Assembly (NCBI GenBank): GCA_903860135.1
Contig: CAIOPG010000004.1
Span: 185,687 to 249,686 of the forward strand
Origin: Candidatus Omnitrophota bacterium
GTDB lineage: Bacteria > Omnitrophota > Gorgyraeia > Zapsychrales > Fredricksoniimonadaceae
Direction: 5' to 3'
Length of the DNA stretch: 64,000 bases
Shown here: one piece after another, positions 1 to 64,000 of the stretch
Layout of the letters: each line of letters opens with the position of its first letter
How positions within the stretch are numbered: position 1 is the first letter of the stretch
The notes under the pieces: generated by a model
What the model was told of the DNA's origin: nothing
What the model saw: only the letters and a program-made list of their open reading frames with translations
Databases searched by the model: none
Made by a program: the position numbers and the translations under genes

Positions 1-173
1 TAACGCATGGTAACCGTCTGCACCACCCCGTCCCAAACACAATCCATGGCATATTTCCCGCAGAGATCCTCCAGGGTCGTCCCCGAATCCGCTCGATGCC
101 CCCCGCGCGGACTTGTCGCGCACCCCGCCAAAGCAACCAAAAAAACTGCAGCCAGCATATGGCACCAGAACAT
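1..173 (-). CDS. Lipoprotein, 5' part only (gene continues past window start); possible secretin-associated pilotin/PilP-like partner
   Basis: Hand translation of minus strand from ATG at 173-171: MFWCHMLAAVFLVALAGCATSPRGG..., a classic lipobox (LAGC) after a hydrophobic h-region. The ATG overlaps the secretin TGA stop by 1 nt, suggesting translational coupling. Not in the ORF track because it runs off the window. Confidence 0.35.
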   Translation of the reverse strand, partial: MFWCHMLAAVFLVALAGCATSPRGGHRADSGTTLEDLCGKYAMDCVWDGVVQTVTMR

Positions 174-1657
174 CACGGCTCACCCCCCGGAAGATCCGCA
201 CCTTCATCTGAGAATGCCTGCGAGAGGGAAACACTGCGGACTGTCAGAAAAATGGCAAATTCTTCATGACGCACAGCGCCGTCCATACGAAACGCAAACC
301 CCAGCAGGGGCAAATCGCCGAGCAACGGGATCTTGTGTGCCGCCGAGATCTGTTCGGAAATCAGGATACCGCCGATCACCGCCGTATACCCTTCCCGAGA
401 ACTCAACGTGTGAAAACGCTCTGGGGCCATTACGACTTTTCCTGCCAGGTGTGAACGCGCCAGGGTGATCGCTGTCACGACATCTCCGGTCACATCAAAA
501 GAAGGCCTGACTTTGAATTCCATGGACGTTCCCGCCAGCGCGCGCGGCAACGCCTCCTTGCCGGTATCAAGCACGGGCTCAGCCGCTATCGCCAGAAGCG
601 GATCGTCGAGCCTCAGGATAGCCGACGCCTGATCATCCCCCGAAACCGTCACCGATGACAATGGATATTCCTGAACAATGCCCACCGTGTCCAACGCCTC
701 GATCAAGGTCGCGAATTCATCACTGGCGATCATGCCCAGCCCCAGGGCGCGACCGCTGTTGCCCTCGGCCAGAAAATCATACCCCGCCGGAAGCCGCACC
801 CGCTGATAATCCTCCACAATACCCGCCCAATCCACGCCGCCGCGATGTTCGTCATCGAGCAAGATACGCACCAGCTTGGCCTCAAGGACCATAACCCGGC
901 CGCGCGCATCGGCCGCCGCCACAGCCCGGCGTACCTTTTCAAGACGGGCCAGGGTATCGGTGACCGTGAGCGTATTGGCCTTGGCATCGGCATCAACCGC
1001 CCCGATGCCACGGGTCAGGAGGTCCCGCACTTCGGGCACCAATGCCTCAACCATCACATGCCTGAGCGCGATGACCACCGTAGAAACCGGCACATCAACC
1101 TCGACCAGCAGTCTTTCCATCTCTTTGACCTTGGCGCGGTCATCCATGATAAAAATAGTCCCGGCCTCCTCGTTGGCCACGAGCTTACCCTTGGCGCTCT
1201 TCATTTCATCGAGAATTTTGAAAGCATCACGCAGCGGCATCACATGCAGTTTGACGAGCTTGGAAACAAGATCCTGCCCAAAGGCATAGCCGTAACGGGA
1301 CTTGAACTCATCGCCGGCCATGACCCGGATGATCCCGCCCTCTTCGACCGAAGCAAACCCGCCGGATTCAAGCACAGTCCGCAACGCTTCACGGGCATCG
1401 ACATGCTTGAGAAAGACCGTAATATTACCCCGGACATCTTTCCCGGCAATGATGTTCAGCCCGCTCTTCTGGGCAATGATCTCGATGGCTTTGGAAATGT
1501 CCGTATCCTTGAGTGCCAGCTCGTCAATGACCGGGCCGCCGAGCATGAGTGTCGCGGCCGTTGCTGAAGGCAACGCATATCTCTCCTGCTCCGCCCTCGC
1601 TGGAGAAAGAAATACGCACAAAATAAAGGCTATAAGGAGACAAGGTATTTTTTTCAT
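173..1657 (-). CDS. Type II/IV secretion system secretin (GspD/PilQ family)
   Basis: Signal peptide MKKIPCLLIAFILCVFLSPARA (ATG at 1657 preferred over the TTG at 1702 reported by the track). N0/secretin_N-like N-terminal domains. C-terminal secretin motif IPLLGDLPLLGFAFR. Confidence 0.85.
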   Translation of the reverse strand: MKKIPCLLIAFILCVFLSPARAEQERYALPSATAATLMLGGPVIDELALKDTDISKAIEIIAQKSGLNIIAGKDVRGNITVFLKHVDAREALRTVLESGGFASVEEGGIIRVMAGDEFKSRYGYAFGQDLVSKLVKLHVMPLRDAFKILDEMKSAKGKLVANEEAGTIFIMDDRAKVKEMERLLVEVDVPVSTVVIALRHVMVEALVPEVRDLLTRGIGAVDADAKANTLTVTDTLARLEKVRRAVAAADARGRVMVLEAKLVRILLDDEHRGGVDWAGIVEDYQRVRLPAGYDFLAEGNSGRALGLGMIASDEFATLIEALDTVGIVQEYPLSSVTVSGDDQASAILRLDDPLLAIAAEPVLDTGKEALPRALAGTSMEFKVRPSFDVTGDVVTAITLARSHLAGKVVMAPERFHTLSSREGYTAVIGGILISEQISAAHKIPLLGDLPLLGFAFRMDGAVRHEEFAIFLTVRSVSLSQAFSDEGADLPGGEP

Positions 1658-1727
1658 ATATTTAATGCACGTTATTGTCTTGGAATTGACAAAGACTGTC
1701 AATGGTTAAAGCCGGATTGTTTCTCGC

Positions 1728-3497
1728 TCACGTCCGCATGAAGTGGCGGTCGAGGAAACTGGCGCGCAATTCGATAAAGACAGGCCGGCCATGAGGGCAG
1801 GTAAAAGGGTTCGCACAGGCCATCAGGGCGCGTACCTGATGCAGGGCTTCCGTATCCTGCATGCGGTCGCCGGCCATGACCGAGGCGCGGCAGGCGCGAC
1901 GGGCCAAAGCATCGTGGTCAGATAAAGGGAAAGGTTCATCGGATAATAAAGCCCGTGCGGCATCCTCAGGGCGCGCCAGCAGGACAGGGGCGGTATGCAG
2001 CGCGATCGTGTCCCTGCCCGCCGCGGTAGTTTCAAAACCAAAAAGAAAAAGACGCTCCCCGGCCTCCTCGAAAACAACCTGTTCGCGCGGAGAAAGTTTC
2101 AATACCAAAGGCACCAGAAGACGCTGGACTTCCACCTTGCCGGCAACAACCTGGGCAGAAAACTTTTCAAAGAGGATCCTTTCCTGGGCGGCATGCTGGT
2201 CGATCACAAACAGGGCATCCCCGTCCTCAAAAAGATGGTAGGTACGGGCAAAAGTGCCGATGAAACGCGCGCGGGCAAGGCGGTCTTTCAACGTGTCTTC
2301 CCGTTCTTCAACGTAACGCGCGGCGAATCCGGGGAACACGCCTTGCGCGGGAACACCCGGCACTGACGGTGATGCAATGCGCGCGGATGATAGGGGCTGA
2401 CTGACGACGGGTAAATCCTCGGGCATGGGGAATAATGGCGTTGCGGGCTCAACAGGCCGGACAGGCCTGCCGGGCGCAAACGGCGCCGCGATCTCCCGCG
2501 CCCCACCCTGGCTCATCAAAAGATGTTCAGCTTGCGCACGCAGCAAGCCGCCCAGGCGGGCTTCCTGCCGGATACGCACCTCACGCTTGGCCGGATGGAT
2601 ATTCACATCCACATCTTCCGGCGGAATATCCAAAAAAATGGCAAACGCAGGATGAACGCCGTCGGGCATGATCATGCGGTACACATCATTGACATGAAAG
2701 AAGATCGCGCGGCTCTGCACCGGGCGGCCATTGACAAAGAGGAACTGCAGGTCGCGGCGCGGGCGCTGGATATTAATATCACCTAAGATCAACCGCACGG
2801 CAAAACCTTCCGCCGATACCGCCTTTTCACCGGCAATAATGTAGCGCTCTTCGAGGTTAAGGGCCGCCGCAAAACGCCCCGCCACCGAGGCTGACACAAG
2901 ATCCAGCAAGGTGCGGCCATTATGGGTCAGCAGGAATGAATGTCCCGGATACAACAACGCGTACGGCAGGACAACATGCAGGACCTGCTCAAGCTCGGCG
3001 GGATCGCTCTTGAGGAATTTCTTGCGGGCAGGCGTATTAAAGAAAAGCTCTTGCACACGCATCTCCGTCCCCTGCTCCGGCATGACCGCCGGGCATGCCG
3101 CCCCTTTCGCCCCGCCGTGCACCTCCATCGCCCAGGCCTCGTCCACACCGGCAACACGGCTTTTGATATGAACCTCTGCCACCGCACCAATGGAATAAAG
3201 CGCTTCACCTCGAAACCCGAGCGAGAGGACATTCTCAAGGTCAGCGGCCGTTGCTATCTTGCTTGTGGCGTGACGCTGGAACAGGAGCGCAAGATCATCC
3301 GGCGCGATCCCCTGACCGTTATCGCGGACATGAATAAGCGTTTTCCCGCCATCTTTAAGATGCACCTCAACGCGCGTGGCACCGGCGTCGAGGGCATTCT
3401 CAACAAGCTCCTTCACGACCGAGGCCGGACGTTCCACCACCTCGCCAGCAGCAATGCGCGCGATCAGCGCCGGTGAAAGAACATGGACAATAGGCAT
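1728..3497 (-). CDS. mutL: DNA mismatch repair protein MutL
   Basis: N-terminal GHKL ATPase motifs IARIAAGEVVERPASVVKELVENALDAGATRVEV. ATG at 3497 (MPIVHV) has AAGGA RBS 9 nt upstream; track start at 3515 is TTG. Immediately downstream of mutS. Confidence 0.9.
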   Translation of the reverse strand: MPIVHVLSPALIARIAAGEVVERPASVVKELVENALDAGATRVEVHLKDGGKTLIHVRDNGQGIAPDDLALLFQRHATSKIATAADLENVLSLGFRGEALYSIGAVAEVHIKSRVAGVDEAWAMEVHGGAKGAACPAVMPEQGTEMRVQELFFNTPARKKFLKSDPAELEQVLHVVLPYALLYPGHSFLLTHNGRTLLDLVSASVAGRFAAALNLEERYIIAGEKAVSAEGFAVRLILGDINIQRPRRDLQFLFVNGRPVQSRAIFFHVNDVYRMIMPDGVHPAFAIFLDIPPEDVDVNIHPAKREVRIRQEARLGGLLRAQAEHLLMSQGGAREIAAPFAPGRPVRPVEPATPLFPMPEDLPVVSQPLSSARIASPSVPGVPAQGVFPGFAARYVEEREDTLKDRLARARFIGTFARTYHLFEDGDALFVIDQHAAQERILFEKFSAQVVAGKVEVQRLLVPLVLKLSPREQVVFEEAGERLFLFGFETTAAGRDTIALHTAPVLLARPEDAARALLSDEPFPLSDHDALARRACRASVMAGDRMQDTEALHQVRALMACANPFTCPHGRPVFIELRASFLDRHFMRT

Positions 3498-3511
3498 AAG
3501 GCAAATCCTTC

Positions 3512-6052
3512 TCAAGCAACCAGTTTTTTAAGTTCATTCAACTTCGCAAGAGCAGCCAACGGTGTCATGGTGTTCACATCCAGCCCGGCAACCTCTAGGG
3601 CCAAAGCCGCATGGCGAGGGTCTTCACCCTTCGCTGAAGAAAAAAGATCAGGTTCTGCGTTAGCCGGCTTCGCGCCACGCAAGCGCTCCCTCAGGGCCCC
3701 GTCGCGTTCCAATCCGGCGAGTATTTTCTTCGCACGATGGACCACCGCCACCGGCATCCCGGCGAGTGTCGCCACGTAGATCCCGTAACTGTCATCCGTA
3801 CCTCCGGGAACGATCTTGTGCAGAAAAATGATCTTGTCTCCCCATTCCCGCACCGCGACATTGTAATTCTTCACCCCGCGGTACTGGTCAGCCAGAAGGG
3901 TCAACTCATGAAAATGTGTCGCAAAGAAAGTGCGGGCCTTTTTCTCGGCCAAAAATTCCGCCAGTGCCCAGGCCAGCGCCAAACCGTCGTACGTCGACGT
4001 GCCACGCCCGACCTCATCAAGGATCACAAGGCTTTGGGGTGTCAAATTATTAAGGATATCCGCCGCCTCGGTCATCTCGACCATGAACGTGCTTTGCCCC
4101 CGGGCGATCTCATCATGCGCACCGATGCGCGTGAAGATCTTGTCCACCACGCCGATCCGCGCCAGTGAAGCCGGGATGAAACTGCCTGTCTGCGCCAGGA
4201 TGACCAGAAGGGCATTCTGACGGATATATGTTGATTTACCCGCCATATTAGGGCCGGTCAGGATGATCAGATGCTCGCCGGTGCGGTCCATGCGCGTGTC
4301 ATTGGGGATAAACTCCGCCGGGCGCAAAGCCTCAACCACCGGATGCCGCCCGTCAGAAATAAAGAGCTCGTCACCATCGGTAACCTGCGGGCGGATATAA
4401 CCACGGCGCGATGCCAGCAAGCTCAGGCTGTAAAGAACGTCGATCATGGCCAGTTCCCGGCAATACTGATGCAGGGCCGCCGCCTGGGCAATGATACCGG
4501 CCGTCAGTTCCTTCATGAGCGCCGCCTCGATGCGCAAAACCTTTTCTTCGGCGGAAAGAACCCGTTGTTCAAACTCCTTTAATTCAGGCGTGATGTAACG
4601 TTCGCCGTTGGCAAGGGTCTGCTTGCGCTGATAATCCGGCGGCACAGCCTTCACATTGGCCTGCGTGATCTCAATGTAATAACCAAACACCCGGTTAAAC
4701 CCGACCTTGAGCGAATTGATCCCTGTCCGGCGAACTTCCTGCGCTTGATATGCGGCCAGCCAGGCGCGCCCGCCTTCTTGCAGGTCTTTCAGGGCATCGA
4801 GTTCTGCGTTGTAACCCCGGGCAATGACCTTGCCCTCGTTCTTGGCCAATGGCATCTGGGGATCAATGGCACGCTCCAGTTGTTCTCTCAGCGCAGGCAT
4901 ATCCGCCAGCACCAGGAACTGGCTTCTCCCGTCAAAAGGCAACAAGGCCGCGCGCAATTCTGGTCCGCGGCATAGTGCCTGGCGCACCACCAGCAGGTCT
5001 TTGGGCGCCGCGCAATTACAGCTCAAGCGTGATAAACTTTTTTCGACATCCGGGATATTTCTAAGAAGCCTTCCGCCGAGGTCGGAACCCAGACTGGGAT
5101 TTTCCAGCACAAGCGCCACCGCATCCTGCCGTGCCCTGATCTTCAGCACATCCTTTAAAGGATGATACAACCAGAAACGCATGGCCCGTCGCCCCATGGG
5201 CGTCAGCGTCCGGTCAATATTCTTTAACAAGGCCTCCATCTCAAGGCCGTGATGCGCGGCCGGTGCGATGAACACATATTCCCCGTCGTCATAAAGCGCG
5301 ATGCGGTCCACATGCGCCAGGGGCACCTTGTTCATCTCGCGCAGGTATTCCAGCAAGGCACCCGCAGCCGCCTGCGCCAGTGGCAAATCTTCAATGCCAA
5401 ACCCGCGCAGGGAATGGGTGCCGAAATGAGCACACACGGTGGCATACGCCCGCGCGCTGGCGAACGACCAATCGCGAAACGGTGTCATGACCGTATCCTT
5501 GAGCCTCAAGAGCGGATGGGCAAAAATATCAGGCTTTGCCTCTTCCGGGAACACACATTCGTTCAACCGCAGTTTCGCGAGCGCTTCCAACGTACGCGAA
5601 GCCGAGAACTGATTAACAAGGATCGCCCCGGTGGCCGTATCCGTGAACGCCAGGCCATACTGCTTGCCGTCGGAAACGATCGCCGCGATATGCCGGGCCT
5701 CAGAGGCCTCATCCAGATAAGTCCCCGCCGTTATGATCCGCACGACCTCGCGCCGGACAAGCCCCTTGGCCAGCACCGGATCCTCAACCTGCTCACAGAT
5801 CGCCACCTTCTTCCCGGCCTTCACGAGGCGGGCAATGTAATTGTCTGCGGAATGATACGGCACCCCGCACATGGGCACGCGTTTTTCGCCTGTGCCGCGT
5901 GATGTCAGGACAAGGTCCAATATGGCAGAAGCTTCGTGCGCATCGTCATAAAACATCTCATAAAAATCACCGAGCCGGAAAAAAAGGATACACTCCTTGT
6001 GACGTGACTTGATCTCGGCATACTGCTTTTGCATCGGCGTGGCGTTGTCCAT
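3512..6052 (-). CDS. mutS: DNA mismatch repair protein MutS
   Basis: 846 aa. N-terminal mismatch-binding region MQKQYAEIKSRHKECILFFRLGDFYEMFYDDA. Walker A GPNMAGKSTYIRQ. Typical MutS length and order with mutL. Confidence 0.95.
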   Translation of the reverse strand: MDNATPMQKQYAEIKSRHKECILFFRLGDFYEMFYDDAHEASAILDLVLTSRGTGEKRVPMCGVPYHSADNYIARLVKAGKKVAICEQVEDPVLAKGLVRREVVRIITAGTYLDEASEARHIAAIVSDGKQYGLAFTDTATGAILVNQFSASRTLEALAKLRLNECVFPEEAKPDIFAHPLLRLKDTVMTPFRDWSFASARAYATVCAHFGTHSLRGFGIEDLPLAQAAAGALLEYLREMNKVPLAHVDRIALYDDGEYVFIAPAAHHGLEMEALLKNIDRTLTPMGRRAMRFWLYHPLKDVLKIRARQDAVALVLENPSLGSDLGGRLLRNIPDVEKSLSRLSCNCAAPKDLLVVRQALCRGPELRAALLPFDGRSQFLVLADMPALREQLERAIDPQMPLAKNEGKVIARGYNAELDALKDLQEGGRAWLAAYQAQEVRRTGINSLKVGFNRVFGYYIEITQANVKAVPPDYQRKQTLANGERYITPELKEFEQRVLSAEEKVLRIEAALMKELTAGIIAQAAALHQYCRELAMIDVLYSLSLLASRRGYIRPQVTDGDELFISDGRHPVVEALRPAEFIPNDTRMDRTGEHLIILTGPNMAGKSTYIRQNALLVILAQTGSFIPASLARIGVVDKIFTRIGAHDEIARGQSTFMVEMTEAADILNNLTPQSLVILDEVGRGTSTYDGLALAWALAEFLAEKKARTFFATHFHELTLLADQYRGVKNYNVAVREWGDKIIFLHKIVPGGTDDSYGIYVATLAGMPVAVVHRAKKILAGLERDGALRERLRGAKPANAEPDLFSSAKGEDPRHAALALEVAGLDVNTMTPLAALAKLNELKKLVA

Positions 6053-6199
6053 GGTGCATTGTTATAGCATAATAATGCCATGGAGAAAACCAATATCCAT
6101 CCCTTCCTTCAGCCCTCTTTTATAAAAAAACAATATTTTTAAACCTGAACAGGTTATATTGTGTAAATATATATAAAAATTAATAGCATACGAGGCGAT

Positions 6200-7204
6200 A
6201 TGAAAAAATCATTCTTCCTGTTTTCCTTTTTATGTTTCAGCCTGACCAGCTTCACCGGTCCTGTTTCCAGTGCCGAAACAACAAAAACCAATGCCCCGGA
6301 TAATAAAGCCGCGGCCACGATCAAACCACGCAAATACACGCTGAACATCATGGAATTGACCAACGCTCAAAATTACCGTTATGGCCGGGAAATGTTCCTG
6401 ACCGGCAACTACCCGGAAGCCGTGCGCACCTTCAGGGAGATCCTGCGCCTCGACTGCCGCAACAGGCTCGCGCAATACCACCTGATGAAGATCGCCTCCA
6501 TGGACCCTGACTACAGCTATCTGCTGGACGAACTGAAACACCTGCCGTGTACCGCCTATGATTTTGTCAAAGAAGATTTTTTGCCCGCCTCCATTTATTA
6601 CGAAAAAGATACCGACATCCTCCTCGCCCAGATCATTGCTTACAATAAACGCCAGCGCCTGACTGAGAGCGAAATGAAGACCCAAGCCGGGAAATACAAC
6701 GACCTGGTCGCAGGTCTCGAAGCCAGGATCACCAACCTGACCGGAGACAACCCCAGAAAGCTGTCTGCCGCCGCCAGAGCCGCCCAGCTTCTTAAAGATG
6801 AACGCGCCGCCCGCAAGGCCGAGAAATATATCGTTTACCTCAAGGAGGAAGTTTCCTCCGACCGCATGAGCCAACAGAAAAATCTTCAAGACATGCGCAC
6901 CCGGCTGTCAGCGGCAGACAATTCGATCAGTGAAACCGGCGAAGACGGCGCGGCCGCCATGACCGAACCTCATTCCCCCAAAGCACTGTCGCTGATGGAA
7001 GCCATCGCCAAAGCCAGAGCTGAACTTGAAGGCAAGGAAAAAGCCTTTGCCAGGAAAGATATCGATCTCGCCAGCTTGCAAGCGCGTTTCAATGATATCC
7101 TGCACCGCCTGAAGATCATCCAGAAAACGATTGCAGAAAAGAACAGCCAGATCAAGTCCCTTGAAAACAACCTTCAATCCATCCAGGACCGCTCTAAATT
7201 ATGA
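6200..7204 (+). CDS. Secreted coiled-coil protein, hypothetical
   Basis: Signal peptide MKKSFFLFSFLCFSLTSFTGPVSSA. GAGG RBS 5-8 nt upstream of ATG. Long heptad-like, charged, Q/K/E-rich C-terminal half. ATGA overlap with next gene. Confidence 0.6.
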   Translation: MKKSFFLFSFLCFSLTSFTGPVSSAETTKTNAPDNKAAATIKPRKYTLNIMELTNAQNYRYGREMFLTGNYPEAVRTFREILRLDCRNRLAQYHLMKIASMDPDYSYLLDELKHLPCTAYDFVKEDFLPASIYYEKDTDILLAQIIAYNKRQRLTESEMKTQAGKYNDLVAGLEARITNLTGDNPRKLSAAARAAQLLKDERAARKAEKYIVYLKEEVSSDRMSQQKNLQDMRTRLSAADNSISETGEDGAAAMTEPHSPKALSLMEAIAKARAELEGKEKAFARKDIDLASLQARFNDILHRLKIIQKTIAEKNSQIKSLENNLQSIQDRSKL

Positions 7205-9558
7205 AAAGAAAAATCCTGATCTCTTTCCTGTGCGCTGTTTTTTGCCTGACACAAAATCTGCCTGTTTTCGCCCAGGACCCTGTTGCCACCAATAAAGAAT
7301 TAGTGGGGCTGGAACAGCTCGCCACGGACATCACCACGGCCAAGGACGCCATTAAAAGCTATCAGAACAACGAAAAAGACCTTACCAACATGATCCGCGA
7401 CCTCATCACAGAGAACGACGCGCTTTACACGTCGCTTTCCAAACGTTCGCGTGAAGTCGCCGAACTGCGCGCCAAATTCTACGGCATCCCCTATAACCAA
7501 GCTTACAACAAAGCCATGACGGATATGCCACCTGACCGCGTTCCCCAGCGCTTGCATCCTGATGATGATACACTACCGGTTCCCGTGCCCATGATCGACC
7601 TCGAAACCCCAACGATCGTTACCAACGACCCTGTCTCTGGGAAGAACAGGCAGGAGATCGACGATCTCATCGCCGACATTGCCATACTTCATCAAGCAAA
7701 GAACACCTCACGCAATCCTCAGGCTCTAGCTGACAAGAAAGCTGAAGCTTCCCTGCAGGCTAAAAAAGAAATGCTCCTGCTTGAAATACAAACATTGTCT
7801 GAAAAACAAGAACGCCTGACCGAAAAACAAAAATCCACTGAGGTCAAGATCAAAGAAAAAGTCGATAATCTCCAGGATCTGGAAGCCCCTAAGAAAACAG
7901 CCGAAAGCCATCCAGCCAAAGCAGTGCCAGCTCCGAAGAAAGAACCTGAAAGCCGCACCTCCAAAACTGTCCCATCTTCAAGAAAAGAACCTGAAAGCCG
8001 CACCACCCAAGCCATACCAACACCAAAGAAAACAGCTGAAGTCCAGCCTGTCAAAGTGCCACGCCCGACCAAGAAAGCCATTGAAACACTGCAAGTCAGA
8101 AAGAACACGCTGGTTAAAAAAGTGGCGACATTATCCGAGAAACAAAAGAGCCTCATCCGGGAACAAACCCCCGCTGTCAAAATCGCCGAAGCGAAACACA
8201 ACAGCAACGATACGGTCGGATCCCTACTGCAAGCCAAGAAAGACCGCCTGATCCAGGAAATCAGAAAAATCTCCGAAGAACAGCTCATCATTACCGCTCG
8301 ACAAAATGCAGGTAGCCACCAAACCGTCGTTGCGCCTATACCTTCCCAAAAAGAGCCTGCCCGAAGCTTACAGGCCAAGAAAGACCTTCTGACTGAAAAG
8401 ACCAAGTCTCTGGCTGAAAAACAACACAGCCTTGTCGCCCTGAAGCAAGAGTTAACCACGATCAACAAAGGCTTAAAGAACGCCAACAACCGTTATCTGG
8501 AAGCGATCAACAAGATCGACAACTATTATCGGGATATCAAAGGGGAAGTCTCGGGAAAGAACTACGTCCGCCAAACAATGTTCGCCAATCTGCTCAAGGA
8601 TTACACTCAGAAAACAAAAGAAGCCAACATGATCTGGAGTGCCGTCCGTAGCCGCGACAAGACCCTCCAGCAATTCAAGATGAAACTCGCCGAGCAAAAC
8701 ACCCGCATCAAAAACATCGATGACAATATGCTTGCCATGGATATTCAACTGGGCACTTACAAGGCAATGCTAACGCAATACAGGAACGAACTCGAACGCC
8801 GCGCCACGCTGATCCGAGACCAGAAAAAACTCCTCGACATGACCGACCAGAAACTGACAGAGGCTTCCACAAAAGTTTCCGTCATCGAAAAGACCCTCGA
8901 AGAAAGTAATGCCGCGCTCACCCGTATGCCGACCGGGATAGACCGCATCAGGCAAATGCTCATCCGGAAAGACAAAGCCATCAAAAAAATAAATGAAACC
9001 ATCAACCTCCGGCAAGAACACAATACCGGCAAGATCAACACCCTTAAAGATCAGGTCTTTGTCCAAACTGCCCACGCCGAAAAGCTAGTCGCTGAGAATG
9101 CGGAGATCACCGGACGCCTTGACACCAGCAGGAAAGAATTGGAAACTGCCAACGAACGCATCCGTTTCCTCGAACGCAGCCTCGAAAATATGGTCATCCG
9201 GTTGAAAGCCAACCGTATCCCCGTCGCCGCTCCGTCGACCAAAGATCTCGATGACAAGATCATGGATCTGGAAGCCAAGCTTGACCGTAAAGAAGTCCAG
9301 CTCGAAGAAGCCCGGACAAGGATATTCGACCTCACCCACCAGCCCAACACCCCGGCACCCGTCATCAAGCCAACAGCACCCCTAAGTCCGGCGGCTGAAG
9401 ATGCGCTCGCCCGCGCACGCATTACTGTGGCCGAACTGACAGCCAAACTTGAAAGCAACCTCGCCGAGATCGGCCGGTTGAAAGAACTGCTGGGCATTAA
9501 AGAAAAAGAATACCCGCAGACAAAGAAACCCTCAGGCCAGGTCGCGCAAAAACCTTGA
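7201..9558 (+). CDS. Secreted coiled-coil repeat protein, hypothetical
   Basis: Signal peptide MKRKILISFLCAVFCLTQNLPVFAQDP. Four copies of an LQAKK..L...SEKQ motif. Duplicated KKEPESRT segment (21-bp direct repeat near 7939 and 7984). Highly charged coiled-coil throughout. Confidence 0.6.
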   Translation: MKRKILISFLCAVFCLTQNLPVFAQDPVATNKELVGLEQLATDITTAKDAIKSYQNNEKDLTNMIRDLITENDALYTSLSKRSREVAELRAKFYGIPYNQAYNKAMTDMPPDRVPQRLHPDDDTLPVPVPMIDLETPTIVTNDPVSGKNRQEIDDLIADIAILHQAKNTSRNPQALADKKAEASLQAKKEMLLLEIQTLSEKQERLTEKQKSTEVKIKEKVDNLQDLEAPKKTAESHPAKAVPAPKKEPESRTSKTVPSSRKEPESRTTQAIPTPKKTAEVQPVKVPRPTKKAIETLQVRKNTLVKKVATLSEKQKSLIREQTPAVKIAEAKHNSNDTVGSLLQAKKDRLIQEIRKISEEQLIITARQNAGSHQTVVAPIPSQKEPARSLQAKKDLLTEKTKSLAEKQHSLVALKQELTTINKGLKNANNRYLEAINKIDNYYRDIKGEVSGKNYVRQTMFANLLKDYTQKTKEANMIWSAVRSRDKTLQQFKMKLAEQNTRIKNIDDNMLAMDIQLGTYKAMLTQYRNELERRATLIRDQKKLLDMTDQKLTEASTKVSVIEKTLEESNAALTRMPTGIDRIRQMLIRKDKAIKKINETINLRQEHNTGKINTLKDQVFVQTAHAEKLVAENAEITGRLDTSRKELETANERIRFLERSLENMVIRLKANRIPVAAPSTKDLDDKIMDLEAKLDRKEVQLEEARTRIFDLTHQPNTPAPVIKPTAPLSPAAEDALARARITVAELTAKLESNLAEIGRLKELLGIKEKEYPQTKKPSGQVAQKP

Positions 9559-10617
9559 TTTCCACAGGATCTCGGACCACTCCCCTTGCGGGGTTGAATC
9601 AATGACGATCCCTCCGCCGACACCCATAGCTCCCTGCGCACCATCGAGAAGAATGGTGCGTATGGGGACATTAAAATAAAGATCCCGCTGCGGTGTGATC
9701 CAGCCTATCGCGCCTGTATAAATATGCCGCGGCAACGGCTCCAAGCCCTGGATAAGCCCCATGGCTTTCACCTTGGGCACCCCCGTCACTGATCCCGACG
9801 GAAAAAGCGCGTGGAAGATAGCGCTGAACGGCAGGTTCACCGGAACCCGCGCGGTCACTGTCGATGTCATCTGAAAGATCGTCCTATACCCCGCCACCTC
9901 AAAAAGTTCCGGCACCCGCACCGTATCCCCGATGCGGCCAAGGTCATTGCGTAACAGATCCGCGATCATGACATTCTCGGCCCGATTCTTGGGGTCATGG
10001 TGCAGGCATAGCCCGCCGAACATATCGCGCCAACCTTCCCTGGGCCATGAGCCTTTCATGGGTTTCACCGTCATCCGGGCCCCTTCTTTCCTGAGGAACA
10101 TCTCGGGTGATAAAGAAAGGATAACGTGCCGGTCTGTTTCAATGTACGCCGGATATGGCACCGGCTGCCGCGTAAGGAGCGCCCTGTACAAGCTGTAAGC
10201 TGAACCTTTGAAGGAAAAAAGCCACGGCAGGCAATAGGTGATCTGATACACATCACCGGCCCGGATATATTCATGGATGCTATGGATGCCGCGGGTATAG
10301 GCATCGCGTGATATCCCGGGGGCAAGCCCCTCAACACGAAAAGATCCCCGTGTGTCCAACGGACGCTGGCGGCTGAAGGCCTTAAATACCCCCATCTGCA
10401 TCAGCGGAAACCCGTTGGCGGCCAAAGGTTTTACGCCTGTGGCAAAAGCATGCCCGGCTTCATAGGAAAGAAAGCCCGCCGCATAATAACCCTCGGCAAT
10501 GGCCCGCTCGAGGCGGTCAAAACAGCCCGAAAGTTCCGACGGCACCAAACAAGTGATAATTTCCCGGGGATGTTCAAAATAAAGAGGTTTGTTCTCAAAT
10601 TCAAAGAGTACCCGCAT
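9532..10617 (-). CDS. pabB: Chorismate-binding enzyme, aminodeoxychorismate synthase component I-like (PabB/TrpE family)
   Basis: 361 aa. Chorismate-binding domain motifs GDVYQITYCLP and PSGSVTGVPKVKAMGLIQGLE. folC nearby. Lacks the N-terminal regulatory domain, so assignment within the family is tentative. Confidence 0.7.
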   Translation of the reverse strand: MRVLFEFENKPLYFEHPREIITCLVPSELSGCFDRLERAIAEGYYAAGFLSYEAGHAFATGVKPLAANGFPLMQMGVFKAFSRQRPLDTRGSFRVEGLAPGISRDAYTRGIHSIHEYIRAGDVYQITYCLPWLFSFKGSAYSLYRALLTRQPVPYPAYIETDRHVILSLSPEMFLRKEGARMTVKPMKGSWPREGWRDMFGGLCLHHDPKNRAENVMIADLLRNDLGRIGDTVRVPELFEVAGYRTIFQMTSTVTARVPVNLPFSAIFHALFPSGSVTGVPKVKAMGLIQGLEPLPRHIYTGAIGWITPQRDLYFNVPIRTILLDGAQGAMGVGGGIVIDSTPQGEWSEILWKSRFLRDLA

Positions 10618-10738
10618 GAAACACCTTTCCCGTTAGGGTCTGGATGTTCCACAACAGTGAAACTAGGGCATGACCTGGCGTTTGGAAGACACGTACGCAA
10701 TACCGAGCCACGGATAGCCCGATATTTAGAATGCGTTA

Positions 10739-11128
10739 TTAATGAATAAACTCAAAATTCTTATTATCTTTCAAGCCCTTATCGAAAGTATACGTTTTCA
10801 GGTTCCTGGATCCGCCGATCTCGCCGATCAAGGCATCATTAAACGTGTACCCTTTCGCACATTTAGAGATAGCCAACCGAACCGAAGTTTCATATTCAAA
10901 GCAAAATTGTGGCACTTTTAACAGATCTTCAAAAGAGTTCAAGACACTTTCCTTGGGTAAGCCATATTTCTTGGTAAGCACAAAATACGTTTCGATCAAA
11001 ACGCCATAGCAGATAAATATTTCCCTAGAGCCGTAGCTTTCGATCAGGGTCAGTGCTTTTTTCACCCGGGCTTCATCATCAACGGCAACAATTCTGACAA
11101 GAATGTTCGTGTCCAAGGCGATCTTCAT
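10739..11128 (-). CDS. vapC: PIN-domain ribonuclease toxin (VapC family)
   Basis: MKIALDTNILVR... PIN N-terminal acidic motif. ATG at 11128 overlaps the antitoxin stop (ATGA), a typical type II TA arrangement. Confidence 0.75.
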   Translation of the reverse strand: MKIALDTNILVRIVAVDDEARVKKALTLIESYGSREIFICYGVLIETYFVLTKKYGLPKESVLNSFEDLLKVPQFCFEYETSVRLAISKCAKGYTFNDALIGEIGGSRNLKTYTFDKGLKDNKNFEFIH

Positions 11129-11382
11129 TTGCTCTCGCTTTCCTGCCATGCTTCGGTGCGCGCATTGCGGATCTCATCGTCGGTAAATTTCTTTGAGGTA
11201 TGCCCGCGATGTTTATTAACAAAATCGCTAATTGTAAATTTCTCGGCCTGGGGCTTCACTTCCATGTGCCCATTTCTTTCTTCAAAGACCAGCTGATCGC
11301 CCGGGTTCAACTTTAAGCGAAGCATGACCTTTAAGGGAACTGTAACCTGTCTTTTAGATGAAATCTTGGCTGCGGTGATCAT
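11125..11382 (-). CDS. AbrB/MazE-type (SpoVT-AbrB fold) antitoxin
   Basis: MITAAKISSKRQVTVPLKVMLRLKLNPGDQLVF swapped-hairpin motif. ATG at 11382 with GGAGG RBS 6 nt upstream. The track ORF is artificially extended to 11562. Confidence 0.7.
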   Translation of the reverse strand: MITAAKISSKRQVTVPLKVMLRLKLNPGDQLVFEERNGHMEVKPQAEKFTISDFVNKHRGHTSKKFTDDEIRNARTEAWQESESK

Positions 11383-11589
11383 TTCCCCTCCTTCATTGTT
11401 GTGATAACAATATATCTTTGTTCTCACAACAAATATACCATGCTCTCGGCCCTTAGCAAGGATCATTTCAAGAATATGTTTAGCGGGTGCCTCTGATTGA
11501 CACCCTCCTCCGCGAGCGAAGCGAGTGTGGGGGGCATGGGAGGGGGCGTCAAATAATAACAAAAAGTTTTTGCATGACTGGAAGAACGG

Positions 11590-11760
11590 CTGTTTGATTT
11601 CACGACGACTGCTTATAAGAATAAGAATTTACAACGGCTATCGAAACGCTTCGTTCAATCATGGCGAGATATGTTCCGGTTCCTGAAAGATCCGTCGCTA
11701 GACTGGAATAATAATCGTGCCGAAAGAATGATCAGGCCAAATGTTATTGGCTCTTTACAT
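11590..11760 (+). mobile_element. IS66-family transposase (TnpC) C-terminal fragment; remnant, no intact ORF
   Basis: Plus-frame translation ...SWRDMFRFLKDPSLDWNNNRAERMIRPNVIGS matches the conserved IS66 TnpC block (FL.D..L..NN.AER..RP...GRKNWLF). No upstream transposase body and no downstream continuation. Confidence 0.5.
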
Positions 11761-11781
11761 GCGTACCCATGCGTGTGTCGT

Positions 11782-12912
11782 CTAATGGTCATTTCCCATA
11801 ATATAGCTCGTACTTCTACCGCCGGCAGTTTCTTTCTGAAGGATCCCTTTTTCAACAAGATCAAGAATATCACGGAGCGACGTGTCATGGGAACACTTCG
11901 TGATCTTCGCCCATTTAGAAGACGTTAATTTACCTTCAAATCCATCAAGCAGTTTGTTTGCCATCAAACGCTGACGCTCATTCATCGAACTCTCTGCATG
12001 TCTTTCCCAAAAGCGTGCTTTACGAAAAACCACCGCCAGGATAGTTTCTGTACCGACGAGCGTACGATCAAGACATTCCAAATACCACTTAAGCCAAAGT
12101 GTGATGTCAATCCCAGCCCCCATTGTTTCACGGCCGATGCCCTTCTGTGTCTTTTCAAGAATATCATAATACGCAGCATGCTCCTTACGGATCTGCGAAG
12201 ACATACTATAAAACCGCTGCGAACTGCCGTCAGCCCGAGCGAGCTGCATATCCATTATGGCCCGTGCGATACGCCCATTCCCATCATCAAACGGATGAAT
12301 CGTGACAAACCATAAATGGGCGATTCCGGCCACAATCACCGGATCGACATCACTGTGTGTTTCAAACCAGTCAAGAAACCTCTTCATCTCATCATTGATA
12401 CGGACAGCTTCGGGCGCTTGAAAATGCACACGCTCACGGCCAATAGGCCCCGACACAACGGTCATGGGACCATGGCGATCATCACGCCAGGCACCAACCC
12501 CGATCTTAGCAAGCCCACTATGCCCGCTGGGAAATAGTGCCGCGTGCCAAGCAAACAGGCGCTTTCGCGTGAGTGGCTTCTTAAAATTCTGGGTAGCATC
12601 AAGCATCATCTCAACCACCCCGTCCACATGGCGATCAGAAGACCCAAGCCCGGCAATATCCATCCCTAGCCTGCGCGCCACGGATGACCGAACCTGTTTA
12701 GGATCAAGAATAACCCCTTCGATCTCGCTACTCTTTATAACATCCATCGTCAACGTCTCAAGCATCGCCTCGGCGCGTAGAGAAAACCCTAACGCTTCCA
12801 TGCGTCCCATTAATCGCCCTTGGCGATTGCGGACAACGCCCAGCAATGTCGGGATCTGTTTGTGATCCCAGTTAAACTTTGGCCAACTTTCAAGCTGATG
12901 AATAAATTGCAT
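11782..12912 (-). CDS. Fic/DOC family protein, class II (N-terminal DUF4172-like region, FIC domain, C-terminal wHTH)
   Basis: Canonical FIC motif HPFDDGNGRIARA. N-terminal inhibitory-helix motif SSEIEG ([ST]xxxEG). 376 aa, typical of this subfamily. Confidence 0.85.
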   Translation of the reverse strand: MQFIHQLESWPKFNWDHKQIPTLLGVVRNRQGRLMGRMEALGFSLRAEAMLETLTMDVIKSSEIEGVILDPKQVRSSVARRLGMDIAGLGSSDRHVDGVVEMMLDATQNFKKPLTRKRLFAWHAALFPSGHSGLAKIGVGAWRDDRHGPMTVVSGPIGRERVHFQAPEAVRINDEMKRFLDWFETHSDVDPVIVAGIAHLWFVTIHPFDDGNGRIARAIMDMQLARADGSSQRFYSMSSQIRKEHAAYYDILEKTQKGIGRETMGAGIDITLWLKWYLECLDRTLVGTETILAVVFRKARFWERHAESSMNERQRLMANKLLDGFEGKLTSSKWAKITKCSHDTSLRDILDLVEKGILQKETAGGRSTSYIMGNDH

Positions 12913-13062
12913 ATTTTACACCCTGTATGCGATGAATAACCAGTCTAATCTACGCACATCTTGCGTTGAATATAACACATATTCTACGCATGAACAAGAA
13001 TATCCCAACCTTAAGTCTACTCAACGGGTAACATTGTTCAATGAGTCAACGACCTCGTGTCA

Positions 13063-13100
13063 CCAAAAAAACAACCGGATATTATCACTGTATCCGGTTG
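13063..13100 (-). terminator. Rho-independent terminator downstream of the VapB-like gene
   Basis: 9-bp stem caaccggat/atccggttg (13072-13080 / 13092-13100) with an 11-nt loop. On the minus strand it is followed by TTTTTTT (complement of 13064-13070). Confidence 0.55.
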
Positions 13101-13211
13101 TCTCTGATCCTATTATCCAATTAAGAAGTAATAGCCAGTGCTAAATCTCAGTTTATGCGTAAGGATTAATGACTTATAAAGCGGGACACACTATTTTTCT
13201 CTTATCACCCA

Positions 13212-13409
13212 TTACCTGCTCCTTGAGCGTCGCACATCAATCTCAAGGGGCATCCGCCCTTTCAAGGCCATAAGCCTGTCGATCCGGCTTTTGCGAACAA
13301 CCTCTTGTAACCCAAGGACGATCGTCGCTGTCTTCGTCTTCGTCTTCATCCCGCTGGCATGCATCGCATCAGCCATTATTTCATCAGGAATATCAATCGT
13401 TGTTCTCAT
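13212..13409 (-). CDS. VapB-like type II antitoxin, apparently orphan
   Basis: MRTTIDIPDEIMADAMHASGMKTKTKTATIVLGLQEVV...RLMALKGRMPLEIDV resembles MRTT...-type antitoxins. GAGGAGG RBS 8 nt upstream of ATG at 13409. No PIN toxin ORF downstream before the terminator. Confidence 0.5.
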   Translation of the reverse strand: MRTTIDIPDEIMADAMHASGMKTKTKTATIVLGLQEVVRKSRIDRLMALKGRMPLEIDVRRSRSR

Positions 13410-13499
13410 GATCATTGCCTCCTCATGCCTAAAGAATAAATTATTCTTATGCCTTATGGAAAGAATTGGGACACGCTACGGGCGGACAGCCGTTCGCCC

Positions 13500-14876
13500 T
13501 TACTTCCCGATACAAAACTTCGCAAAAATATGATCGATGACATCAGCGTCGACATGGCGTCCGGTGATGGCGTCGAGGGCATTGACCGCGGCCTTAATGT
13601 CCTCGGCGGAAAATTCCAGGGGATCGCCTTGAAGCGCGGCATGCTTTGCCCGTTGAAGGGCCTCTTTTGCCCCTTGCAGGGCCTCGGCATGGCGCGCGTC
13701 ATTGACCAGCACCCCGCGCGCCTCAACGGCCGCATCGCCGGTGGCCATGCGCACCATGGCCCTCCGTAATTCATCCATGCCGTCACGCCGGAGCGCTGAA
13801 ACCTTGGGGCTTCCTTCGAACACGTCATGCCCCAGACCTGAAGGCAGATCCGCTTTATTCAACACCATGATCCGGCGCGGATGGCTGATCCCGGCGATTA
13901 AAGCACGATCCGTCTCATCCAAAGGGCAACTCTGGTCGAGAACACACAAGACGATATCCGCCGACGCGATCGCCTCACGCGAGCGGCGCACAGCTTCTTC
14001 TTCGACCTTGTCGCGCGGCACCAGGATCCCCGCCGTATCCACAAGATTAACGGGGATACCGTCGATGTTGACACATTCTTCGATGACATCGCGCGTCGTC
14101 CCGGCCACATCGGTTACGATCGCGCGCGGCGCGCGTAGAAGCGCGTTAAGCAACGACGACTTGCCCACATTAGGTTTACCGCAAATAACCACCCGGATGC
14201 CTTCCTTGAGGATCCGCCCGCGCGGCGCCGTCGAAAGCAATGCGTCAAGGCGTGTCAGGATCAGCGCCATATCGCGCACCACCTTTCCGGCCTGACCGGC
14301 ATCGGTGTCCTCTTCCGGAAAATTAAGGAGCGCTTCGATCCCGCCGAGGACACCCAGCAGCATCGCGCGCAACGTTTCAAGCTCGACGGAGAGATCGCCC
14401 TTCAATTGGCGTTCCACCGCCCGGACCCCGGCCTCGGTCCGCGCCGTGATGATATCCAGCACCGCTTCAGCCTGGGCCAGATCGATGCGCCCGTTCAGGA
14501 AAGCCCTTTTGGTAAATTCCCCCGGCGCCGCCAGCCGCGCGCCGGCCTGCAAGCAATGGTTCAAGATCAGGCGGATGACGGCCGGGCCGCCATGCCCGCT
14601 GATCTCTGCCACATCCTCGCACGTATAACTTTTGGGTCCCGGCATCCATGCCACCAAGACCTCATCGATGACATCTCCGGCCTCGGCCTTGATCCAGCCG
14701 TAATGGATGCTGTATGCCCGCCATTCCGACGGAGCGCCACAAGACTTCCCGGTAAAAATACGGCTCACGACACCGGCGGTGTCCTTGCCGCTCACCCGCA
14801 CGATTCCCACGCCGCCGGAACCTGCCGGTGTGATGATCGCCGCGATCGTGTCATCTTCCCCTTTATACTGATACAT
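13500..14876 (-). CDS. mnmE: tRNA modification GTPase MnmE
   Basis: G1 motif GKPNVGKSSLLNAL. C-terminal FCIGK. N-terminal DTIAAIITP. ATG at 14876 (GGAGG upstream) overlaps the folC 3' end by about 14 nt. Confidence 0.9.
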   Translation of the reverse strand: MYQYKGEDDTIAAIITPAGSGGVGIVRVSGKDTAGVVSRIFTGKSCGAPSEWRAYSIHYGWIKAEAGDVIDEVLVAWMPGPKSYTCEDVAEISGHGGPAVIRLILNHCLQAGARLAAPGEFTKRAFLNGRIDLAQAEAVLDIITARTEAGVRAVERQLKGDLSVELETLRAMLLGVLGGIEALLNFPEEDTDAGQAGKVVRDMALILTRLDALLSTAPRGRILKEGIRVVICGKPNVGKSSLLNALLRAPRAIVTDVAGTTRDVIEECVNIDGIPVNLVDTAGILVPRDKVEEEAVRRSREAIASADIVLCVLDQSCPLDETDRALIAGISHPRRIMVLNKADLPSGLGHDVFEGSPKVSALRRDGMDELRRAMVRMATGDAAVEARGVLVNDARHAEALQGAKEALQRAKHAALQGDPLEFSAEDIKAAVNALDAITGRHVDADVIDHIFAKFCIGK

Positions 14877-16215
14877 ACGCCCGCGCCTCCGCACCTACAA
14901 AAAGAGAGCCTGTCACAATCACAAGCCCCGCACTGCCCGCCGCACGCCGGGCTTCATCAACAGCCTCTGCCACACATTTTATCTTCGTCAGCGGTATCCC
15001 CGGCAGAACAGCTCCAATATCCGTCGAAGACAGGTCAGCCGCCCGCGGATGATCCGCCCGCGTCAGGATCATGGCCTGAGTGATCGGGGCAAGAACTTTG
15101 ATCACCGCCCCCGCATCCTTGTCAGCACTCATCCCCACAACAATGATCGCCTTACGCCCGGGATACGCCTGCTGCAGTGTCGCCACCAGCGACCACGCTG
15201 ATTCCACGGTGTGCGCCCCGTCGATGATCACAATCGGGTCAACCGCAACGCGTTCAAACCGCACCGGCCACCGCACATCTTTAACGCCCGCGCGCACCGC
15301 ATCTTCCGTCAGCAGAAACCCGAACATCTCCAGGTCTTCGGCCATGGCGATCGCCAACGCCGCATTCTGCGCCTGATGCGCGCCGGTCAGCGGCGACTCA
15401 AGCCCTCCGTACAACCGCCGCCCCTGCACATCAAAAACCACCTTATCCGGCAGAACCTTCTCGATATGGCAAATGACATCCTGCCCGATCAACGACGGCA
15501 TGATATTGAAATCCCGACAGCGCGCCGCAAGGACCGTCAAGGCTTCTGCCGGCTGAGGCGCCAGGGCAACCCGCTGATATGTTTCTTTTATAATACCGGC
15601 CTTTTCCGCCGCGATCGCCCCCAGCGTCTCCCCCAGAATATGCATATGATCAAAGCCAATGGGAGTGATGCCGCACACCGATGCCTCAAACACATTCGTC
15701 GCATCGAGCCTGCCGCCCAAACCGGTCTCAAGCACCACGATCTCGACCTCCCGCTGCACAAAATACGCCACGGCCAGCGCCGTGATCAATTCATAAAAAG
15801 TGACGCCCACCCCGGCGGCACGCAAGCCCTCAATAGCCTCCCGGTAATACTGAACCAGTTGCTCCAGCTGGCCAGCCGTGATGCTGTCATCAAACAAATC
15901 CTCCGCCGCCGGAGCTGCCATGACCTCCGCGTCGAGCACCCGTATCCGTTCACGCACATCATAAAGATGCGGCGACGTATAAAGCCCCACCTGATAGCCC
16001 TCAGCACGCAGGATCGACGCCAGAAAAGCGGCCGTGGATCCCTTGCCCTTGGTACCGGCAATGTGGGCAAAACGCAAACGCGCCTCTGGATGACCGAAGG
16101 CAGCAAGAAGCCGCTCCATGCGTTCCAGAGAGAACGCCGCCGGAGCGGCCTGTTGCAGTTTCGATTCCCAATTGAGGAATGTTTTAAAATAGTCGTCGAA
16201 TGCAAACGACGCCAT
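14863..16215 (-). CDS. folC: Bifunctional folylpolyglutamate synthase/dihydrofolate synthase
   Basis: Mur ligase family P-loop HIAGTKGKGSTAAFLASIL. About 450 aa. Position between purH and mnmE. Confidence 0.85.
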   Translation of the reverse strand: MASFAFDDYFKTFLNWESKLQQAAPAAFSLERMERLLAAFGHPEARLRFAHIAGTKGKGSTAAFLASILRAEGYQVGLYTSPHLYDVRERIRVLDAEVMAAPAAEDLFDDSITAGQLEQLVQYYREAIEGLRAAGVGVTFYELITALAVAYFVQREVEIVVLETGLGGRLDATNVFEASVCGITPIGFDHMHILGETLGAIAAEKAGIIKETYQRVALAPQPAEALTVLAARCRDFNIMPSLIGQDVICHIEKVLPDKVVFDVQGRRLYGGLESPLTGAHQAQNAALAIAMAEDLEMFGFLLTEDAVRAGVKDVRWPVRFERVAVDPIVIIDGAHTVESAWSLVATLQQAYPGRKAIIVVGMSADKDAGAVIKVLAPITQAMILTRADHPRAADLSSTDIGAVLPGIPLTKIKCVAEAVDEARRAAGSAGLVIVTGSLFVGAEARAYVSV

Positions 16216-16220
16216 ACCGC

Positions 16221-17777
<1,557 letters not shown>

Positions 17778-17857
17778 AACAACCTCATATAAATTTATTG
17801 AATGTACGCACCAGAAGCTGAAGGCATGCCGTAAGCTTCATTAATTACATATTTAAT

Positions 17858-17895
17858 ATTAAAAGAAAAACGCCGCTCCGTATGCCAGAGCGGCG
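17858..17895 (-). terminator. Rho-independent terminator of rpsU
   Basis: GC stem cgccgctc/gagcggcg (17871-17878 / 17888-17895) with a 9-nt loop. On the minus strand it is followed by TTTTTCTTTT. Confidence 0.6.
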
Positions 17896-17908
17896 TTGAT
17901 AGCAACAC

Positions 17909-18066
17909 TTAGATCCGCTTGCCCTTCTTGCGCTTGCGCTCGGAAGGTTTGGCGTAAAAACGACGCTCCTTCAATTCGACAAGAAACCCGTCGCGCTGGC
18001 ACTGCTTCTTGAACTGGCGCAGGGCCTTTTCAAACCCGTTCTTGTCGCTGATCTTGACTTCGACCA
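17909..18066 (-). CDS. rpsU: 30S ribosomal protein S21
   Basis: Hand translation: MVEVKISDKNGFEKALRQFKKQCQRDGFLVELKERRFYAKPSERKRKKGKRI. 52 aa, so below the ORF-track cutoff. Basic C-terminus and RRFYEKP-like motif typical of bS21. Confidence 0.8.
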
Positions 18067-18326
18067 TATAAAATTCACCCGCCCTTCACACCATGATATG
18101 GTGCTTGAATTAAAAAATTATACCTTTACGCGTAAAATCCGCTCCAAAACCACAATATTTTCCCAAAAAAGATGTGTTATGGTAGCACAAAGGCTAGCTT
18201 ACGTCAAATGCCTTGAAACCCGCGCCGGGATGTCCAGGGACGAGGTTGATGAAATTATTCCTCTGCGCGCAACACCACGGAACGGTTTAAAGCCGTTCCC
18301 TACAGCATAATGTAAAACATGGGACT

Positions 18327-19037
18327 TTATCCATTAACCCCGAACAAAGCCCCTGCGGCGGCTGTTACGGCCATGGATATGGCACCCCAGAAAACAATGC
18401 GGATGATGGCCCTGGTCATAGGCGCGCCGCCGATGAACGCTCCGGCAGCGCCGAAGCCGGCGAGAAAAACAAGTGTGGCGCCGAAAACAAGGCTGATCAC
18501 CCAGGCCCCTGGGGTAAGAAGCGCCACCAAAAGCGGCAGGATGCCGCCGATGGCAAACGATGCGGCCGACGCCAGCGCGGCTTGTACCGGACGAGCAGTG
18601 GTGATATGGGAAATGCCGAGTTCATCGCGCGCATGCGCCGCCAGGGCGTCATGGGCTGTCAATTGCCGGGCCACCTGCACGGCAAGATCCGGGTCAAGGC
18701 CGCGCCCACGGTAAATGGATGCCAGCTCCTCCAGCTCCTCCTCCGGCCCCTCCTCAAGTTCCCGGCGCTCCCGGGCCAGATCAGCGCGTTCTGTATCCGC
18801 CTGCGAACTGACCGAGACATATTCACCGGCGGCCATGGACATCGCCCCGGCGATCAACCCCGCCACACCGCTCACCAGGATCACACTGCGCGGCGCATGC
18901 GCGGCCGAAATACCGACCACCAGGCTGGCCACCGACAAAAGACCATCGTTGGCACCCAAGACAGCGGCACGCAACCACCCGATCCGGTCCGTCCGGTGCC
19001 TTTCAATGTTGCTTTTGATAACCATATCCACCCCCAT
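18327..19037 (-). CDS. VIT1/CCC1 family (DUF125) membrane protein, putative Fe/Mn transporter
   Basis: N-terminal LRAAVLGANDGLLSVASLVVG motif and a hydrophobic C-terminal half are characteristic of VIT-family proteins. Confidence 0.75.
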   Translation of the reverse strand: MGVDMVIKSNIERHRTDRIGWLRAAVLGANDGLLSVASLVVGISAAHAPRSVILVSGVAGLIAGAMSMAAGEYVSVSSQADTERADLARERRELEEGPEEELEELASIYRGRGLDPDLAVQVARQLTAHDALAAHARDELGISHITTARPVQAALASAASFAIGGILPLLVALLTPGAWVISLVFGATLVFLAGFGAAGAFIGGAPMTRAIIRIVFWGAISMAVTAAAGALFGVNG

Positions 19038-19100
19038 TGCCCGCGCGTGTTACGGCCTTTTCGCCTCAGCCTTCACCTGCGTTGTCTATCAACAAAGCCA

Positions 19101-20378
19101 TTAAAACGAAAATGTTTTCCTGAGCAACGCCCACAGCGGTGACAGCAACATCATGCCGGTCAAGGCGATCAGAACGATCGTTGTCGCCCAGCCGACGAAG
19201 TTCTGAAACTTGTTATTCACATAAGTTCCCATGACATACGGGCTGTTGACCATGTAGATCATGGACAATAACACGACCGGCAACAGCATGGCATTGATGA
19301 CCTGCGTCCAAATGGTGATCGCGATCAAAGGCGCGTTCGGCCAGAGGATGATCCCCACCGCCACCGCAATAATGCTTCCAAAAAGCCAGTAAAATTGCGG
19401 TGCCTCATCGACCCGCTTGTCGATGCCGGCCTCAAAACCAAAGGCCTCGCACACATAGAACGCCGTCGCCAGAGGCAGGATCGTCGCCGAGAAGGCGGAA
19501 GCGATAAAAAGCCCGAACGCAAAAACCTGTGACGCCAGGACCCCGGCAAAAGGCTGAAGTGCCAGCGCGGCATCGCTCGCTTCTTTGATCACCACGCCGT
19601 TCTTGTTCAACGTCGCCGCGCAGGCGATCATGATGAAGAAAGCCACCACAATAGTCGCGGTACAGCCGATCACCACATCAATGAGCGCGAACTTGTAATC
19701 CTTGATCGTGATGCCCTTTTCAATGACCGCTGACTGCATGTAAAACTGCATCCAGGGCGCGATCGTCGTCCCGATGATGCCAAGCACAATGCTCAGGTAT
19801 TCCCCGCCAAATTGCGCCCGGGGATGGATGATCGCGGCACCGACCTCGTGCCAGTCGGGTTTGGCCATGACCGCAGAAATGATATAAAAAAGCAGGCAGA
19901 AACTGAAGAACAGGAATATCCGCTCGGCGATCTTGTAATTCCCCTTGGTCGCCAGCACCCACACCGCCGCCGCTGTGAGCGGCACCGAAAGGTACTTGCT
20001 GACCCCGAAGATCGCCATACTGCCCGCCACCCCCGCGAATTCCGTGGCTGTATTGCCGATATCAGCCACAATAAGACCGAGGAAAATGAAAGCCGTGACC
20101 TTAACACCGAAATTCTCGCGGATCAGATCCGCCAGCCCCTTGCCGGTGATAACCCCCATGCGCAGGTTCATTTCCTGGATGACCAAAAGGGCAACGAAAG
20201 CAGGTCCCAGCGTCCACAGGAGATTATACCCGTACAGCGCGCCCGCCACCGAATAGGTCGTGATGCCGCCGGCGTCGTTGTCCACACTGCCGGTGACGAT
20301 GCCCGGCCCCAGGATGGCCAGGAACATCAGGACATTACGCGTCGCCGGGCTGTTCTTTATGTTTTCGATGATGCGCAT
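19101..20378 (-). CDS. NRAMP/SLC11-family transporter with non-canonical metal-site residues
   Basis: About 11 TM helices. ILGPG..SVDNDAGG..AGALYGYNLLW aligns to the TM1 DPGN region (reads D-A-G-G, Asn not conserved). TM6 reads SATILPL where canonical MntH has A..MPH. ATG at 20376-20378, 1 nt after the upstream gene stop. Confidence 0.85.
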   Translation of the reverse strand: MRIIENIKNSPATRNVLMFLAILGPGIVTGSVDNDAGGITTYSVAGALYGYNLLWTLGPAFVALLVIQEMNLRMGVITGKGLADLIRENFGVKVTAFIFLGLIVADIGNTATEFAGVAGSMAIFGVSKYLSVPLTAAAVWVLATKGNYKIAERIFLFFSFCLLFYIISAVMAKPDWHEVGAAIIHPRAQFGGEYLSIVLGIIGTTIAPWMQFYMQSAVIEKGITIKDYKFALIDVVIGCTATIVVAFFIMIACAATLNKNGVVIKEASDAALALQPFAGVLASQVFAFGLFIASAFSATILPLATAFYVCEAFGFEAGIDKRVDEAPQFYWLFGSIIAVAVGIILWPNAPLIAITIWTQVINAMLLPVVLLSMIYMVNSPYVMGTYVNNKFQNFVGWATTIVLIALTGMMLLSPLWALLRKTFSF

Positions 20379-20379
20379 A

Positions 20380-21672
20380 TCAGATCTGATCCTTATATTT
20401 ACCCCAGGCCATGGCAATGAGCTCTTCCATGACGTCATCGACCGTGATCGACCCCACGAGGATGTCATTCTCATCGAGCACCGGGATCGCCGAATATTTG
20501 TATTGCTCGATCAGGAGCGCCACTTTTTCCATCCCGTCATCCGTATAAACAAAAACCTTGTGGGGATGACAGGTATCGACCACGCGGTGATCCGGCGGCT
20601 CATTGATAAAACGCCGGATCGTCGTCGTGCCAAGGTACCGGCCTTGATCATCGGTGATATAAAGGGTGTTGAAACTACCGGGATAATCCACGGCACCCTT
20701 CAATTTGTTCATGGCATCCATCACCGTCGCGTTGACGCCCAGGGACAGGAATTCCGTCGCCATCAACCCGCCCGCCGAATCTTTCCGGAAACCCAGCAGG
20801 GTACGCAAGCGCTTGGACGCCTGTGATTCCATCTGCCGCATCAACTGCTGAACGCGCTCGCGGGGCACCGTCATCAGGAAATCCGCCGCTTCGTCGGAAG
20901 GGATGTGCGTGACGATCTGGACAAGCTCGTGATCCCCCAAAAGGCTCACCAACCCGGACTTGTCGTCGGGCGCCATATCCGCAAACACTTTAAGCTGAAC
21001 ATCGAACGTCAGCGAACGAAAAACAGAAAGCTGTTCGAACCGATCCAAGTCGCGCATGATGTCAGCCAACAGGACCGGCGGGATCTTCGCGATCTTGGCG
21101 CGCGCCACGTCGAGCTTGAGCACATTCTTCTGATTGCCCAAGGTCAAGACCTGGGCATTCTTCCACGACACCAGCTCCTCGGCCTTCAGGTAATCCGCTG
21201 CCGGACGAAAAAGCCGAATAACCGTATCAACCACAGGCTCCAGGTCAAGGCGGCGCACCAGCGCGCGCAGGCCGACATCAACGTGCGCGATATGGTACTG
21301 CTGTTCAACCTTGAGGATATGCACATCATTGACGCGCACCACCTTCTTGTTCTCGACGTCAACAACCTGCTGGTCGAGCACATCGCGCCGCAAGGCAAAA
21401 TCACTGGTGATCTTGGCTTTCTGAAAAAGAACCGCCGCAACAGGGATCCTGAGATAAACCTTGTCCTCGATGCGGAGCACATCCGTCAAAAGAACCTCGG
21501 CATACCGGCGGGGAAACAAACCGGCACAAATGATAAGACTTTTGGCCCGGGGATAAATGTCGTTATTGAGCGCCATGGAAAAATCATAGAATTGACCCAC
21601 AGCCCGGCCGTCCCGGTCGACGACAGGCTTGCCCAGCAATTCAAAAAGATAGACAAAGAATTGTTCACCCAT
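20380..21672 (-). CDS. Soluble PRC-barrel + MgtE_N + CBS-pair protein (MgtE cytoplasmic module without a membrane domain)
   Basis: N-terminal PRC-barrel-like GKPVVDRDGRAVGQFYDF. MgtE_N-like helical region. Two CBS motifs near the C-terminus (...SAIPVLDENDILVGSITVDDVMEEL). No hydrophobic segments. 430 aa. Confidence 0.75.
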   Translation of the reverse strand: MGEQFFVYLFELLGKPVVDRDGRAVGQFYDFSMALNNDIYPRAKSLIICAGLFPRRYAEVLLTDVLRIEDKVYLRIPVAAVLFQKAKITSDFALRRDVLDQQVVDVENKKVVRVNDVHILKVEQQYHIAHVDVGLRALVRRLDLEPVVDTVIRLFRPAADYLKAEELVSWKNAQVLTLGNQKNVLKLDVARAKIAKIPPVLLADIMRDLDRFEQLSVFRSLTFDVQLKVFADMAPDDKSGLVSLLGDHELVQIVTHIPSDEAADFLMTVPRERVQQLMRQMESQASKRLRTLLGFRKDSAGGLMATEFLSLGVNATVMDAMNKLKGAVDYPGSFNTLYITDDQGRYLGTTTIRRFINEPPDHRVVDTCHPHKVFVYTDDGMEKVALLIEQYKYSAIPVLDENDILVGSITVDDVMEELIAMAWGKYKDQI

Positions 21673-21719
21673 ACCGCGGGACTCTCGTTCTTTTCTGATC
21701 TTGCCAATGACGAAAAAAC

Positions 21720-22361
21720 TTACCGCGAAACCGTAACGCCGACTTTACCGCACCGCGTGTTGATGCCACAGGCAGAACACCGGGGTGAAACCGGGCGGCA
21801 CACATTCTGCCCCCACAATACAAGCACCCAGTTGATGTCTTTCCAGTACGCCGTCGGCAAGCGCTGGCGTAACACCTGCTCTGTCTCATCGGGCGTGCGC
21901 GTCCTGACATACCCTAACCGGTTGGTGATACGATGCACATGCGTATCAACGCATATCCCCGGCTTGCCAAACCCTTCGACTAAGACAAGATTGGCCGTCT
22001 TCTGCCCAACCCCTTTGAGACGTAATAACCCCTCGAGCGTATCGGGCACGCGACCACCGCATTCCTCAAGGATAACCCGGCTGATATCAAGGATCCGCCG
22101 GGCTTTGGTACGGTAGAAACCGACGGGATAAACAGCCTGCTCCACCTGATCACTCGACAACTTTAACATATGCTCCGGTGTATCCGCAAGGGCAAATAAA
22201 CGCTCCGCCGCCGGCAGGGTCGTTGTGTCCTTGGTCCGCAAGCTGAGCAGGCACGAAACCAGGACCAGGTAAGGGCTATGCCAGCGCTTCCCGACGAGCG
22301 TCACCGACGGATCCGGCCACGCCCTGACCGCCCGGCGCAACGCGTCCAGGGTGGCCGCCAT
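21720..22361 (-). CDS. nth: Endonuclease III (DNA glycosylase/AP lyase)
   Basis: HhH-GPD fold. 4Fe-4S cluster loop C-x6-C-x2-C-x5-C (CRPVSPRCSACGINTRC). ATG at 22361 with GGAGG RBS; the track start at 22376 is GTG. Confidence 0.85.
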   Translation of the reverse strand: MAATLDALRRAVRAWPDPSVTLVGKRWHSPYLVLVSCLLSLRTKDTTTLPAAERLFALADTPEHMLKLSSDQVEQAVYPVGFYRTKARRILDISRVILEECGGRVPDTLEGLLRLKGVGQKTANLVLVEGFGKPGICVDTHVHRITNRLGYVRTRTPDETEQVLRQRLPTAYWKDINWVLVLWGQNVCRPVSPRCSACGINTRCGKVGVTVSR

Positions 22362-22372
22362 TTGCACCTCCG

Positions 22373-24250
22373 TCACGGCCTTTGCTCCGCAAAATATTTC
22401 TTCAAATAAATCATCAGGATAGACACCGCCGCCGGCGTGATCCCCGAAATGCGGTTGGCCTGCCCGAGCGTCGCAGGCTTGAACCGCCCCAGTTTCTCAC
22501 GCGCCTCATGCGACAGGCTTTTGATCGCCGCGAAATCAAAGCCCTCCGGGATGCGTATATTTTCCAAATGCCGGAATTTCTCAACTTCTTTCTGCTGCTG
22601 GATAATGAAGCCTTCATACTTGATGTCATACTCGACCCGCGCCAGGATATCCGGCGGCACCGTCGCAAGCACCGTATCAAAAGGGCTGATCTGCGCGCAC
22701 GTGACGCCAGGCCGCTTGAGCACATCATACAGGGGCATCTTCTGCGCCAAAGGCGCCTGCCCCAAAGCTTCTAGGATCGGATTCATCTGGGCAGGGACGG
22801 CCACCGTATCGCGCAAATGCTGTGCCGTTTGACGGGCACGCGCGTACTTGTCCTCCACCGCACGGCAAACATCATCGGAAACAAGACCGAACTTCCGGCC
22901 GTAAGCCACAAGCCTTTCATCAGTATTATCCTCGCGCACGATCAACCGGTATTCCACGCGCGACGTGAACATGCGGTAAGGCTCCTCTGTCCCCTTAGTG
23001 ATCAAATCATCGATCAGAACCCCCGTATAAGCTTCATCCCGGCGCAACATGAAAGGCGCCTCTCCCCGGACGTACAATGCCGCGTTGATCCCTGCCACGA
23101 TCCCCTGCGCGGCGGCCTCCTCGTACCCGGTAGTGCCATTGACCTGTCCAGCAAAAAAAAGCCCGCCTATGCGCCGAGACTCCAGCGTAGCCTTCAACTC
23201 CTCGGCATAAATAACCCCGTGCTCGATCGAATACCCGTAACACAGGAAAGCCGCCTTCTCCAGCCCCGGGATCGTATGCACAAAAGCCTCCTGAACGGCT
23301 TCGGGAAGCCCCGTTGACAACCCGTTGGGATAGACCACCGGCGTCCCCAGGCCATCGGGCTCCAGGAAAACAGGATGCGATGTTTTATCCGCAAATTTCT
23401 TGAGCTTGTCCTCGATCGACGGGCAATACCGCACCCCAGTCGCAGATATCTGACCGGAATACATCGGCGAAAGATGGAAATTATCACGGATGATCTGGTG
23501 GGTGGTGGCGTTGGTGTGCGTGAACCAGCAGGGCAACAGCCTGTCGCGCGCAGGAATTTGCTTTGTTCGAAAAGAAAACGGCACTATAACATCATCGGAA
23601 TACTGAGCCTCAAGGCAAGAATAATCAATGGTTCGCGCATCGAGGCGCGGCGGTGTGCCGGTCTTAAAAGAACGGAGCGTGAACCCCAGCACTTCAAGGC
23701 TGCGCGCCAGATCAATCGCGGCGGCATCGCCACTACGGCCGCCCGGCGTGATCCTTGGTCCCAGATGACAGCGCCCGTCAAGGAATGTCCCGGCCGTCAC
23801 AACAACAGTCGGCGCTTCAAGGATCCCCCCATCCTTCAAACGCAAGCCCGTCACACGGCCATGGCCGAGCAATATCTCCACAGCTTCGCCTTCATAAAAC
23901 TCAAGGCCGGGCTGTGCTTTCACGACGCCCTGCATATACGCCCTGTAACGCATCCGGTCCGATTGCACACGCGAAGACCGTACCGCCTGGCCTTTGGAAG
24001 CATTCAACTGCCGGAACTGGACAGCCGTAAGATCTGCCGCAAGCCCCATGGCCCCGCCGAGAATATCCACTTCGCGCACCAGCTGACCCTTGCCGATCCC
24101 GCCAATGGCCGGATTACAGCTCATCAACCCTATTGTCGCCACGGAATAATTGACCATCAGGGTGGAAACACCCATGCGCGCCGAGACCAACGCCGCTTCT
24201 ACGCCCGCGTGGCCTGCTCCAATGACGATACAACCAAACGATCGTCGCAT
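22373..24250 (-). CDS. mnmG: tRNA uridine-5-carboxymethylaminomethyl modification enzyme MnmG (GidA)
   Basis: FAD-binding N-terminus CIVIGAGHAGVEAALVSARMG. 625 aa. Conserved MnmG C-terminal domain. Confidence 0.95.
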   Translation of the reverse strand: MRRSFGCIVIGAGHAGVEAALVSARMGVSTLMVNYSVATIGLMSCNPAIGGIGKGQLVREVDILGGAMGLAADLTAVQFRQLNASKGQAVRSSRVQSDRMRYRAYMQGVVKAQPGLEFYEGEAVEILLGHGRVTGLRLKDGGILEAPTVVVTAGTFLDGRCHLGPRITPGGRSGDAAAIDLARSLEVLGFTLRSFKTGTPPRLDARTIDYSCLEAQYSDDVIVPFSFRTKQIPARDRLLPCWFTHTNATTHQIIRDNFHLSPMYSGQISATGVRYCPSIEDKLKKFADKTSHPVFLEPDGLGTPVVYPNGLSTGLPEAVQEAFVHTIPGLEKAAFLCYGYSIEHGVIYAEELKATLESRRIGGLFFAGQVNGTTGYEEAAAQGIVAGINAALYVRGEAPFMLRRDEAYTGVLIDDLITKGTEEPYRMFTSRVEYRLIVREDNTDERLVAYGRKFGLVSDDVCRAVEDKYARARQTAQHLRDTVAVPAQMNPILEALGQAPLAQKMPLYDVLKRPGVTCAQISPFDTVLATVPPDILARVEYDIKYEGFIIQQQKEVEKFRHLENIRIPEGFDFAAIKSLSHEAREKLGRFKPATLGQANRISGITPAAVSILMIYLKKYFAEQRP

Positions 24251-24363
24251 ATATAATGCCTGATCAATTAATAAAAGGAAGGACTGCTAACGGTGTATTG
24301 CTCTTTAAAAACATAAAGCAGAAGGTATTTGCATTGTAAATAACGCCACCATGACCTCAATCG

Positions 24364-25710
24364 TTATTTTACGATATCCCCGACAGACAAAGCAGATGTT
24401 TTTTGCTTGATGTCGGCAGCAGAGATATCCTGACGGACCTGAATAACCTCAATGGTACCTACAACAGCACCCTTATGATAAACCTTGAATGAATCCCCAA
24501 CCTTGATGCCTGTTTTCTCACCCTGATCAATGATCACAAAATTATTGTCCTCATTCAGGCTGACAATACTACCCTGGATTTTACCAGTCCTCGTCGTTGT
24601 CTTTGCGGACGCATCCACAGATACCTTAACGGCCGGAACGGTCTTTTCCACATCAACCTTTTCCTGAACAGGCTCGTCCTTATTTACAACGATCGGTGCC
24701 AGCTCAACTTCTCCCGCTGGCTGTTTTATAACACGCCCTTCAAAACGCTTATCGATATCTTTTTTGATCTGCCATATTTCATCGATCCTGCTCTGAATAA
24801 TATTCTCGGTTTCCACCAGCTTCTTCTCGATCACATTCTTTTCCTCGGAAAGCCCGGCAATGCTCTTCTCAAGGGCAACTTTGGTCGTTGTTAACTGCTT
24901 GACATCCTGCCGGAGCTGCTGATTTTCCTCACCTATCTGGGCAGAACGATCGCTGGTCATCTTCTGCTCATTCCGCGCACGGGCCAGTTCAACAGAGAGA
25001 TTATCGGCAAGATCTTCACCATATTTAATCTTGCGCACGATCTCGTCGCGCTCATTCTTCACACGGCCAAGCTCAAGCTCCACATCAGAATTGCTTTTTT
25101 TGAGTTCCGATACAACTAAATTACTTTTGGTCAAATCTTCTTTAAGTTTTTTCAACTCTAGTTCAAGAGCCGCTTTCTGACGCACAACCCCCGCCCAGTA
25201 AAGATCGCTACCAGCTTCAACGGTTAAGGCTTGATTGGATACATTCTGGCCAGCCTCGGCAGGACTATCACGGTACACGATCTTTTCAACGATCTTTTCA
25301 ACCGTACCCTTGCTCTTTAACTCCGTCACTTGCTTGATCAACTCGTCGCGCTCGCGACGAACACTGGTCAATTTTTCATCCCAATCCAGCTGTGCTTTTT
25401 TGGTTTTCTGGATCTCGTTGTTTAATCGTGTGATTTCAAGCTGGGCATCGTCAGCTTTCTTGACAAATCCATCCCGCTCATTGTTGCGCTGATCAAGATC
25501 CTTCCGCAGGCTATCGGCATCTGCCTGCAAGCTGGATAATTTCTTTTGCTGCTCAATGGCCTTGGCCTCATATTCAGAAACCCGTCCAGAAAGGATTCCC
25601 ACTCGAGCCTCTGCTGATTGTTTCTGGGCAAAAAGAACATATCCGACAACCACGGCTAACGCAACGAGAACGCCAAGGATCAGAATGCTTTGTTTGATCT
25701 TTATCGACAT
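24364..25710 (-). CDS. Membrane-anchored coiled-coil protein with a C-terminal beta-rich domain, hypothetical
   Basis: ATG at 25710 (GGAGA RBS). One N-terminal TM helix ILILGVLVALAVVVGYVLF. About 300 aa of coiled coil. C-terminal GKIQGSIVSLNEDNNFVIIDQGEKTGIKVGDSFKVY... small-barrel-like domain. Confidence 0.5.
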   Translation of the reverse strand: MSIKIKQSILILGVLVALAVVVGYVLFAQKQSAEARVGILSGRVSEYEAKAIEQQKKLSSLQADADSLRKDLDQRNNERDGFVKKADDAQLEITRLNNEIQKTKKAQLDWDEKLTSVRRERDELIKQVTELKSKGTVEKIVEKIVYRDSPAEAGQNVSNQALTVEAGSDLYWAGVVRQKAALELELKKLKEDLTKSNLVVSELKKSNSDVELELGRVKNERDEIVRKIKYGEDLADNLSVELARARNEQKMTSDRSAQIGEENQQLRQDVKQLTTTKVALEKSIAGLSEEKNVIEKKLVETENIIQSRIDEIWQIKKDIDKRFEGRVIKQPAGEVELAPIVVNKDEPVQEKVDVEKTVPAVKVSVDASAKTTTRTGKIQGSIVSLNEDNNFVIIDQGEKTGIKVGDSFKVYHKGAVVGTIEVIQVRQDISAADIKQKTSALSVGDIVK

Positions 25711-25858
25711 AGTGTCTCCAAATAAAAACATTAAACCGAACTTATCGGTAATATTAACAAAGGTCAGTTAAACACTCAAGGAAAAAACAGATTATTTCCT
25801 TCATTCAAAGATTATCAAAGACATGACGACGGGAACAAAAAATGACACGAAATTACAA

Positions 25859-26542
25859 TTATTCAAAACGGATATTATCGAGATAAAAAGTGCAGTGGTG
25901 TGGATTGGCATCAACATTGGTGACCCAAGCAAAACCGCCACTGATATAGGAAAGATCCTTGCCGCGCAAGTCAATGGTGTATTCTTTCCATTCCTTAGTA
26001 AGAATGACCGGCCCGATAATGGCCGTGTCCGTATCGGGATATGTTTGACTGCCGCCAAGACCTCCCGTGCGAAATTCTTCAATGCGCTCTCCGCCCATTT
26101 CCCCCTTGGCCCAGAAAACAAGCCTGACAGCGCCTGTCAAATTATAACCGCCTTTTCTCGTTCCCCAATTGTCCGGCGGATTCTGCCAGTACATACCCGC
26201 CCATTTGCGACCTTCCCAGGAGCAGGCCACATCGTAAACAATACGCGTGCACGTTTTCCCTTCCTTTACATCATGCTGCCAGGCATCATCGAGATTCAGG
26301 CAGTCACCTGTAGGCATATAACCTGACGGTGTATATTTATTCCTAGAATTTTTATCTTGATAAACAATGAAGGGTTCAAACGCAACGCCCTGCGCCTGCG
26401 GCCTTACAGAAATAGATGCGGAAGCCGTGGTCGTTTCTCCGGCAGATTTCTTCCCAGCCGTGGTGCCGGGCGTGTTAGAACACGCCACGGCATTCACTGC
26501 CAGAAAAGAAACACAGATGAGGTAACAAAAACGTTTGATCAT
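25859..26542 (-). CDS. Lipoprotein, possible carbohydrate-binding module protein
   Basis: Lipobox LAVNAVAC. S/T-rich linker. Beta-sandwich-like aromatic-rich body. Last gene of the carbohydrate cluster. Stop/start overlap with the upstream gene. Confidence 0.45.
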   Translation of the reverse strand: MIKRFCYLICVSFLAVNAVACSNTPGTTAGKKSAGETTTASASISVRPQAQGVAFEPFIVYQDKNSRNKYTPSGYMPTGDCLNLDDAWQHDVKEGKTCTRIVYDVACSWEGRKWAGMYWQNPPDNWGTRKGGYNLTGAVRLVFWAKGEMGGERIEEFRTGGLGGSQTYPDTDTAIIGPVILTKEWKEYTIDLRGKDLSYISGGFAWVTNVDANPHHCTFYLDNIRFE

Positions 26543-27420
26543 TATTTCTTCACTTCAGCCCCGAGTTCCACTAACTTCTGCTCGGCCGCTTCCGAAGGCT
26601 TCCAGAACCAACCATTGGGATCCCAGCACTGTGAAAAACCAAAATTATTAACAACAGCCTGGAAAGCAGCCACCGCCTCTTCTTTCTTTTCTGCCTGACG
26701 GTAAGCTTCTCCTAGGATGAAATACCCTGTGCCCACATCGTTTAAAGCCCAATAAGAATGGATCTTTTCAGGTGATTCCCAGGCAAACTCCGTTAGGGAC
26801 GCCTGCATTTCCTTGGCTTTAGCCTCATAAACAGAAACCAGCTTGGCATGGTAGGCCATGACGAGCGTTAGGTCTTTCTTGCCTAATGAATCCCACAGAC
26901 GATTAACCAGCGTCGCCGAAGACATATTGCCGAAATCCAGATCAAGGCCTTTTTCCATCATGGAAATTTTATCCTTGGCCGCATCAACAGGCTTCCAGAA
27001 AGCTTTATTGACAGGATCATAAGTCTGTCCATATGAAAATTCATTGATGATCCGTTGGAACGCAACCTTGGCCTTGTCAAGCTGTTTGGCCTGGCGATAC
27101 GCTTCACCCTGGATATAAAGACTTGTGGCAACGTCATTGAGTGCCCAGAAAGAAAATACCTTTTGCGGTTCACCGGAAGGATACTCTTTCAGGCTGGCCT
27201 GCATCTTCGCCGCTTCACCCGCATAAAGCTCCAGACACTTGTTGGTGTAAATAACAACATTATCAAGATTCTTGTCTGCCAGCGCTTTCCAGCCCTTGCC
27301 GGCCAGCGTTTCGGATTTGAAATCACCAAAACTGACCGGTGCTGCTGCCTGTTGCGCGTTGGCGAACGGGATGCCGGCTGCGGCAAAGACCAGGGCGCAC
27401 ATCATCATGACCTTCTTCAT
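26542..27420 (-). CDS. Secreted protein with two copies of a novel ~65-aa helical repeat
   Basis: Signal peptide. AGGAGG RBS. Repeats SFWALNDVATSLYIQGEAYRQAKQLDKAKVAFQRIINEFSYGQTYDPVNKAFWKP and SYWALNDVGTGYFILGEAYRQAEKKEEAVAAFQAVVNNFGFSQCWDPNGWFWKP. The same module occurs at the N-terminus of the adjacent glycoside hydrolase. Confidence 0.55.
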   Translation of the reverse strand: MKKVMMMCALVFAAAGIPFANAQQAAAPVSFGDFKSETLAGKGWKALADKNLDNVVIYTNKCLELYAGEAAKMQASLKEYPSGEPQKVFSFWALNDVATSLYIQGEAYRQAKQLDKAKVAFQRIINEFSYGQTYDPVNKAFWKPVDAAKDKISMMEKGLDLDFGNMSSATLVNRLWDSLGKKDLTLVMAYHAKLVSVYEAKAKEMQASLTEFAWESPEKIHSYWALNDVGTGYFILGEAYRQAEKKEEAVAAFQAVVNNFGFSQCWDPNGWFWKPSEAAEQKLVELGAEVKK

Positions 27421-27528
27421 TTTACTACCTCCTGTTGGTTTAATTCTGCCATCTGCCCGGCAGATAAGATAAAAACTATCTTTTAATACGGGTAATTATG
27501 CCATAACTTTATCTTCTGTGCCACAATC

Positions 27529-29838
27529 TTATTTTCTGACCGACCACATTTCCTGATATTTATAGTAAGCTTTACGCGGCTGACGCAACAAAGGGCTTGC
27601 CACGCCATTGCCCTGACCGATCAGGCCGAACCATTCTTCAAAATAATATCCGCCCGCGAAAGGGCCTATAACGTCAGCCTTGGTATCATGCCGGCGAGGC
27701 TCATAATTTTTCCACCACTCATCCAGCCATTCGAACGCTATGCCGCCAACAGCATTGCCTTCACCTTCGGCATACCCCGCTGTGTTTGCCATGATATCCA
27801 GCCAGCTGCTTTGGTGGTACAACGCCTGGTCTTCTTCCGCTTCAAGCGCATCGGAGATCTTGGAATAACCAGGCGCACCATATTCAGTGATGAACGCGGG
27901 GCGATCCGCAGTCTCGCGAACCTCGTCCCAGAAAGCGCCAAACCCATAATCACCGCGGTAAACATTAGCACCATACGCATCAACTTCCGGTGCGAACTCT
28001 GCCATCTTATCCAAGAAAAGCGTGTCCCCGTTGCACACCGCTACGGGATGATCGGGGTCAAGCTCCTTGATCCTTTTGGCCACCGCGTTGACAAACCTGA
28101 AATACGCCTCGGGTTTTTTATCCGCATTCGAGGCTACGCCGTAATTATTCTCATTGCCCAAAAGCCACATCAGCATGAACGGTTCGTCCTTATAGGCCAT
28201 CACCATCGCCTCGACATTCCTCATCATGCTCGCCAGATGCCATTCATTCTCATAATCAGTCCCATTTTTCCAGTCAGCCCCTGAACCGAGCGCGTATTTG
28301 CCGAGAAAATCCCCCATAACAACCATGATGCCGTACTTGCTGTGCATCTCACGCAATAGCTCGACATTGATCTTATTGGTATTGTGATAGATGCGTACCG
28401 TGTTAACACCCATCTCTTTCATCAGCTGAAGGTCACCAACGGCGGGCTCATCCATATCTTGAACATTATTCTTATTCCCGTCAACCCACGCCTTGTGCGC
28501 GCTATCATCTTTCTGATACATCCAATTTTCCAGCGTCCCGTTATCCGGACTTTGCCCGATCTTCGTTGGGGCATAGGTAAGACCCTTGATCATATAGGGC
28601 TTCCCGTTAACAAACATACGCCAGTGCCCACTGGCATACTGAACAAATTTCACTTTCTTCCCGCCTAAAGTCCGTTTGACTTTCCCCAAAGAAACTTTTT
28701 TCACCGGTGCCGGCCCGTGGCACTGGCTCAAAAATCCCGGATCGATCTCAAAAACGTCATTGGTCGTATCATTGTCAGACCCGTTGATCACGCGAATCTT
28801 GCCGCCGGTGTAACACAAGCCGAGTTCCGGATGCAAACGGATAATATTCCTGATCTTCGCGACGGCTGCCTGCGCCGGATACCACGGTGTGTGCCAGTAG
28901 GTAAAACCCGAACAACGCGGAAAATGCACGACGAGGGCATGATAGGCCTTCACGGCTTCCTTATACATTTTCGCCTTCTCGAAAATAAGCGCCGTAAAGA
29001 AAAGTTTCATGCCTGGATCTTCGCCGGCGATCGCCCATTTGTAAAACCCAGCTTCAAGATCACGGGTATTCACATGCGCCCAATGTGATCCGTTCAGGCG
29101 ACCTTCATTAAAAAGTTCTCTGTAACGCGGATCCTTGATAGCATCGCCTGTATTGGGATAAATGCCTTCACCAACAGCCGCAGCCAGAATAGACGGTCGA
29201 AACATCTGATACCTGTAATCCGCCGTCCCGATACCTGTGAATTTTCCATATTTGGCATAATTCACCACCACATCTTTTCCCGGAAACGCGAGGGTTGGTT
29301 TTGTCCGTAGCGTATGGCGCGCCGTTGCTTCCTGCTGTTCGGCAACTCCGGTCAGCTGATCCATGACAATCTTGGACTTTTCAGCGATAGACCAGTACCC
29401 GCCGCGGCTGGCATCCCAGGCCTGCGCAAACGGGAATTTCTCGATCGTCAGCTTGGCCTGCGCCACAGCTTTCTCTGTAACACCCTGTGTCCGCAATGAT
29501 TCCAGAAGAACAAAATAAACTGTGCCCAGATCATTCATCACCTGATAGTCTTTGACACGATCACGGGTAGGAAAATCTTTAAGCCGCGAAGACAGTACCG
29601 CTGCTTCCTGACCGTATTGCGCCACCCCCGCATCAAAAAGAGCTTTCACCTGGGCATGATCCGCCTTGTTAAGGGCGTCCCAGGCCAAACGAGCCATTTC
29701 ATCCGACGACGGTAGCAGTTGAAGATTTGCTGTTTCCGCTGAAACAGGATCGACCGTTTCTGTCTGGGCAAAGACCGGACAGGCAGTTAATAGCAGAGAA
29801 ACACAAAAAAAGAGGTGTTTGATGCAGGCATTATTCAT
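27529..29838 (-). CDS. Secreted glycoside hydrolase (TIM-barrel, GH2/GH5-like) with an N-terminal repeat module
   Basis: ATG at 29838 (AAGGAAA RBS) gives signal peptide MNNACIKHLFFCVSLLLTACPVFA. C-terminal half has LLGNENNYG (acid/base-like NE) and FITEYGAPG (nucleophile-like TE). N-terminal module is homologous to the 292-aa neighbour. Confidence 0.6.
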   Translation of the reverse strand: MNNACIKHLFFCVSLLLTACPVFAQTETVDPVSAETANLQLLPSSDEMARLAWDALNKADHAQVKALFDAGVAQYGQEAAVLSSRLKDFPTRDRVKDYQVMNDLGTVYFVLLESLRTQGVTEKAVAQAKLTIEKFPFAQAWDASRGGYWSIAEKSKIVMDQLTGVAEQQEATARHTLRTKPTLAFPGKDVVVNYAKYGKFTGIGTADYRYQMFRPSILAAAVGEGIYPNTGDAIKDPRYRELFNEGRLNGSHWAHVNTRDLEAGFYKWAIAGEDPGMKLFFTALIFEKAKMYKEAVKAYHALVVHFPRCSGFTYWHTPWYPAQAAVAKIRNIIRLHPELGLCYTGGKIRVINGSDNDTTNDVFEIDPGFLSQCHGPAPVKKVSLGKVKRTLGGKKVKFVQYASGHWRMFVNGKPYMIKGLTYAPTKIGQSPDNGTLENWMYQKDDSAHKAWVDGNKNNVQDMDEPAVGDLQLMKEMGVNTVRIYHNTNKINVELLREMHSKYGIMVVMGDFLGKYALGSGADWKNGTDYENEWHLASMMRNVEAMVMAYKDEPFMLMWLLGNENNYGVASNADKKPEAYFRFVNAVAKRIKELDPDHPVAVCNGDTLFLDKMAEFAPEVDAYGANVYRGDYGFGAFWDEVRETADRPAFITEYGAPGYSKISDALEAEEDQALYHQSSWLDIMANTAGYAEGEGNAVGGIAFEWLDEWWKNYEPRRHDTKADVIGPFAGGYYFEEWFGLIGQGNGVASPLLRQPRKAYYKYQEMWSVRK

Positions 29839-29864
29839 ACGACATTTCCTTTTCAATTAAACCA

Positions 29865-30710
29865 CTAACCCACCACGGCACCCGAAGAAAGCCCCTTGAC
29901 AATATGTTTCTGCATGAGCAGATAAATCGCGATAACAGGAATAGCGGTCATTGTCAGCCCTGCCATCAAAACAGGATAATCCACCTGATACGGACCATTA
30001 AAAACCATCAAACCCCGTTGCAGTGGCATGAGATCCTGATTACTCAACAGCACGGTCGCCAAGATATACTCATTCCAGACATTCAACGAATTATAAATAA
30101 CAACAACCGCCAGCGCCGGAGCAGCCAGCGGGAGCGCCACATACCACCAGATCTGGAGCTGATTGCAACCGTCAATGCGGGCGGCATTCTCAAGATCCGG
30201 AGACATTTTATCAAAAAACGTCTTGAGCAAAAGGATACTCAAGGACAAGCCCACATTGATCATGCACAAGATATACCCCATGCGCGTGTCGACGAGGTGT
30301 AATTTGTTCATCAAAACAAAGAGCGGAACAAATGACCCTGGCAAAGGGATCATCAACGCCGCAACAAACACATAGAAAATAGCATTCTTGCCCGGAAACT
30401 GCAAGCGGGAAAAGGCAAAGGCGGCCAGCGAGGCAATAACCACGATCCCCGTCACAACGCTGATGGTATAGATCAGGCTGTTAATGAAATAAACAGCAAA
30501 ATTCCCGCGGGTCCAGGCCACGACATAATTATGCCAGTTCAGGTCGACCGGGATCAAGGCCTGATCCGTGAAAATGGTTGTGCCCGACATCAGCGACGAG
30601 CGTATCATCCAGAAGATCGGGAAAAGACAAGAAACCGTTACGGTCAAAAGAAAAATATGCAGGAGCGTGTTCCTGAAGAAATGCTGAACCTGGTATTTAT
30701 TGAAACCCAT
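29865..30710 (-). CDS. Carbohydrate ABC transporter permease (MalG-like)
   Basis: Six TM segments. EAA-loop region DGCNQLQIWWYVALPLAAPALAV. ATG at 30710, 1 nt after the upstream permease stop. Confidence 0.8.
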   Translation of the reverse strand: MGFNKYQVQHFFRNTLLHIFLLTVTVSCLFPIFWMIRSSLMSGTTIFTDQALIPVDLNWHNYVVAWTRGNFAVYFINSLIYTISVVTGIVVIASLAAFAFSRLQFPGKNAIFYVFVAALMIPLPGSFVPLFVLMNKLHLVDTRMGYILCMINVGLSLSILLLKTFFDKMSPDLENAARIDGCNQLQIWWYVALPLAAPALAVVVIYNSLNVWNEYILATVLLSNQDLMPLQRGLMVFNGPYQVDYPVLMAGLTMTAIPVIAIYLLMQKHIVKGLSSGAVVG

Positions 30711-30711
30711 A

Positions 30712-31635
30712 TCAAACCTGCTTGATGCGATTAGAGAAAGCTTTGAGCGTGAACGAAACAGCCACAAGGCTGATCCCGAAAACAACGGCCTGCGCACAGG
30801 CATAACCAAACTGGTTGGTCCCCCACATAGAACTAAAGATGCGGATCACCGGAACATCCGTATGATACACAAGCCCCTGGTTAACCAGCGAGAATATCAG
30901 AACAAAGACCTGCATCGATCCGAGGATCGTAAGCATGACAACCACCATGATCACCGGTACCATCATAGGAACCGTCACATGCCAGAAAAGGCGCCAGCTC
31001 CCGGCACCGTCGATCCGCGCCGCCTCATAAAGCTGGCGGTCAATGGTCTGCAGACCAGCCAGAAGCATGATAAACCCCCAACCAAACCCTTTCCAGGAAT
31101 GAACCACCGCAATACAAGTGAGCGACGTCTTAGGATCCGAAAGCCAGTCGTGTACCAATTGGGGGAAGCCGATGTGCGTCAGGAAATTATTAACAAGCCC
31201 TACCTGATGACCCTGATGCGTTCCCGAATTGAGCATCCAGTTCCAAAGAAAACCGACCACAACCTCGGAAAGAACCGGCGGTATAAAAAATACCAAACGA
31301 TAGAACCGCTTCATCCGGATCTCGCGGTCACACGCCAGAGCCAGAGCAAAAGCAAGGGCATTCTGAAACGTGAGCGCGATCAGCGTGACATAGCCCGCCT
31401 GCCCCATCGATAGCCACCAAACCTTGTCGGTGGCAAGCTCCTGAAAATTACGCATACCGACGAAGGTCTTTGGCCCTATGCCCGACCATTGATAAAGCGA
31501 CAGATTGAAAAGCTCAAAGAAAGGGTAGACATAAAAAATAATAAAGATCGTGACCGCCGGCACGATAAAAAGAAAATTCGTGAAAGCATCCAGAGATTTT
31601 GTGTTTGAATACCGACCGTTGGTTTTAACAAACAT
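30712..31635 (-). CDS. Carbohydrate ABC transporter permease (MalF-like)
   Basis: Polytopic. EAA-loop AARIDGAGSWRLFWHVTVPMM. Directly downstream of the SBP gene. Confidence 0.8.
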   Translation of the reverse strand: MFVKTNGRYSNTKSLDAFTNFLFIVPAVTIFIIFYVYPFFELFNLSLYQWSGIGPKTFVGMRNFQELATDKVWWLSMGQAGYVTLIALTFQNALAFALALACDREIRMKRFYRLVFFIPPVLSEVVVGFLWNWMLNSGTHQGHQVGLVNNFLTHIGFPQLVHDWLSDPKTSLTCIAVVHSWKGFGWGFIMLLAGLQTIDRQLYEAARIDGAGSWRLFWHVTVPMMVPVIMVVVMLTILGSMQVFVLIFSLVNQGLVYHTDVPVIRIFSSMWGTNQFGYACAQAVVFGISLVAVSFTLKAFSNRIKQV

Positions 31636-31647
31636 AGTTACCCTGGC

Positions 31648-32943
31648 TTATGGCTGTGAAGCCTTTTCTATCTGACGATCCTTGACAAGCTGCACATCCC
31701 GCGCCACCGCTTGTGGCGTCTTTTCACCAATGATGATCGCTTGGATCCCCTTGAGGAAAGCCTCACTGACCAGTGGATCCTCGTTCACAGGCCAGACCTT
31801 CGGATGGGTGCTTGTTTCCATGACCCTGGAAAAAGCCGCAAGATTCTCGGGAACACCGGCCATTGCCTCACGATTGACCGGAAGGCTGTAAAGGTGCGTG
31901 AAAAGAAATACCTGCTGTTCCCTCGCTGTCAACCATTTAAGGAACGCGATGGCCTTGTCCTTATCAGGCGAAAGGTTATTAACCACCAGCGACGTCTCGG
32001 CACCTCCCCAAGACACCATGGGCAAGGCTGGATTAAACACCGGAAGGGGAACAACGCCGTAATCGAGGTCCGGCCTCATCTGCCTGTAAACATGCACTGA
32101 CCATGCCCCGTTGAACGTAAAGGCCGCACGTTCAAAAACAGCAAAGTCCTGCTCGGCCAGCTTGTTGCCTTTGGTCACGATTCCGTTCATAAAAGCCCCG
32201 CGGTCATGCAATGTCTTGAAAATAGTAAAAACCCTGAGCCAATCCGGATCCGTATAAGAAACCTTGCCTCGGAACGTATCAAAAACCTTCTGTTCACCCA
32301 TAATATTGAACGCATAATTCGAAGCAAAACAGTCAATGAGCCACAACTCGCCAAAACCCGATACAAAAGGCGTAATGCCGGCACGCCGGAGCACATCAAT
32401 ATCCGCCAGCCACTCTTCAAACGTCGCCGGAGGACGGGTAATGCCAGCTTGCCGGAGCAGTGTTTTGTTATAAAGCAACTGCTGACTGCCGACGTCGATC
32501 GGCACCCCGTAAATACCCGGTTTTACCCCGTCAACATTCCCTTCCACAAAACGGTTCACGTCAACGGCCTTGGTAAAAAGACTTTTTTCCCAGGCATTAT
32601 TGTCCATCTGAAAAGCATCGGTCAGATCAGCCACAAACCCGGCCTTGATGAAAGCCGCGACAATGGCTTTCTTGTCAAGGATGCTGTAAACATCCGGCAA
32701 AATATTGGCTTGGGCAGCCGCAATGATCTTTTGGGTGTACGCATCAGAAGGGGCAAAAAGAGCCAACTTGACCTTAATGCCTGTCTGCGCTTCATATTTT
32801 CGGGCGAGCACCTCGAACGCATCCTGGCGATCGGTCATCCAATGCCACACCTCAATGGTGTTGGCCTCCTTCCCAGACTGACCGCAACCGCAGGCTGTTG
32901 CAGCCAGCATCAAGCCACATAGCAGGGCAAGAAATAGCTTCAT
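31648..32943 (-). CDS. ABC transporter extracellular solute-binding lipoprotein (family 1, sugar-type)
   Basis: Lipobox LMLAATACGCG. 431 aa. Aromatic-rich SBP-like sequence. ATGA overlap with the upstream GH94-like gene. Confidence 0.8.
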   Translation of the reverse strand: MKLFLALLCGLMLAATACGCGQSGKEANTIEVWHWMTDRQDAFEVLARKYEAQTGIKVKLALFAPSDAYTQKIIAAAQANILPDVYSILDKKAIVAAFIKAGFVADLTDAFQMDNNAWEKSLFTKAVDVNRFVEGNVDGVKPGIYGVPIDVGSQQLLYNKTLLRQAGITRPPATFEEWLADIDVLRRAGITPFVSGFGELWLIDCFASNYAFNIMGEQKVFDTFRGKVSYTDPDWLRVFTIFKTLHDRGAFMNGIVTKGNKLAEQDFAVFERAAFTFNGAWSVHVYRQMRPDLDYGVVPLPVFNPALPMVSWGGAETSLVVNNLSPDKDKAIAFLKWLTAREQQVFLFTHLYSLPVNREAMAGVPENLAAFSRVMETSTHPKVWPVNEDPLVSEAFLKGIQAIIIGEKTPQAVARDVQLVKDRQIEKASQP

Positions 32944-35654
32944 TTAGCTTTCACCTTGGCGCCCAAGAGAACCCTGAGTTCAATGTCCTGACCCAGCGCT
33001 TCCATGGTCGATCGGGGGATACAGCCATTGAAAGGGAAGGCTTTCCCGTTTATCTCAACCGCACACACCTGATACGCTCCGGCATCAAAACCCTGCGGGT
33101 TCTGATAAACAACGGTCAACCGGCGTCGCGCAAACTGGCAGCGGACACGCGCTTCACCACGGGCGTCGAATTCCTGCCGCACCAGCTGAGGCGCGACAAC
33201 AAGGTCGCCGGCGGCACCGCGCACCCCGTACACCTGTGTCAACATGGTCAACACATACCAGCTCGCCGAGCCAGTCAGAAAATGATACATCCCGCGCCCG
33301 GTGGCATCAAAATATTCCGGGATACCCGGATAAATGTGCGCCTGCGGGAAATCCATGCTCATCCGGTACAACGACCGCAGGACATCATGCCCCTCAGCCG
33401 CCATGCCCTGAGTGTAAAGCGCGTAGGCGTACATCACGCACATATGACTGAACACCGCACCATTCTCCTTGGTGCCGTACGCAAAAGCGAACGCTCTCCC
33501 CAGCGACAGGTAATGCCGGACACCAAAATCCGTATTCAGACGATAACCACCCCAAAGCGGGTCTTTCAAGAATTTACCAACAGCCTTCACGACGGACCGC
33601 GCCTCTGCCGGAGATGCCACGCCGTGCATGAGAGGAAATACCTGGCCTGTCAGGGTCATCCGGACAACGCCATTCTTCTCCCCTTCAACACGCGCACCCT
33701 GATCATCGTAATATCCGTTAAACCAGGTAAAAACTTCCCCGTCCCTATCGACGGAAACTTTCTCCTGGCGGCGAATATGCGCCAGCACCCAGTCCCCTTT
33801 GGCACGCAGGTCTTGGGCAAGCCGGGCCGCATCGAGCACCGCAGTCCTGCCGGAGATCACGGGCTGAACGGCCTTGAAATACCCCTCCATCAGCCGCGCG
33901 CGTTTCGCCGGAGCATCATCATAATCCACCGGCGTTCCCAACGTATCCAGCAAAAGAAGCAGTTCTTCCGCCACAGTGACGGTCTTGAACCCCTCGCCTG
34001 CTGCCAGTCGTTCCAGAAGCTTGGCCAGCGAAAGAAGATTCCCACCATAGAAAGCCATGAACGTAACGCTTTCACCGCGCCGGAACGCCATATCAAGGCC
34101 GTCATTCCAGTCCGCGCTTTCAAGGCGCGTGATATTGTGTTCACCGACATTGTAAAACTGAACAAGGTTCTGGACCAGCAGATGCTCGAGCACGGTTCCC
34201 GTGAAACTTCTGCCAAGGGTATCTTTGGCCTGATTGCCACAAGCCGGTGTCCATGCCGTGTCTTTTTCCAGGGCGCGCGCCATTTGCGGGTCGCGGAAAT
34301 ATGGCACCGGCTCCAGCAAGAACGCGTCGTCCCCGGTCTGGTCCACATAAAGCAGGGTCGTCAGCAGTGGCCACACGCCATGGTCCATCCACACGCGCGT
34401 GATCGCGTTACGGTCAGCGATAAACTCGCCGGGCTGTTGTCCGATGATAGTAGCATTGGAGCCGTCAAGCCGAATGCCGGCAAAATTATTCAGGAGGTCC
34501 TGGCGCACCTGCGCCGGTTCGATGAGAATAAGGGAAAGGAGGTCCTGCCAGATATCGCGCCAGCCCTTGCCACCTTTGCCGTAATCATGGTCGGGCAGAA
34601 AAGAACAACCAAAAATGCGACGCAATACCGGCTGAAGGGTCACCCAGCGCATCCAGGCGCTAAAATCAGGATCGCCGTTATCAAACGTGATAACAGCCGT
34701 CTTCTTTGCCCAGAATGCGGTGCAGGCGTCGAGCGCCGCGTCAAACTTCAGCGTCGTATTAAAACCAGTCACTGCCCCGATCGCCGCCGCACGGCTACTG
34801 GCCATCCCAGCGGCCATGATGAAATCCCTGCTTTCTCCCGGCGTCAACGTGACGTCGGCAAAACGCAACGCGCCCACCGCTTCCCGGCCATGCCGCTCAA
34901 CATCCGGCAGGAGGCTTGGCTGCGCCGGCGCAAAAACAGCCTCAGGCCGGCTAAAATCATTTGCTTGCCCATAAAAACTTTCATACGTCGGAAATGTCCC
35001 TGCCGGCAGTCGCCCGTCCCCCTCAGCCCCGAATACAAAATAAACATCGGCGCAGGGCTTATGACCTTCCTCATTAAAACACATGGTTGGTTCAACCACA
35101 ACCCCCTCAGGCAGTTGTGCTGTACGGTTCAACAGTGCCGTGACATGCTCGTGATCATGTTTATTGGAAAGTGCGCGGGCAAAGACAGGCACCACAGCCG
35201 TGGGCGTAACCACAACAGGACTACCTGAAACATTGCGCACGCGGAAACGGGTCAGTTCCAACTTCTCACCGGAAACAGGAACAAAACTGACGGCGCACAC
35301 CTCAACACCGGCGGCAGGAAAACAACGCGTCACCCTCTGCCACAGTTGACCGATCTCAACAACCAAGGCTCTCTCCCCGGCTGTTTCGGCCATGGCACCA
35401 ACAACACCGGCGGCTGTCCGGAAAAAGAAATTGCGCACCGGCGTCCGCAGATCCTCGCGTGAGGCGGGTTTTGTCACGTAATGTTGCCGGTCAACTTTAA
35501 TGTCACCGGAAAGATAGGGCGTGATCGCGGACTTGATGGCGGTCCCATCGATCCCACACAACGGCGCATATAAAAAACGGTCTTGGACAAAACAGTGCGG
35601 GGCACGAAAAGAAATGCCGTCAGCAAGAAAAACACAGCGGTTTTCGGCAGGCAT
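32940..35654 (-). CDS. (alpha/alpha)6-barrel glycoside phosphorylase/hydrolase, GH94-like
   Basis: ATG at 35654 (AGGAGA RBS). Roughly 900 aa. A DWNDGLD block resembles the catalytic Asp region of GH94-type phosphorylases. Family assignment is from memory of the motif and is tentative. Confidence 0.5.
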   Translation of the reverse strand: MPAENRCVFLADGISFRAPHCFVQDRFLYAPLCGIDGTAIKSAITPYLSGDIKVDRQHYVTKPASREDLRTPVRNFFFRTAAGVVGAMAETAGERALVVEIGQLWQRVTRCFPAAGVEVCAVSFVPVSGEKLELTRFRVRNVSGSPVVVTPTAVVPVFARALSNKHDHEHVTALLNRTAQLPEGVVVEPTMCFNEEGHKPCADVYFVFGAEGDGRLPAGTFPTYESFYGQANDFSRPEAVFAPAQPSLLPDVERHGREAVGALRFADVTLTPGESRDFIMAAGMASSRAAAIGAVTGFNTTLKFDAALDACTAFWAKKTAVITFDNGDPDFSAWMRWVTLQPVLRRIFGCSFLPDHDYGKGGKGWRDIWQDLLSLILIEPAQVRQDLLNNFAGIRLDGSNATIIGQQPGEFIADRNAITRVWMDHGVWPLLTTLLYVDQTGDDAFLLEPVPYFRDPQMARALEKDTAWTPACGNQAKDTLGRSFTGTVLEHLLVQNLVQFYNVGEHNITRLESADWNDGLDMAFRRGESVTFMAFYGGNLLSLAKLLERLAAGEGFKTVTVAEELLLLLDTLGTPVDYDDAPAKRARLMEGYFKAVQPVISGRTAVLDAARLAQDLRAKGDWVLAHIRRQEKVSVDRDGEVFTWFNGYYDDQGARVEGEKNGVVRMTLTGQVFPLMHGVASPAEARSVVKAVGKFLKDPLWGGYRLNTDFGVRHYLSLGRAFAFAYGTKENGAVFSHMCVMYAYALYTQGMAAEGHDVLRSLYRMSMDFPQAHIYPGIPEYFDATGRGMYHFLTGSASWYVLTMLTQVYGVRGAAGDLVVAPQLVRQEFDARGEARVRCQFARRRLTVVYQNPQGFDAGAYQVCAVEINGKAFPFNGCIPRSTMEALGQDIELRVLLGAKVKAK

Positions 35655-35740
35655 GAAAGAAATCTCCTGATTCAATTAAGGAATGGAACCGACGAATAAT
35701 TTTAACTTGGATTAAAATAAATAACAAGCGGAAAAAGGTG

Positions 35741-36115
35741 TTATGCGGCTATCCCCGCAACTTCGGAAGCGATCTTGACCAAGCGGTTCAACTGGAAAAG
35801 CTTGACCTGATGAAATTCCATCCCGACATCCCACAGCGAAACCGCCTGAGGCTTGGACCAACACACACGCCCGTTAAGGGCAAGGGGGTCTTTTCCATCA
35901 GGAAGTTCCACTTCAAGGGAAAGCCTGTCATCAATGAAAAACCGCTCCTTGGTGTGCAGGCGCACACCCGAAGCAGAAAAATCCCTCAAAAAAACATCAC
36001 CGCCATAATCTACAGATGAATCCTTGAACCGAACGGGAAATTTCGCTGAAAAACGCTCAAACATACGACGATTTTGCTTGCCTGACTGTTCCTGATCTTC
36101 AGATACGACATCCAT
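35741..36115 (-). CDS. PilZ domain protein (c-di-GMP binding), single-domain
   Basis: RRMFERF ... DFSASGVRL (RxxxR and D.SxxG motifs). ATG at 36115 with GAGGGGG RBS. The track ORF is over-extended to 36244. Confidence 0.7.
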   Translation of the reverse strand: MDVVSEDQEQSGKQNRRMFERFSAKFPVRFKDSSVDYGGDVFLRDFSASGVRLHTKERFFIDDRLSLEVELPDGKDPLALNGRVCWSKPQAVSLWDVGMEFHQVKLFQLNRLVKIASEVAGIAA

Positions 36116-36155
36116 GAAGCCCCCTCGTATTAACTGGACGCAATGCCCAGCACCC

Positions 36156-36509
36156 TCAAGCCGACATTTCGCGGTGCAGGAACGGCGCATCGAGCGCGCT
36201 ATCAATGTCTTTCTGGGTTCCATCAACCACATCCGCAAATACAAGCCCCACGCGGTAACGCTCGGATCCCGGAATTTTGTTCACCCATTTAACCTGACCA
36301 ATGACCAGGACGGGCTCCGCTCCGGCCTTGAGAACCAACTCAAGGGCTATTTTCTCGTTCACTGGAACATTATGCCTAGAAATAAAGCCCAAGCCATGAC
36401 GGCTGATATCAACGGTTTTAGCGGATGTGAACGGTGCCCCTTCTTTGCCATCAACAGGGACCGCGCAAGCCCAACGACTGAATTTTCTTTTATTATTGTC
36501 ATTTTGCAT
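36156..36509 (-). CDS. PilZ domain protein (c-di-GMP binding), single-domain
   Basis: RKFSRW ... DISRHGLGF (RxxxR and D.SxxG motifs). 117 aa. Confidence 0.7.
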   Translation of the reverse strand: MQNDNNKRKFSRWACAVPVDGKEGAPFTSAKTVDISRHGLGFISRHNVPVNEKIALELVLKAGAEPVLVIGQVKWVNKIPGSERYRVGLVFADVVDGTQKDIDSALDAPFLHREMSA

Positions 36510-36747
36510 AATTTTTATTCTAATACGCGGATTGACATTTACAAGTTATTTTCTTACTAAAAAGATGTCCAAAAACCCAAAACATCAACCAACCATTATA
36601 GTTACACATTACCGCAGGATCATGTGTGTCAATACAAGTATGCCATTAAAATGTTTTTACGCAACCCCAAAAACCAAAAGAATGAAAATTTTTCTTTTTT
36701 AAAGCTTTATGGGATTATAATCATAACATGAAAAGAGGCAGGCAAAT

Positions 36748-36936
36748 ATGACCCAAAAGAAAAAAGAAAAGATCTCCTACCAGGAATATGAACGACTGAA
36801 GGACAAGGAATTAAAACAGAAATTCAAGATACACTTTTACCCTTGGCCTGTTCTGGTGGCAATGCTGATACCGCTGGCTCTGCTGATCTACATGATGGTT
36901 TACTATTTTAGTGGCGTCTGGCGCCTGCCGGAATAA
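36748..36936 (+). CDS. Small single-TM membrane protein, hypothetical
   Basis: AAGAGG RBS 8 nt upstream. K/E-rich N-terminus then PWPVLVAMLIPLALLIYMMVYYF. Ends 2 nt before the cvpA start. Confidence 0.4.
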   Translation: MTQKKKEKISYQEYERLKDKELKQKFKIHFYPWPVLVAMLIPLALLIYMMVYYFSGVWRLPE

Positions 36937-36938
36937 CC

Positions 36939-37679
36939 ATGCTTTTGACGGATATTATTTTTCTTATCTTCCTTGGTGCCTGCGCCGGTCTTGGCGCCTG
37001 GCGCGGTTTTCTGCGCGCCCTGATCGGTCCCGCGGCTTTCTTAATAGCCTGCGCGCTCAGCGGTGCCTATTCCGCCCTGACACATAAAATCTTTGAAAGC
37101 CTCCTGGTCCTGCTCTTGGGGCCGCCGATCATTGGCTGGGGTCTGAAAGCCTTAGTGCGCCGAAAGGATCAGGATCAACCGCTGCCGCCGCTCGCCTGCG
37201 TCAATCGTGTTTTCGGTGCCATCATCGGCCTGACCTGGGGCGGCGTCATGGGGCTTGTGCTCATCGCCATCGTCGTGATCCTGCCGCTGGACAGCTTCGG
37301 CCTCGGCGACATCACCCGGGATGTCCACGCTTCCGCCACCCTCGCCCTGTTCAGGCACCCGCTCGAAGCCTGGCGGCTGATCCCGCCAAAAGAAATAAAC
37401 GCATGCCTCGACGGCCTGTGCGGTATGCCGAAAAAAACCCAGACCTCACTCGCCCAAGACCAGGATATCCAGGAGCTGGCCCAGGATCCCCGCCTGCAAA
37501 AACTCCTGCTTGATCCGGTTGTACAAAAAGCCATCACAGATAAAGACTTCCCCGCCCTCCTGTCCAACCCGCAGATCCTCGACATCGTCCGCGACCCCGC
37601 GCTCGTGGCCAAAATGCTGAAAGTGTTCCCCAAGATCAGGGCCGCCCAGCAGGCAGCATCAACCTCATCATCCCTGTAA
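36939..37679 (+). CDS. cvpA: CvpA family membrane protein
   Basis: N-terminal TM helices LLTDIIFLIFLGACAGLGAWRGFLRALIG... typical of CvpA (colicin V production). 246 aa. Converges on and overlaps the giant ORF 3' end. Confidence 0.7.
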   Translation: MLLTDIIFLIFLGACAGLGAWRGFLRALIGPAAFLIACALSGAYSALTHKIFESLLVLLLGPPIIGWGLKALVRRKDQDQPLPPLACVNRVFGAIIGLTWGGVMGLVLIAIVVILPLDSFGLGDITRDVHASATLALFRHPLEAWRLIPPKEINACLDGLCGMPKKTQTSLAQDQDIQELAQDPRLQKLLLDPVVQKAITDKDFPALLSNPQILDIVRDPALVAKMLKVFPKIRAAQQAASTSSSL

Positions 37680-40600
37680 AAGGCGTATACTGTGAATCCT
37701 CAATCAACGCATGCGTAAAATCAGCACCCTCCAGCTGAGCTCCTGTAAAATCACAACGGGATAGCTGTGCGCTGGAAAAATCAGCACCTCTCAAATCTGC
37801 ACCGCTGAAATTAACATTTTCAAAAATACCATGACTGAAATTGCCCTTAAAAGCATTGATGCCGCTGAAGTCAGAATCCACAACATTAGCTTGTGGCATG
37901 AAAATACGCGAAAAGTCTGCCCCTATGGCACTCACCCTGTTCATGCGGATAAATCGCAATGATGCCTCCTTGAAATTCGCTCGCTGCAAACTTACATCAA
38001 CAAGCCGTGCATCCATCAAGTTTGTTCTATAGAATTTTGCACCACTTAAATCAACATCATTCAATACAGGCAGATCACAGCTGATAATACTGTAATCCAT
38101 GCCTTTTAAAAGACTGATAAGCTTATTGCCAACAAGAGCACGTTCATTGATACGCAACAAAGGTTTGTTATCCTTCGGCATATTGACAATGTTCTCAAGC
38201 CTTTCTTTCACAGAAGAATTATTTAAAAAAGAGATGCCCACTTCGTTTTTGATAACAGAAAGTAATTGCCCCCCCCTAAAAGGACGGTACAAATACATAT
38301 CTATTTTACCTGCTTTCGGAGATCCATACCGAACAATCAGGCCTTCCAGGCGCCTTTTCCCTTGGATAACATCATATAAGATAGGAGCATCAAGGATCAC
38401 AGCTGTTCTTCGACCGGATAAACGCTCGACAGATTTCTTTAATACACAAACATCCCTTGAAAAATCACTCCCGTAAGTTGCAAGAGGGATAGCCTCCTCA
38501 GCATGAGAAGCTAAATAAAAATTAATCCTGTCAAACGGCATCCGAACCAATTCCCAATCATGCTTGTCCCAGGCCTGCCGAAAGTACGATTCAGCAAAAG
38601 GGCAAACCGGCTCAGTGATCCCCCAGCGCGTTTCAACCATGGGGACATCATCCTTCAACTCCTTGTTCTTCTCGTGCACCGCGGCGGCTTCCTGATGCGC
38701 GCGCCGGAGCGTTGTGGCCGCGTTGACTGCCGCTATCCCAACAGCGACGAGCGCCAGACTGCTGGCAAGGATAACAGCGGCGGGCACACCTGTCATGCCC
38801 GGGAGCATCAGGAAAAAAAGCGGCAGGGCGTGGCAAGCCAGAGGCTGCGGCCGCGGGGGGCGGGCGGCCATCTTGATCAGCTTGATATGCGCCGGTGCAC
38901 CCCAGTGTGTAACACTCACGCCACCGGCACTCAACCAGCGCAAGGGCTGTGCAGGATCCGCTGCCTGTTTCTGGGCAAGCAAAGGAAGAATATGATCTCG
39001 CAACAACCGATAAAAACCGTCGGCTTCAAACAAGCCCGGGATGTTCGTCTCTGCCGGAGCTGACTCCTGATACGCCACGGTCTTCAAGAACAAGCGCCCC
39101 AGCAATCCCGGCATCCGGCCACCCCCTGCACGCACCCGGGCCAACCAAGCCCGCACCTGCCCCAGCATGGCCTTGACAGCCGCCGCGCCACCAGGCATAT
39201 CAAACCAAGAAAACGGGATATCTTCGAGCGTGAACAGCAGGGGGGCCAGGCGGGGACGAATCAAGCGTTGCCGGGACGACAAGGTGTTCTTTGTCATCCA
39301 CACCTCCTGATCTTCCGGCCCCACACGTACTGCCTGAACCCAAATAACGCCCAGCGCGATCAACACAACCCCGACGGCCAACCAAGGCCATGCGCTGACA
39401 CCGATCGTAGCCACCAAAGAACCCAAGGAACCAGAGGATATTAAAAAAAGAAGCGGCCAGGCATGAACGGGTAGTTGCCGTGTCGCTGTCATTGATGAAG
39501 AAACATCTCTTTTTAACCCATAAGCCATGGGATTCCGCATAACATTCAGCCTCAAGGGCAAAGGCAAAGCAGATGCTAAGGCTACAACTTTTCTCGAATC
39601 GACGGATGTGCGCAAACCAGCGACCCAATTTTTGAATTCACCCCATCCATGAATGTTCGGAAAATAAAGCCCCGTCCCAACACAGCCTGACCATTTATAA
39701 TCATGTTTGCCGTACGGCACCATAAGTACAATATCCCCTTTTTGTGTATCTGCCAGCATGCTGCGATAAAAAGGCTGTTCACCGCGCATCTTGGCATTAT
39801 CACCCGGCCCTTTGTCAATCATGATCACACTGCTTGAAATACCTCGCCTCGTATGCCGCCATTGCTGCGACCAGGAATAATAATCTTCACTTGTCAATTC
39901 AACAGAAAACGTGCGTTGCGCATCAATGCTTCTGAGTTTGGTTAAACACTGCTGACGAAGATCTTCCATATTTTGCACAAATTCATACCCTGTTGAAATA
40001 AAATGGAATGTCGTTAAATTCGGGAAGTGTTGCGCCAACAAAACAGCATTAAGCGGATCACTATTCCCGGCGGCAGGATAAATCAGTGTTGTAAATGCGT
40101 GCAGATCAACGCCACGCGCCCTTAATAAATCCATACAATTCAACGCAACCTTATGCGCTGCACCAGAGACACGCTCGAACAATCCCTTGGCAAGCTGTTC
40201 CCCCAATTTAATATTATGTTCACGCGCCCGCTGAATTTCTTCCTCAGCCGTGACTGGCTTGGCTGATTTTCCAATAACAACCCCGGCGATCAACAGGGCG
40301 ACCCCACCTGCTACCAACGCAGCCGCAGAGATGGACGCTGTGGCACCAACTGCCGCCGCCGGCACAGCCGCCATGACCGGAACTGCCGTCAATAATATGC
40401 CGAGGATCAAAAGCACGGAAGATTTCGCCGCAAACTTCTTCAATCCCAACGCACCGACCAACAGGCTCAGTCCGGCAATCAAGCCACCCACCAACAGCCC
40501 ATCCTGGTTAACCATCGGGCTGACCCCAAAAGACCGCGCCTGAATCGCAGTCGCAGTCGCATCCGCCGGAGTTCCAAATTTGCCCTGGCCAGGGTTATCA

Positions 40601-43600
40601 TAAACAACGCCGGCTTTCGTGCGCGGCACAGGCAACGTCACCCGCGTCGCATCCGCCGGAGCCCCCTGCTTGCCCTGCCCCACCATCTCAGGCGTGACCA
40701 CAGCCACCGGTGCCGCCACCGGAACGGCCGTCACTGCCGGGATAGCCATATCAACCTTAACCGCAGCCTGCACGCGCTCAGCCGCCTCGGCGGAACCTCC
40801 CGCCAACAGCATCCCCAGGATCATCGCCGCAGTGGTATTCTTCTTGCGATTATTTCTGTTTGTGATCTTTTCAATACCGAAATGCGCAATAACAATGCAA
40901 CAGACCGTCCACATCATATTCTCGAAAGAAGCAATAAAGAAACACATGAACGTTGTTGTTGCTACTGTCTTTATCCAAAGAGCACCTCGGCCTTCACCCT
41001 TACCTTTAATTCCCAACATATATGCAATTAATATAACAATAGCAAAATCCAAAGCAAGATCCAAAGCAAGATCCAATATTTCCAACTCATATTCCAAACG
41101 TGCAACGGCTTCATCCGTTTCCTCTTGACGGCTTCTATCGTCTACATCCCATGATGACGCCATGGCAGTCGGTTGGACAGCACGCGCCTCAGCTTGAACC
41201 GGAGCCGCTGTCGATAGCATGCCAAGGACCAAAAGTATGGAAGATTTCGCCGCAAACTTCTTCAATCCCAACGCACCGACCAACAGGCTCAGTCCGGCAA
41301 TCAAGCCACCCACCAACAGCCCCTCCTGGTTAACCATCGGGCTGACCCCAAAAGACCGCGCCTGAATCGCAGTCGCAGTCGCAGTCGCCGGAGTTCCAAA
41401 TTTGCCCTGGCCAGGGTTATCATAAACAACGCCGGCTTTCGTGCGCGGCATAGGCAGCATCACCCGCGTCTTATCCGCCGGAGCTCCCTGCTTGCCCTGA
41501 CCAGGTGCGTCATAAACAAAAGGAGCGTGTACCTTCGGCAGGGGCACAACAACCCGCGTCGCATCGGCCGGCGCGTAGGCAACTGGCGCTGGTGTTTGCT
41601 GCAATACGGCGCGTGGCATTGTTGCCGGCATCGCGCCTTCTTGAATAACCCGAACCTGATACCCTATACCTGTCATGACCGACAAGCCCGCGATGGCCAA
41701 CCACAACTTGACCTGCCGGATTGCTTTCGCCATCGCTGTCGGTGATTCAGCAACAACGACAGGCACCGCCATTTTCTTCTTGTTTCTATCCCGTCTCTGT
41801 TCCGACTGTGCTTTACGCAGCAAGAAAGATGGAACAGCTACTCGACCATTCCTGTTTACATAAAATGTTTGCCGGCTCTGATTCTTACGCCCGATCACAC
41901 TGCCCATCACAACCAGCAACCCGCTGATCATGTCCAGCGCACGGTTATGCCCCTGCGCGACCGGTATAACCATATCAACCTTAACCGCAGCCTGCACGCG
42001 CTCAGCCGCCTCGGCGGAACCTCCCGCCAACAGCATCGCCAGGATCATCGCCGCAGTGGTATTCTTCTTGCGATTATTTCTGTTTGTTATCTTTTCAATA
42101 CCGAAATGCGCAATAACAATGCAACAGACCGTGCACATCATATTCTCGAAAGAAGCAATAAAGAAACACATGAACGTTGTTGTTGCTACTGTCTTTATCC
42201 AAAGAGCACCTCTGCCTTCACCCTTACCTTTAATTCCCAACATATATGCAATTAATATAACAATAGCAAAATACAATATTTCCGACTCATATTCTAAGAT
42301 AAAACTTATCTTCTGACGAAACTCATAACGCGCGACTTCCTCATTCGTCTCTTCTTGAAATTTCCTATCGCCCTCATCCTCCCTATACCTCAACGCATCC
42401 GCCGGTGCGCCATTGATACCCTGGCCAGGATTTTCGCCGATAACGACGGGCGACGCTACCGCAGGCAGTTGAACGGCACGCGCCTCGGCCTGAACCGGCG
42501 CCGCTGTCAACAACATCCCCAGTCCCAGCAGGATGAAGAATCTCGCCGCGAACTTCTTCACCGCCCTACCGGCGGCAATCAAGACCAACAGCACGGCCAC
42601 ACCACCCACGATTTCCAACCCCCTGTGATCCTCAACAACAGGATTTTGCGACGAAACCCACCTTTCCTGGTGCCTTCTTTCCTGGCCAACCATATCAACA
42701 CGCGTCTTGTCCGCCGGAGCTGATACCTGCAAGGCATCCATTACCGCTGGCTGTGCCGCAAACCACAATTCAACGGCTGAATCCATAAGCCGCTCGTCCT
42801 TTGGAGTTGATACAACGATCTTGTTCACATCAGAAGATATTACCGCAGGCTTTGCCGTGACAGAGCCGGGAAATAACAGGGAAGCAACAACAATAACGGG
42901 GAGGACAACAGAAGTAACCTTGCGGAAGAAATTTGAAACCCGTAAAACCCCGACGGGCGGGCTGGCGTCGGCCATGCGGCTGGCCTTCACATCCGGGCCG
43001 GCGTGCCATAACCAGGCGATGACAGCACCAACAGCAACCAGCACCAGCACCCCACCCACAAACGCCAGCACCGGCGGGCTCATCAGCGCGGAGAGGCTCC
43101 AGGTCGACGGTATCATCATTAGAAATAGCGGCAAGGCAAGGCCGGGCATGGCGGTAGAAGAAGGCGGCGCCGTCTTCGGATGAGATTCCCGTGAACGCAC
43201 ATACTTCACAACCGTCCCAACAGCCTGGCGTGCAATGTTAAGGGTCTTTGAAAAAATACTGTTATTCTTGCCATGCTGGCTGCCCTTATCCTTGTTATTC
43301 GATTGATCACCCTTATTGTTCTTGTCATTCTTATTCCCACGACGTAAAATCTTTCTCTCCTTGAAAACGCCCTTTATCTGCGCCGCCAGCACCGTTCTGG
43401 TCATGCCGATCATCTCGCGCACCGAGCGGAAACCGAAATAGCCCGTACCGGCGATCCCTAACACAAATATCCAATTCAACCAGATCGGCATCGCCAACGC
43501 CGTCCCTGACAAGAAAATACCAAACACAAGGAATGTTATGACCAGACCAGCAAATGTTCTGATGGCCCAACGATCACCGAACATTTCAGCCAGGCGCCAC

Positions 43601-46600
43601 CCGGATAACTGATACCGGCCATAACCATATTTCACAAAACGATCGAACTTATTCAGCGCAACAATGGTCTTTGGATCTATCGTCTTACCCGTTTCAACAG
43701 CGCTGACCTCTAAGAAATATCGCACCAACGACCCCAAAGCCGCGCCCCATGAAATCTTCACATCCACAAACGTGCCAAAAACACTTGTTCCCGTCAATAA
43801 CGCAATACCTAATAAAATATATGGCACAATTGACACAGCACCAATGGCCGTTGAAAAAAGAAATGGTACAACCCCAGCTAAGATAATAACCGTCCCCATA
43901 ATGCCGACCATGGGAATGCCGACTAGATGCACACGCGTCATCGTGTGCAGAACACCGGCCATCGCAAACAGGATCCCCGCCGCAGCAAGGGCAAACCAGG
44001 GCATCCAGGTATGTCCAACAGCAAGAATACTTGCCGGCAAGAAAAACCCGACAAATCCGGCCACCAAAAGAACCGTGGCCAGTGCTGTAAGCGATTTCTT
44101 CAATCTCTTTTCTGTATGCGCACCAAACTTCAGCAAGCCTTTACTAAAACGCGTAAAAGTATCAAAAAGCGCAAAAAGCGCTGTGCGCGACGTCGGAATA
44201 AAAGAGAACTTGAAGTGACTCACCATGAGGGCACCTTCCACAAATGACCATAACATGCTGACACAATAAGGAAAAGCACGATAAACATCTTGAACGAAAA
44301 GATAAAAGCCATACCAGAAACTGCCGTACCTGTAAATATGCCGCAGTAAATTAAAAAGATTGACCGCGTTCATCAAAATAATACTGGCTAACAACCAGCC
44401 CCAGATAGGCATTAGATACGCCATACCGCTCCAGGCCATCATCGTCGGGATCGCTAGGGACAATATAAACCCGAACGCAACGACCAGGTAATGGAAGAAG
44501 TTCTCAAGTACGCTCAGCTTGAAATCTGCCCCAATATGTTTGTTGGTGAAAACTTTATACATCATCGATGACAATAACATATACGAAACGTTAAACACAT
44601 ACCGCACCTCAGTCCAAAAAACGGATTCAGCATGCAAGCACGGCCTGAGCCATTCCCAAACCCATGCTAACTGCGTTGTGGCATAAACTTCAGGATTGAT
44701 CTCTTTCTGTATCAGATACGCGCCAGAATCCTCAACCGGCGTCATGAGCAGGTTGGCACCGGCAGCCGGATTGATCATCGCCTTGCCATAAAAGAGTGCC
44801 ATACCCTTAAATCCCATCTGGGCAACCTGGCTGAACACCTGCTGCATAAGTTTGTAAACCCGACGTCCCGGATACGCAAAACCGCTCGATCCCCAGATCA
44901 GGAACGCCGGATTAATGACAACCGCTTCCGGATGACGACCCATGAACTCCGCCGCATTAAGCCGGTAGGGGTTGGATCCCGGCATGACGCGGACCTGCGT
45001 ATCCTGGTAGGCACACACATTGTTATGCAGCCAGATATTCAAGGCAATACCGCCATTCTTTAAAGTCGAGATGATCTCATCACCCTCATAGATCGGAACA
45101 TGGGCATTGGAGGCATGGGCGGATTCGAAGACATGTGCCCATTCGATCATGGCATTATATTCCTTGATCACCCCACCCTCGAGGAACAGGTCATAATGCG
45201 TCGCGCGGAACCCCAGCACAAGTGCTGCAAATTCCATCTTGTCGGCAAATACAAACCGCTCGATCCCGTCCATAAAGAACAAATGCTGATCATAATTTGG
45301 AAATTTCTGCGCTACATACGCCGCAAAAGCCCGATTCACCGCACTGGCACCTGCCTTTTGACCCGCACGGATCTTTTCCGCCACTGGCATAAAGGCCCAC
45401 TTATGCGTAGCATCGGCAAAGCCCTTCTCCTCAGCCAAAGCCCGCGCACGTTCATCATTGAGCAGGCGAATATTGGACCTTGCCGGATCAGCATTCTGCC
45501 ACATCGTTGTCATCATGAGCATTTGCATGATCTTCGACTTTGTTATTTCTTTATAATGAGGAAACTGGGTGTCGGTGATAAATAGCTCCTTGAGGTGGAT
45601 CTGCTCCTGCGTTCCTGTCAAGGCCCCGACCTTACTGGCGGCTACCCAACGCTCATATGCCTCCTGAAGCGAATCGAACTCCTGATCCGCCAGCATCACC
45701 GCGTGCCGGTAATCTGTATCCGCATTACTCATGCCTGCCAGGAGATGAACCGTGATCACGGCCTTGGCAAAAGAAGCCATGACCGCACGGTTGGCCGGAT
45801 CGATCTCGTCCATCATCGGACCCATAAGATTAACCGCAGCCAACACCGCCTCAGGTGACGTTGCATACGCCTTCTTCAATACACCCATGAAATCAAAATG
45901 CTCATCCGCCAGCGCCAGATCATCGGCGAGTGCGGCAAAACCCTGCAGACGTAATTTAGCGAGCATATTGGCATATTCCACCCCATGCGTGCGTGCCAGA
46001 TAACCGAACATGCTCGCCGTGATACTGCCTTGAAGGATTTCGATCTTCGCCAGCTCGGCATCGATCTTTTTAACAAGATCCTCATCAATTTTATTTTCTG
46101 TCAGTATTCTTTTAACACCTGTACGCGTAAAGTCCGAATAAAGCTCGGCAGAACCATTTTTGATCAAGGTCAACACCTTACCCACCATATTCAAGCGTTC
46201 CATGGCACCCATCCCCTTGCGGGCATAATGCATCTTGATCATTTTAGCAAGCGCACGCTCTTGTGGCGCATCGATCACCAGCGACATCGTCCCCTTGCCC
46301 AAAAAAGCTTCCGGCGTATGCGACACTTGCTCAATATAGGTCTGCACATTGGTAACCATCTGCTTGTGTTTGGCATACGTGTCCACTTCAACCCGGCGAT
46401 ACGCCGGTGAATTCATGTTCATATATAAATATTCCCGTGCCTGCTCCCCCTCGAGGCGAGGAAAATCCGTGCCAAGGTAAACCGCACGCCTTAAGAGCTG
46501 TCGTTCACGCGCATTGATGCGGCCCGACCTGTACAACTCGATCCCTAAACCATCTATATGTTCGGCAAAGGTGACCCAGTTAGGCAGGATATAGCCATAA

Positions 46601-49600
46601 ACATTCTCAACCCTCTGATATACCCGATTAACCCGTCCGAAATATTTCCTGTTGTCACGATCCCAATAAGGTCTAAACAGCGAGAAGAACAAATTATGCC
46701 GGGATCGCACCACGGGATTCCATATCTCACTGCGTGTCTGATAATTGGATTTAATAACACGATAAACAACAATGACAGGCTTGAGCATAACAATGGTGAT
46801 AATCGCCCAAAGTGCCGCCGTATTGAACATACCAAAAGTGCCCGCCAGCATCATCGCCGTATACCATTTACCAAACAAGAGCCACGCCAGGATTCCTTCC
46901 ACAAGGCTGTAGGTCGTTGAAACAAATACCCAGAAAGTCTTCTCGCCCTTAACCGGCATATACGAAAAGAGGACCGCTGACGTGGATATGGACCAAAATA
47001 GGCCGAACACCAATAGCCCAACCGACCCGGTCACGCTCAGCAGCCAGAAAGAACCTGCAAGCCCCGTCAGCATCAAGGCCGCCAATACCGCACGCTTCAC
47101 CGGAGAATGGACGCCCAGCGTATCCTGGAACGTGGTCTGATGCTTACGTCCCGTGGCACTGCGCTTGAATTTACCCAGTAGCCCTCCAAACAAGCCGTAA
47201 ATACGCTTGTACAAATGGAACATCCCCTTCTTCTTTTCAACCTCGATCTCTTTGCGGAAAGCGATCGGTGAATCAAGCTCAAGCATATGCCAGTATGCGA
47301 TCAAGAACGGCTTAAAGCAAGGCAGGAGGGTTTCCATATACAAATTCGCAGCCGTGTTCTTGCCCTTGTTCGCTGATACCGCATTGATGCGTTGTTGCAG
47401 TCGTGCAAACACACCGTAATCGGCCGTATCCGTATCCTTCTTCGCCAACACCACCTTGATGCTTTGTTGCAGTCGCGCCAATACGCCGCGATCTTCATCA
47501 TCCCTGCGGGAATTGTCTTTCTCCATATCCTCTTCGGCGTACTTAGCCTTCACGGTCTTTTCATAAAATGCCGCCAAGCCTTCAACTTCCTCTACCGTTA
47601 AACCAAATACGTTGGCATTCTTATTGATCACATCCCATGATAATTCAAACTTCGCCTCATCATTGGCCACCCTGCGGATCGGAGCTTTTCCGTTAACCTT
47701 GATCTTGGTCATGGCATCATAAATAATCGCCCCCCTGGCTCCAGCCGCCGCCTCAAAACCAGCTTGCTTGAATGTTCCCTGCCGGGCTTTCAGCAATTCA
47801 CAACCTTCCAACACCATGGCTTCCCGCTCAGCACTTGTCTCGGCCACCTGCGCCAGCATCGCTTCAAATTCTTCAAAAACATCCATGTTATATGCCTCCA
47901 GGCTTGCTTCACGGCTAATATTTGTCCGTATAAGGCGCTTGGATAAATTCTGGAAGAAATACAATATCTTCTCGTCATAGAAACCATGTGTGAGCGTAAT
48001 GTTGCCCTGCTTTTTAATACCATGTTTATCAGAATCAGCCACCCAATTGTAGATCCCCTGCATTTCATTTGTCACATGCTTCAAGTTGTTCATATAGAAC
48101 AAATACCGCCAGAACCGGACATTCTGCCGGATAAAATCATGGTATTCTTTCATGGCCTGGGGATTAAGATTGGCGTCAGGATAAGCATTTCTCCTCTTGT
48201 CCATGAACCAATGCGTAAGGAACAGGACTTCCTGGAAAATGAAACCATCACCGCCAAAAGATAAATGCTCGGTTTCGTTGCGTGGCGACTGCATATATTT
48301 AAAGAAAAGATACGCCTCAAAAGTAACAGGTTCAGACGCCTTAAAGACCGTTGTCGGATTGCCGATAAAATTCATCTGCGCATAGGTCAACGGCATACGC
48401 GACGGCCGCTGGGCGACCTGGAACTCAAACTCCGCCAGCATCTGCCTGTAATAATCCTCCTTGTGCGTTTCTGTCGCAAACGACAACCCATGATAAACAA
48501 TGAATTCATCTATGCGGTTGCGCAGGACTTTTTCACGAATAAACATCTTTACAACATCGTTGAATGAATACAGCGCCTTATTCAAAGACAACGCCTCGGC
48601 ATGCTGCGCAAGAGCTTCCTCAAATCCAGCGTAATGATGTTCTAACAAGTGCACAGCTTCCCTGGCTTCAGGCGTCCTTAAACGGTAGAAGATGGAATGA
48701 TCCTTCGCCCCCTCATTGCCCGCCCTGACCTCAATGACCTTATACAGTTCCTGGATGCTGATTACTTCAAGGCTCTTTTCCTGCGTGTACTTCCGGGTGA
48801 TATCGCTCTTGTGTTTGACTTCAGTAATACTATAAATCCGCGCCAGTTGATTCTTGAATTTAAGCGTTGTGCTAACAAGATAAATGAGATTGGCATAGAT
48901 AGGCTCAAAAACCGCACGTTCATTACTGGCCATCTGACGCTGACGCTCCGCCTCAGCCGCCTTGAAAAGTTCTCTAAACCCAGGAATCGGGATTCCCGCC
49001 TCATCAAACTGCGTTTTCTTGGCATCCATGATCTGCTTGATCGTATTGTTAGAAACCTTCTTTGTCGCCGCATACGCATCTATCTGCTTTTTAGCGAGCT
49101 TAAGAAGAACAGCGTCAAATGAAAGGCGGTGAGTAAATGGCTCCGTCACAGCACTCCCCGGCATCCTTGCCGCCTCGGCCACAAGAACATCGAGATTATG
49201 CTTGGCCAAGAAAGCCCGCAAGACAGGTTCAAGTGCCCGTTCAAAAGCCGCATCGAGTGCTTCGGCAATCGTGACCTGCAAATTCTTATTACGGCGTTTT
49301 TCAACCTCAACCAAAGCCGCCTTCAACCACGCCCGCTTGCCCGCATCATCAAGTGGCAGAACCCTTTCGAGCAGATCCATGATCCCCACCGCATGGCGAA
49401 CACCCTTGGCGGCACGAACCCGTATCATGGTCAATAGGTCACCTGTTGTCAGCGGATCCTGAAGCAACGACTCCAGATGCCATGCCTTTTCCACCTTGTC
49501 CAGTATCGACGCCAGCCTAACCATCAATGAAACCAGCGGCCGACCCTCAAGCCGGGCCTTGATCGTCGTATTGGCTTTGATAACGCGCCTGACTTTATCA

Positions 49601-52600
49601 AACGCCCCCTTGATCCAAAGCGCCCTGCTCCTAGCCGCTTCCTCACTCCTGACCGCCTGCATATAATCCCTGGCATTCTCATCAAAGCTGATCACCTTTT
49701 TTTCATACATGGCAACAAGTTGCTCTACCTGCTCAGAATCCATTCCGCCCGCTTCCAAGCGCTCGCGCACCGTATAAGCATCAAGGATCTGTTTCTCCAG
49801 ACGCTCTAGGCCTCCGTGTTCCTCAATATTATCCATCGCCTGACGGAGTTTGCTCCTATTCTCCTGGTAAGCTTCATAAGAAAGCACGCCATCCCTGTAG
49901 GCACTCTTCCAGCCAGTCTCAATGGCATTGATCTTGTCCGTCAGGGAATATTGAGACTCAACATCTTCCCTGTTATCATCGGTGATCAAGTCGTACGTTT
50001 CAAGAAAATGCATCACATCCGCTTTCTTGCCAGGAACAATCAGCCCGTTAGCCAGATCAAAGGCGATCTTGGCCTTTGCCAAGGCTACCGCTTCTTCATG
50101 CGATAACCCGCCGCGCCGCTCAAACACCTCCACAATCTCATCGAGAGGCATCTCATGGTTCAGTTTAACCGTCCCGTAATGACGTGCCCAATAATCACGC
50201 AAACGACGTACAGACGGGAACACAGAGGACGTCAATGTCGCCAGCAAAATCGCCGCCAAAATAGGCAGTGTCAAGATCAATAACCAGTGCTGATTCACAA
50301 CATCATTATAAATCGGCATATCCGCTGATGGGTTGCGTGCAACGCTCGATGTGACAGAAGGTTCTTGCTTTTCCGCAGCCTGTTGCAGCGGCGTCCAGAT
50401 TTTCTGCCTGACACTAATATATTTTCCATTGATCGACATGACGCTTTTATCATTAAGCCCCAATGACATTAACGCACGCCCCGTCAAGGAATTCGAGAAA
50501 AGATCCAGATTGCTATTCTTATAAACTTCCCCATAAAAACGCTCACCATTAAGTAAATTAATAGTCTTGTTTATTGGATCCATCGCAAATACAGCAACAA
50601 CCTTGTTGTTCACAGAAAGCCTGGACAAGATCTCCGTATTATCTTGCGTCACCGGCACCTGGCGAACTTCCCTGACGATCGTGCCATCCGCAAGCTCAAA
50701 ATACCGCGTCATAAATGTGCTGTACTGATGAATATCCAACGTCGTCCTTGATCTTTCAGGACTCTTTAAATACTCCAAGGTGTTATCAAGATTCGTTAGC
50801 GTCCCGCCAAGGTGCATGGTGTACGCCGGCTTTCCGTCATATGTAACCTGAACAAAATGCTCTTTAGGATAAAACTCTTCAATCTTCCCGGAATCAAACC
50901 AATAAAGAATCTTGATCTGCGCCTTGGCATTAAACTCATGCTCTTGACGCCATTCATACAGCACAGAATAACTGTAGCAATGCGCAAAGGCCTGTTCGAA
51001 TTCTGTCTTGCGCACCACCCTGTTAGTCTCGGGCTGAACCGCCACCTCACCGGAAGCGACCATAAATGGCAATGCCATCTTCCGGTCAAAATAACCCTTT
51101 TGCACACTTCGGTATTCCATGAAACGATAAGCATTGTTTTCGATCTTGATCACATCCACAGGCAACGGGTCATTATCTGGAATATAACGCACCAAATTAA
51201 GATCAACTTTCTTGGTTGTATCATTCAAAGAACCCAACAAAGTACGCCGTTCAATCCTGATCAAGTTCTTATATCCTAGGAAAGCAAGATCCTTCTGCCT
51301 CTCAGCAAAGCCAATGACCTTATCCAACTGTTGCTGCCTGTAAAATTCCTCAGGCGCGATCCTTCCACCCGTTTTCTCAAAGTAAACATCACCTTGATGT
51401 CCCGTCGTTTCAGCGCGTGTCATGATCCCGTAAGCCTCGCTCGCCATTTGTTTATCAAACTGCGTGTTCACCACAAAAGTCGCATCTTCAACAAGCGGCG
51501 CTGACTGAAGTGCCACAATGTGGTTCTTGGGGTCTTCCTTGAGTTTCCGGACAAGATGCGTACCATTACCGATAATTTTCAAACGAGACTCAACAATATG
51601 AACGTCCCCCGTAATGCCCTGTTGTTGCTTAAGCATGGCAATCGTTTGGTCAAACTGCTCCAGCAATGTAACTTCCCGGCCATTGATATTGCCTTTAATA
51701 TTAAAGACCTGTTGACGCGCCTGTTCCAATGTTAACGTCAGGCTGTCTTGCGCCACCTCGATAAGCCTGGCATCCACAAAACGATTGGGATCATTTCTGT
51801 CCTGCTTGAGCACATACGTATAGGTGATATCCCCGCGGGTGTATTCCATCTTCCACCCCCAGATGCCGCCAAAATCAAGCGGAAAGATCGAACCAGGGAA
51901 ACGATTCGGCTGAAGAAGCGTTCCCCGCGCAAAATGATATTTTCCATCCTTGGGGTTATACGTATAAGCAGCTTTAACGCTCGGATGCGTAAGCACAGCC
52001 TTGCGTATCACCTCAGGTGACAGTGTCAAAACCTGCCTTGTTGGCGTATAGCTGACTTCATGACTAAAGTCAATGCCACGGGCTTGGCTGAAATTATACA
52101 TACGGCTTGTCCTGTCAGGGAACAACACCTCTACCATGCCGCTAACAGGCTTGCCATCACGATAAGTATCTGGATACCAGCTAATGAGCTTTTCCCCAAG
52201 GAAACTCTTATCATAATTGCCTTTGCTTGTCGTCTCTTTATCCGTGAGTGCAATCGCCGTGGCAAATAAATTCGTGGATGCATTGCTGGGATTTAAAATA
52301 TCCGAAACTTTAAGCTCAACATTCTTAAAATGAATTTTACCTCTTTCCACAACATAATTGATCGGCGTACGGCGGCCGGCAATGTAATCATCAAAACCAT
52401 AAACCTTGAGACCCTCGACAATCTTGGATCCCTTGCGGTCATCCATCAAATAGAAAGCCCCCAAGTTACGCGTCGTACCGTCACCAACTAAGCCAAGTTT
52501 GTCACCCTTTTCCACGTGCAGAACATCCACAAGGTCATGCCAATAAGCCTGCACCTGATTCAAAGTTACAAATACCTTATCCTTCCACTGCGCCTTCGCG

Positions 52601-55600
52601 CTGTCCTGCCGCGGGAACTCGACAAGATACGCACTATTCATCAAAGCACTTCCCTCTTCGGGGTCATTAAGTTCACAACGAATGATCGGTTGGCCGACAT
52701 CCATCCTGACAAGCCGCTGCGCCAGGCTCATATACTCAATCGTATTCCCGCCCAATGGATCCATATGGTCGATCGACAGCACATACTCCGCATATTTTGG
52801 AACTTCCTTAAGGACCTGTTCTTTACTGCTGAAGATCTTCGATGCTTTATCCTTGAGGACGACCACATAACTGCTCTCGTTATACGGGCGCTTCTTCAGC
52901 TGGGCGATTGACTCTTCGAGCGCCCCCTTCATGGGCTCAAGGATGATCGGATACGCACTGGTGATCGTCTTGCCGCCCAGCGTATACGTCCCTGCCGGCA
53001 GGACCATTGCATCACCGGCGCCCATAGGTAGCAGAATGCCGTTAACCTTAAGCGCAAACCGCTTCGTCTCCCTGTCATAGATAACCCCCATGCGCGCCAA
53101 CGCCTGATCCGTTCCCTTCCAATACTTGAGCGGTATCGCAAGTTTAAGATCCTTCCTGGTCAAATAGGCATATTCTTCCTTAGATACAGCCACAGGCAAT
53201 ATCCCCTGAACAATCGCCCGGCCCTGACCGTCATACATCGCCTTAAGCGTTTCAAGCACATCCGGCGAAAGATGAACCACCTGGCCATCACGCGTCATGA
53301 GGATGCTTGTCTGACCTTCCGATGAAACGTCACCGGTTACCGTGATCTCACGATTAATGGGCTGAGGGTCGACACTGTTATACGGCACCACCATATCCAG
53401 GTTTTGGATCGTCGTAGCATCGCGTGGCGTGCCTGCCGGGAGCTTTAGATCCTTATTTTTGTTCTTAACAACATCCAACGTAACCCCGCGCGTCAAGCTG
53501 AAGCCTGGGACCAGGCTCTGTCCTGGAGTAATACCCAAATTTGTCCCAATGCCAATATCAACGCCGCCACTAGCCTTCCAACCAGCGAACGTTTGCAATC
53601 CGCCCACCTTGGCCGAAAGACCAGCGCCGTAATTACCGTCGGAATAGAAACCATTCAAATGTCCCACTGTCCCGTTAATGCCAAGCCTGCCGTCATGGCT
53701 GTAAACAAGACTCGCCGAACTTTCCGCGCCCATCAGCGTGCCATTCAACGCCAGGCCGGCGAATGACGTCACACCAGCATTCTGCCGGCGCTCAACGCCC
53801 ACAGAAACCTTCAAGCCCTTGACGATCTCATACTGGTAAACAGCGCGTGCAAACTGCTCCGCCTGTGCCGCGCTCAGATTAATCTTTTCCGAAGGAACAA
53901 CATTCCCCTGGGCATCACGCAGCCGATCGTGGGTGAAGGCATCCCAATACGTGAACTCAGCGGTTGTATTGGCTGTCCCTTGGGTACGGCCTACTTCCAC
54001 CGTGATCTTGCCGCCATTCAAGATGGCATTACTGACCGCCGCCTGCACATTCGTCCCATAGGTGCGGGCATTGTTCTGATCCGCCCAGGCAACAAAACTA
54101 TCCCAGCCAAGATAAACAGATACCTTGTTAGAGCCGTTATCCGCCACATCGCGCTTAAAGGCAACGGCATAATCCAGGACGGTGGTGTTGGTATTCACCG
54201 TCGTATGACCAGCGTCACTCGTTGGATCATGGGCATCGAGAATAAGATAATTGGATTGTCGATACTGCGTAAGATTAAACGACGAGTTAAAGATCGTCGT
54301 CGGATTATACGTCAGCCAATTTACAGTGGCTGCTGTCAGGGACACAGGCGCAGCCGTCGCATCATAAGGCTGACGGCTTCCGGCACCGAGCGTCCACGTT
54401 GCACCATTAAAAAGCGGCCGCGTGGTGGAGCCAAAAGATACCGCCGTCCCATTATGGATATTGTTGGTAGAACTGCCCATCGCAGAAACTTCCGGCGTCA
54501 GGACAACAACCACGCCCGCCTCGTCCACAACATAAGCAGCCGCCTTGATGCGCGCCGCAAATTCCCCCTTCACCAGGCTGATGGCACTGGCTTCCGCCGC
54601 CGGCGCCAGATGAAGGCCCTTGATAACCTGCAGGGCCTTTTCAAGTTCTTCCTTGATCCGCTGGCTATAGACGGCTGCTTCTGCCGTGTACCGGGCAGAT
54701 ACCTCCAGGCGCTGCTTTTCAGCCGCCGCCATCTGCGCCTCAATTGCCTGAGCCGGAGCATAAGCATCCATAACCTGTTGCCGCGCATTATTCCGGGAGC
54801 CCAGCGCATCGTTGACAGCCCTCGAAGCCCCGGCACCGTTAGCCACCGCATTCCTGAGGTTATTCATCACCTCATCGGCAAATTCCTTGTTTTTCTTCAT
54901 TTTAGCCGCAACGTCCGGCGTAAAAATCGAAAGGTCATCAAATCCCGTCCGTAATTTCTGACTCAACCGCAAATTCTCGGCCCACAATGTCGACATGGTT
55001 TCATTGAAGCTCAGCGCATCCTGCGCCAACAACATAATGGGCCTGTCAAAATCCAGTTCACTGCCATGCGCGATGGCCACACGATCCATGGTCTCAACAT
55101 TATTGATCAGTGCTTGAACCGTAGCCGTAGCCTCCGGCGTCAAATTCTTGCCCTTCTGCAAATATGCCACTTCACTCATGATCTCCGTATGCCGTGCGCC
55201 CGTATAATACGGAATATATTCGGCAGGATCCTGCAACGGAATGTTCTTGAAATCCTGAACCGATACTATGATCGAGCTATCAAACAAAGTCTTGGTTTCA
55301 TTCAGGATCGCAATGTTTTCTGTCTCAATGGCGGTCTTCTCCGAAACAACCGCATCAAGATTAACAGGGCTGTAACCAAAATACTGCGTCGTCGGAGCGT
55401 TTCTATATAAAGCCTTGCTATTCTCAAGTACCGCGATATCTGCCTGCAGATTAGCGATTTTTTGATTAAAAACATTCGTCAAAGAAACAGGATTGTAGTT
55501 GAAATACTGTGTCGTCGGAGCACTCCGGTATACGTCCTTGCTTTGATTTAACGCCGCAATCCTGTCATTTATAATAGCGATCTTTTGGTCGACAACAGCA

Positions 55601-58600
55601 TATGGATCAAACCCGCCTGATTGCAAATCCACGGCATCCTGATTAACACGCGCCAGATCTGCAACGGCCACTAGCCGTTTTGCTGCCGTTTCATCTACAG
55701 CCTTTTGGAGAAACCCTGCCCACACCGTATCCCCTGCGGCTGTCGCCTTGTTCAGCTCGGCATTCCAATACGCAAGTCCGTTCTCAAGGGACTGGATATA
55801 ACCACCTGTTCCATTGGAACCCAAATAATAATTACGCGCCGCCTCTATCTGCGTTGGCGAGAATAAGACAGTAGAGAAATGCTGGCTTTCCATAAGATTA
55901 AGATTGTCGATATACCCCTGATTCGTGGAAATTTCGGCATCAATCAAGCTAACCTGCGATTGAATATAAGCCGCCGCATCATTATCCACAGACGGATCAT
56001 ACCTGGTCATATCTGTCCTGTCCTGCATAACGCGGACAAGATTCGCTCTGGCAGCCGTTAATGTGATCTCCGTGTTAGCAAGACAGCTTTCAAGAAACTG
56101 TACCCGCGCAGTGTCCCCTGCGGCATTCGCCTTGTCCCGTTCGGTATTCCAATACGTACGCCCATCTTCAAGAGACTTGATATAACCACCCGTTCCGTCA
56201 GCACCAACGTAATAATCATGCGCTGCGGTTATCTCTGCCTGCGATAAGAATACCGTCGAATAATCATTCTCCCTCGCCTTCGTCTGCAGACTGGCAAGAT
56301 TGTTCTGCGCTTTAAGAATATCGGCATCGATCTTATCGATCTGCCCCTGAAGGAAATTCGCCGCATCCGGATTAACAGCAGGGTCACTCAAAACCATATC
56401 CTTTGCATCCTGTACCACACGACCCCAAGCGCGCTCAATATTTATCTGTTTCCTCTGAGCAAGGCTCAATGCCTTCTCAAGAATCCCGATCAATGTGGGG
56501 TTCCCCTCGGCTTTAGCTAATTGCTGCCTCCAGAAAACAACAGAATTCTTCGCTTCCTCGATAGCCCCCACATTCCCATCCTTACCAAGGTAATAACCCC
56601 TCGCCTTTTCCATATCCGCTGGCGAAGAATATACCGTGTCATAATTGTGAGTATTCTGCAGGCTGAGCGCGGCAATATTTTGCTGGCTTTCAAGAATCGC
56701 CGGCGCGATCGGATCAATATAAGTCGACTGAATATACGCCACCGCCTGCTCATTGGTGGTAACAGTCTCTGGCGTAAAATAAAGCCGTCCCCACAAAAGC
56801 GGCGTTATTTCAGCATACCGGCGCATGACCGTTGCGCCGTCTGCAAATGATTTCACCTGTTTCGCTGCCCAGTCAAGGGCTTTGTCGTCGAACACCCCAG
56901 GGATCGTATTATAAAGCGGCGCGGTCTCCATCCGCGACAACCCGATCGATGAATGCAGGTACTGCAACTGATCGATCCTGGCCTGATTAACCGGCAGGTC
57001 CGCATCAAACGATAATCCGGCACCAGTCTTTTCTGCCTTGCGCACCGCCGACTGCGCCTGCCCTGCCAGCGCATACTGCTGAAGGTTCGAGCTCTCGATC
57101 TGCCGACCCAATTCCGTCAGCGTCCCATAGCCCTTTCCAAAACGCTTGAAATCCACGCCGCTCAAGGCCTGCTCCACCGCCGCATCCACCCGCAAACGAT
57201 TGCTCTCATAATCCGTCGGTATTGTTACTAACATCGGTACTTCAGGCACGGCCGTCAAATTACCCAAAGAATCTTCCGTTACACCTTTTGCATCCGGGTT
57301 CTCCTTAAATTTCTTCACGAGTTTCTTGTCATTGGAGCTGTACTCCATAAGCCCAACTTCACCGGGCTTTATACCCGGTCCATCCGTAACGATATTGCCT
57401 TGGGTGATATATTCCTCCGGATTGAGCCCACGGCTTCCCAAATACGTCTGGAACTTCAATTTATTATCCTCGCTCAGCGGCTCCACTTGGTATTGCTTCA
57501 TATCTGCCTGCGTGTACAAATATATAATCCTATCCGCAAGAATAATGCGTGCCAGCGACAATCCCGGCAAGGCCTTCGACAGATCAATATAAACCTCGAT
57601 CGTATCCTTGGTCTGACGCCCCGGCAGGCTCACGCCAGCGGGCAACAGCTCATACGCTGAACCACTCGTCAAATAGATCGGCGACGGAACCTTGTCCCCA
57701 AACGTCTTGCCCTTGTCAACATGCTGCGGCTCGACCTTAAAGGTGCCGACCGCATCAGGAGCCGTACCCGGACGTCTTTCCACCAATTCATAAACACTTT
57801 CCGGATGCTCCAGCGTCGGCTGCTGTTTCAACCTGAATACGAACGTCACGCCCGTGTGTACATCCCGGTCAAACGTGCCGCCCAAGGCAAAAGCCAGCGA
57901 CGACAATGTTTCTTTGGCGCTGGACAAAACAACGGCAAATACCGGCTTCGCTGGAACAAGAACATCCTTATCATCACGATGCTCCGGCCACATCAACGGC
58001 TTGCCTTCAGGCGTCAAGATCGGCCTGTCAAGATCCACCAACGCAGGCACCCACTGATATCTTCCGTCACGGAATGTTGGAACAGCCTGTATATCAAACC
58101 GGTGCTTTGTGTCATCTTTCAGATAAGAATCACCAAACTTCACGCCCGCAGACGGATTCACAGCAATACCCCTGTTCTCCCGGCCATTTTCCACACCCGC
58201 CTGCAAGCTCCTGGCCATAGCCGCATTCTGTTCCCTCTGCCTGCGGCTGATGATCGGTGCCACCTCCCCTTCATGCTGGAACAAACCAACACTCTTGAGC
58301 CATGCCGCTTTGAAATCCTCCAGCGGCGCATACAAGCCATCTGTCGTGCTGCCTTCAAAACGGAACACCTGGAACATCTCTGTCACACCCTCTTTACCCT
58401 GTGTGCTATACAGCTTGTTCCGGTCGATCTTGTAATAAATGAGGAACTGATCGCCCGGCAAAGTCTTGCTTTTCTTCGTCACGGACGTACCCTGGACAGG
58501 ACGGGATCTGACCCATGTGATGTTCTCATCGGTCTCATTATCCGCCGTTGTGTTGATCAGTTTTTCCATATCTCCCACAACAGCCGCCCATACATGACGC

Positions 58601-61600
58601 TTCAACACAAACGGTTCGTTGGTTCCAAACACATCCTTGACATACGGAATATTACCAAGGATTGACTTCAATAAACTTGTCGGAACTTTAATGATCGTCA
58701 GGCCTGTGGGCACTACGCGCTTACGATCACCCGTGTTAATAACATTGCCGTCAATAATATAACTGAACCCGTTATCCGTACGGCTGACAACATAACTTTC
58801 TTCGGCATCAGGGCCTCTAAAACTACCCGCAAAATTAATCGCCTGATCAATAACCCCGCCCACAGCCCAAACCCTGTTAAGCGTGGTCGTGAAAGGATCA
58901 CTCTTGCGTGTAGCCGCAGCAATAAGATTCGACAGGGACGTACTCCCCGGCACGGTTGGCCCGACACTCAAAAGAGACCCGAGACTATACGCGCCGCTGG
59001 GCATCTGATTATCAAGAATTACCCGCGCGTCTAATATCGACTGATCATCGCTCGCCCCGTTCTGCCTGGCAACGTTCAAGGCTTCCTTCTGCAGGGCTGC
59101 TGGCGTAAGATACTGCCCTAGCCATAGATTCTTCACAACACCAACAGCAGCTTCTCCGGCTTGTCTCGTCAAGGAAGAATTCTCCGGGGCATTGCCCCTC
59201 AACCGCGCAATTGTTTCCTCCAACCGTTCCTTTTCTCTCTTCTGTTTCGCCAATTCCTTCGCCGGATTATTGCTGAGATCATTCCCCCTATACCAATTCT
59301 CCACCGCTGTCAAAACTGTTCCCGGCAAACCCTGTGTCTTGTTCAGGCGGATCCTGGCAATGCTCACGGGCTTGCCATTCTGGCGGATCTCAACCGTATA
59401 CCCGTCCTTGGCCGTGGCCGAAGCAAATACCTCACCCGCCGTCGCCGCCTTGACCATATTAATATCCGTCAAGCCCTTGTAAACAACCGTAACATGACCC
59501 GAAGCGATCTCCACAACGCCCTTGCCCATCATCCGCGGCGTACCCGTCAGAATGGAGCGCACATGCGCCACTGAAGCCCTGCGCTCCTGCTGTCTAACCC
59601 CACGTTCGAACGTTACCCCCTTGATATGTGTCACCGAAGAACCTACAAGCTGTATGGACTCGGCCACCGGATCAATCTTGCCCTTGGGCAATGCGTACTG
59701 CGTCACCGGTGTCGGCAGCGCTTCAGACGCTGGCTTAAAGCCCTTGCGCAAGGAGTCTGGCATAACAGCCGCTTTAGACGAATCCAGCCCACCAGCCGTA
59801 GTGTCGAGCACGATCGGTGTGCTCGATGCCTGAACCTTAACAACCGGCTCTTTCTGCTGCGCAGAACAGCCCGCCAGCGCCAGCATCGCCACCAGCGATA
59901 AAAACCGCACGCTGCCGCTCATCCATCCATTCTTCTTGCCCCTCAACAGCGCTGGCACAAAGGCGCCGAGCATGAGGAGCGTCGCTAAACCATTGCCAGC
60001 CATACCAGCCAGTGTGAAATCGTTTGTGGAGGCCGGATTAAGAACAGGAACGGAGGGATGTCCTGTTAATCCAACCTCCACGCCCGCGACAGATTTGATT
60101 GCCGCAGGTTGTTGGGTGACGGACCCGAAATGGGTTGTTTGTATCAAATGATGTGTGAGAGCCGGGCCAAGAACAGTGGCGGAGGGATGCCCTGTTGACC
60201 CGACTCCCACGCCTGTGACAGACATATCTGCCTCAGGTATTTGGGCGACGAACCCGAAATTTATTGTGTTAAATGTTTGATGGTGTGTGATGAATTGATG
60301 ATGAGGATACGCATAAGCGCGCGCGGGAACTACTGTCTCAGCAACAAAAGCTGTTTCATCAGAAACAGTTTTACCGGCTCTCCAGGTTTCCCCTTCAGCC
60401 GTCAAATCATTCCTTACTGTGAATCTTTGCTCAACAAAATGAATCACTGGCTGTTCCGCGTCCTGTTGACGCCCAACAGCCACAAATTCTCTTGCTGATA
60501 AAGCTATAAGACCATAATTATTACGCGCATCCCGATTATCGTCAAACCGTGATTCACTAAACGTTGACGAAACCCTGGAAGCCGTAACAACTGACCATAT
60601 CAAAGAATAACTTCCTGTCGTATATACCACTTCTTCAGGGGCAGATACTTCAGGTATATTCCTTGTTAAGCTACCAACAGTTCCTTCTATCTTGTTCGCA
60701 GTAGAATTACCGAAACCTCGACCATTTGTCCTGCTAGAAGGATAAACACCCGTATACGTCTTAATTACGGTTGTTGCTTTTTCTGACGCACCCTTAATCC
60801 CAAGAACAACCAGCTCTTGCTGACGGGCATTCGTCACGATCCATTCAGGTTTAGTCAACCCATAATTCGGCTGATACACCTGATGAACCACCAATTCCAT
60901 ATCCTGCGTGTTAACAGGTAACCCTGAAACAGGTGCAGGTACGTTCTTGCTTTCTTCAGCCAACCAGCTTGCGCCAGTCGGGATATTTTCGTTCTTTCCG
61001 CTATAGTTCAACGCAGAAACAGAGCAATTGTTCGTTTCTACAGTAAGTGCTGCCTTTGAAACATTGCTGCTAACAACGTCACTACGATTTCCCTGAGCGC
61101 GATTGTAAGCCTTTGAACCGTCAGCCAGGAAATTAGCCGGTTCAACGCTTGTGCTGTTAATGCCATATTTAACCGATGCCCCTAACGCACGCTGGACATT
61201 CACGTTTGCTGCATTGTACAACATGTTCATGCTACGTAAACCATCTACAGTAAGCGCTACATCATTTGTCCAATCAGTCTTTGCGATCTTCTGTCCAGAG
61301 ATTGAACCTTCTGAAACAGAGCCGTTGTTAATGCCATCGATCTTAACCTGTATCCGGCTATTCTTTACGACCGTTACCACGTGAGTCGGACGAACCGTGG
61401 CAGTGCCGTTATGGCTGTTTAACCCTTCACCACTCTGTCCATCGTTTGCGACATCTTGCGCGGGCAGAGCTAGCGCATAGAAGCCGTTTTTCTCGTTACC
61501 TACGACCTCATCGACCTGTACCCCTAACGCATTCCGGGCACCCTCGTTCGTTACAAGAACAGTATTCGTTGCATTTCCTGCATTCCCTTGTCCTAACCAC

Positions 61601-63909
61601 TCTGCCCTGTATCCCGGGAAGGATACGGCAGAGGCATAACGGCCGCCATCGCCAAAGATTGAAGCTAATAATTCATCACTCATACCTTTCAAGCGTTCAC
61701 CAAACGCTACGACATCAGCCATTGTAATGGGACCGCTCACCCATGATAAAGAATGATCCGAACCAACAGGAGCCCCGCCACCGCCCCCCATATGTATGGC
61801 TGTAGGCGCCGGAGGAACGCCACCACCATTGCCGGGCAAAGCACTCCCTGGTGTGCCTGGACGTTCGGCATTTGATTGAACGGGTATTGCCTTCTCTCTT
61901 TCAGGGATTAATTTGAATTTATTTACAGGCATCTTTTGTTCGGCTGAATGACCTATGACCTGTGCAGGTATGGCCTTGTTATTAATCGGACGCGGATCCG
62001 TACTATCTGAAATTCTCAGGGCTGTCGCCAGACCCAATGTTTCCAGAATAACCGTACCCACAAGTATTTGGTGCAAATTATTGCTGACTTGCCGCCAGGT
62101 TCTTGTGATCAACGGACGCAATCCACGGGTCATTTCACGGTATCTAGCCAGAACTTCTGCCGCCTGCCTGGATTGCTCATCTGAAGATTCAGCCCAGTTG
62201 GCTTGATCTTGCACGAAACTCAAAACAATACTAGCGACATTGATAGCTTCCGTCTTCAAGCCACCATTGTTGATCGTCTCACGCAAGGTCATTAGAATAC
62301 GATTATCGGCATCAGCGACTTCGTCCCTGTTCTGTTCATACCAAACAAGGAAGGCGGCGGCTGTCTGGACAATCTGCGTTTCGTTCAACCCTTCAGCACG
62401 TGCAATAGTTACCGTAAATTTATCAACGTCGGTTGGTTGTTTAATTTTGGTGAGATCAATCCCAATGTTCAAGGTTACATGCTGTTTACCTGCCAGCAAT
62501 GTTTCAGTATGGACATTAATGCCATTTTCAGAAACGGTTACATTTTTATATTTACCTGTTTTCTTATCTTGGACAAAAGCGACACGCACATCCGAAGAAT
62601 TACCCTTAAAGATCAAAAGAGCAGAACCATATTTATTGTTGGTCATATGAACAACCTGATCGCCAGATTGAATGTCCAATTCAGGAATAGTTTCCTTAAC
62701 CCTCAAATGGACATTAAACCCGTTATTCCCATCAGGAAGACGCTCTTGAACAGTTTCTATTGCTTTGCCGTCTGCCAAAGTAAAGGCTTCACCGGCGGGC
62801 AAGGTTGCTTGCTGGAGTCGATCCTGTTCTTCGTTATATAAAGTAACTGTGTCACGTACCTCATTGCTAGAAATACTTCTGTTCGAACCGCACACAACCG
62901 TGATTGCTTCTGTGGCAACAACGTTCATATCCGAAGGCACGGCGCCATTTTTGAACTGATCGGCCATTTTTCTTAATGATGGATTCTCGCTATTTCGAAG
63001 AGCTTCTGCCAAACCAGGCTGATTGTCAATGACGCTGACAAGAAGCGCAGCAAAATGTGCGCGCTTCTGTGCTGTTAAATATGCTGGCAAACCAGTCAGT
63101 ATGACATCGGTGGCCTGTTCAACAATATAATGGCCCCCTTTATAATTAACCTTATATCCGACAACCAGTTGAACGGGTTCTGTCCCTGCCTGCAATACAG
63201 CCAGCGGTGCGTAAATAATACCGTCTTTGACAACCACTGATTGCCTTTCAGGATTTTGTTGATCCTGATAGAACGCCGCGCGCAACTCATCGGGATCCTC
63301 TTTCTTAAAGACAAGGATAATGTCAAAAGTCTTGGAACCATTTTTGTCCAAAAGAGCATCTTTGGTATTTCCAACGATGACGGTTTTTTCACCATAGAGC
63401 TTATGGCTAACGGGTTGAAGCATGATGCGGTCGCCCTGCTCAATACCCAGCGCCGGGATAGTCTGATCAGCCGTGAACTCTTCATATTTCTTGCCATGGG
63501 TATCTGTTTGAATAGTACGCGTGTATGGGATATTGATGCCATCGACTTGCAGGGCATCCGGATCTTGCCTAACACCCTCAAGATCGATGCGCTCAGCTTT
63601 GCCGTTCTTAAAGGCGATATACGCCACCGGGTGCTGCTCATTGAACGGAACATTGCGTCCTTTTTCATCCGTCTGTTGCGTCGTAGATTTCTTATAGACC
63701 GTCTGCGTCTGCCGATCAAGCACTTCTCCCGGCTGTAACACGACGGATCCCTGACCAAACACGGACAGCAACTTGCTATCTCCCTGCTCCAAATAACGCG
63801 CTTGTTCCTGCAAGCGGGATATGACCGCGCCCAGGCTTTGTTGGATGATCTCCACATTATTAGTCACATGAACAGCCTGAACAACGCGCAACGCTGTCAA
63901 CTCATCCAT
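37636..63909 (-). CDS. Giant multi-domain membrane protein, at least 8757 aa, 5' end probably outside the window; no family assignable
   Basis: Single uninterrupted 26,274-nt ORF. The frame stays open upstream of the ATG at 63909 to position 64000 (translates ...RQIHIWRKREQLLIADQPTGRAIIAHAAEE-MDEL). Contains repeats, an internal lipobox, OMP-like beta-rich region, more than 20 predicted TM helices and pentapeptide repeats (itemised as sub-features). Confidence 0.8.
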   Translation of the reverse strand: MDELTALRVVQAVHVTNNVEIIQQSLGAVISRLQEQARYLEQGDSKLLSVFGQGSVVLQPGEVLDRQTQTVYKKSTTQQTDEKGRNVPFNEQHPVAYIAFKNGKAERIDLEGVRQDPDALQVDGINIPYTRTIQTDTHGKKYEEFTADQTIPALGIEQGDRIMLQPVSHKLYGEKTVIVGNTKDALLDKNGSKTFDIILVFKKEDPDELRAAFYQDQQNPERQSVVVKDGIIYAPLAVLQAGTEPVQLVVGYKVNYKGGHYIVEQATDVILTGLPAYLTAQKRAHFAALLVSVIDNQPGLAEALRNSENPSLRKMADQFKNGAVPSDMNVVATEAITVVCGSNRSISSNEVRDTVTLYNEEQDRLQQATLPAGEAFTLADGKAIETVQERLPDGNNGFNVHLRVKETIPELDIQSGDQVVHMTNNKYGSALLIFKGNSSDVRVAFVQDKKTGKYKNVTVSENGINVHTETLLAGKQHVTLNIGIDLTKIKQPTDVDKFTVTIARAEGLNETQIVQTAAAFLVWYEQNRDEVADADNRILMTLRETINNGGLKTEAINVASIVLSFVQDQANWAESSDEQSRQAAEVLARYREMTRGLRPLITRTWRQVSNNLHQILVGTVILETLGLATALRISDSTDPRPINNKAIPAQVIGHSAEQKMPVNKFKLIPEREKAIPVQSNAERPGTPGSALPGNGGGVPPAPTAIHMGGGGGAPVGSDHSLSWVSGPITMADVVAFGERLKGMSDELLASIFGDGGRYASAVSFPGYRAEWLGQGNAGNATNTVLVTNEGARNALGVQVDEVVGNEKNGFYALALPAQDVANDGQSGEGLNSHNGTATVRPTHVVTVVKNSRIQVKIDGINNGSVSEGSISGQKIAKTDWTNDVALTVDGLRSMNMLYNAANVNVQRALGASVKYGINSTSVEPANFLADGSKAYNRAQGNRSDVVSSNVSKAALTVETNNCSVSALNYSGKNENIPTGASWLAEESKNVPAPVSGLPVNTQDMELVVHQVYQPNYGLTKPEWIVTNARQQELVVLGIKGASEKATTVIKTYTGVYPSSRTNGRGFGNSTANKIEGTVGSLTRNIPEVSAPEEVVYTTGSYSLIWSVVTASRVSSTFSESRFDDNRDARNNYGLIALSAREFVAVGRQQDAEQPVIHFVEQRFTVRNDLTAEGETWRAGKTVSDETAFVAETVVPARAYAYPHHQFITHHQTFNTINFGFVAQIPEADMSVTGVGVGSTGHPSATVLGPALTHHLIQTTHFGSVTQQPAAIKSVAGVEVGLTGHPSVPVLNPASTNDFTLAGMAGNGLATLLMLGAFVPALLRGKKNGWMSGSVRFLSLVAMLALAGCSAQQKEPVVKVQASSTPIVLDTTAGGLDSSKAAVMPDSLRKGFKPASEALPTPVTQYALPKGKIDPVAESIQLVGSSVTHIKGVTFERGVRQQERRASVAHVRSILTGTPRMMGKGVVEIASGHVTVVYKGLTDINMVKAATAGEVFASATAKDGYTVEIRQNGKPVSIARIRLNKTQGLPGTVLTAVENWYRGNDLSNNPAKELAKQKREKERLEETIARLRGNAPENSSLTRQAGEAAVGVVKNLWLGQYLTPAALQKEALNVARQNGASDDQSILDARVILDNQMPSGAYSLGSLLSVGPTVPGSTSLSNLIAAATRKSDPFTTTLNRVWAVGGVIDQAINFAGSFRGPDAEESYVVSRTDNGFSYIIDGNVINTGDRKRVVPTGLTIIKVPTSLLKSILGNIPYVKDVFGTNEPFVLKRHVWAAVVGDMEKLINTTADNETDENITWVRSRPVQGTSVTKKSKTLPGDQFLIYYKIDRNKLYSTQGKEGVTEMFQVFRFEGSTTDGLYAPLEDFKAAWLKSVGLFQHEGEVAPIISRRQREQNAAMARSLQAGVENGRENRGIAVNPSAGVKFGDSYLKDDTKHRFDIQAVPTFRDGRYQWVPALVDLDRPILTPEGKPLMWPEHRDDKDVLVPAKPVFAVVLSSAKETLSSLAFALGGTFDRDVHTGVTFVFRLKQQPTLEHPESVYELVERRPGTAPDAVGTFKVEPQHVDKGKTFGDKVPSPIYLTSGSAYELLPAGVSLPGRQTKDTIEVYIDLSKALPGLSLARIILADRIIYLYTQADMKQYQVEPLSEDNKLKFQTYLGSRGLNPEEYITQGNIVTDGPGIKPGEVGLMEYSSNDKKLVKKFKENPDAKGVTEDSLGNLTAVPEVPMLVTIPTDYESNRLRVDAAVEQALSGVDFKRFGKGYGTLTELGRQIESSNLQQYALAGQAQSAVRKAEKTGAGLSFDADLPVNQARIDQLQYLHSSIGLSRMETAPLYNTIPGVFDDKALDWAAKQVKSFADGATVMRRYAEITPLLWGRLYFTPETVTTNEQAVAYIQSTYIDPIAPAILESQQNIAALSLQNTHNYDTVYSSPADMEKARGYYLGKDGNVGAIEEAKNSVVFWRQQLAKAEGNPTLIGILEKALSLAQRKQINIERAWGRVVQDAKDMVLSDPAVNPDAANFLQGQIDKIDADILKAQNNLASLQTKARENDYSTVFLSQAEITAAHDYYVGADGTGGYIKSLEDGRTYWNTERDKANAAGDTARVQFLESCLANTEITLTAARANLVRVMQDRTDMTRYDPSVDNDAAAYIQSQVSLIDAEISTNQGYIDNLNLMESQHFSTVLFSPTQIEAARNYYLGSNGTGGYIQSLENGLAYWNAELNKATAAGDTVWAGFLQKAVDETAAKRLVAVADLARVNQDAVDLQSGGFDPYAVVDQKIAIINDRIAALNQSKDVYRSAPTTQYFNYNPVSLTNVFNQKIANLQADIAVLENSKALYRNAPTTQYFGYSPVNLDAVVSEKTAIETENIAILNETKTLFDSSIIVSVQDFKNIPLQDPAEYIPYYTGARHTEIMSEVAYLQKGKNLTPEATATVQALINNVETMDRVAIAHGSELDFDRPIMLLAQDALSFNETMSTLWAENLRLSQKLRTGFDDLSIFTPDVAAKMKKNKEFADEVMNNLRNAVANGAGASRAVNDALGSRNNARQQVMDAYAPAQAIEAQMAAAEKQRLEVSARYTAEAAVYSQRIKEELEKALQVIKGLHLAPAAEASAISLVKGEFAARIKAAAYVVDEAGVVVVLTPEVSAMGSSTNNIHNGTAVSFGSTTRPLFNGATWTLGAGSRQPYDATAAPVSLTAATVNWLTYNPTTIFNSSFNLTQYRQSNYLILDAHDPTSDAGHTTVNTNTTVLDYAVAFKRDVADNGSNKVSVYLGWDSFVAWADQNNARTYGTNVQAAVSNAILNGGKITVEVGRTQGTANTTAEFTYWDAFTHDRLRDAQGNVVPSEKINLSAAQAEQFARAVYQYEIVKGLKVSVGVERRQNAGVTSFAGLALNGTLMGAESSASLVYSHDGRLGINGTVGHLNGFYSDGNYGAGLSAKVGGLQTFAGWKASGGVDIGIGTNLGITPGQSLVPGFSLTRGVTLDVVKNKNKDLKLPAGTPRDATTIQNLDMVVPYNSVDPQPINREITVTGDVSSEGQTSILMTRDGQVVHLSPDVLETLKAMYDGQGRAIVQGILPVAVSKEEYAYLTRKDLKLAIPLKYWKGTDQALARMGVIYDRETKRFALKVNGILLPMGAGDAMVLPAGTYTLGGKTITSAYPIILEPMKGALEESIAQLKKRPYNESSYVVVLKDKASKIFSSKEQVLKEVPKYAEYVLSIDHMDPLGGNTIEYMSLAQRLVRMDVGQPIIRCELNDPEEGSALMNSAYLVEFPRQDSAKAQWKDKVFVTLNQVQAYWHDLVDVLHVEKGDKLGLVGDGTTRNLGAFYLMDDRKGSKIVEGLKVYGFDDYIAGRRTPINYVVERGKIHFKNVELKVSDILNPSNASTNLFATAIALTDKETTSKGNYDKSFLGEKLISWYPDTYRDGKPVSGMVEVLFPDRTSRMYNFSQARGIDFSHEVSYTPTRQVLTLSPEVIRKAVLTHPSVKAAYTYNPKDGKYHFARGTLLQPNRFPGSIFPLDFGGIWGWKMEYTRGDITYTYVLKQDRNDPNRFVDARLIEVAQDSLTLTLEQARQQVFNIKGNINGREVTLLEQFDQTIAMLKQQQGITGDVHIVESRLKIIGNGTHLVRKLKEDPKNHIVALQSAPLVEDATFVVNTQFDKQMASEAYGIMTRAETTGHQGDVYFEKTGGRIAPEEFYRQQQLDKVIGFAERQKDLAFLGYKNLIRIERRTLLGSLNDTTKKVDLNLVRYIPDNDPLPVDVIKIENNAYRFMEYRSVQKGYFDRKMALPFMVASGEVAVQPETNRVVRKTEFEQAFAHCYSYSVLYEWRQEHEFNAKAQIKILYWFDSGKIEEFYPKEHFVQVTYDGKPAYTMHLGGTLTNLDNTLEYLKSPERSRTTLDIHQYSTFMTRYFELADGTIVREVRQVPVTQDNTEILSRLSVNNKVVAVFAMDPINKTINLLNGERFYGEVYKNSNLDLFSNSLTGRALMSLGLNDKSVMSINGKYISVRQKIWTPLQQAAEKQEPSVTSSVARNPSADMPIYNDVVNQHWLLILTLPILAAILLATLTSSVFPSVRRLRDYWARHYGTVKLNHEMPLDEIVEVFERRGGLSHEEAVALAKAKIAFDLANGLIVPGKKADVMHFLETYDLITDDNREDVESQYSLTDKINAIETGWKSAYRDGVLSYEAYQENRSKLRQAMDNIEEHGGLERLEKQILDAYTVRERLEAGGMDSEQVEQLVAMYEKKVISFDENARDYMQAVRSEEAARSRALWIKGAFDKVRRVIKANTTIKARLEGRPLVSLMVRLASILDKVEKAWHLESLLQDPLTTGDLLTMIRVRAAKGVRHAVGIMDLLERVLPLDDAGKRAWLKAALVEVEKRRNKNLQVTIAEALDAAFERALEPVLRAFLAKHNLDVLVAEAARMPGSAVTEPFTHRLSFDAVLLKLAKKQIDAYAATKKVSNNTIKQIMDAKKTQFDEAGIPIPGFRELFKAAEAERQRQMASNERAVFEPIYANLIYLVSTTLKFKNQLARIYSITEVKHKSDITRKYTQEKSLEVISIQELYKVIEVRAGNEGAKDHSIFYRLRTPEAREAVHLLEHHYAGFEEALAQHAEALSLNKALYSFNDVVKMFIREKVLRNRIDEFIVYHGLSFATETHKEDYYRQMLAEFEFQVAQRPSRMPLTYAQMNFIGNPTTVFKASEPVTFEAYLFFKYMQSPRNETEHLSFGGDGFIFQEVLFLTHWFMDKRRNAYPDANLNPQAMKEYHDFIRQNVRFWRYLFYMNNLKHVTNEMQGIYNWVADSDKHGIKKQGNITLTHGFYDEKILYFFQNLSKRLIRTNISREASLEAYNMDVFEEFEAMLAQVAETSAEREAMVLEGCELLKARQGTFKQAGFEAAAGARGAIIYDAMTKIKVNGKAPIRRVANDEAKFELSWDVINKNANVFGLTVEEVEGLAAFYEKTVKAKYAEEDMEKDNSRRDDEDRGVLARLQQSIKVVLAKKDTDTADYGVFARLQQRINAVSANKGKNTAANLYMETLLPCFKPFLIAYWHMLELDSPIAFRKEIEVEKKKGMFHLYKRIYGLFGGLLGKFKRSATGRKHQTTFQDTLGVHSPVKRAVLAALMLTGLAGSFWLLSVTGSVGLLVFGLFWSISTSAVLFSYMPVKGEKTFWVFVSTTYSLVEGILAWLLFGKWYTAMMLAGTFGMFNTAALWAIITIVMLKPVIVVYRVIKSNYQTRSEIWNPVVRSRHNLFFSLFRPYWDRDNRKYFGRVNRVYQRVENVYGYILPNWVTFAEHIDGLGIELYRSGRINARERQLLRRAVYLGTDFPRLEGEQAREYLYMNMNSPAYRRVEVDTYAKHKQMVTNVQTYIEQVSHTPEAFLGKGTMSLVIDAPQERALAKMIKMHYARKGMGAMERLNMVGKVLTLIKNGSAELYSDFTRTGVKRILTENKIDEDLVKKIDAELAKIEILQGSITASMFGYLARTHGVEYANMLAKLRLQGFAALADDLALADEHFDFMGVLKKAYATSPEAVLAAVNLMGPMMDEIDPANRAVMASFAKAVITVHLLAGMSNADTDYRHAVMLADQEFDSLQEAYERWVAASKVGALTGTQEQIHLKELFITDTQFPHYKEITKSKIMQMLMMTTMWQNADPARSNIRLLNDERARALAEEKGFADATHKWAFMPVAEKIRAGQKAGASAVNRAFAAYVAQKFPNYDQHLFFMDGIERFVFADKMEFAALVLGFRATHYDLFLEGGVIKEYNAMIEWAHVFESAHASNAHVPIYEGDEIISTLKNGGIALNIWLHNNVCAYQDTQVRVMPGSNPYRLNAAEFMGRHPEAVVINPAFLIWGSSGFAYPGRRVYKLMQQVFSQVAQMGFKGMALFYGKAMINPAAGANLLMTPVEDSGAYLIQKEINPEVYATTQLAWVWEWLRPCLHAESVFWTEVRYVFNVSYMLLSSMMYKVFTNKHIGADFKLSVLENFFHYLVVAFGFILSLAIPTMMAWSGMAYLMPIWGWLLASIILMNAVNLFNLLRHIYRYGSFWYGFYLFVQDVYRAFPYCVSMLWSFVEGALMVSHFKFSFIPTSRTALFALFDTFTRFSKGLLKFGAHTEKRLKKSLTALATVLLVAGFVGFFLPASILAVGHTWMPWFALAAAGILFAMAGVLHTMTRVHLVGIPMVGIMGTVIILAGVVPFLFSTAIGAVSIVPYILLGIALLTGTSVFGTFVDVKISWGAALGSLVRYFLEVSAVETGKTIDPKTIVALNKFDRFVKYGYGRYQLSGWRLAEMFGDRWAIRTFAGLVITFLVFGIFLSGTALAMPIWLNWIFVLGIAGTGYFGFRSVREMIGMTRTVLAAQIKGVFKERKILRRGNKNDKNNKGDQSNNKDKGSQHGKNNSIFSKTLNIARQAVGTVVKYVRSRESHPKTAPPSSTAMPGLALPLFLMMIPSTWSLSALMSPPVLAFVGGVLVLVAVGAVIAWLWHAGPDVKASRMADASPPVGVLRVSNFFRKVTSVVLPVIVVASLLFPGSVTAKPAVISSDVNKIVVSTPKDERLMDSAVELWFAAQPAVMDALQVSAPADKTRVDMVGQERRHQERWVSSQNPVVEDHRGLEIVGGVAVLLVLIAAGRAVKKFAARFFILLGLGMLLTAAPVQAEARAVQLPAVASPVVIGENPGQGINGAPADALRYREDEGDRKFQEETNEEVARYEFRQKISFILEYESEILYFAIVILIAYMLGIKGKGEGRGALWIKTVATTTFMCFFIASFENMMCTVCCIVIAHFGIEKITNRNNRKKNTTAAMILAMLLAGGSAEAAERVQAAVKVDMVIPVAQGHNRALDMISGLLVVMGSVIGRKNQSRQTFYVNRNGRVAVPSFLLRKAQSEQRRDRNKKKMAVPVVVAESPTAMAKAIRQVKLWLAIAGLSVMTGIGYQVRVIQEGAMPATMPRAVLQQTPAPVAYAPADATRVVVPLPKVHAPFVYDAPGQGKQGAPADKTRVMLPMPRTKAGVVYDNPGQGKFGTPATATATAIQARSFGVSPMVNQEGLLVGGLIAGLSLLVGALGLKKFAAKSSILLVLGMLSTAAPVQAEARAVQPTAMASSWDVDDRSRQEETDEAVARLEYELEILDLALDLALDFAIVILIAYMLGIKGKGEGRGALWIKTVATTTFMCFFIASFENMMWTVCCIVIAHFGIEKITNRNNRKKNTTAAMILGMLLAGGSAEAAERVQAAVKVDMAIPAVTAVPVAAPVAVVTPEMVGQGKQGAPADATRVTLPVPRTKAGVVYDNPGQGKFGTPADATATAIQARSFGVSPMVNQDGLLVGGLIAGLSLLVGALGLKKFAAKSSVLLILGILLTAVPVMAAVPAAAVGATASISAAALVAGGVALLIAGVVIGKSAKPVTAEEEIQRAREHNIKLGEQLAKGLFERVSGAAHKVALNCMDLLRARGVDLHAFTTLIYPAAGNSDPLNAVLLAQHFPNLTTFHFISTGYEFVQNMEDLRQQCLTKLRSIDAQRTFSVELTSEDYYSWSQQWRHTRRGISSSVIMIDKGPGDNAKMRGEQPFYRSMLADTQKGDIVLMVPYGKHDYKWSGCVGTGLYFPNIHGWGEFKNWVAGLRTSVDSRKVVALASALPLPLRLNVMRNPMAYGLKRDVSSSMTATRQLPVHAWPLLFLISSGSLGSLVATIGVSAWPWLAVGVVLIALGVIWVQAVRVGPEDQEVWMTKNTLSSRQRLIRPRLAPLLFTLEDIPFSWFDMPGGAAAVKAMLGQVRAWLARVRAGGGRMPGLLGRLFLKTVAYQESAPAETNIPGLFEADGFYRLLRDHILPLLAQKQAADPAQPLRWLSAGGVSVTHWGAPAHIKLIKMAARPPRPQPLACHALPLFFLMLPGMTGVPAAVILASSLALVAVGIAAVNAATTLRRAHQEAAAVHEKNKELKDDVPMVETRWGITEPVCPFAESYFRQAWDKHDWELVRMPFDRINFYLASHAEEAIPLATYGSDFSRDVCVLKKSVERLSGRRTAVILDAPILYDVIQGKRRLEGLIVRYGSPKAGKIDMYLYRPFRGGQLLSVIKNEVGISFLNNSSVKERLENIVNMPKDNKPLLRINERALVGNKLISLLKGMDYSIISCDLPVLNDVDLSGAKFYRTNLMDARLVDVSLQRANFKEASLRFIRMNRVSAIGADFSRIFMPQANVVDSDFSGINAFKGNFSHGIFENVNFSGADLRGADFSSAQLSRCDFTGAQLEGADFTHALIEDSQYTPFTGMMRLMLPAGRP
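37639..38090 (-). other. C-terminal pentapeptide-repeat domain of giant protein
   Basis: Clean 5-residue periodicity: ADFSR IFMPQ ANVVD SDFSG INAFK GNFSH GIFEN VNFSG ADLRG ADFSS AQLSR CDFTG AQLEG ADFTH. Confidence 0.7.
40420..42650 (-). repeat. Intragenic tandem duplication (two units of ~1260 and ~820 bp plus a diverged partial copy), each with a ~250-bp AT-rich core
   Basis: Near-identical DNA at 42060-42310 vs 40860-41110 (AT-rich cores encoding FAIVILIAYMLGIKGKGEGRGALWIKTVATTTFMCFFIASFENMM.TVCCIVIAHFGIEKITNRNNRKK). Near-identical DNA also at 41241-41470 vs 40423-40650 (GQGKQGAPAD...LLVGGLIAGLSLLVGALGLKKFAAKSS). Confidence 0.75.
41047..41076. repeat. 12-bp microsatellite (atccaaagcaag x2.5) inside the second AT-rich core
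   Basis: Encodes LDLALDLALD. Absent from the first copy (42060-42310), so copy number differs between the duplicated units. Confidence 0.6.
42900..44800 (-). other. Polytopic membrane domain II of giant protein (about 15 TM helices) with K/N-rich low-complexity linker
   Basis: Consecutive hydrophobic helices, e.g. LVVAFGFILSLAIPTMMAWSGMAYLMPIWGWLLASIILMNAV and ILAGVVPFLFSTAIGAVSIVPYILLGIALLTG. Linker RRGNKNDKNNKGDQSNNKDKGSQHGKNNS at about 43250-43350. Confidence 0.6.
46700..47140 (-). other. Polytopic membrane domain I of giant protein (4-5 TM helices)
   Basis: LAALMLTGLAGSFWLLSVTGSVGLLVFGLFWSISTSAVLF ... TAMMLAGTFGMFNTAALWAIITIVMLKPVIVVY. Confidence 0.55.
53450..54130 (-). other. OMP-like beta-barrel-type segment of giant protein
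   Basis: Alternating hydrophobic/polar, G/Y/W/F-rich strands: SVYLGWDSFVAWADQ..., LKVSVGVERRQNAGVTSFAGLALNGTLMGAESSASLVYSHDGRLGINGTVGHLNGFYSDGNYGAGLSAKVGGLQTFAGWKASGGVDIGIGTNLGI. Resembles autotransporter/porin beta-domains. Fold not verified. Confidence 0.4.
55690..56640 (-). repeat. Three tandem ~381-bp (127-aa) repeats inside giant gene, followed by two ~45-aa repeats (55330-55570)
   Basis: Units ARGYYLGKDGNVGAIEEAK.., AHDYYVGADGTGGYIKSLEDGRTYWN.., ARNYYLGSNGTGGYIQSLENGLAYWN.. start at about 56605, 56225 and 55842. Then YRSAPTTQYFNYNPVSL.. and YRNAPTTQYFGYSPVNL... Confidence 0.7.
59860..59990 (-). other. Internal TM hairpin with lipoprotein-type signal (lipobox LAGC) at about residue 1330 of giant protein
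   Basis: LATLLMLGAFVPALLRGKKNGW-MSGSVRFLSLVAMLALAGCSAQQKEP. In-frame ATG at about 59922 preceded by a positively charged n-region. Confidence 0.5.
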
Positions 63910-64000
63910 TTCCTCGGCGGCATGGGCAATGATCGCCCGCCCTGTTGGTTGATCTGCTATTAATAACTGTTCTCTTTCTCCAAATGTGAATTTGTCTTCG

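Follow-up and report, generated by a model that had tools for sequence, protein, structure and literature searches.

A small accessory islet of apparently separate modules in the mnmE-pabB spacer of a Candidatus Omnitrophota chromosome

Two AMPylases, CbFic2 and SoFic, are the closest characterised relatives of the Fic protein described here. CbFic2 (Coxiella burnetii CBU_0822, PDB 8CIL) is a class II AMPylase/deAMPylase with the domain order DUF4172-Fic-winged helix-turn-helix; it comes from an intracellular pathogen and has been examined as a possible effector with histone H3 as its target. SoFic/Sofic (Shewanella oneidensis, E. coli H397) is a single-gene anti-phage system, also of class II, which combines an inhibitory helix at the N-terminus with a C-terminal domain. 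According to one report (PMC12249575), an E. coli Sofic is counteracted by AS1, a small partner of 47 aa encoded downstream of it. Three further points of comparison are type II toxin-antitoxin (TA) systems of the VapBC type, solitary antitoxin genes, and the defence or accessory hotspots that lie between core genes, i.e., fixed positions that hold different cargo in sister species and are empty in others.

The locus compared with these lies in a 64,000-nt stretch of a Candidatus Omnitrophota chromosome (hereafter the window, meaning the whole stretch analysed). Between the stop codon of mnmE and a conserved leader of pabB, positions 10678-13499 form an islet of 2.8 kb. The features of the islet and its two flanking genes are as follows.

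13500-14876, minus strand: mnmE (NCBIfam MnmE equivalog, 382 bits where the cutoff is 380)
13212-13409, minus strand: orphan VapB-type antitoxin, 65 aa, or 67 aa if started at 13415 (Pfam PF09957, E 1e-7)
13065-13101, minus strand: intrinsic terminator 3' of vapB, with an 11-bp core stem and a 9-nt loop followed by a short U run
12913-12999, minus strand: upstream region that apparently travels with the Fic gene (blastn)
11782-12912, minus strand: class II Fic protein, 376 aa (Pfam DUF4172, E 1e-31; Fic, E 3e-16)
11578-11751, plus strand: IS66-family transposase remnant, 58 codons (Pfam DDE_Tnp_IS66)
11396-11459, minus strand: promoter-like site with candidate operator (promoter scan, inverted repeat search)
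11125-11382, minus strand: antitoxin of the AbrB/SpoVT/MazE fold, 85 aa (Pfam MazE_antitoxin, E 2e-5, with a score equal to the gathering threshold)
10739-11128, minus strand: PIN-domain (VapC-type) toxin, 129 aa (Pfam PIN, E 4e-10)
9532-10617, minus strand: pabB, PabB-like chorismate-binding enzyme (Pfam Chorismate_bind, E 1e-71), whose best NCBIfam matches are PabB equivalogs, all under their cutoffs

An earlier note on this DNA had listed five features between pabB and mnmE, and all five were found on the strands it gave, at or within a few bases of its coordinates. Its limits for the insertion, 10739-13415, followed the open reading frames; they mark the right place, and the homology breakpoints are slightly wider. 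Specifically, DNA homology to relatives stops at 13500 and picks up again at 10677 (blastn, alignment), with the mnmE stop codon (13500-13502) as the last triplet homologous to relatives, and blastn homology to four loci (L008, L122, L125, and L126) ends at that same position, 13500. The GC content is 0.462 over 10677-13499, compared to 0.556 for pabB, 0.608 for mnmE, and 0.589 for folC in the flanks, and ranges from 0.38 to 0.51 among individual islet modules.

We read 10678-13499 as a small accessory islet in the mnmE-pabB spacer, a mosaic in which four modules seem to have been built separately, and give this reading a probability of roughly 0.8. The first module would be an orphan vapB that keeps its ribosome-binding site and terminator and whose PIN toxin was removed cleanly at the stop codon; the second, a predicted class II Fic AMPylase of the CbFic2/SoFic type with its own upstream region; the third, a dead fragment of 58 codons from an IS66 transposase; and the fourth, an intact AbrB-PIN type II operon, probably self-repressing via a palindrome at its promoter-like site. 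The activities of all islet-encoded proteins are predicted from homology. The Fic and vapB modules appear to be independent because their homologues occur apart, Fic alone and VapB with a PIN partner, and because homology to one Fic locus (L128) is limited to the Fic gene and its upstream region.

The transposase fragment invites a simpler history. Its in-frame translation of 58-64 aa reaches 34.6 bits, above the cutoff of 23.1 (E 1.8e-8), and covers profile positions 213-269 of 284, while the 27-aa open reading frame alone stays under threshold (E 2.4e-4); in a tblastn search of plasmids, the fragment matched only annotated IS66 transposases. The earlier note had seen about 50 codons of an IS66 TnpC C-terminus here: the IS66 remnant stands, at 58 codons, but the part preserved is the distal DDE domain and not the C-terminus of the protein. 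The piece is cut at both ends and lies on the strand opposite to every other islet gene. No second IS66 copy occurs within the window, and in a repeat search neither the fragment nor the islet proved to be bounded by terminal inverted repeats. A complete IS66 element, i.e., a whole transposase, accessory tnpA/tnpB, terminal inverted repeats, and an 8-bp target duplication, is not present; the piece is a remnant, not an element. Likewise, Pfam searches returned no integrase domain, and no tRNA was found in 5000-20000. A flanking direct repeat seen by eye at both junctions, CGTA(G)CGTGTC(TT)CCAA, was set aside as not significant, because a local-alignment score as high arises in 12% of shuffles.

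Had one mobile element (for example a composite transposon built on IS66, or a small integrative element) brought all modules and then lost its transposase, its ends, and vapC, one would expect an IS66 DDE fragment inside the islet, modules all lower in GC than the flanks, and sharp boundaries, as observed. We nevertheless consider this history unlikely. It is at odds with the missing terminal inverted repeats and target duplication, the best flanking repeat being one that shuffled sequence equals that often, and with the spread in GC among modules. Homologues of Fic and of vapB are found separately elsewhere, the sister species holds other cargo beside the same two core genes, and contig breaks at or near module junctions in other assemblies hint at more than one module context. 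The proposal of a horizontal acquisition followed by decay is upheld as to insertion, from synteny and breakpoints, but a mosaic built up at a recurrent hotspot fits the evidence better than one acquisition with later decay.

The Fic protein carries, in order, DUF4172, the Fic core, and a C-terminal winged helix-turn-helix. It is homologous to CbFic2 over its full length (PDB 8CIL, E 6e-89 over residues 3-370), with the same domain order. Its active-site motif, HPFDDGNGRIAR (residues 206-217, 12262-12297), fits HxFx(D/E)GNGRxxR and is near-identical to HPFDDGNGRIGR of CbFic2. Its inhibitory motif, SSEIEG (residues 61-66, 12715-12732), is N-terminal to the Fic core, fits (S/T)xxxE(G/N), and holds the same position as TSAIEG at residues 62-67 of CbFic2. 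The protein had been described as a class II AMPylator/phosphocholinase-type Fic; class II with both motifs intact is borne out, whereas the phosphocholinase label is not, both of its closest characterised relatives being AMPylases. Unlike CbFic2, the islet protein is known from sequence, and belongs to the genome of a free-living or epibiotic member of the Omnitrophota, within a TA/defence islet. It resembles SoFic/Sofic in its class, N-terminal inhibitory helix, and C-terminal domain, in a near full-length match to the PADLOC SoFic model (E 7.9e-41, profile positions 17-350 of 361), and in lying among TA modules. However, in direct sequence comparison it resembles SoFic structures weakly (E 3e-6), its 42 bits fall far short of the 550 required by the NCBIfam SoFic equivalog, and no conserved AS1-like small gene lies 3' of it. 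The PADLOC match is not in itself proof of a defence role for this putative AMPylase. The enzyme would be restrained by its internal inhibitory glutamate, E65, and could plausibly act as a conditional toxin or an abortive-infection defence protein.

Omnitrophota metagenomes are very rich in relatives of this Fic protein, with at least 8000 matches at E <= 1e-30, many of them around 70% identical, and the islet puts the CbFic2/SoFic type into a TA/defence context. Homologues of 73-74% identity stand alone in unrelated contexts (two contexts examined). At L128, blastn homology takes in the gene and about 87 nt 5' of its start, and no more; at a second Fic locus, L127, the upstream region has an inverted match of 70 nt. 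A promoter-like site lies upstream of the gene at 13008-12981 (promoter scan). A 46-aa open reading frame 3' of Fic (11463-11603, minus strand) was considered as an AS1-like gene but finds no support, nothing downstream being conserved with L127 or L128.

On the mnmE side, the vapB gene is preceded by a Shine-Dalgarno-like AGGAGG, and its product matches VapB11 in the PDB at E 0.02. Directly behind each of its homologues at 83% and 77% lies a gene for a PIN of 134 aa (two contexts examined), and DNA homology to these loci ends at the vapB stop codon. The islet gene had been taken for a VapB-like antitoxin that lacks its cognate toxin and is followed by a terminator, an assignment that the PIN-paired homologues, the absence of a PIN trace, and the fold of the terminator support. 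The proposed check for a degraded PIN frame 3' of vapB was run over 12913-13211 by tblastn with the two cognate PINs (word size 2), and no trace was detectable (best E 0.58 in a 670-nt space). Judged by its neighbours and homologues, the VapB is a true orphan. It agrees with other solitary antitoxin genes in being a PF09957 VapB that stands alone with its frame intact, both nearest relatives examined being PIN-paired. Its dN is 0.09-0.15 with saturated dS, and its amino acid divergence is not raised relative to the paired copies. The orphan is unlikely to serve the islet's own PIN toxin, since no similarity links that toxin to the PIN partners of VapB homologues. The antitoxin gene may have been left behind recently, may act as a regulator, or may counter addiction by incoming vapBC modules, and it looks like a tidy example of toxin loss in which the cut falls precisely at the antitoxin stop codon. 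The terminator folds with a dG of -21.8 kcal/mol (z -4.2; none of 200 shuffled sequences was as stable). It was missed by the automatic terminator scan because its loop exceeds 8 nt, and its sole Rfam match is a sub-threshold one to SdsR.

The vapB and Fic genes are neighbours on the same strand and might together form a functional TA pair, akin to class I FicTA or to EcSofic-AS1, where a small protein is reported to counteract an E. coli Sofic (PMC12249575). We regard such a pairing as very improbable. The two genes are 299 nt apart, with a strong terminator in between; vapB lies upstream of Fic whereas AS1 lies downstream of Sofic, and nothing is conserved 3' of the islet Fic. No VapB gene lies beside either of two close Fic homologues, the nearest relatives of the VapB have PIN partners instead, and the islet Fic has an inhibitory motif of its own, which is what defines class II.

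The pabB-proximal module is the one that had been identified as a VapC/AbrB pair with an ATGA overlap, as the Pfam matches and the 4-nt overlap confirm: the antitoxin stop and the PIN start share ATGA, in the gene calls as well. The antitoxin matches the NCBIfam AbrB domain under its cutoff (E 6e-6), and an alternative start at 11149 would give a PIN frame of 136 aa. Acidic residues D6, E46, D98, and D116 occupy the four expected active-site positions, as read from the translation, i.e., by position and not by structural alignment. The promoter-like site (11459-11432) overlaps a 15-nt inverted repeat (11396-11410/11418-11432; 93% complementary) just 5' of the antitoxin start, and this region folds with a z of -3.0. 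The small upstream antitoxin, the 4-nt overlap, the four acidic PIN positions, and the palindrome at a promoter-like site are all as in VapBC-type type II systems. The difference is that no solved structure close to the islet toxin was found.

The site was then compared across related genomes. Useful relatives came from a pabB protein search, while MnmE scans of genomes and metagenomes gave one related species only. In five related species with the same wider gene order, mnmE is followed directly by pabB, and roughly 12-45 nt of spacer stand where the islet stands in the window. This adjacency and the sharp homology breakpoints bear out the earlier reading of an insertion between the two genes, and none of the five carries the same genes here as an ancestral set. 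The sister species, represented by the metagenome-assembled genome (MAG) ELA167 (80% identity in pabB, 81% in mnmE), appears to be occupied as well: contig L008 has AbiEi/AbiEii after mnmE, and contig L119 has a PDC-S13-like protein, a RelE with a helix-turn-helix protein, and a Phd-like antitoxin with a PIN ahead of pabB. No overlap was found between the two contigs, which remain unjoined, and we infer from their common MAG that they flank one islet. Its cargo has no similarity to that of the window (tblastx, blastp). A PIN pair shared by both species was considered and rejected on the same searches: the pabB-proximal pairs are not orthologous.

Because ELA167 appears to hold unrelated TA/defence cargo at the same site, the mnmE-pabB spacer looks like a recurrent cargo hotspot that gains and loses modules. 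It has the fixed position, the different cargo in a sister species, and the empty sites expected of such hotspots between core genes, but it is very small and comes without integrase or tRNA, and so far counts two occupied and five empty species. An empty-site variant of the same species was not found.

Both of the closest genomes, the window and ELA167, have cargo here, with a PIN-type pair next to pabB in each, which could also mean that the islet is ancestral to the clade and was cleanly deleted in the relatives without it. The pabB homologues of the five empty-site species are 71, 66, 63, 62, and 58% identical to that of the window, and these values suggest that the empty-site genomes form an outgroup grade. 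With five successively more distant species empty, at least five precise deletions would be needed; the GC of the islet is unlike that of its flanks, and the two PIN pairs have no detectable similarity, so that we hold common ancestry of the cargo to be highly unlikely. An assembly or binning chimera joining unrelated DNA, a thought raised by contigs that break inside the islet in several assemblies, can be dismissed almost entirely because the identical sequence was recovered in independent assemblies of at least four samples, including a contig of 85 kb that comes from another sample (ERZ27313599; analysed as two overlapping loci) and matches at 100% right across the islet, with every internal junction also covered without mismatch by shorter contigs from three further samples.

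We suggest that the mosaic islet was acquired by recombination through the flanking core genes, combined with an old IS66 event; the addiction effect of the AbrB-PIN operon would stabilise it. The vapB terminator would cut pabB off from mnmE, so that pabB would now be transcribed mainly by read-through from the TA promoter. A more far-reaching and rather doubtful possibility is that the spacer serves this clade as a dedicated TA/defence capture site, which would swap cargo without an integrase and always spare the pabB leader, with the resident TA promoter driving pabB (and so coupling PABA/folate synthesis to TA autoregulation) and the orphan VapB kept as immunity against incoming vapBC. Every islet gene belongs to a well-known family, and the islet itself adds little to these; its value is that of a precisely delimited case in a poorly studied phylum, the Omnitrophota, where a tiny spacer between core genes is empty in five species and holds cargo in two.

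A separate observation concerns the pabB leader (10618-10677, minus strand), a structured RNA of about 60 nt that is conserved and covarying in the alignment; it lies outside the islet and marks its pabB-side boundary. Rfam searches gave only chance-level matches and no family for it, and likewise across the islet. This leader may matter more than the islet; a role in sensing a folate-pathway metabolite, should it have one, would make it a new class of regulatory RNA. Its covariance model finds it as a single copy in the window, at 78.8 bits.

An inserted accessory segment, hereafter the islet, separates mnmE from pabB in this Candidatus Omnitrophota bacterium, within a stretch where every gene called from folC to pabB is on the minus strand. 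Each component of the islet is of a known kind. Listed in transcription order, the islet and its neighbours are:

14863-16215 (-): folC (gene call)
13500-14876 (-): mnmE (NCBIfam equivalog, 382 bits, cutoff 380)
13212-13409 (-): VapB-type antitoxin, 65 aa (Pfam PF09957, E 1e-7), 299 nt from the Fic gene
13065-13101 (-): terminator 3' of vapB (11-bp core stem, 9-nt loop, short U run)
11782-12912 (-): Fic protein, 376 aa (DUF4172, E 1e-31; Fic, E 3e-16)
11578-11751 (+): IS66 fragment, in the 399-nt spacer between the Fic and AbrB/MazE-fold antitoxin genes
11125-11382 (-): AbrB/MazE-fold antitoxin, 85 aa (E 2e-5, at the gathering score)
10739-11128 (-): PIN toxin, 129 aa (E 4e-10), 121 nt from pabB
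10618-10677 (-): pabB leader, ~60 nt, directly upstream of the pabB start
9532-10617 (-): PabB-like chorismate-binding enzyme (E 1e-71; top NCBIfam matches are PabB equivalogs, every one below cutoff)

The features described in the earlier note were borne out by these profile matches, by the ATGA common to the AbrB/MazE-fold antitoxin stop and the PIN toxin start, and by the terminator (-21.8 kcal/mol, z -4.2), which a terminator pattern scan missed solely owing to its loop length. Just 5' of its antitoxin start, the AbrB-PIN operon retains a promoter-like site at 11459-11432 together with an inverted repeat of 15 nt (11396-11432). For IS66, profile search of a short ORF gave a 27-aa match below threshold; the in-frame translation of 11578-11751 scored 34.6 bits (gathering score 23.1, E 1.8e-8) over positions 213-269 of the 284 in the DDE_Tnp_IS66 profile. 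This fragment, truncated on both sides and with one end 30 nt from the Fic stop, matched only annotated IS66 transposases in a plasmid collection.

Relatives were found through a PabB protein search, which gave a graded series, and their contigs were then compared. An insertion between pabB and mnmE, as first proposed from the sequence, was confirmed by sharp blastn breakpoints and by five related species in which pabB directly follows mnmE (L122-L124, L125, L126, L134, and L135, with pabB identities of 71%, 66%, 63%, 62%, and 58%, respectively). Homology to relatives breaks at 13500 (the mnmE stop) and at 10677, two positions only ~12-45 nt apart in the empty-site genomes, and the islet therefore corresponds to 10678-13499. 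Wherever the relatives' contigs extend far enough, their wider gene order is that of the window: gidA, S21, purH, folC, mnmE, pabB, a large coiled-coil ORF, mutS, mutL, and a secretin gene. The GC content of the islet is 0.462, versus 0.556 for pabB, 0.608 for mnmE, and 0.589 for folC. An assembly chimera is ruled out, since at least 4 samples yielded contigs with 100% identity to the window, and one such contig (85 kb) spans the entire islet. Other contigs of the same strain (L002-L007) end inside the islet, at 13021, 11719, 11519, 11441, 11112, and 11041, several of these close to or right at a junction between modules; position 13021, ~22 nt outside the Fic module, is where two independent assemblies end. 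Such breaks could be due to co-existing strains, or to other genomes, with single modules in common.

The islet looks like a mosaic of modules, with GC content differing from one to the next (0.38 to 0.51). At the two loci examined, Fic homologues (73-74% identity) are solitary, with unrelated genes around them, and DNA homology to one of them (L128) is limited to the gene and ~87 nt upstream. The vapB gene lacks a cognate toxin, as the earlier note had it: homologues at 83% and 77% are each directly followed by a 134-aa PIN, and homology to these paired loci begins 23 nt 5' of the start and ends at the stop codon. A degraded PIN frame, suggested as a possible remnant 3' of the orphan vapB, was sought there and was undetectable. 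The orphan shows a dN of 0.09-0.15 with saturated dS, and its amino acid divergence does not exceed that between the two paired copies; either the orphan state is recent or selection on the gene continues. Positions 13335-13352 encode KTKTKT where the relatives have KTKTAT, the extra KT dipeptide being one more copy of a 6-nt tandem unit. No integrase was found at the islet, no tRNA around it, and no significant flanking repeats.

The Fic protein aligns over its full length with Coxiella burnetii CbFic2 (PDB 8CIL, E 6e-89). That class II enzyme combines DUF4172 and a Fic core with a winged HTH at the C-terminus; DNA binding stimulates its AMPylation and deAMPylation, which are under the control of dimerization (PMC10628234). 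Two motifs already read as intact, SSEIEG (E65, inhibitory) and HPFDDGNGRIAR (H206, Fic), are indeed so and occur at positions matching CbFic2; the phosphocholinase-type reading received no support whatever. Such corrections aside, the earlier observation and interpretation were sound. Although the protein matches the PADLOC SoFic model (E 7.9e-41), its NCBIfam SoFic equivalog score is far below cutoff, and we therefore file it as a CbFic2-like class II Fic and a candidate for defence rather than a SoFic orthologue. VapB and Fic are unlikely to work as a pair: their genes are 299 nt apart with a terminator in between, Fic has an inhibitory helix of its own, and the partner reported for EcSofic sits downstream of the Fic gene (PMC12249575), where nothing is conserved here. 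The ~87 nt 5' of the Fic start (12913-12999) are conserved with the 73%-identical locus (L128 ~4904-5000) and match the second locus (L127 ~4630-4700) in inverted orientation; the Fic wHTH domain might use them as a palindromic operator.

The nearest other species, represented by the MAG ELA167 (GCA_037141995.1; MnmE identity 81%, PabB identity 80%), carries different cargo next to mnmE and pabB, totaling >8 kb over two unjoined contigs and without resemblance to the window's cargo in sequence comparison. An AbiEi/AbiEii pair follows mnmE (L008 11488-12973). On the other contig, the cargo before pabB (L119 32-6581) includes a 924-aa ORF of unknown kind and a protein of 291 aa to which both PADLOC PDC-S13 (E 9e-115) and a type I specificity-subunit model match. 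The remainder is a RelE-family toxin and its HTH partner, plus a PIN paired with a Phd-like antitoxin. Its pabB-side junction falls at the same point as in the window, the 5' end of the leader. The two contigs showed no overlap when compared; we infer that they flank a single islet. The mnmE-pabB site thus looks like a cargo hotspot. A second variable spot lies within the same gene cluster: in L125, an ORF of 1169 aa without any Pfam match is inserted between folC and mnmE (5033-8542).

Under a working model, the AbrB-PIN pair would be a self-repressing addiction module stabilizing the islet, and Fic would inhibit itself and serve as a conditional toxin or in abortive infection. The vapB gene could be a leftover or provide anti-addiction immunity, the IS66 scrap would record an old transposition, and modules would be swapped when the conserved flanks recombine. 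The vapB terminator would now isolate pabB from mnmE; because of this cut-off, and because a promoter scan found no promoter-like site on the minus strand of 10618-10738, read-through from the TA promoter probably accounts for pabB transcription.

The item of this locus most deserving further study is the pabB leader, conserved in 7/7 species (in relatives, L119 6651-6710, L122 10058-10115, L125 9943-10000, L126 9945-10000, L134 ~1483-1540, and L135 ~5947-6000). RNAalifold predicts a hairpin within an outer helix, for which 94.5% of cells are paired across the 7 sequences, versus 19-51% with partners slid by 1-3 columns; both sides change in 6 pairs, and the covariation score was reached by 0/500 shuffles. 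A GGTGT that follows the ribosome-binding site and precedes the start codon could pair with an invariant ACAYC, potentially giving a pseudoknot or alternative fold. Searched with a covariance model, the window gave one copy (78.8 bits); no Rfam family matched, and a literature search returned no pabB riboswitch. With just seven related sequences, this candidate new cis-regulatory RNA remains a lead rather than a result.

On the other side of pabB, 7201-9558 (+) encodes a 785-aa protein with no Pfam match, coiled-coil-rich by eye and with repeated PKKEPESRT-like units, whose 3' end overlaps that of pabB by 27 nt. Every relative examined has a counterpart (649-911 aa) convergent with pabB, with no Pfam matches except one faint ATG16 in L134. 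A further GC dip (0.45-0.47) at 17800-18400, with a sharp climb to 0.66 immediately beyond, could be intergenic or one more accessory segment.

Follow-up and report, generated by a model that had tools for sequence, protein, structure and literature searches.

A giant open reading frame of an Omnitrophota bacterium encodes a sequence-orphan representative of the known giant membrane-anchored proteins

Giant genes of the Omnitrophota rank among the longest in any organism, and their products are thought to aid these tiny bacteria in attachment to, and digestion of, other cells. Immediately downstream of the giant gene come pilZ genes and, beyond them, glycoside hydrolases and transporters that depend on solute-binding proteins (West-Roberts et al. 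2023, bioRxiv 10.1101/2023.11.21.568195). A divergent SecA DEAD-like domain occurs in most members of the class, a peptidase of the C39 or S8 type lies near the N-terminus, and a type II/IV secretion-like locus precedes the giant gene (West-Roberts et al. 2023; Nielsen & Lui 2026, bioRxiv 10.64898/2026.06.07.730766). When 5,761 such proteins were clustered at 30% identity, 80% of the clusters were singletons; 137 of 916 catalogue proteins (15%) had no domain match, and proteins of at least 10,000 aa had a mean of 22 transmembrane (TM) segments, 94% of these proteins being membrane-targeted (Nielsen & Lui 2026).

The window analysed here, a stretch of 64,000 nt, contains a stop-free frame of 8,787 sense codons on its minus strand, running from the window edge at 63999 to a stop codon at 37636-37638 (37636-63999 with the stop). 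Residue numbers given below follow the window numbering, residue 1 beginning at 63999, and all segments of the giant lie on the minus strand. The first-pass annotation had described a single uninterrupted frame of at least 8,757 codons that could not arise by chance and was still open at the window boundary. The long frame itself was recovered; the exact figure has to be corrected, as it had been counted from the first ATG at 63909 with the strand omitted, and the true start cannot be this ATG, since the frame comes in open from the window edge. The other five frames across the same 26.4 kb contain 178-638 stops, one per 14-49 codons, and the probability of a stop-free frame of 8,787 codons, estimated from base composition, is about 1e-202, which excludes a chance origin. 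GC content by codon position follows a coding pattern over the full 26.4-kb ORF. Codon frequencies were compared with those of seven neighbouring genes (three housekeeping genes and four from the sugar-utilisation block described below) and gave r=0.85 in frame vs about 0 after a shift by one or two bases. The GC3 of the giant ORF (0.45-0.58) is below the 0.64 of these reference genes, and Cys makes up 0.3% of its visible residues. On the public contig ERZ1426836 (189,021 bp), which carries the same neighbours, the giant gene was called at 16,764 residues; the protein is indeed longer than the window, which therefore takes in the C-terminal portion of the gene, roughly 52% of it, while some 7,977 N-terminal codons lie beyond the edge according to that gene call. 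Stop-codon reassignment was ruled out by the normal lengths and standard stops of the neighbouring genes, and a phage or mobile-element origin by the absence of meaningful PHROGs matches together with the housekeeping flanks. In the upstream regions of 26 neighbouring genes, inspected by eye, the Shine-Dalgarno motif was weak or variable.

The affiliation to Omnitrophota, at first a guess, was confirmed by the flanking genes: the GH94 neighbour shares 74-75% identity with Omnitrophota MAGs, most of its best 80 loci belong to Omnitrophota, and the whole downstream block is syntenic with MAGs of this phylum. Two plus-strand genes converge with the giant. One is a called 62-aa membrane ORF (36748-36936), kept beside the giant in relatives; the other encodes a 246-aa CvpA-like membrane protein (36939-37679; Colicin_V E=5e-6, below the cut-off), the 3' end of which overlaps the giant ORF by 44 nt. 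This convergent pair showed 26-71% identity by tblastn in the related loci examined. Directly downstream of the giant, on the minus strand, are two PilZ genes of 117 and 124 aa (35741-36509; Pfam PilZ E=3.6e-12 and 2e-14), with 47-80% identity in relatives; PilZ domains are cyclic-di-GMP receptors. The same strand carries a sugar-utilisation block (26542-35654), delineated from Pfam, gene calls and synteny at 52-86% identity, which consists of genes for a GH94-like glycan phosphorylase, a solute-binding protein, two ABC permeases, a GH2-like hydrolase and a TPR protein.

With two PilZ genes, GH94, a solute-binding protein, two permeases and GH2, the neighbourhood shows the published succession of pilZ, solute-binding-protein transporter and glycoside hydrolase. 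The first-pass statement that the frame has no assignable family therefore applies at the level of sequence families and does not extend to genomic context or, going by the gene call, to length class, which are those of the published Omnitrophota giants. The frame is a real gene, and its product is a sequence orphan within the known class of giant membrane-anchored proteins. At 16,764 aa by gene call it is shorter than the proteins of the West-Roberts working set (>30,000 aa) and would fall within the range of the Nielsen & Lui catalogue (at least 10,000 aa); that catalogue rules out an unprecedented ORF size. With the “Archaeovorin” and “Dockerin-type” giants it shares the phylum, a huge single ORF, many TM segments, long unannotatable stretches and the pilZ/solute-binding protein/glycoside hydrolase context. 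It differs from the former in that the visible half, searched in 400-aa tiles at E<=1, has none of the Archaeovorin glycosyltransferase, methyltransferase, glycoside hydrolase, peptidase, SAM-methylase and NUDIX domains, the N-terminal half being outside the window, and from the latter in having, in the visible half, neither dockerin nor TSP3 repeats and no match to PF00404 or PF18884. The SecA DEAD-like domain and the C39/S8 peptidase are likewise absent from the visible 8,787 aa, the N-terminal part of about 7,977 aa being beyond the window. The upstream flank, where the secretion-like locus would be expected, lies about 24 kb past the window edge. A GspD-like secretin is encoded at 173-1702, about 36 kb downstream of the giant's stop, which is not the position described for the class.

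The protein resembles the catalogue of Nielsen & Lui in its length class as judged from the gene call, the GH2 enzymes nearby, the almost complete lack of sequence relatives and the scant domain annotation; it is not strictly “Pfam-dark”, because one Pfam family, the pentapeptide repeat, is present. Numerous TM segments are a further common trait, at one per about 260 residues vs about 370-450 in the catalogue. A pentapeptide C-terminus and an internal lipobox, both detailed below, are mentioned neither in West-Roberts et al. 2023 nor in Nielsen & Lui 2026. In distinction to that catalogue, syntenic genomes were compared here slot by slot, with the outcome that the 3' end is replaced and one 2.7-kaa module is shared.

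An independent assembly bears out continuity at the 3' end: contig k141_666940 of ERZ27313599 (L086) is 100% identical to the window over 9,175 nt, a stretch that takes in the final 2,880 nt of the ORF with the frame likewise open. One strain variant, considered further below, is apparently interrupted near residue 8139. A possible source of error is the segment of residues 6954-7910 (40270-43140), which consists of recently duplicated TM hairpins and Pro/Ala/Gly-rich loops with protein repeats 54-83% identical. The tandem duplication noticed at first reading was located at residues 6973-7890, where the DNA copies lie 1224 and 822 nt apart, each distance being divisible by 3, with identities of 97.8% and 93.7%, respectively. 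Repeats of 300 nt that are 94-98% identical could mislead assemblers, so that the copy number in 40.3-42.6 kb is uncertain, and many contigs of this population end inside the giant gene. We nevertheless regard it as very improbable that short-read metagenome assembly joined several genes or collapsed repeats into an artefactual frame, since no chimera would maintain a single reading frame across 26 kb together with uniform coding statistics, at least two assemblies are base-identical over the 3' end and flank, and the 189-kb contig is present in 2 samples; moreover, giant ORFs occupy the same slot in six other genomes, and such genes have been confirmed in the phylum by long-read complete genomes.

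In these six related loci (L005, L006, L007, L008, L009 and L039) a stop-free frame runs in from the start of the locus and ends before the block of CvpA-like, PilZ, PilZ and GH94 genes. The flanking genes of these six are 27-86% identical to their window counterparts. Across the related loci examined, the neighbours of the giant are 26-86% identical to those in the window, whereas the terminal 816-2,641 aa of the six relatives' giants showed no similarity to the window giant or to each other. The domains of the relatives' giants differ as well: GT9 with a guanylate kinase, sigma-70 regions, or a methyltransferase with a racemase. The slot upstream of the PilZ-GH94 block is thus conserved, and the 3' end of the giant in it is wholly replaced between genomes. 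The overall picture of Omnitrophota giants is left unchanged by this locus, to which it adds a clean comparative case: a fixed slot with near-total replacement of the giant beside neighbours of 26-86% identity, and with it one shared 2.7-kaa module, predicted to be extracytoplasmic, and a conserved internal lipoprotein-type signal.

The turnover might also be read as a sign of decay or phase variation, that is, of a locus which is open in this genome and elsewhere unstable, often interrupted, and partly non-functional or expressed as fragments from internal starts. Besides the complete sequence turnover between syntenic giants, such a reading draws on the lower GC3 (0.45-0.58 vs 0.64 in the reference neighbours), on the near-identical internal DNA repeats, which could drive rearrangement, and on the strain variant mentioned above. 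On a 29-kb contig of ERZ1426828, a second assembly from a 99%-identical strain, the last 634 aa were called as a separate gene after a cut gene of 304 aa in place of the continuous end, so that a stop or frameshift would have to be present there near residue 8139; the 634-aa piece differs from the window protein at 5 residues. This apparent interruption, deduced from gene calls, lies about 900 nt from the contig end, and assembly errors are frequent close to contig ends. Selection is needed to keep 26 kb (50 kb by the gene call) free of stops, codon usage along the whole ORF resembles that of the neighbouring reference genes, and the homologue in MAG ELA167 described below is likewise open for 13.7 kb. 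Taken with these observations, a decaying or phase-variable locus appears distinctly improbable.

Domain searches of the visible half with Pfam and NCBIfam (whole halves) and with Pfam and PHROGs (400-aa tiles, residues 1-8600) returned only pentapeptide matches; querying the PDB with each half as a sequence and with residues 1173-3878 as a profile added nothing else. No hydrolase, dockerin, SecA-like or adhesin domain was detected in the visible half by Pfam, in halves or tiles, and the absence of catalytic motifs, remarked upon from the sequence alone, was corroborated for this part by the Pfam, NCBIfam, PHROGs and PDB searches. Residues 1-2400 and 5601-6900 had zero matches in the protein homology search, for the first 700 aa neither GTDB genomes nor JGI metagenomes yielded a relative, and the alignment-based scan of JGI metagenomes with two usable patterns gave no match to the shared module. 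Such giant ORFs are real, usually split over contigs and in part missing from clustered protein databases, so a null homology search is weak evidence, the more so as the full-length giant is evidently absent from the protein database that was searched.

The “OMP-like” label given earlier to residues ~3131-3530 was not substantiated: this Ser/Thr/Asn/Gly/Gln-rich segment (residues 3131-3530, 53410-54609), recognised by composition and 23-36% identical to ELA167, had no barrel, porin or autotransporter match in Pfam, NCBIfam or PDB. The impression it gives, along with the size, the repeats and the Ser/Thr/Asn/Gly/Gln-rich composition, could recall a classical giant adhesin or toxin diverged beyond recognition (RTX/MARTX, LapA/BAP-type, RHS/YD or autotransporter/TPS). 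Membership in these families was rejected for the visible half, for want of a match in Pfam, NCBIfam, PHROGs (residues 1-8600) and PDB, and the libraries searched returned no RTX, Ig-like, cadherin, RHS, haemagglutinin, autotransporter or secretin-type match; the classical families, furthermore, are secreted passengers with terminal anchors at most and do not possess some 30 TM segments and kilo-residue cytoplasmic blocks. We consider an origin from such a family extremely improbable.

A simple hydropathy scan found 34 hydrophobic 19-mers (Kyte-Doolittle mean of at least 1.45), arranged as hairpins and two bundles, from which about 30 TM segments are predicted; TM predictions on giant proteins are unreliable according to West-Roberts et al. 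2023 (bioRxiv 10.1101/2023.11.21.568195). Inside and outside were assigned by the positive-inside rule, and the proposed topology draws on Lys/Arg residues around hydrophobic segments and on the compositional contrast between outside and inside; its parity might be inverted, given the simple scan and an N-terminus outside the window. Residues 1-644 (62068-63999), a soluble segment for which searches gave no homologue, are predicted to be cytoplasmic from the TM segment that follows and contain a weak internal repeat (179-299 vs 436-525). Residues 664-1333 (60001-62010), between the predicted TM segments 645-663 and 1334-1352, are predicted from hydropathy and composition (STNGQ 37.8%, KR 7.5%) to be extracytoplasmic. 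The TM segment 4573-4591 has a hydropathy of 2.36 with four K/R right after it, and together with the following 1,046-aa, highly charged helical stretch to residue 5637 (KR 14.7%, DE 14.1%), predicted to be cytoplasmic, spans 47089-50283. It is followed by the first polytopic bundle (residues 5638-5745, 46765-47088; four predicted TM helices in the hydropathy scan) and by residues 5746-6850 (43450-46764), in which a soluble stretch of about 750 aa, helical by composition, leads into the second bundle, with at least seven predicted TM helices at ~6505-6850. The architecture outlined in the first-pass annotation is recovered in these respects: hydropathy shows both polytopic membrane domains (5638-5745 and ~6505-6850), plus many TM hairpins, and the composition is consistent with large soluble helical domains.

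Residues 1173-3878 (52366-60483) form the only module with a detectable homologue, found by exhaustive HMMER (E=1.8e-85) and by BLASTP collinearity in MAG ELA167 (GCA_037141995.1, contig JBAXBM010000034.1, P0002/L085); this 13.7-kb contig is ORF throughout. The two proteins are collinear, with 37% identity over residues 1173-2568 and 30% over 2883-3878, and ELA167 carries the conserved PilZ-GH94 block on a different contig. The previously noted repeat array was verified as three tandem units of about 122 aa with helical composition and 31-35% mutual identity at residues 2390-2815 (55555-56832). ELA167 is without most of residues ~2570-2970, from within the last repeats to past the array, and its alignment has 59-91 gapped positions per 100 residues over ~2573-2972. 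Past residue ~3880 it is unrelated to the window giant; by profile comparison the downstream modules of ELA167/P0003 showed no similarity to window residues 3881-8787. AlphaFold2, run on residues 1379-2330 with a 2-sequence alignment, gave a mean pLDDT of 32.

The best-conserved block of the module (residues 1450-1590, 59230-59652; 49% identity in the alignment with ELA167) contains the motif “GY.VEIRQNGKPV” and may, as a weak lead, represent a LytM/M23-like domain that has degenerated and is without the catalytic histidines. The ELA167 copy of the block matched Peptidase_M23 with 19.9 bits (E=8e-4), short of the 28.7-bit cut-off; the window block had no Peptidase_M23 (PF01551) match, and the His residues of the HxxxD and HxH zinc-ligand motifs are replaced in both proteins. 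A pairwise test of residues ~1480-1555 against the M23 domain of ELA167 was not significant (z ~1.2), and a PDB profile search on the LytM idea for the same residues was negative. In the ELA167 protein a canonical Peptidase_M23 domain (E=2e-22) precedes the shared module, about 240 residues ahead of the lipobox, whereas the window giant is without M23 at the equivalent place.

In the window giant the lipobox belongs to a predicted TM hairpin with an internal lipoprotein-type signal at residues 1334-1378 (59866-60000), read from the sequence: a positive loop (RGKKNGW), a hydrophobic run (FLSLVAMLA) and the lipobox L-A-G-C with Cys1378. In the alignment the signal is kept in the ELA167 homologue as KGKRSSW...LLSLVGLLSLAAC. 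The bacterial lipoprotein motif [LVI][ASTVI][GAS]C is fully present at Cys1378, but internally rather than at the N-terminus, roughly 9,300 residues from the start of the 16,764-aa product. Additional candidate processing sites occur in the duplicated array, where several hydrophobic segments close with signal-peptidase-I-like A-x-A motifs, with ...TAAPVQA|EARAV and ...GGSAEA|AERV found twice each.

Such sites raise the unlikely alternative that the giant is a polyprotein or fused operon, one chain cut at Cys1378 by signal peptidase II and at A-x-A sites by signal peptidase I, so that the mature products would be several ordinary-sized lipoproteins, periplasmic and membrane proteins and the gene would have arisen by read-through fusion of genes for secreted proteins. 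A canonical signal of the signal-peptidase-II type deep inside the chain, kept in a homologue of ~37% identity and in a protein with so little Cys, is what would be anticipated, as is the recurrence of “...APVQA|EA” and “...SAEA|AE” after hydrophobic segments; internal signal-anchors of bacterial polytopic proteins are, however, normally uncleaved, A-x-A motifs are frequent in Ala-rich sequence, and the lipobox could be merely a conserved TM end. Precedents in the class point towards processing, as cleavage by the C39/S8 peptidase domain has been raised as a possibility (West-Roberts et al. 2023, bioRxiv 10.1101/2023.11.21.568195) and a signal-peptidase-II domain occurs within a 147-kaa giant (Nielsen & Lui 2026, bioRxiv 10.64898/2026.06.07.730766). 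One related locus has its giant split in the gene calls into two adjoining ORFs (3,784 and 2,606 aa), so that translation as a single chain is not guaranteed. Quite unlikely, in our estimation, is the fuller proposal of a 16.8-kaa membrane polyprotein that would be inserted during its translation and cut at its internal signals, Cys1378 included, to yield lipoproteins and periplasmic or membrane proteins in fixed stoichiometry, with the slot serving as a diversification cassette whose modules are exchanged, duplicated or lost between close lineages beside unchanging flanks. We know of no description of internal processing by signal peptidases II and I for a chromosomal bacterial protein at this scale; if the signal were processed, the giants would be polyproteins rather than single machines and their size would need reinterpreting. 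The polyprotein reading agrees with our main explanation on function and differs from it on the mature molecule.

That main explanation, which we consider probable for the whole, is a genuine giant gene of ~50 kb and 16,764 codons in an uncultured freshwater Omnitrophota bacterium, of the multi-pass membrane-anchored class, with a presumed role in the cell envelope. The chain would be threaded through the inner membrane, with large soluble blocks alternating between its two faces. Judged by the positive-inside rule, two parts would face the periplasm or the cell surface, residues 664-1333 and the 3.2-kaa stretch 1379-4572; the second begins at the lipoprotein-type signal and may carry a lipid anchor on Cys1378. 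The C-terminal pentapeptide domain would lie in the cytoplasm, as would the helical blocks 4592-5637 and 5746-6494. The exposed block, the only part conserved with ELA167, would most likely contact or remodel the envelope of a host or prey, or the bacterium's own wall. This activity is probably tied to cyclic-di-GMP through the neighbouring PilZ proteins, while the adjacent transporter and hydrolases could take up released glycans, and rapid module turnover together with in-frame duplication may diversify the giant between lineages. We infer a function in attachment and at the cell wall from the gene neighbourhood and from the peptidase domain of the relative, which is absent at the equivalent place in the window giant.

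The C-terminal part after the duplicated array (residues 7915-8640, 38080-40257) comprises, by hydropathy, three soluble stretches and two predicted TM hairpins (8183-8224 and 8394-8425), and the sole database relative of residues 7900-8640 is the 99%-identical 634-aa strain-variant fragment. It is followed by pentapeptide repeats at residues ~8629-8772 (37684-38115), the one feature on which Pfam, NCBIfam, PDB and AlphaFold agree and which the first-pass annotation had correctly placed at the C-terminus. PF00805 was matched at E=2.6e-18 (65.6 bits vs a cut-off of 20.2) and PF13599 at E=4e-13, these repeats being the only Pfam domain found, and matches to PDB pentapeptide proteins reached E=2e-12. 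The repeats are predicted to form a right-handed quadrilateral beta-helix; in the AlphaFold2 model of residues 7915-8787 (mean pLDDT 41) only this helix had pLDDT values of 74-85. All specific NCBIfam models scored far below their cut-offs, so that no Qnr- or HetL-type function is transferable. In common with HetL, Qnr, MfpA and Np275/276 (PF00805), the giant has tandem A(D/N)LxX-type repeats, here over ~140 C-terminal residues; those proteins are stand-alone molecules of about 200 aa, whereas the helix predicted here is attached to the end of a membrane protein of 16.8 kaa.

The longest stop-free stretch of the window runs on the minus strand from the window edge at 63999 to a stop codon at 37636-37638 and comprises 8,787 sense codons, whereas the runner-up open frame anywhere in the window has 911. 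Each of the other five frames contains 178-638 stops across the same 26.4 kb, and, because 5.1% of codons are expected to be stops from the strand base composition, the probability of encountering none is ~1e-202. Along the ORF, GC by codon position follows the coding pattern GC1 > GC3 > GC2; in the first 1,000 codons alone GC3 is the lowest of the three. Its codon frequencies correlated with those of seven neighbouring genes (mnmG, purH, mnmE and the genes for the Nramp transporter, GH94-like phosphorylase, solute-binding protein and GH2-like hydrolase) with r=0.85 in frame, and with -0.03 and 0.02 in the shifted frames. In an independent assembly (ERZ27313599, contig k141_666940), 9,175 nt match the window at 100% identity; they take in the final 2,880 nt of the ORF, and the frame is open throughout these as well. 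That the frame is an artefact of assembly is very unlikely in the face of this agreement, the improbability of a stop-free frame and the coding statistics. The first-pass annotation, which had placed an ORF of 8,757 codons at 37636-63909, was thus correct as to the reality of the frame and its stop position; its start was not, since the first ATG at 63909 is irrelevant in a frame already open at the window edge. It should be added that GC and GC3 of the giant gene (GC3 0.45-0.58) are below those of the seven reference genes (housekeeping and sugar utilisation, window 13500-35654; GC3 0.64), with the GC minimum of the visible gene at its N-terminal end; the lower values are compatible with faster turnover or foreign origin of modules.

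Public assemblies were probed via the neighbouring solute-binding protein. A contig of 189,021 bp, recorded under ENA analysis ERZ1426836 and in NCBI, has the same gene order, with the giant product called at 16,764 residues; the window therefore covers the C-terminal ~52% of the gene (residues are numbered here from the window-edge codon). A 29-kb contig from ERZ1426828 starts within the giant gene, and there the caller gives a cut 304-aa product followed by a separate 634-aa one, the latter 99% identical (5 substitutions) to the last 634 residues of the window. One product ends and the other begins, at Met8154, around window positions ~39540-39584 (residues ~8139-8154), and this variant, or its assembly, therefore contains a frameshift or stop codon around residue 8139. 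The interruption is absent from both the window and ERZ27313599 and lies ~900 nt from the contig end; it could be a true truncating allele or a contig-end error. A decaying or unstable locus, to which the separate 634-aa end product would point, is accordingly possible for some strains, but 26-50 kb free of stops are hard to reconcile with decay.

The remainder of the window is an ordinary bacterial chromosome, with mutS, mutL, mnmE, purH, mnmG and genes for a chorismate-binding enzyme, Fic, a Mur ligase, VIT, Nramp, an MgtE-like protein and an HhH-GPD glycosylase. The assignment to Omnitrophota, a guess in the first-pass annotation, proved right: top relatives of the GH94-like neighbour are Omnitrophota MAGs (74-75% identity), and the majority of the best 80 GH94 loci belong to this phylum. 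Judging by sample names such as 'BUCK21-1_SAMEA6872856', the sequence probably derives from the metagenomes that Buck et al. obtained from stratified lakes, a dataset named as source in West-Roberts et al. (bioRxiv 10.1101/2023.11.21.568195).

Downstream, the giant gene faces a converging plus-strand pair within 36748-37679, namely a gene for a CvpA-like membrane protein of 246 aa, overlapping the end of the giant by 44 nt, and a 62-aa membrane ORF. These are followed by two PilZ genes (117 and 124 aa), the GH94-like phosphorylase, a solute-binding protein with two ABC permeases, a GH2-like hydrolase with a TPR protein, two unannotated ORFs and mnmG. An order of PilZ genes, then transporters with solute-binding proteins and glycoside hydrolases, is what West-Roberts et al. 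describe behind Omnitrophota giants, and GH2 enzymes are the dominant catalytic flank of giants (Nielsen & Lui, bioRxiv 10.64898/2026.06.07.730766). Giants of this class are usually preceded by a type-II-secretion-like locus; the corresponding position lies here beyond the window. A GspD-like secretin gene with N0, Secretin_N and partial Secretin domains was found at 173-1702 (-), adjoining mutL and mutS and ~36 kb downstream of the giant's stop.

Among the related loci fetched via the GH94 gene, five (L005, L007, L008, L009, L039) carry a stop-free frame of 2,476-2,641 codons each, already open where the 10-kb flank begins and closing shortly before the same block of CvpA-like, 62-aa, PilZ, PilZ and GH94 genes; L006, from MAG ELA167, has 816 open codons from the contig start. 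Identities of window genes to those of L005-L011, L013, L015 and L039 were 26-58% for the CvpA-like protein, 47-80% for PilZ, 57-75% for GH94, 59-68% for the solute-binding protein, 52-77% for GH2 and 55-86% for TPR (omitting L011, its sole match being short, partial and 26% identical). In the relatives examined, the CvpA-like/62-aa pair (26-71% identity) likewise adjoins the giant, and it has no mention in the published context descriptions (West-Roberts et al.; Nielsen & Lui). What the window carries is a real, very long, membrane-rich ORF, and its place in this Omnitrophota chromosome is a conserved 'giant gene' slot.

The giants themselves share nothing comparable. A tblastn search with all 8,787 residues against the full set of 84 loci yielded nothing but a fragment from the same organism, 100% identical, and when the ends of the seven giants (816-2,700 residues each) were compared by BLASTP in all pairings, the best E-value was 0.035. 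Cytoplasmic-type enzymes were recognised in two of them: GT9, guanylate kinase and an HMGL-like domain in L007 (2-7924), and a small methyltransferase with an Asp/Glu racemase in L039 (3-7430). The L005 giant had no recognisable domain in its visible part. In L008 (1-7446, Omnitrophota MAG nDJH6bin28), the giant frame encloses sigma-70 regions 2, 3 and 4 (E=6e-25, 2e-8 and 2e-15) at visible residues ~868-1679; a whole sigma-factor-like unit in a membrane giant would be odd. By these comparisons, the cargo of the slot appears completely different between genomes against conserved flanks. The unrelated ends across syntenic loci agree with published data, in which 80% of clusters of Omnitrophota proteins of at least 10 kaa are singletons at 30% identity (Nielsen & Lui). 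It should also be added that the 16,764-aa protein was never among matches to its own segments in the clustered protein database, while the 634-aa fragment was returned; very long proteins seem to be missing there, and null homology results for giants are therefore weak evidence.

Pentapeptide repeats at residues ~8629-8772 (PF00805, E=2.6e-18) were the only domain found with Pfam and NCBIfam on whole halves and with Pfam and PHROGs on 400-aa tiles of residues 1-8600, and PDB sequence searches agreed. None of the searches lent support to a classical adhesin or toxin family. A hydropathy scan of the visible 8,787 residues revealed 34 strongly hydrophobic 19-mers, arranged as isolated segments (645-663 and 4573-4591), a hairpin (1334-1378), a four-helix bundle (5638-5745), a larger bundle (~6505-6850) and a long series of hairpins (6954 to 8425). 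Three ~122-aa repeat units (31-35% identical) occupy residues 2390-2815, and a weak repeat pair was seen at 179-299 and 436-525. Residues 6973-7890 hold a tandem duplication with 54-83% protein identity, of which the DNA copies (window 40376-42276) are 97.8% (316 nt, spacing 1224) and 93.7% (302 nt, spacing 822) identical, both spacings being multiples of three. Such near-identical in-frame repeats indicate a very recent duplication; their copy number may be unreliable in short-read assemblies. AlphaFold2 failed because of essentially no alignment depth, with mean pLDDT of 32 for residues 1379-2330 and 41 for 7915-8787, in which the pentapeptide beta-helix alone reached 74-85.

The positive-inside rule, applied to flanks of hydrophobic segments in the visible C-terminal part, gave a self-consistent topology. 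Residues 1-644 are predicted inside, 664-1333 (Ser/Thr/Asn/Gly/Gln 38%, Lys/Arg 7.5%) outside, the short positive loop of the hairpin 1334-1378 in the cytoplasm, and 1379-4572 outside again. Residues 4592-5637 and 5746-6494, of helical composition (Lys/Arg 11-15%, Ser/Thr/Asn/Gly/Gln 21-23%), and the C-terminal domains would be inside.

An exhaustive HMMER search of 1.84 billion representatives with residues 3100-4299 returned two proteins. The first (P0002; 4,584 aa, E=1.8e-85) spans the full length, in translation, of a 13,751-bp contig of ELA167; L006, from the same MAG, ranks with one other locus as nearest to the window in GH94 sequence. P0002 aligns collinearly with residues 1173-2568 (37% identity) and 2883-3878 (30%) of the window giant, and most of residues ~2570-2970, including the last unit of the three-repeat array, is missing from it. 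Past residue ~3880 the two are unrelated even by profile-sequence comparison, and the 3' end of the ELA167 giant (L006) has no relation to that of the window. The second (P0003; 3,784 aa) has only residues 3694-3972 in common with the window giant, while its next ~1,900 residues are common with P0002. The pattern of sharing therefore makes these giants mosaics of modules. On the contig of P0003 (ERZ1426682, 21,074 bp) the giant is called as abutting ORFs of 3,784 and 2,606 aa (junction at nt 11475), the latter with weak pentapeptide repeats at its end. Just as in the window, a small ORF on the opposite strand (63 aa) comes next, and a C-terminus of pentapeptide repeats may be recurrent in a sub-lineage.

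Within the shared module (residues 1173-3878), the hairpin and the motif behind it are kept in both organisms, reading ALLRGKKNGWMSGSVRFLSLVAMLALAGC/SAQQ in the window and ALVKGKRSSWMSYGFQLLSLVGLLSLAAC/KNDA in ELA167. They form a complete lipoprotein-type signal (positive n-region, hydrophobic core, lipobox), situated ~9,300 residues into the full-length product. Cys accounts for 0.3% of the residues of the protein. The best conserved block, 1450-1590 (49% identity), resembles an M23/LytM fold with its histidines lost: the ELA167 copy has a sub-threshold Peptidase_M23 match (E=8e-4, 19.9 bits), while the window copy has none and other M23/LytM tests were negative. In ELA167, a canonical M23 domain (E=2e-22) precedes the lipobox by ~240 residues; the window giant has none at this place.

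We suggest, with moderate confidence, that the chain would be held in the inner membrane by ~30 or more helices and display two large extracytoplasmic blocks. The bigger of these would begin at the lipoprotein-type signal, and no other part is conserved with the nearest relative. An action of this exposed module on a cell envelope is proposed with low to moderate confidence, because of the M23 peptidoglycan peptidase a few hundred residues upstream in ELA167, the possible degenerate LytM block and the adjacent glycan hydrolases and importer; at the same level, the adjacent PilZ proteins may tie it to cyclic-di-GMP control. Such an envelope role is in line with published proposals that giants serve in attachment to prey or hosts and in the degradation of cell walls (West-Roberts et al.; Nielsen & Lui). 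The most interesting alternative is a polyprotein, its chain cut at internal signal-type sites, as the conserved internal lipobox and the repeated motifs APVQA/EA and SAEA/AE behind hydrophobic segments would allow; cleavage of giants has been raised as a possibility (West-Roberts et al.). Combined with a diversification cassette, this reading appears to us rather improbable.

A giant ORF as such is no surprise to the specialist: thousands of Omnitrophota proteins of at least 10 kaa have been catalogued (Nielsen & Lui), and the present gene is a nearly orphan addition to a kind described in two preprints. What is new is modest, namely the demonstration, for a single slot, that contents are replaced completely while flanks are conserved, a shared module with a predicted extracytoplasmic location, the conserved internal lipobox and the pentapeptide C-terminus; neither lipoboxes nor pentapeptide termini are mentioned in West-Roberts et al. 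or Nielsen & Lui.

Elsewhere in the window, a Fic/DUF4172 gene at 11782-12912 (-) lies beside a ~1.1-kb stretch (10618-11781) with no ORF of at least 150 aa and no Rfam or tRNA match. At 6200-9558 (+), on the strand opposite to nearly all else, two ORFs of 334 and 785 aa with overlapping stops had no Pfam match; this stretch, whose GC falls to 0.49-0.52 with a very high AT skew of 0.22-0.34, may be an inserted island.

Follow-up and report, generated by a model that had tools for sequence, protein, structure and literature searches.

Near its C-terminus, a giant orphan protein of an uncultured, diderm bacterium carries a membrane cassette in 2.1 tandem copies, all in frame (positions 40387-42621, minus strand, of the window, by which we mean the whole 64,000-nucleotide stretch analysed). 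The duplication of this cassette is old, and two tracts of ~210-300 nt were later homogenised between the copies by intragenic gene conversion. Taking the different lines of analysis together, we consider it probable that the region represents an old duplicated membrane cassette that has been converted in patches and that acts as a topologically neutral module.

The cassettes lie within an open reading frame (Table 1) of which at least 8,787 amino acids fall inside the window; counted from the first in-window ATG (63909), upstream of which there is no stop, the frame is 8757 aa long. The window covers the C-terminal part of the gene; on a public contig of 189 kb, the gene call is 16,764 aa long. 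An HMM domain search recognised a C-terminal pentapeptide repeat as the sole domain of the protein, and a hydropathy scan identified 26 hydrophobic segments across the 8.8 k residues present in the window. Sequence homologues of the cassette and of the C-terminal 740 aa were not found outside the same species. For the cassette, neither a homologue nor a donor was found in 5.8 billion clustered proteins, in 1.84 billion representatives, or in GTDB genomes, JGI metagenomes, IMG/VR, and phage or plasmid records. MnmG had as its best GTDB match an Omnitrophota MAG, a weak match at only 51% identity, and its matches from Gammaproteobacteria and Thermodesulfobacteriota were 48-51% identical.

Table 1. 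Positions of the giant open reading frame, the cassette units and their sub-features in the window.
Feature	Positions	Strand	Residues (aa)	Remarks
Giant ORF holding the cassettes	37636..64000	-		from ORF listing; frame open at window edge
Possible degenerate 'unit 0'	42622..43092	-	~6940-7096	hydropathy and motif reading
Unit A	41329..42621	-	7097-7527	431 aa, 1293 nt
Unit B	40501..41328	-	7528-7803	276 aa, 828 nt
Partial unit C	40387..40500	-	7804-7841	TM1 and KKFAAKSS, then diverging
Homogenised tract 1, unit A copy	41961..42262	-		core: FAIVILIAYMLGIKGKGEGRG...NRNNRKKNTT...AEAAERVQAAVKVDM
Homogenised tract 1, unit B copy	40737..41038	-		
Homogenised tract 2, unit A tail through TM1 of unit B	41239..41450	-		
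Homogenised tract 2, unit B tail through TM1 of unit C	40417..40628	-		
AT-rich segment, unit A	42060..42368	-		GC 0.35; maximal segment
AT-rich segment, unit B	40836..41098	-		GC 0.357; maximal segment
A-specific segment	41509..41958	-	~7318-7467	~150 aa between core and GQGK tail
12-nt in-frame array (AGCAAGATCCAA)x3	41041..41076	-		unit B only; encodes LDLA repeats

Self-comparison of the window bore out the intragenic repeat that an earlier note on this DNA had described, and the repeat is in frame. The comparison returned two main repeat pairs, D1 (40737-41036 versus 41961-42260; 98% identity, spacing 1224) and D2 (40376-40675 versus 41198-41497; 94% identity, spacing 822). The TM/signal-like piece also occurs a third time, in a weaker copy, D3 (42452-42560; 77% identity). 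The motifs quoted in that note were all recovered: KKFAA three times, GIKGKGEGRG and NRNNRKK twice each, and GQG..G.PA five times, the last confined to the cassette region of the protein. Unit A runs from a diverged TM1 through the KKFAA loop, a signal-like helix and an acidic linker with one GQG motif to the core, which is followed by a segment specific to this unit and then by the GQGK/PAD tail. Unit B consists of TM1, the KKFAAKSS loop, a signal-like helix with an AAPVQAEA end, an acidic linker with an LDLA expansion, the core, a short A/P/V linker and the GQGK/PAD tail.

Two length differences between the units, both previously reported, are also present. The insertion of ~440 bp ascribed to the first unit is the A-specific segment (~400-450 nt), at the site of which unit B has just ~18 aa, giving a net difference of ~400 nt. 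This segment contains two hydrophobic helices around a very basic loop (15 K/R versus 3 D/E) and one additional 30-aa PAD...GQGK motif, and had no significant similarity to other segments; through an indel, the two-helix segment was either gained by A or lost from B. The 12-bp microsatellite expansion seen only in the second unit is the array listed in Table 1, which adjoins the edge of homogenised tract 1 and whose LDLA repeats were gained via in-frame replication slippage. Beyond unit A, the possible 'unit 0' contains a TM helix, a basic patch and signal-like helix (FFRKVTSVVLPVIVVASLLFPGSVTA), a PADKTRVDMVGQ motif and, at aa 7065, a PAD.[TL]R motif; the core is absent, and no alignment score of this stretch was significant.

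Divergence between the units was then expressed as dN and dS by NG86. Between A and B, the core (99 codons) has a dS of 0.031 and a dN of 0.009, at 98.7% nucleotide identity, and the tail has a dS of 0.11, whereas dS reaches 0.92 in TM1, 1.19 in the KKFAA loop and signal-like helix, and 1.21 in the acidic linker. Between B and C, TM1 and KKFAAKSS are 98.8% identical in nucleotides, as against 65% for the following 24 codons. The near-identical DNA forms two tracts, with 6 mismatches in 302 nt (98.0%) in tract 1 and 3 differences in 212 nt in tract 2 (offset 822); identity in these tracts is ~98.6%. Across the 792 aligned nucleotides of A and B there are 120 mismatches, with only 4 in the best 297-nt window; since 0 of 5000 shuffles gave a best window with fewer than 25, chance is excluded as the source of this clustering. 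With dS saturated in three of the five segments and near zero in the core, the pattern indicates that the duplication is old and that gene conversion later overwrote it in patches. The earlier note had considered the duplication or a conversion to be recent: this is correct for the near-identity of the core (dS 0.03), but not for the duplication.

A recent tandem duplication of a whole unit (~0.8-1.3 kb), with later divergence by insertion and microsatellite expansion, would account for units that are adjacent, in frame and share two tracts of ~98-99% identity. It predicts uniform identity, however, whereas TM1, the signal-like helix and the linker stand at 53-75% nucleotide identity and a dS of 0.9-1.2, and mismatches are extremely clustered by the shuffle test. 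In addition, because the signal-like helix and linker of B lie between the identical tracts, no single recent segmental copy gives the observed order, and we regard this explanation as very unlikely. It is harder still to credit that near-identity was kept not by conversion but by selection at the nucleotide level, for instance for internal promoter activity, RNA structure or regulatory sites within the AT-rich core, which we hold to be extremely unlikely. AT-rich intragenic DNA can be promoter-like, and the minus strand has one such match (42319-42291), but promoter- and terminator-like matches were not enriched over shuffles (3 versus 2.3 expected and 2 versus 3.7 expected, respectively) and an Rfam scan of the window gave no match. 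Nor does such a rationale apply to tract 2, which codes for a helix and linker and is GC-rich, as is part of tract 1.

The source is a metagenome assembly, in which strain variants or repeat copies could have been mis-joined or collapsed, producing either the repeat structure or the near-identity of the two tracts. A MEGAHIT contig assembled independently from a different sample (ERZ27313599) matches 34636-40590 with 0 mismatches over 5955 nt; it ends at 40590, inside tract 2, so that the comparison covers only the sequence up to that point, and a contig from a related strain ends earlier, at ~aa 8124, short of the cassette region. Within the repeat, the reading frame is unbroken at every junction over 2.2 kb, and the copies differ by substitutions at scattered sites, by in-frame indels and by slippage in codon multiples. 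An intact frame and scattered copy-specific differences of this kind argue against a mere duplication by the assembler. Exact runs shared by the copies are at most 84 and 79 nt long, short enough for ordinary read pairs to resolve, and two public contigs, 189 kb and 343 kb in length, carry the neighbouring genes, the former also bearing the giant-gene call. We therefore judge an assembly artefact to be distinctly unlikely.

The compositional break reported earlier was evident, with GC in 100-nt windows at 0.30-0.37 in both cores versus 0.62-0.71 in the flanks. The AT-rich segments and the homogenised tracts are offset from one another: tract 1 takes in about 90-100 nt of GC-rich sequence, and AT-richness overshoots tract 1 by 60 nt in B and by 106 nt in A, into linker sequence that is ~72% identical. 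Because AT-richness runs into diverged sequence in this way, it predates homogenisation and was present in the ancestral unit. It is thus an old property of the core in both copies, diverged parts included, and not a mark of recent copying. About half of the GC deficit of the core (0.36-0.37, against a gene mean of 0.50 and 0.43 expected from its amino acids) is due to an amino-acid composition rich in I, F, Y, M, N and K. At synonymous sites, the core (GC3 0.37-0.39) ranks only among the lowest 5-7% of 70-codon windows within the same gene. Its GC3 of 0.37 lies well under that of its immediate flanks (0.60-0.76), so that the core may be of ancient heterologous origin. GC3 is over-dispersed along the whole giant gene (mean GC 0.50, mean GC3 0.54; dispersion ratio 2.76, p 2e-22), which is not the case for ordinary genes of the window. 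The giant gene is a synonymous-site mosaic throughout, and its parts may be of ancient and heterogeneous origin.

The earlier note favoured the acquisition of a foreign AT-rich module that was then copied in place; on this reading the core would have been inserted into the gene by horizontal transfer or as a mobile module. The sharp GC break, the low GC3 relative to the flanks and the I/F/Y/M/N/K enrichment, as expected under AT pressure, are in its favour, and the over-dispersion of GC3 is compatible with accretion of parts with different histories. Comparison with the tracts speaks against it: AT-richness reaches old, diverged sequence in both copies and so is older than the copying. About ten other 70-codon places in the giant gene are as AT-rich as the core, terminal repeats and inverted repeat pairs (0) were not found in the window self-comparison, and the database searches described above returned no homologue or donor. 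Acquisition of a foreign module is, in our assessment, unlikely.

Returning to the old cassette homogenised in patches, we propose a topology that applies the positive-inside rule to the segments of a simple hydropathy scan. In this model the cassette starts with a helical hairpin, in which a KKFAA(K/R) loop joins a G/A/L-rich helix to a short helix with an AAPVQA-EA end. The acidic linker leads into the AT-rich core, whose three I/F/Y/M/C-rich helices are set apart by the KGKGEGRG loop and by another, very short one. Then follow an NRNNRKKN loop, a short helix with a GGSAEA end and, finally, an A/P/T-rich tail with 30-aa PAD-TRV...GQGK-G motifs. By hydropathy this gives six helices per unit, or eight in unit A with its extra pair, some of these 'helices' being just 14-16 residues long. 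Net loop charges are +3 (KKFAAKSS), +1 (GKGEGRGA), +5 (KITNRNNRKKNTTA) and +12 (A-specific loop), and the acidic linker carries -9 in B and -7 in A. The K/R-rich loops would accordingly all be placed on one (inner) side, and the acidic linker and A/P/T tail on the other. A single-sequence AF2 model, of low confidence (pLDDT 44), has helices followed by a disordered tail. Since the number of helices per unit is even, gain or loss of a unit would not alter how the remaining protein is threaded through the membrane. Judging from sequence, the cassette is most likely a topologically neutral module for membrane threading and anchoring, which would bear an extended extracytoplasmic spacer. Such neutrality, if true, would explain the drift of copy number and length.

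Giant TM-rich proteins have been described from uncultured bacteria, and in particular from Omnitrophota (West-Roberts et al. 2023, bioRxiv 10.1101/2023.11.21.568195; Nielsen & Lui 2026, bioRxiv 10.64898/2026.06.07.730766). The present protein resembles these in its ORF of >10,000 aa, its many hydrophobic helices, its largely unannotatable sequence by HMMs and its environmental metagenome source. It differs in that SecA-DEAD, peptidase C39/S8, dockerin and carbohydrate-active domains were not detected in the available part, which has a C-terminal pentapeptide-repeat domain instead.

MFS transporters are built by a 6+6 internal duplication of even-numbered helix bundles. As in these, the even helix count of the cassette keeps both ends on the same side, allowing tandem duplication without inverting the downstream part. 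Unlike in MFS proteins, long disordered-looking linkers separate the units, the domain search found no transporter family signature, and nothing indicates that the two cassettes together form a single functional fold.

Sec-type signal peptides are substrates of signal peptidase I, and internal signal sequences occur in viral polyproteins. Two elements per unit, KKFAAKSS-ILLVLGMLSTAAPVQAEA and RKKNTT-AAMILGMLLAGGSAEA, are similar in having a basic n-region, a short hydrophobic h-region of 14-16 aa, P/G at -4 to -6 and A-x-A, and both would be N-in/C-out in the proposed topology. A regular-expression search found four such elements in the protein, all in the cassette region, versus 0.33 expected. 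Unlike Sec signals, however, they are thousands of residues away from the N-terminus, and they may simply be short transmembrane helices.

Tandem repeats can evolve in concert within a gene by gene conversion or unequal recombination, as in spidroin repeats (PMC3933166). The cassettes share with such repeats in-frame units, near-identical DNA tracts unrelated to the age of duplication, and slippage-type length changes. They differ in comprising only 2.1 units, with patchy tracts of 0.2-0.3 kb within units that are otherwise synonymously saturated, and in that what is repeated is a polytopic membrane cassette, not a soluble or fibrous domain. Repeat-bearing bacterial surface proteins provide a further example of intragenic repeat homogenisation. 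A cassette homogenised in patches represents an ordinary mode of repeat evolution, and not evidence for imported foreign DNA.

The region around 40420-42650 lies entirely within one minus-strand open reading frame (37636..63909; 8757 aa counted from the first in-window ATG), which contains no in-frame stop up to the window edge (8,787 codons open in the window), so that the start of the gene must lie outside it. On a public 189-kb ENA/NCBI contig, where it adjoins the same CvpA-like gene, this giant gene is called at 16,764 aa, and by that call is a single ORF of more than 10,000 aa. Within the 8757 aa examined, the sole Pfam/NCBIfam match was to C-terminal pentapeptide repeats, which lie outside the duplicated cassette, and a PDB sequence search with the last 878 aa likewise returned pentapeptide-repeat proteins only. 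A simple Kyte-Doolittle scan (17-residue mean of at least 1.7; not a trained predictor) identified 26 hydrophobic segments, clustered at aa 5607-5719, 6467-6821 and 6939-8401.

The remainder of the window is ordinary bacterial chromosome, its genes including those for a secretin, MutS/MutL, MnmE/MnmG, PurH and a Mur ligase, together with a GH94/GH2 and ABC sugar-uptake cluster and two small PilZ-domain genes, which are found just past the CvpA-like gene on the minus strand, as is the giant gene. The source organism is known solely from metagenomes, and contigs of up to 343 kb from several ENA/Logan metagenome assemblies contain exact copies of the sequence. The lineage is poorly represented: among the GTDB species-representative matches listed for MnmG (22373-24250), none is a close relative and none exceeds 51% identity, the top rank going to an Omnitrophota MAG (51%) and Gammaproteobacteria and Thermodesulfobacteriota reaching 48-51%.

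Features of the giant ORF and its surroundings (window coordinates; residues counted from the first in-window ATG)
Feature	Window position	Residues (aa)	Strand	Remarks
CvpA-like membrane protein gene	36939-37679		+	convergent with the giant gene; 44-nt overlap of its 3' end (37636-37679)
Pentapeptide-repeat domain PF00805	~37684-38109	~8600-8740	-	Pfam 67.3 bits, cut-off 20.2
Hydrophobic hairpin LACHALPLFFLMLPG...	38707-38841	8357-8401		downstream of cassette; similar to next row (Smith-Waterman z = 9.5 vs shuffles)
Hydrophobic hairpin LPVHAWPLLFLISSG...	39316-39474	8146-8198		downstream of cassette
Repeat-search family	40376-40675 vs 41198-41497			94% identity
Repeat-search family	40737-41036 vs 41961-42260			98% identity
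Weaker third copy of first-helix region	42452-42560			repeat search
Unit C, partial copy	40387-40500	7804-7841		
Unit B	40501-41328	7528-7803		276 aa
Unit A	41329-42621	7097-7527		431 aa
Tract 2	40417-40628 = 41239-41450			3 mismatches/212 nt
Tract 1	40737-41038 = 41961-42262			6 mismatches/302 nt
Maximal AT-rich segment, unit B	40836-41098			
Maximal AT-rich segment, unit A	42060-42368			
Repeat family 2	55555-56793	2373-2785		three units of ~125-130 aa in tandem, 30-40% identical; lowest blastp E 5.5e-39
Lipoprotein signal peptide with lipobox, MSGSVRFLSLVAMLALAGC	59869-59925	1329-1347	-	regex: 1 match vs 0.02 expected (local shuffles)

An earlier note had described two duplicated units with AT-rich cores in this region, and that observation was confirmed as a whole. 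The homologous units A and B are directly adjacent, are followed by a partial copy, unit C, and belong to one ORF whose frame is open throughout. Since a comparison of the whole giant protein with itself by blastp gave the identity match only, the self-comparison was run with 200-aa pieces, in which unit A matched unit B with E values of 1.6e-72 and 2.2e-64, and the A/P/T-rich tail together with the first transmembrane helix (TM1) gave 1.1e-55. All of the motifs quoted in the note are present, and GQG..G.PA and PAD.[TL]R are confined to the repeat region within the giant protein. Both of the length differences it reported between the units were also recovered: a 12-bp expansion confined to the second unit, (AGCAAGATCCAA)x3 at 41041-41076, which encodes LDLA repeats, and a segment of ~150 aa in unit A (41509-41958) that corresponds to ~18 aa in unit B. 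In Smith-Waterman comparisons with shuffles, this A-specific segment was without significant similarity to other parts of the cassette; it may reflect either an insertion in A or a deletion in B. We also observed a TCGCAG hexanucleotide run, encoding an ATATA stretch of the tail, with 2.8 copies in B (40545-40561) and 3.7 in A (41367-41388); here the difference in copy number is a two-base substitution (D vs T) that leaves the length unchanged.

A second internal repeat family, made up of units of the ‘YY(L/V)G.(D/N)G.GGYI’ type, is found elsewhere in the giant ORF (repeat family 2 in the table), and the two similar hydrophobic hairpins downstream of the cassette may represent another old duplication.

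The divergence between units A and B differs sharply from one part of the cassette to the next. In a codon-wise comparison, synonymous divergence was high in TM1 (dS 0.92, 53% nucleotide identity), in the KKFAA loop and the signal-like helix that follows it (dS 1.19, 75%) and in the acidic linker (dS 1.21, 72%), whereas the 99 codons of the core, the AT-rich middle of the cassette, are almost identical (dS 0.031, dN 0.009, 98.7%) and the tail is intermediate (dS 0.11, 91%). Near-identity is confined to two tracts, and the paralogous sequence around them is strongly diverged at synonymous sites. A similar pattern is seen between units B and C, where the first helix and loop are 98.8% identical and the following 24 codons 65%. 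When the 120 mismatches between A and B were redistributed over the 792 aligned positions, the minimum in 5000 shuffles was never below 25 mismatches per 297-nt window; the best observed window has 4.

The signal-like helix and linker of unit B lie between the identical tracts and are homologous to their counterparts in unit A, yet are saturated. This order of pieces is beyond any single recent segmental copy. The simplest history would instead begin with an ancient tandem duplication, after which came gene conversion, in two tracts or in a single discontinuous one, in-frame slippage and one indel. The suggestion in the earlier note that the duplication or a gene conversion is recent therefore holds for conversion, which accounts for the near-identity of the cores, but not for the duplication itself, which is old; of its interpretation overall, recent conversion stands, a recent duplication does not, and a foreign core is unsupported.

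The idea of a foreign core rested on a compositional break that is real: GC content is 0.30-0.37 in both cores, as against 0.62-0.71 in their flanks. If an AT-rich module had been acquired from outside and then copied in place, the AT-rich island and the recently copied DNA might be expected to share their boundaries, and these do not coincide. Tract 1 begins ~90-100 nt before the AT-rich segment, in GC-rich sequence, and stops 60 nt (unit B) or 106 nt (unit A) short of its end. The AT-rich remainder belongs to linker sequence that is old and diverged, so the ancestral unit was already AT-rich. A repeat search found no inverted repeats. Together with the absence of any donor match in the databases searched, this offset speaks against the recent arrival of a foreign module that was then copied where it stood.

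Against a GC of 0.50 and GC3 of 0.54 for the giant gene, the 70-codon cores have a GC of 0.36-0.37, which places them in the bottom ~1% of the gene's windows, with 0.43 expected from their amino acids alone; their GC3, 0.37-0.39, corresponds to the 5th-7th percentile among its 70-codon windows, in a gene that is itself a GC3 mosaic. Around ten other stretches of the giant gene are equally AT-rich (e.g. around aa 398, 3850, 4430 and 8560). Across 70-codon windows its GC3 is over-dispersed (sd 0.099 vs a binomial 0.060; dispersion ratio 2.76, p 2e-22), whereas thirteen ordinary genes of the window fit the binomial expectation (0.055 vs 0.057). The heterogeneity takes the form of blocks, with GC3 at 0.29-0.49 over aa 211-1260, 0.57-0.69 from aa ~1261, and 0.34-0.41 over aa 8471-8757. 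Given this over-dispersion and the contrast with housekeeping genes (GC3 0.63-0.74 vs 0.54), it is possible that parts of the giant gene are of ancient heterogeneous origin. Elsewhere in the window, a Fic/DUF4172 gene (11782-12912, GC3 0.50) and three hypothetical/TPR genes (24364-27420, GC3 0.49-0.54) also fall clearly below the surrounding housekeeping genes, and may be accessory DNA.

Searches for relatives of the cassette were uniformly negative. Protein homology searches returned no homologue of the 130-aa core, and none among the matches listed for the cassette as a whole (aa 7087-7870), a list that was probably swamped by low-complexity words. The cassette had no phmmer match among 1.84 billion representatives, and none was found in GTDB genomes, in JGI metagenomes (by protein patterns or by exact 33-mer), in IMG/VR, or by blastn against phage and plasmid sequences. 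As the protein searches did not return the 16,764-aa protein itself, the libraries searched may lack proteins of such length, and the lack of a homologue for the cassette is to be read with this caveat. No relative carrying the repeat region was found in the databases searched (GTDB, JGI and protein sets); for the 741 aa downstream of it, the sole match came from a 99%-identical strain and was a fragment, 634 aa long, of this same giant protein. Rfam gave no match in the window, and a promoter/terminator scan revealed no enrichment.

We used a hydropathy scan and a table of loop charges to model the topology of unit B. In this model TM1 (GLLVGGLIAGLSLLVGALGL) is followed by the loop KKFAAKSS (net +3), predicted inside, a short membrane helix (ILLVLGMLSTAAPVQA) and the acidic linker (net -9), predicted outside. 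TM3 then leads to the GKGEGRGA loop (net +1), predicted inside; TM4 and TM5 are joined by a two-residue loop predicted outside; and the loop KITNRNNRKKNTTA (net +5), predicted inside, precedes a second short membrane helix (AMILGMLLAGGSAE) and the A/P/T-rich tail with its 30-aa PAD...GQGK motifs, predicted outside. Unit B would therefore have six helices and both ends outside, a self-consistent arrangement, and the A-specific segment is predicted to add two helices around a +12 loop, making the total even again. With an even number of helices the units would be topologically neutral, a plausible reason for their tolerance of duplication and of gains and losses in length. For unit B, AlphaFold2 run without an alignment predicted helices at low confidence only, followed by a disordered tail (pLDDT 44).

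The two short helices of each unit are signal-peptide-like, with a basic n-region, an h-region of 14-16 aa, P or G at -4 to -6 and an A-x-A motif, and in the topology model they would be oriented N-in/C-out. A regular expression requiring a basic n-region, an h-region of 7-15 hydrophobic residues and, at positions -3 and -1, small residues (A-x-A) matched the giant protein four times, always in units A and B, where 0.33 matches were expected from local shuffles, although a few shuffles had 4 as well; these are matches to a sequence pattern only. In addition, a lipobox element of textbook form (MSGSVRFLSLVAMLALAGC) directly follows a transmembrane helix and KK loop deep inside the giant ORF, and sits exactly at the GC3 jump from 0.29-0.49 to 0.57-0.69, which suggests that it marks a fused gene boundary or a point of internal processing.

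One way to read these elements is that the giant ORF is a bacterial polyprotein, in which secreted or membrane proteins that were once separate have been fused and whose working internal signal peptides would let signal peptidases I and II cut it co-translationally into numerous products. Were this true, the duplicated cassette would act as a ‘stop-transfer / restart-and-cleave’ module, each unit having two A-x-A sites in the correct N-in/C-out orientation. While the lipobox element and its position at the GC3 jump fit such a polyprotein, we judge it improbable; a role for the internal elements in processing of the giant protein is unsupported, and we think it similarly doubtful.

Several features favour the structure as assembled: the frame is intact, the copies carry their own substitutions, indels come in multiples of three, and the longest exact runs shared between copies are 84 and 79 nt. 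An 85-kb MEGAHIT contig from another sample (ERZ27313599 k141_666940) starts at window position 40590, inside tract 2, and is identical to the window at 5955/5955 nt, its partial product spanning 37636-40590; another contig, of 29 kb and from the 99%-identical strain, ends at ~aa 8124, before the repeat. Because independent contigs end in or before the repeat, the region is a breakpoint for short-read assemblers, and the copy number given here is a provisional one, as assembled in the window. It is at such repeats that giant genes are broken up in short-read assemblies, and with an independent contig ending inside this one, gene lengths and copy numbers in loci of this kind need long-read confirmation.

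In summary, the finding is a tandem duplication, in frame and with tracts of gene conversion, inside a giant orphan gene. It illustrates cleanly how gene conversion can act in patches on an old intragenic tandem duplication, and how a giant bacterial gene would be able to extend its membrane-spanning part in topologically neutral steps, which is useful for understanding how giant genes lengthen, yet unsurprising. More interesting is the gene as a whole, with its 16,764 codons, lack of homologues, synonymous-site mosaic and internal signal-peptide-like elements. Giant ORFs that are rich in transmembrane helices and have few recognisable domains have been described in a small number of phyla, Omnitrophota among them (10.1101/2023.11.21.568195; 10.64898/2026.06.07.730766), and most such proteins have a divergent SecA DEAD-helicase domain (West-Roberts et al., 10.1101/2023.11.21.568195). 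The gene described here is like them in size and membrane content, but differs in that a SecA-like domain was not found in the 8,757 aa examined, the N-terminal ~8,000 aa lying outside the window. The homogenisation of tandem repeats within genes is well known (e.g. PMC3933166); in the present case it is patchy and acts on a polytopic membrane cassette.

Follow-up and report, generated by a model that had tools for sequence, protein, structure and literature searches.

A conserved module of Omnitrophota giant proteins is probably a very divergent membrane-integrated glycosyltransferase

An open reading frame for a protein of 8,757 residues, in a window of 64,000 nucleotides (the whole stretch of DNA analyzed here), carries at residues ~5600-6720 a single conserved module that, on the evidence of its homologous sequences, represents a real protein family. 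The module is probably a highly divergent glycosyltransferase that is integrated in the membrane and organized like the processive GT2 synthases, such as BcsA, CesA and the hyaluronan and chitin synthases. The enzyme kind is known, and the module is, on this reading, a divergent member of it that we did not find described in the literature searched. Published work on the giant proteins of the Omnitrophota, among the largest known, portrays them as showing little conservation, few annotated domains and no clear function; the accounts consulted list GT5 and GT1 domains and no GT2 or cellulose-synthase-like membrane module.

Results

The giant ORF maps to the minus strand (37636..63909), as do all the features of its product reported below, and residue numbers in the protein are given by (63909 - coordinate)//3 + 1. 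The window extends 91 bases beyond the ORF start on its upstream side. Searches of the whole protein against Pfam and NCBIfam recognized C-terminal pentapeptide repeats as its sole domain, and the region examined here (residues 5590-7004) had no match in Pfam, NCBIfam or PDB sequences. Hydropathy analysis identified about 32 candidate transmembrane (TM) segments in the giant protein, with four in the first 5,500 residues versus ~28 in the last 3,200, indicating that their clustering is not due to chance.

TM segments were called with the Kyte-Doolittle and Hessa dG scales on 19-residue windows. The preliminary description of this DNA had proposed a bundle of four to five helices at 46700-47140, and hydropathy resolves it into four TM helices (residues 5608-5626, 5630-5648, 5661-5679 and 5691-5713; 46771..47088), each with at most one charged residue. 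With K/R-rich loops on either side, the bundle is predicted to have an in-to-in topology, and it precedes the catalytic domain in the same position as TM1-4 of BcsA. It is followed by a soluble stretch of 761 residues (5714-6474), in which the single marginal hydrophobic peak (6042-6060, Kyte-Doolittle 1.65) is absent on the Hessa scale. Following the positive-inside rule, the K/R-rich flanking loops place this soluble domain probably in the cytoplasm, which supports the interpretation of the region as a polymer synthase.

Later TM segments lie at residues 6475, 6495, 6606, 6636, 6667, 6697, 6789, 6809, 6924, 6947 and 7001, with an amphipathic stretch at ~6530-6565. The ~15-helix region previously placed at 42900-44800 is indeed TM-rich, but it comprises 11-13 helices and the membrane-rich region extends as far as ~residue 8395. 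Based on hydropathy, family conservation and the predicted model, the conserved membrane part spans residues 6465-6720 (43750..44517) and presents, in order, two TM segments, a cytoplasmic RHxxR turn, an amphipathic interface-like helix, a gating-loop motif and four TM segments; we read it as a polymer channel. The TM hairpins that follow (residues 6789-7019; 42853..43545) show weak conservation, and this in the closest homologue alone. They are lineage-specific, lie outside the conserved synthase-like module and contain the K/N-rich linker RRGNKNDKNNKGDQSNNKDKGSQHGKNNS (residues 6856-6884), which had been located at 43250-43350 and was found at 43258..43344.

Of the 63 relatives that an exhaustive HMMER search returned at E <= 1e-3, 32 reached E <= 1e-30. 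These proteins are mostly 2,000-7,600 residues long and share the same layout, with all blocks collinear, at 25-55% identity. The module was mapped to 25 genome loci, nearly all of them in Omnitrophota metagenome-assembled genomes, plus Ca. Velamenicoccus archaeovorus LiM, the homologue of which has identical spacing between TM bundle and core. A k-mer-prefiltered homologue search, whether with a single sequence or with an alignment, yielded no match even though relatives exist. A genome-contig scan with the single protein gave no match, nor did PDB sequence searches with the region and with the family profile. None of 32 family members matched Pfam models of GT2, cellulose synthase or chitin synthase at E <= 1. 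The family is thus wholly missed by standard domain annotation and k-mer-prefiltered searches.

The soluble domain had been described as helical and about 800 residues long. In the predicted model only the first two thirds are all-helical, whereas the last third (~6275-6464) is alpha/beta. The helical part forms a cytoplasmic insert of ~517 residues (5714-6230; 45220..46770) in AF2 model 1, a prediction for 1,200 residues in which pLDDT is 70-90 at residues ~5730-6130 and below 50 in the conserved core. A Foldseek search with this model was uninformative and returned no PDB match for the helical insert. Partly conserved blocks are present in this region at 5600-5890 and 5965-6150, the first of them conserved and collinear in at least nine homologues.

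Nearly all family-invariant polar residues fall in the alpha/beta core (residues 6275-6464; 44518..45087), which its invariant columns, model and fold matches lead us to read as a GT-A-like catalytic domain. The assignment of a GT-A-type fold is likely, and is based on a medium-confidence structure prediction from a 32-sequence alignment. Two features that define processive GT2 synthases are present in the prediction: a catalytic domain of GT-A fold on the cytoplasmic side, and TM helices on either side of it, with interface helices, in a channel-type arrangement. Structural alignments to processive GT2 synthases (CesA/CslF6, HAS, Chs and Cgs) have sequence identities of 6-12%.

Following published definitions of GT2 motifs, including TED, which holds the catalytic base, and FxVTxK (PMC6821405), hhalign alignments against E. 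coli BcsA (EcBcsA) and a seven-member GT2 synthase profile set family-invariant residues in register with six GT2 signature motifs. The invariant K of K6284-N6285 (45055..45060) aligns with the K of KAG (EcBcsA K340) and the invariant D6303 (45001..45003) with the first D of DxD (EcBcsA D360); the second D is not conserved, with DAH as the family consensus and DTQ in the giant protein. The motif F6373-Y-G-K6376 (44782..44793), with an invariant YGK, aligns with FFCGS of BcsA, and V6392-E6393-D6394 (44728..44736; consensus PGEDS) aligns with TED455-457 of EcBcsA. The E6393-D6394 pair is invariant in 19/19 aligned sequences and in 45/45, and the model places VED at the N-terminus of a helix, like the GT2 finger helix.

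Further along the protein, T6433-E-V-R-Y6437 (44599..44613), with invariant E, R and Y, aligns residue by residue with QRIRW (QxxRW) of BcsA and is located, in the model, inside a helix directly before the first post-catalytic TM helix. The absence of QxxRW had led the preliminary description to report no match to GT2. The literal motif is indeed absent, but an invariant TExRY variant, retaining the R and substituting T for Q and Y for W, occupies the equivalent place, and GT2 can be matched at the level of the predicted fold and of variant motifs. Lastly, F6570-I-P-T-S-R6575 (44185..44202) aligns with the gating-loop motif FxVTxK (EcBcsA F617NVTAK622), with F6570, T6573 and R6575 opposite F617, T620 and K622; the V is not retained, and the family consensus is FIxTxK with near-invariant F and K. 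Motif spacings differ little between the giant protein and BcsA, being, respectively, 19 versus 20 (K-D), 70 versus 70 (D-FxxG), 40 versus 37 (ED-(Q/T)xxR) and 134 versus 121 (R-FxxTxK).

The UDP-binding DD motif was not found. BcsA D312-D313 is set by hhalign against the non-conserved L6243-E6244, and there is no conserved acidic pair in residues 6150-6283, a poorly aligned stretch of the family; most of it either falls outside the better model (6150-6230) or belongs to the N-terminal residues 1-53 of that model, which are predicted with low confidence. The canonical N-terminal Rossmann-like half of the GT-A fold was likewise not found. The alignments to BcsA and the GT2 profile are in the right register with a non-significant score (P = 0.02-0.1, Prob <3%), and 2/60 block-shuffled BcsA sequences reached the real hhalign score, a marginal result. 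Homology to GT2 is not statistically established by sequence.

Downstream of the giant ORF, at a distance of ~1.4 kb, is a small PilZ-domain gene (35741..36244, minus strand). The c-di-GMP-binding motifs RRMFER (RxxxR) and DFSASG (DxSxxG) are intact in its product, which is a candidate c-di-GMP regulator in trans. The downstream locus also contains a GH94-like gene (32940-35675), a solute-binding protein gene (31648-32943), a GH2-like gene (27529-29856) and two permease genes. NCBIfam searches on these neighboring genes gave no clue to the polymer, and PilZ is not adjacent to every homologue of the module.

Discussion

The departures from canonical GT2 motifs could be those of a GT2-synthase descendant that has dispensed with catalysis and serves as a membrane anchor, glycan-binding site or passive channel in the giant protein. 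DD went undetected, DxD is not conserved at its second D, the Q and W of QxxRW are replaced and the N-terminal half of the GT-A fold was not recognized, all of which would fit such a descendant. The invariant residues, however, are exactly those at catalytic or substrate-contact positions (the K of KAG, the D of DxD, ED, the R of QxxRW and F..T.K of the gating loop), and this pattern would not be expected of a dead enzyme in relatives that are 25-55% identical. We regard a non-catalytic module as unlikely. The analysis shows the TM layout, the conservation, the predicted fold match and the motif register, whereas catalytic activity, processivity, the nature of the polymer and a possible coupling to PilZ are inferred.

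A membrane GT2 of the non-processive DPMS/GtrB/PcManGT type would transfer one sugar onto a polyprenyl-phosphate carrier and would neither make nor export a polymer; we find this assignment improbable. The preliminary description had seen in the layout a likeness to membrane polymer synthases or transporters whose catalytic domain is cytoplasmic. The synthase half of that proposal is supported, whereas a solute or polymer transporter (MFS, MOP or RND) with an unrelated soluble domain inserted would be in keeping with the match of one homologue to Polysacc_synt_3 (E 1.5e-4) and with weak OCT1 (MFS) matches (E ~1) obtained from the low-confidence AF2 model 1, but is otherwise unsupported and disfavored by fold searches, making it highly improbable. 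A bacterial relative of the eukaryotic GT48 beta-1,3-glucan/callose synthases (FKS) would be alike in layout (TM helices, a large cytoplasmic domain and many TM helices) and in short motifs that we take to be collinear (ED, GKG, xRxYY), but hardly any credence can be given to it: the preliminary description had matched no GT48/FKS motifs, hhalign Prob was 0.3% both against FKS1, the sequence of which was verified against the PDB, and against a GT48 alignment, neither the giant protein nor family members matched Glucan_synthase (PF02364) in Pfam, and FKS1 was not among the fold-search matches.

As a divergent processive synthase, the module would consist of four TM helices, a cytoplasmic portion made up of the ~500-residue helical insert and a GT-A-like core of ~200 residues, two TM helices, the interface helix and gating loop, and four further TM helices. 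The cytoplasmic core would bind a nucleotide sugar, with D6394 of the invariant ED as the putative catalytic base, R6436 of TExRY taking the diphosphate-binding role of the R in QxxRW, and Y6437 that of its W, stacking on the acceptor sugar. Gating of the active site would fall to the FIxTxK loop, and the growing polysaccharide would be pushed through the channel of flanking TM helices to the outer side of the inner membrane. In BcsA, c-di-GMP control comes from a fused PilZ domain; here the separate PilZ protein encoded just downstream may provide it in trans, and the synthase interpretation would also explain why a PilZ gene frequently follows giant genes.

Several traits set the module apart from BcsA, to which it has no significant sequence similarity. 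It carries the ~500-residue helical insert between TM bundle and core, lacks a detected DD and the second D of DxD, and has TExRY in place of QxxRW. BcsA-type enzymes are free-standing proteins of ~750-870 residues, whereas the module sits at residue 5600 of an 8,757-residue protein, with PilZ as a separate nearby gene and no BcsB-like partner seen. Compared with CesA/CslF6, the hyaluronan and chitin synthases and Cgs, it lacks the inserts peculiar to single classes, namely P-CR and CSR in CesA and the N-terminal domains in Chs. The replacement of QxxRW by TExRY, together with the lack of a detectable DD and of any HMM match, illustrates the range of divergence within GT2.

The giant protein resembles the Omnitrophota giants known as 'Archaeovorins' and their relatives (West-Roberts et al. 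2023; Seymour et al. 2023; Nielsen and Lui 2026) in its very long ORF, many TM segments and few annotated domains, but at 8,757 residues it is smaller than the proteins of 10-30 kaa and larger on which published work has focused. Omnitrophota genomes, among them V. archaeovorus LiM, carry homologues of the module in long ORFs, and its recurrence in giant proteins suggests that these proteins make and export polysaccharide. A phylum-wide module with a synthase fold and active-site pattern provides a concrete, testable biochemical hypothesis for the giant proteins. More tentatively, a cryptic BcsA-like synthase-translocase might form a conserved core in the giant proteins of Omnitrophota, the 39,678-residue V. 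archaeovorus protein among them; the giants might then be self-contained, c-di-GMP-controlled machines that make and extrude polymer, and not only degradative adhesins, with the downstream PilZ as the detached regulatory domain of the synthase. If so, the extruded polymer could perhaps be a cell 'coat' or a predator-prey glue.

Reported features of Omnitrophota giant-gene loci include a divergent SecA_DEAD domain and an upstream T2SS-like locus (West-Roberts et al. 2023). Such an upstream locus would lie beyond the edge of the window, and in the giant protein Pfam detected none of SecA_DEAD, dockerin, GT1 and GT5. The gene order reported as typical downstream of such giant genes, with PilZ first and then genes for a solute-binding protein, permeases and glycosyl hydrolases (West-Roberts et al. 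2023), agrees with the synteny downstream of the giant ORF. Together with the homologues, this synteny suggests that the window comes from a member of the Omnitrophota. A secretin gene is located far downstream, at 173-1702.

Membrane topology of the giant protein

The minus-strand ORF at 37636..63909 encodes a giant protein of 8,757 aa, in which the region singled out in the preliminary description corresponds to residues 5590-7004. Hydropathy analysis bore out the layout proposed there, a TM bundle followed by a soluble domain and a second TM region. Four TM helices, each with at most one charged residue, were identified at residues 5608-5713 on two hydropathy scales, and they precede a 761-aa stretch with a single marginal hydrophobic peak (6042-6060), detected on the Kyte-Doolittle scale only. 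Between residues 6475 and 7019, hydropathy revealed 11 clear TM segments and an amphipathic stretch; the second membrane domain is hence present, with 11-13 helices and not the 15 originally counted, and the K/N-rich linker reported within it lies at residues 6856-6884. The first 5,500 residues of the protein contain four candidate TM segments and the last 3,200 about 28, indicating that the clustering is real; it extends past the interval first described, up to approximately residue 8395. The loop before TM1, the loop after TM4 and the turn after the sixth helix are K/R-rich, which under the positive-inside rule argues for a cytoplasmic soluble domain.

The C-terminal membrane region also harbors near-identical duplicated TM-hairpin cassettes (residues 7243-7315 and 7651-7723; window 40741-42183), together with two other duplicated pairs (7089-7197 and 7523-7607; 7446-7567 and 7744-7841). 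Such high identity (up to 96% across 73 aa, 91% across 67 aa) suggests that the duplications arose recently within the gene, although an assembly artefact is possible. The N-terminal part presents tandem repeats of ~125 aa with 32-48% identity (residues 2366-2770; window 55600-56814).

A conserved module in large Omnitrophota proteins

Pfam and NCBIfam searches with the 8,757-aa protein recognized nothing except pentapeptide repeats at the extreme C-terminus (residues ~8599-8742, window 37684-38115; PF00805, E 3e-18), and a PDB sequence search with the region returned no match. A k-mer-prefiltered search of 5.8 billion proteins likewise yielded no relatives, even with the family alignment as query, probably because hydrophobic low-complexity words filled its list of at most 8,000 candidates. 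Exhaustive HMMER comparison against 1.84 billion representatives identified 63 relatives, most of which are 2,000-7,600 aa long; for 32 the E-value was <= 1e-30. Mapping these relatives onto the giant protein delineated collinear conserved blocks at residues ~4080-4440, 5100-5330, 5600-5890 (the TM bundle) and 5965-6150, with the strongest conservation in the core (6250-6720) and almost none past residue 6850. This collinearity indicates that the succession of TM bundle, soluble domain and TM domain is kept across the family as a module and did not arise by chance in one protein. The TM hairpins after residue 6789, by contrast with the module, are lineage-specific. Blocks 4080-4440 (window ~50590-51670) and 5100-5330 (~47920-48610), separated by a strong single TM helix at residues 4543-4561, are collinear with the module in many homologues, and the conserved unit may span ~2,600 aa if both are included.

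With each species represented by one genome, a search located the core at 25 loci, nearly all in Candidatus Omnitrophota MAGs or in MAGs labelled uncultured Planctomycetales. One of these loci belongs to Ca. Velamenicoccus archaeovorus LiM, whose genome is complete; there the match falls in an ORF spanning the whole 20.9-kb locus, with the TM bundle ~600 aa ahead of the core, the same distance as in the giant protein. In MAG DATJEK01, whose Eisenbacteria label may reflect a binning or labelling issue, the core module occurs on three separate contigs (L019, L024 and L028), so several paralogous copies per genome are possible. The MnmG encoded in the window (22373-24250, minus strand) is identical in sequence on nine public metagenome contigs with the same neighboring genes (e.g. 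ENA ERZ27313599 k141_666940, 85 kb), indicating that the organism has been repeatedly assembled from metagenomes.

Predicted similarity to processive GT2 synthases

The structure prediction and fold search suggested in the preliminary description was uninformative for a 1,200-residue AlphaFold model, in which the core had pLDDT <50 and the well-modelled helical part (5730-6130) had no Foldseek match. A later run, limited to residues 6231-6740 and based on a cleaner alignment of 32 sequences, led to the GT2 synthases. In this model (pLDDT 73.2, pTM 0.69) long helices follow an alpha/beta core, and the top 43 consecutive Foldseek matches in the PDB were all membrane-integrated processive GT2 synthases, comprising chitin synthases, hyaluronan synthases (HAS), BcsA, plant CesA and Cgs (E-values 4e-3 to 0.4; probabilities up to 1.0). 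Structure-comparison figures were highest for RsBcsA 4p00 (14.7; 343 residues, 4.3 A), followed by CesA1 (12.4), Chlorella virus HAS (12.3), PcManGT (11.8), CslF6 (11.4), XlHAS1 (11.3), Chs1 (10.5), Cgs (10.2), E. coli BcsA (EcBcsA; 9.7) and a chitin synthase (9.6). Kinship with GT48/FKS, to which the layout and some motif resemblances had pointed, was rejected, with an hhalign probability of 0.3% against both FKS1 and a GT48 alignment and FKS1 absent from the fold searches. Neither fold search placed a transporter fold among its leading matches.

Several polar residues are invariant in the core alignment, in a pattern resembling an active site: K6284(N), D6303, Y6374-G-K6376, P6391, E6393-D6394, W6420, R6422, E6434, R6436-Y6437, N6440 and K6464, with a nearly invariant F..T.K at 6570-6575. 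The motifs that characterize GT2 synthases are DD, DxD, (T)ED, QxxRW, KAG and, in the gating loop, FxVTxK (PMC6821405). Relaxed hhalign of the family profile against EcBcsA aligned 430 columns, setting K6284 against K340 (KAG), D6303 against D360 (first D of DxD), FYGK 6373-6376 against FFCG 430-433 (FFCGS), VED 6392-6394 against TED 455-457, TEVRY 6433-6437 against QRIRW 493-497 and FIPTSR 6570-6575 against FNVTAK 617-622, with nearly equal inter-motif spacings in the two proteins. The same register emerged when the family profile was compared with a profile of seven diverse GT2 synthases from bacteria, in which NP also fell opposite the TP of QTPH. The hhalign scores are nevertheless weak (P 0.02-0.1), and 2 of 60 block-shuffled BcsA sequences scored at least as high as real BcsA, so that homology is not proven by sequence alone; the case for a GT2 synthase rests on the predicted fold combined with the finding that invariant residues fall at catalytic positions.

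The module departs from canonical GT2 synthases in several respects. Conservation of DxD is limited to its first D, T and Y replace the Q and W of QxxRW, and the TM bundle is set apart from the core by a ~500-aa helical insert that has no known relative. Neither a DD motif nor a canonical N-terminal nucleotide-binding half could be located in the module; hhalign sets the BcsA DD against non-conserved residues, and residues 6150-6283 are poorly conserved. We rate the module as a divergent form of a known enzyme type in an unusual host protein.

By analogy with BcsA, HAS and CHS, the predicted cytoplasmic GT-A-like domain would polymerize a nucleotide sugar and thread the product through a channel formed by the flanking TM helices, with D6394 as putative catalytic base, R6436/Y6437 putatively contacting the diphosphate and acceptor sugar, and the FIxTxK loop as putative gate. 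Reported domains of Omnitrophota giant proteins include GT5 and GT1, SecA-like, peptidase and adhesion domains; a GT2 or cellulose-synthase-like membrane module is absent from the published descriptions accessible for comparison, and the literature searched yielded no link between these proteins and cellulose synthase. The module supplies a functional hypothesis for this class of proteins.

Gene neighborhood

Downstream of the giant ORF lie genes for a PilZ protein, a GH94-like protein, a sugar-binding protein, two ABC permeases and a GH2-like protein, an arrangement that West-Roberts et al. report as typical downstream of Omnitrophota giant genes. Taken with the distribution of the core, it makes an Omnitrophota genome the most likely source of the window. 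In the small PilZ protein, whose gene lies ~1.4 kb downstream, the RxxxR and DxSxxG motifs are both intact, and the protein could provide c-di-GMP control in trans, analogous to the fused PilZ domain of BcsA; this coupling is speculative, since two homologues examined lack an adjoining PilZ gene. The adjoining GH94-superfamily gene (32940-35675, minus strand; 911 aa, Pfam E 7e-25) had no NCBIfam equivalog match, and the substrate of its product could offer a clue to the polymer that the locus handles. A plus-strand gene situated between the PilZ gene and the giant ORF (36939-37679) encodes a membrane protein resembling CvpA (colicin V production), with a weak Pfam match (E 5e-6) under the gathering score. 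A T2SS-like locus has been reported upstream of Omnitrophota giant genes, whereas here a GspD-like secretin gene (173-1702, minus strand), followed by mutL and mutS, is found 36 kb downstream. The window also encodes a member of the Fic/DOC family that carries DUF4172 at its N-terminus (11782-12912, minus strand).
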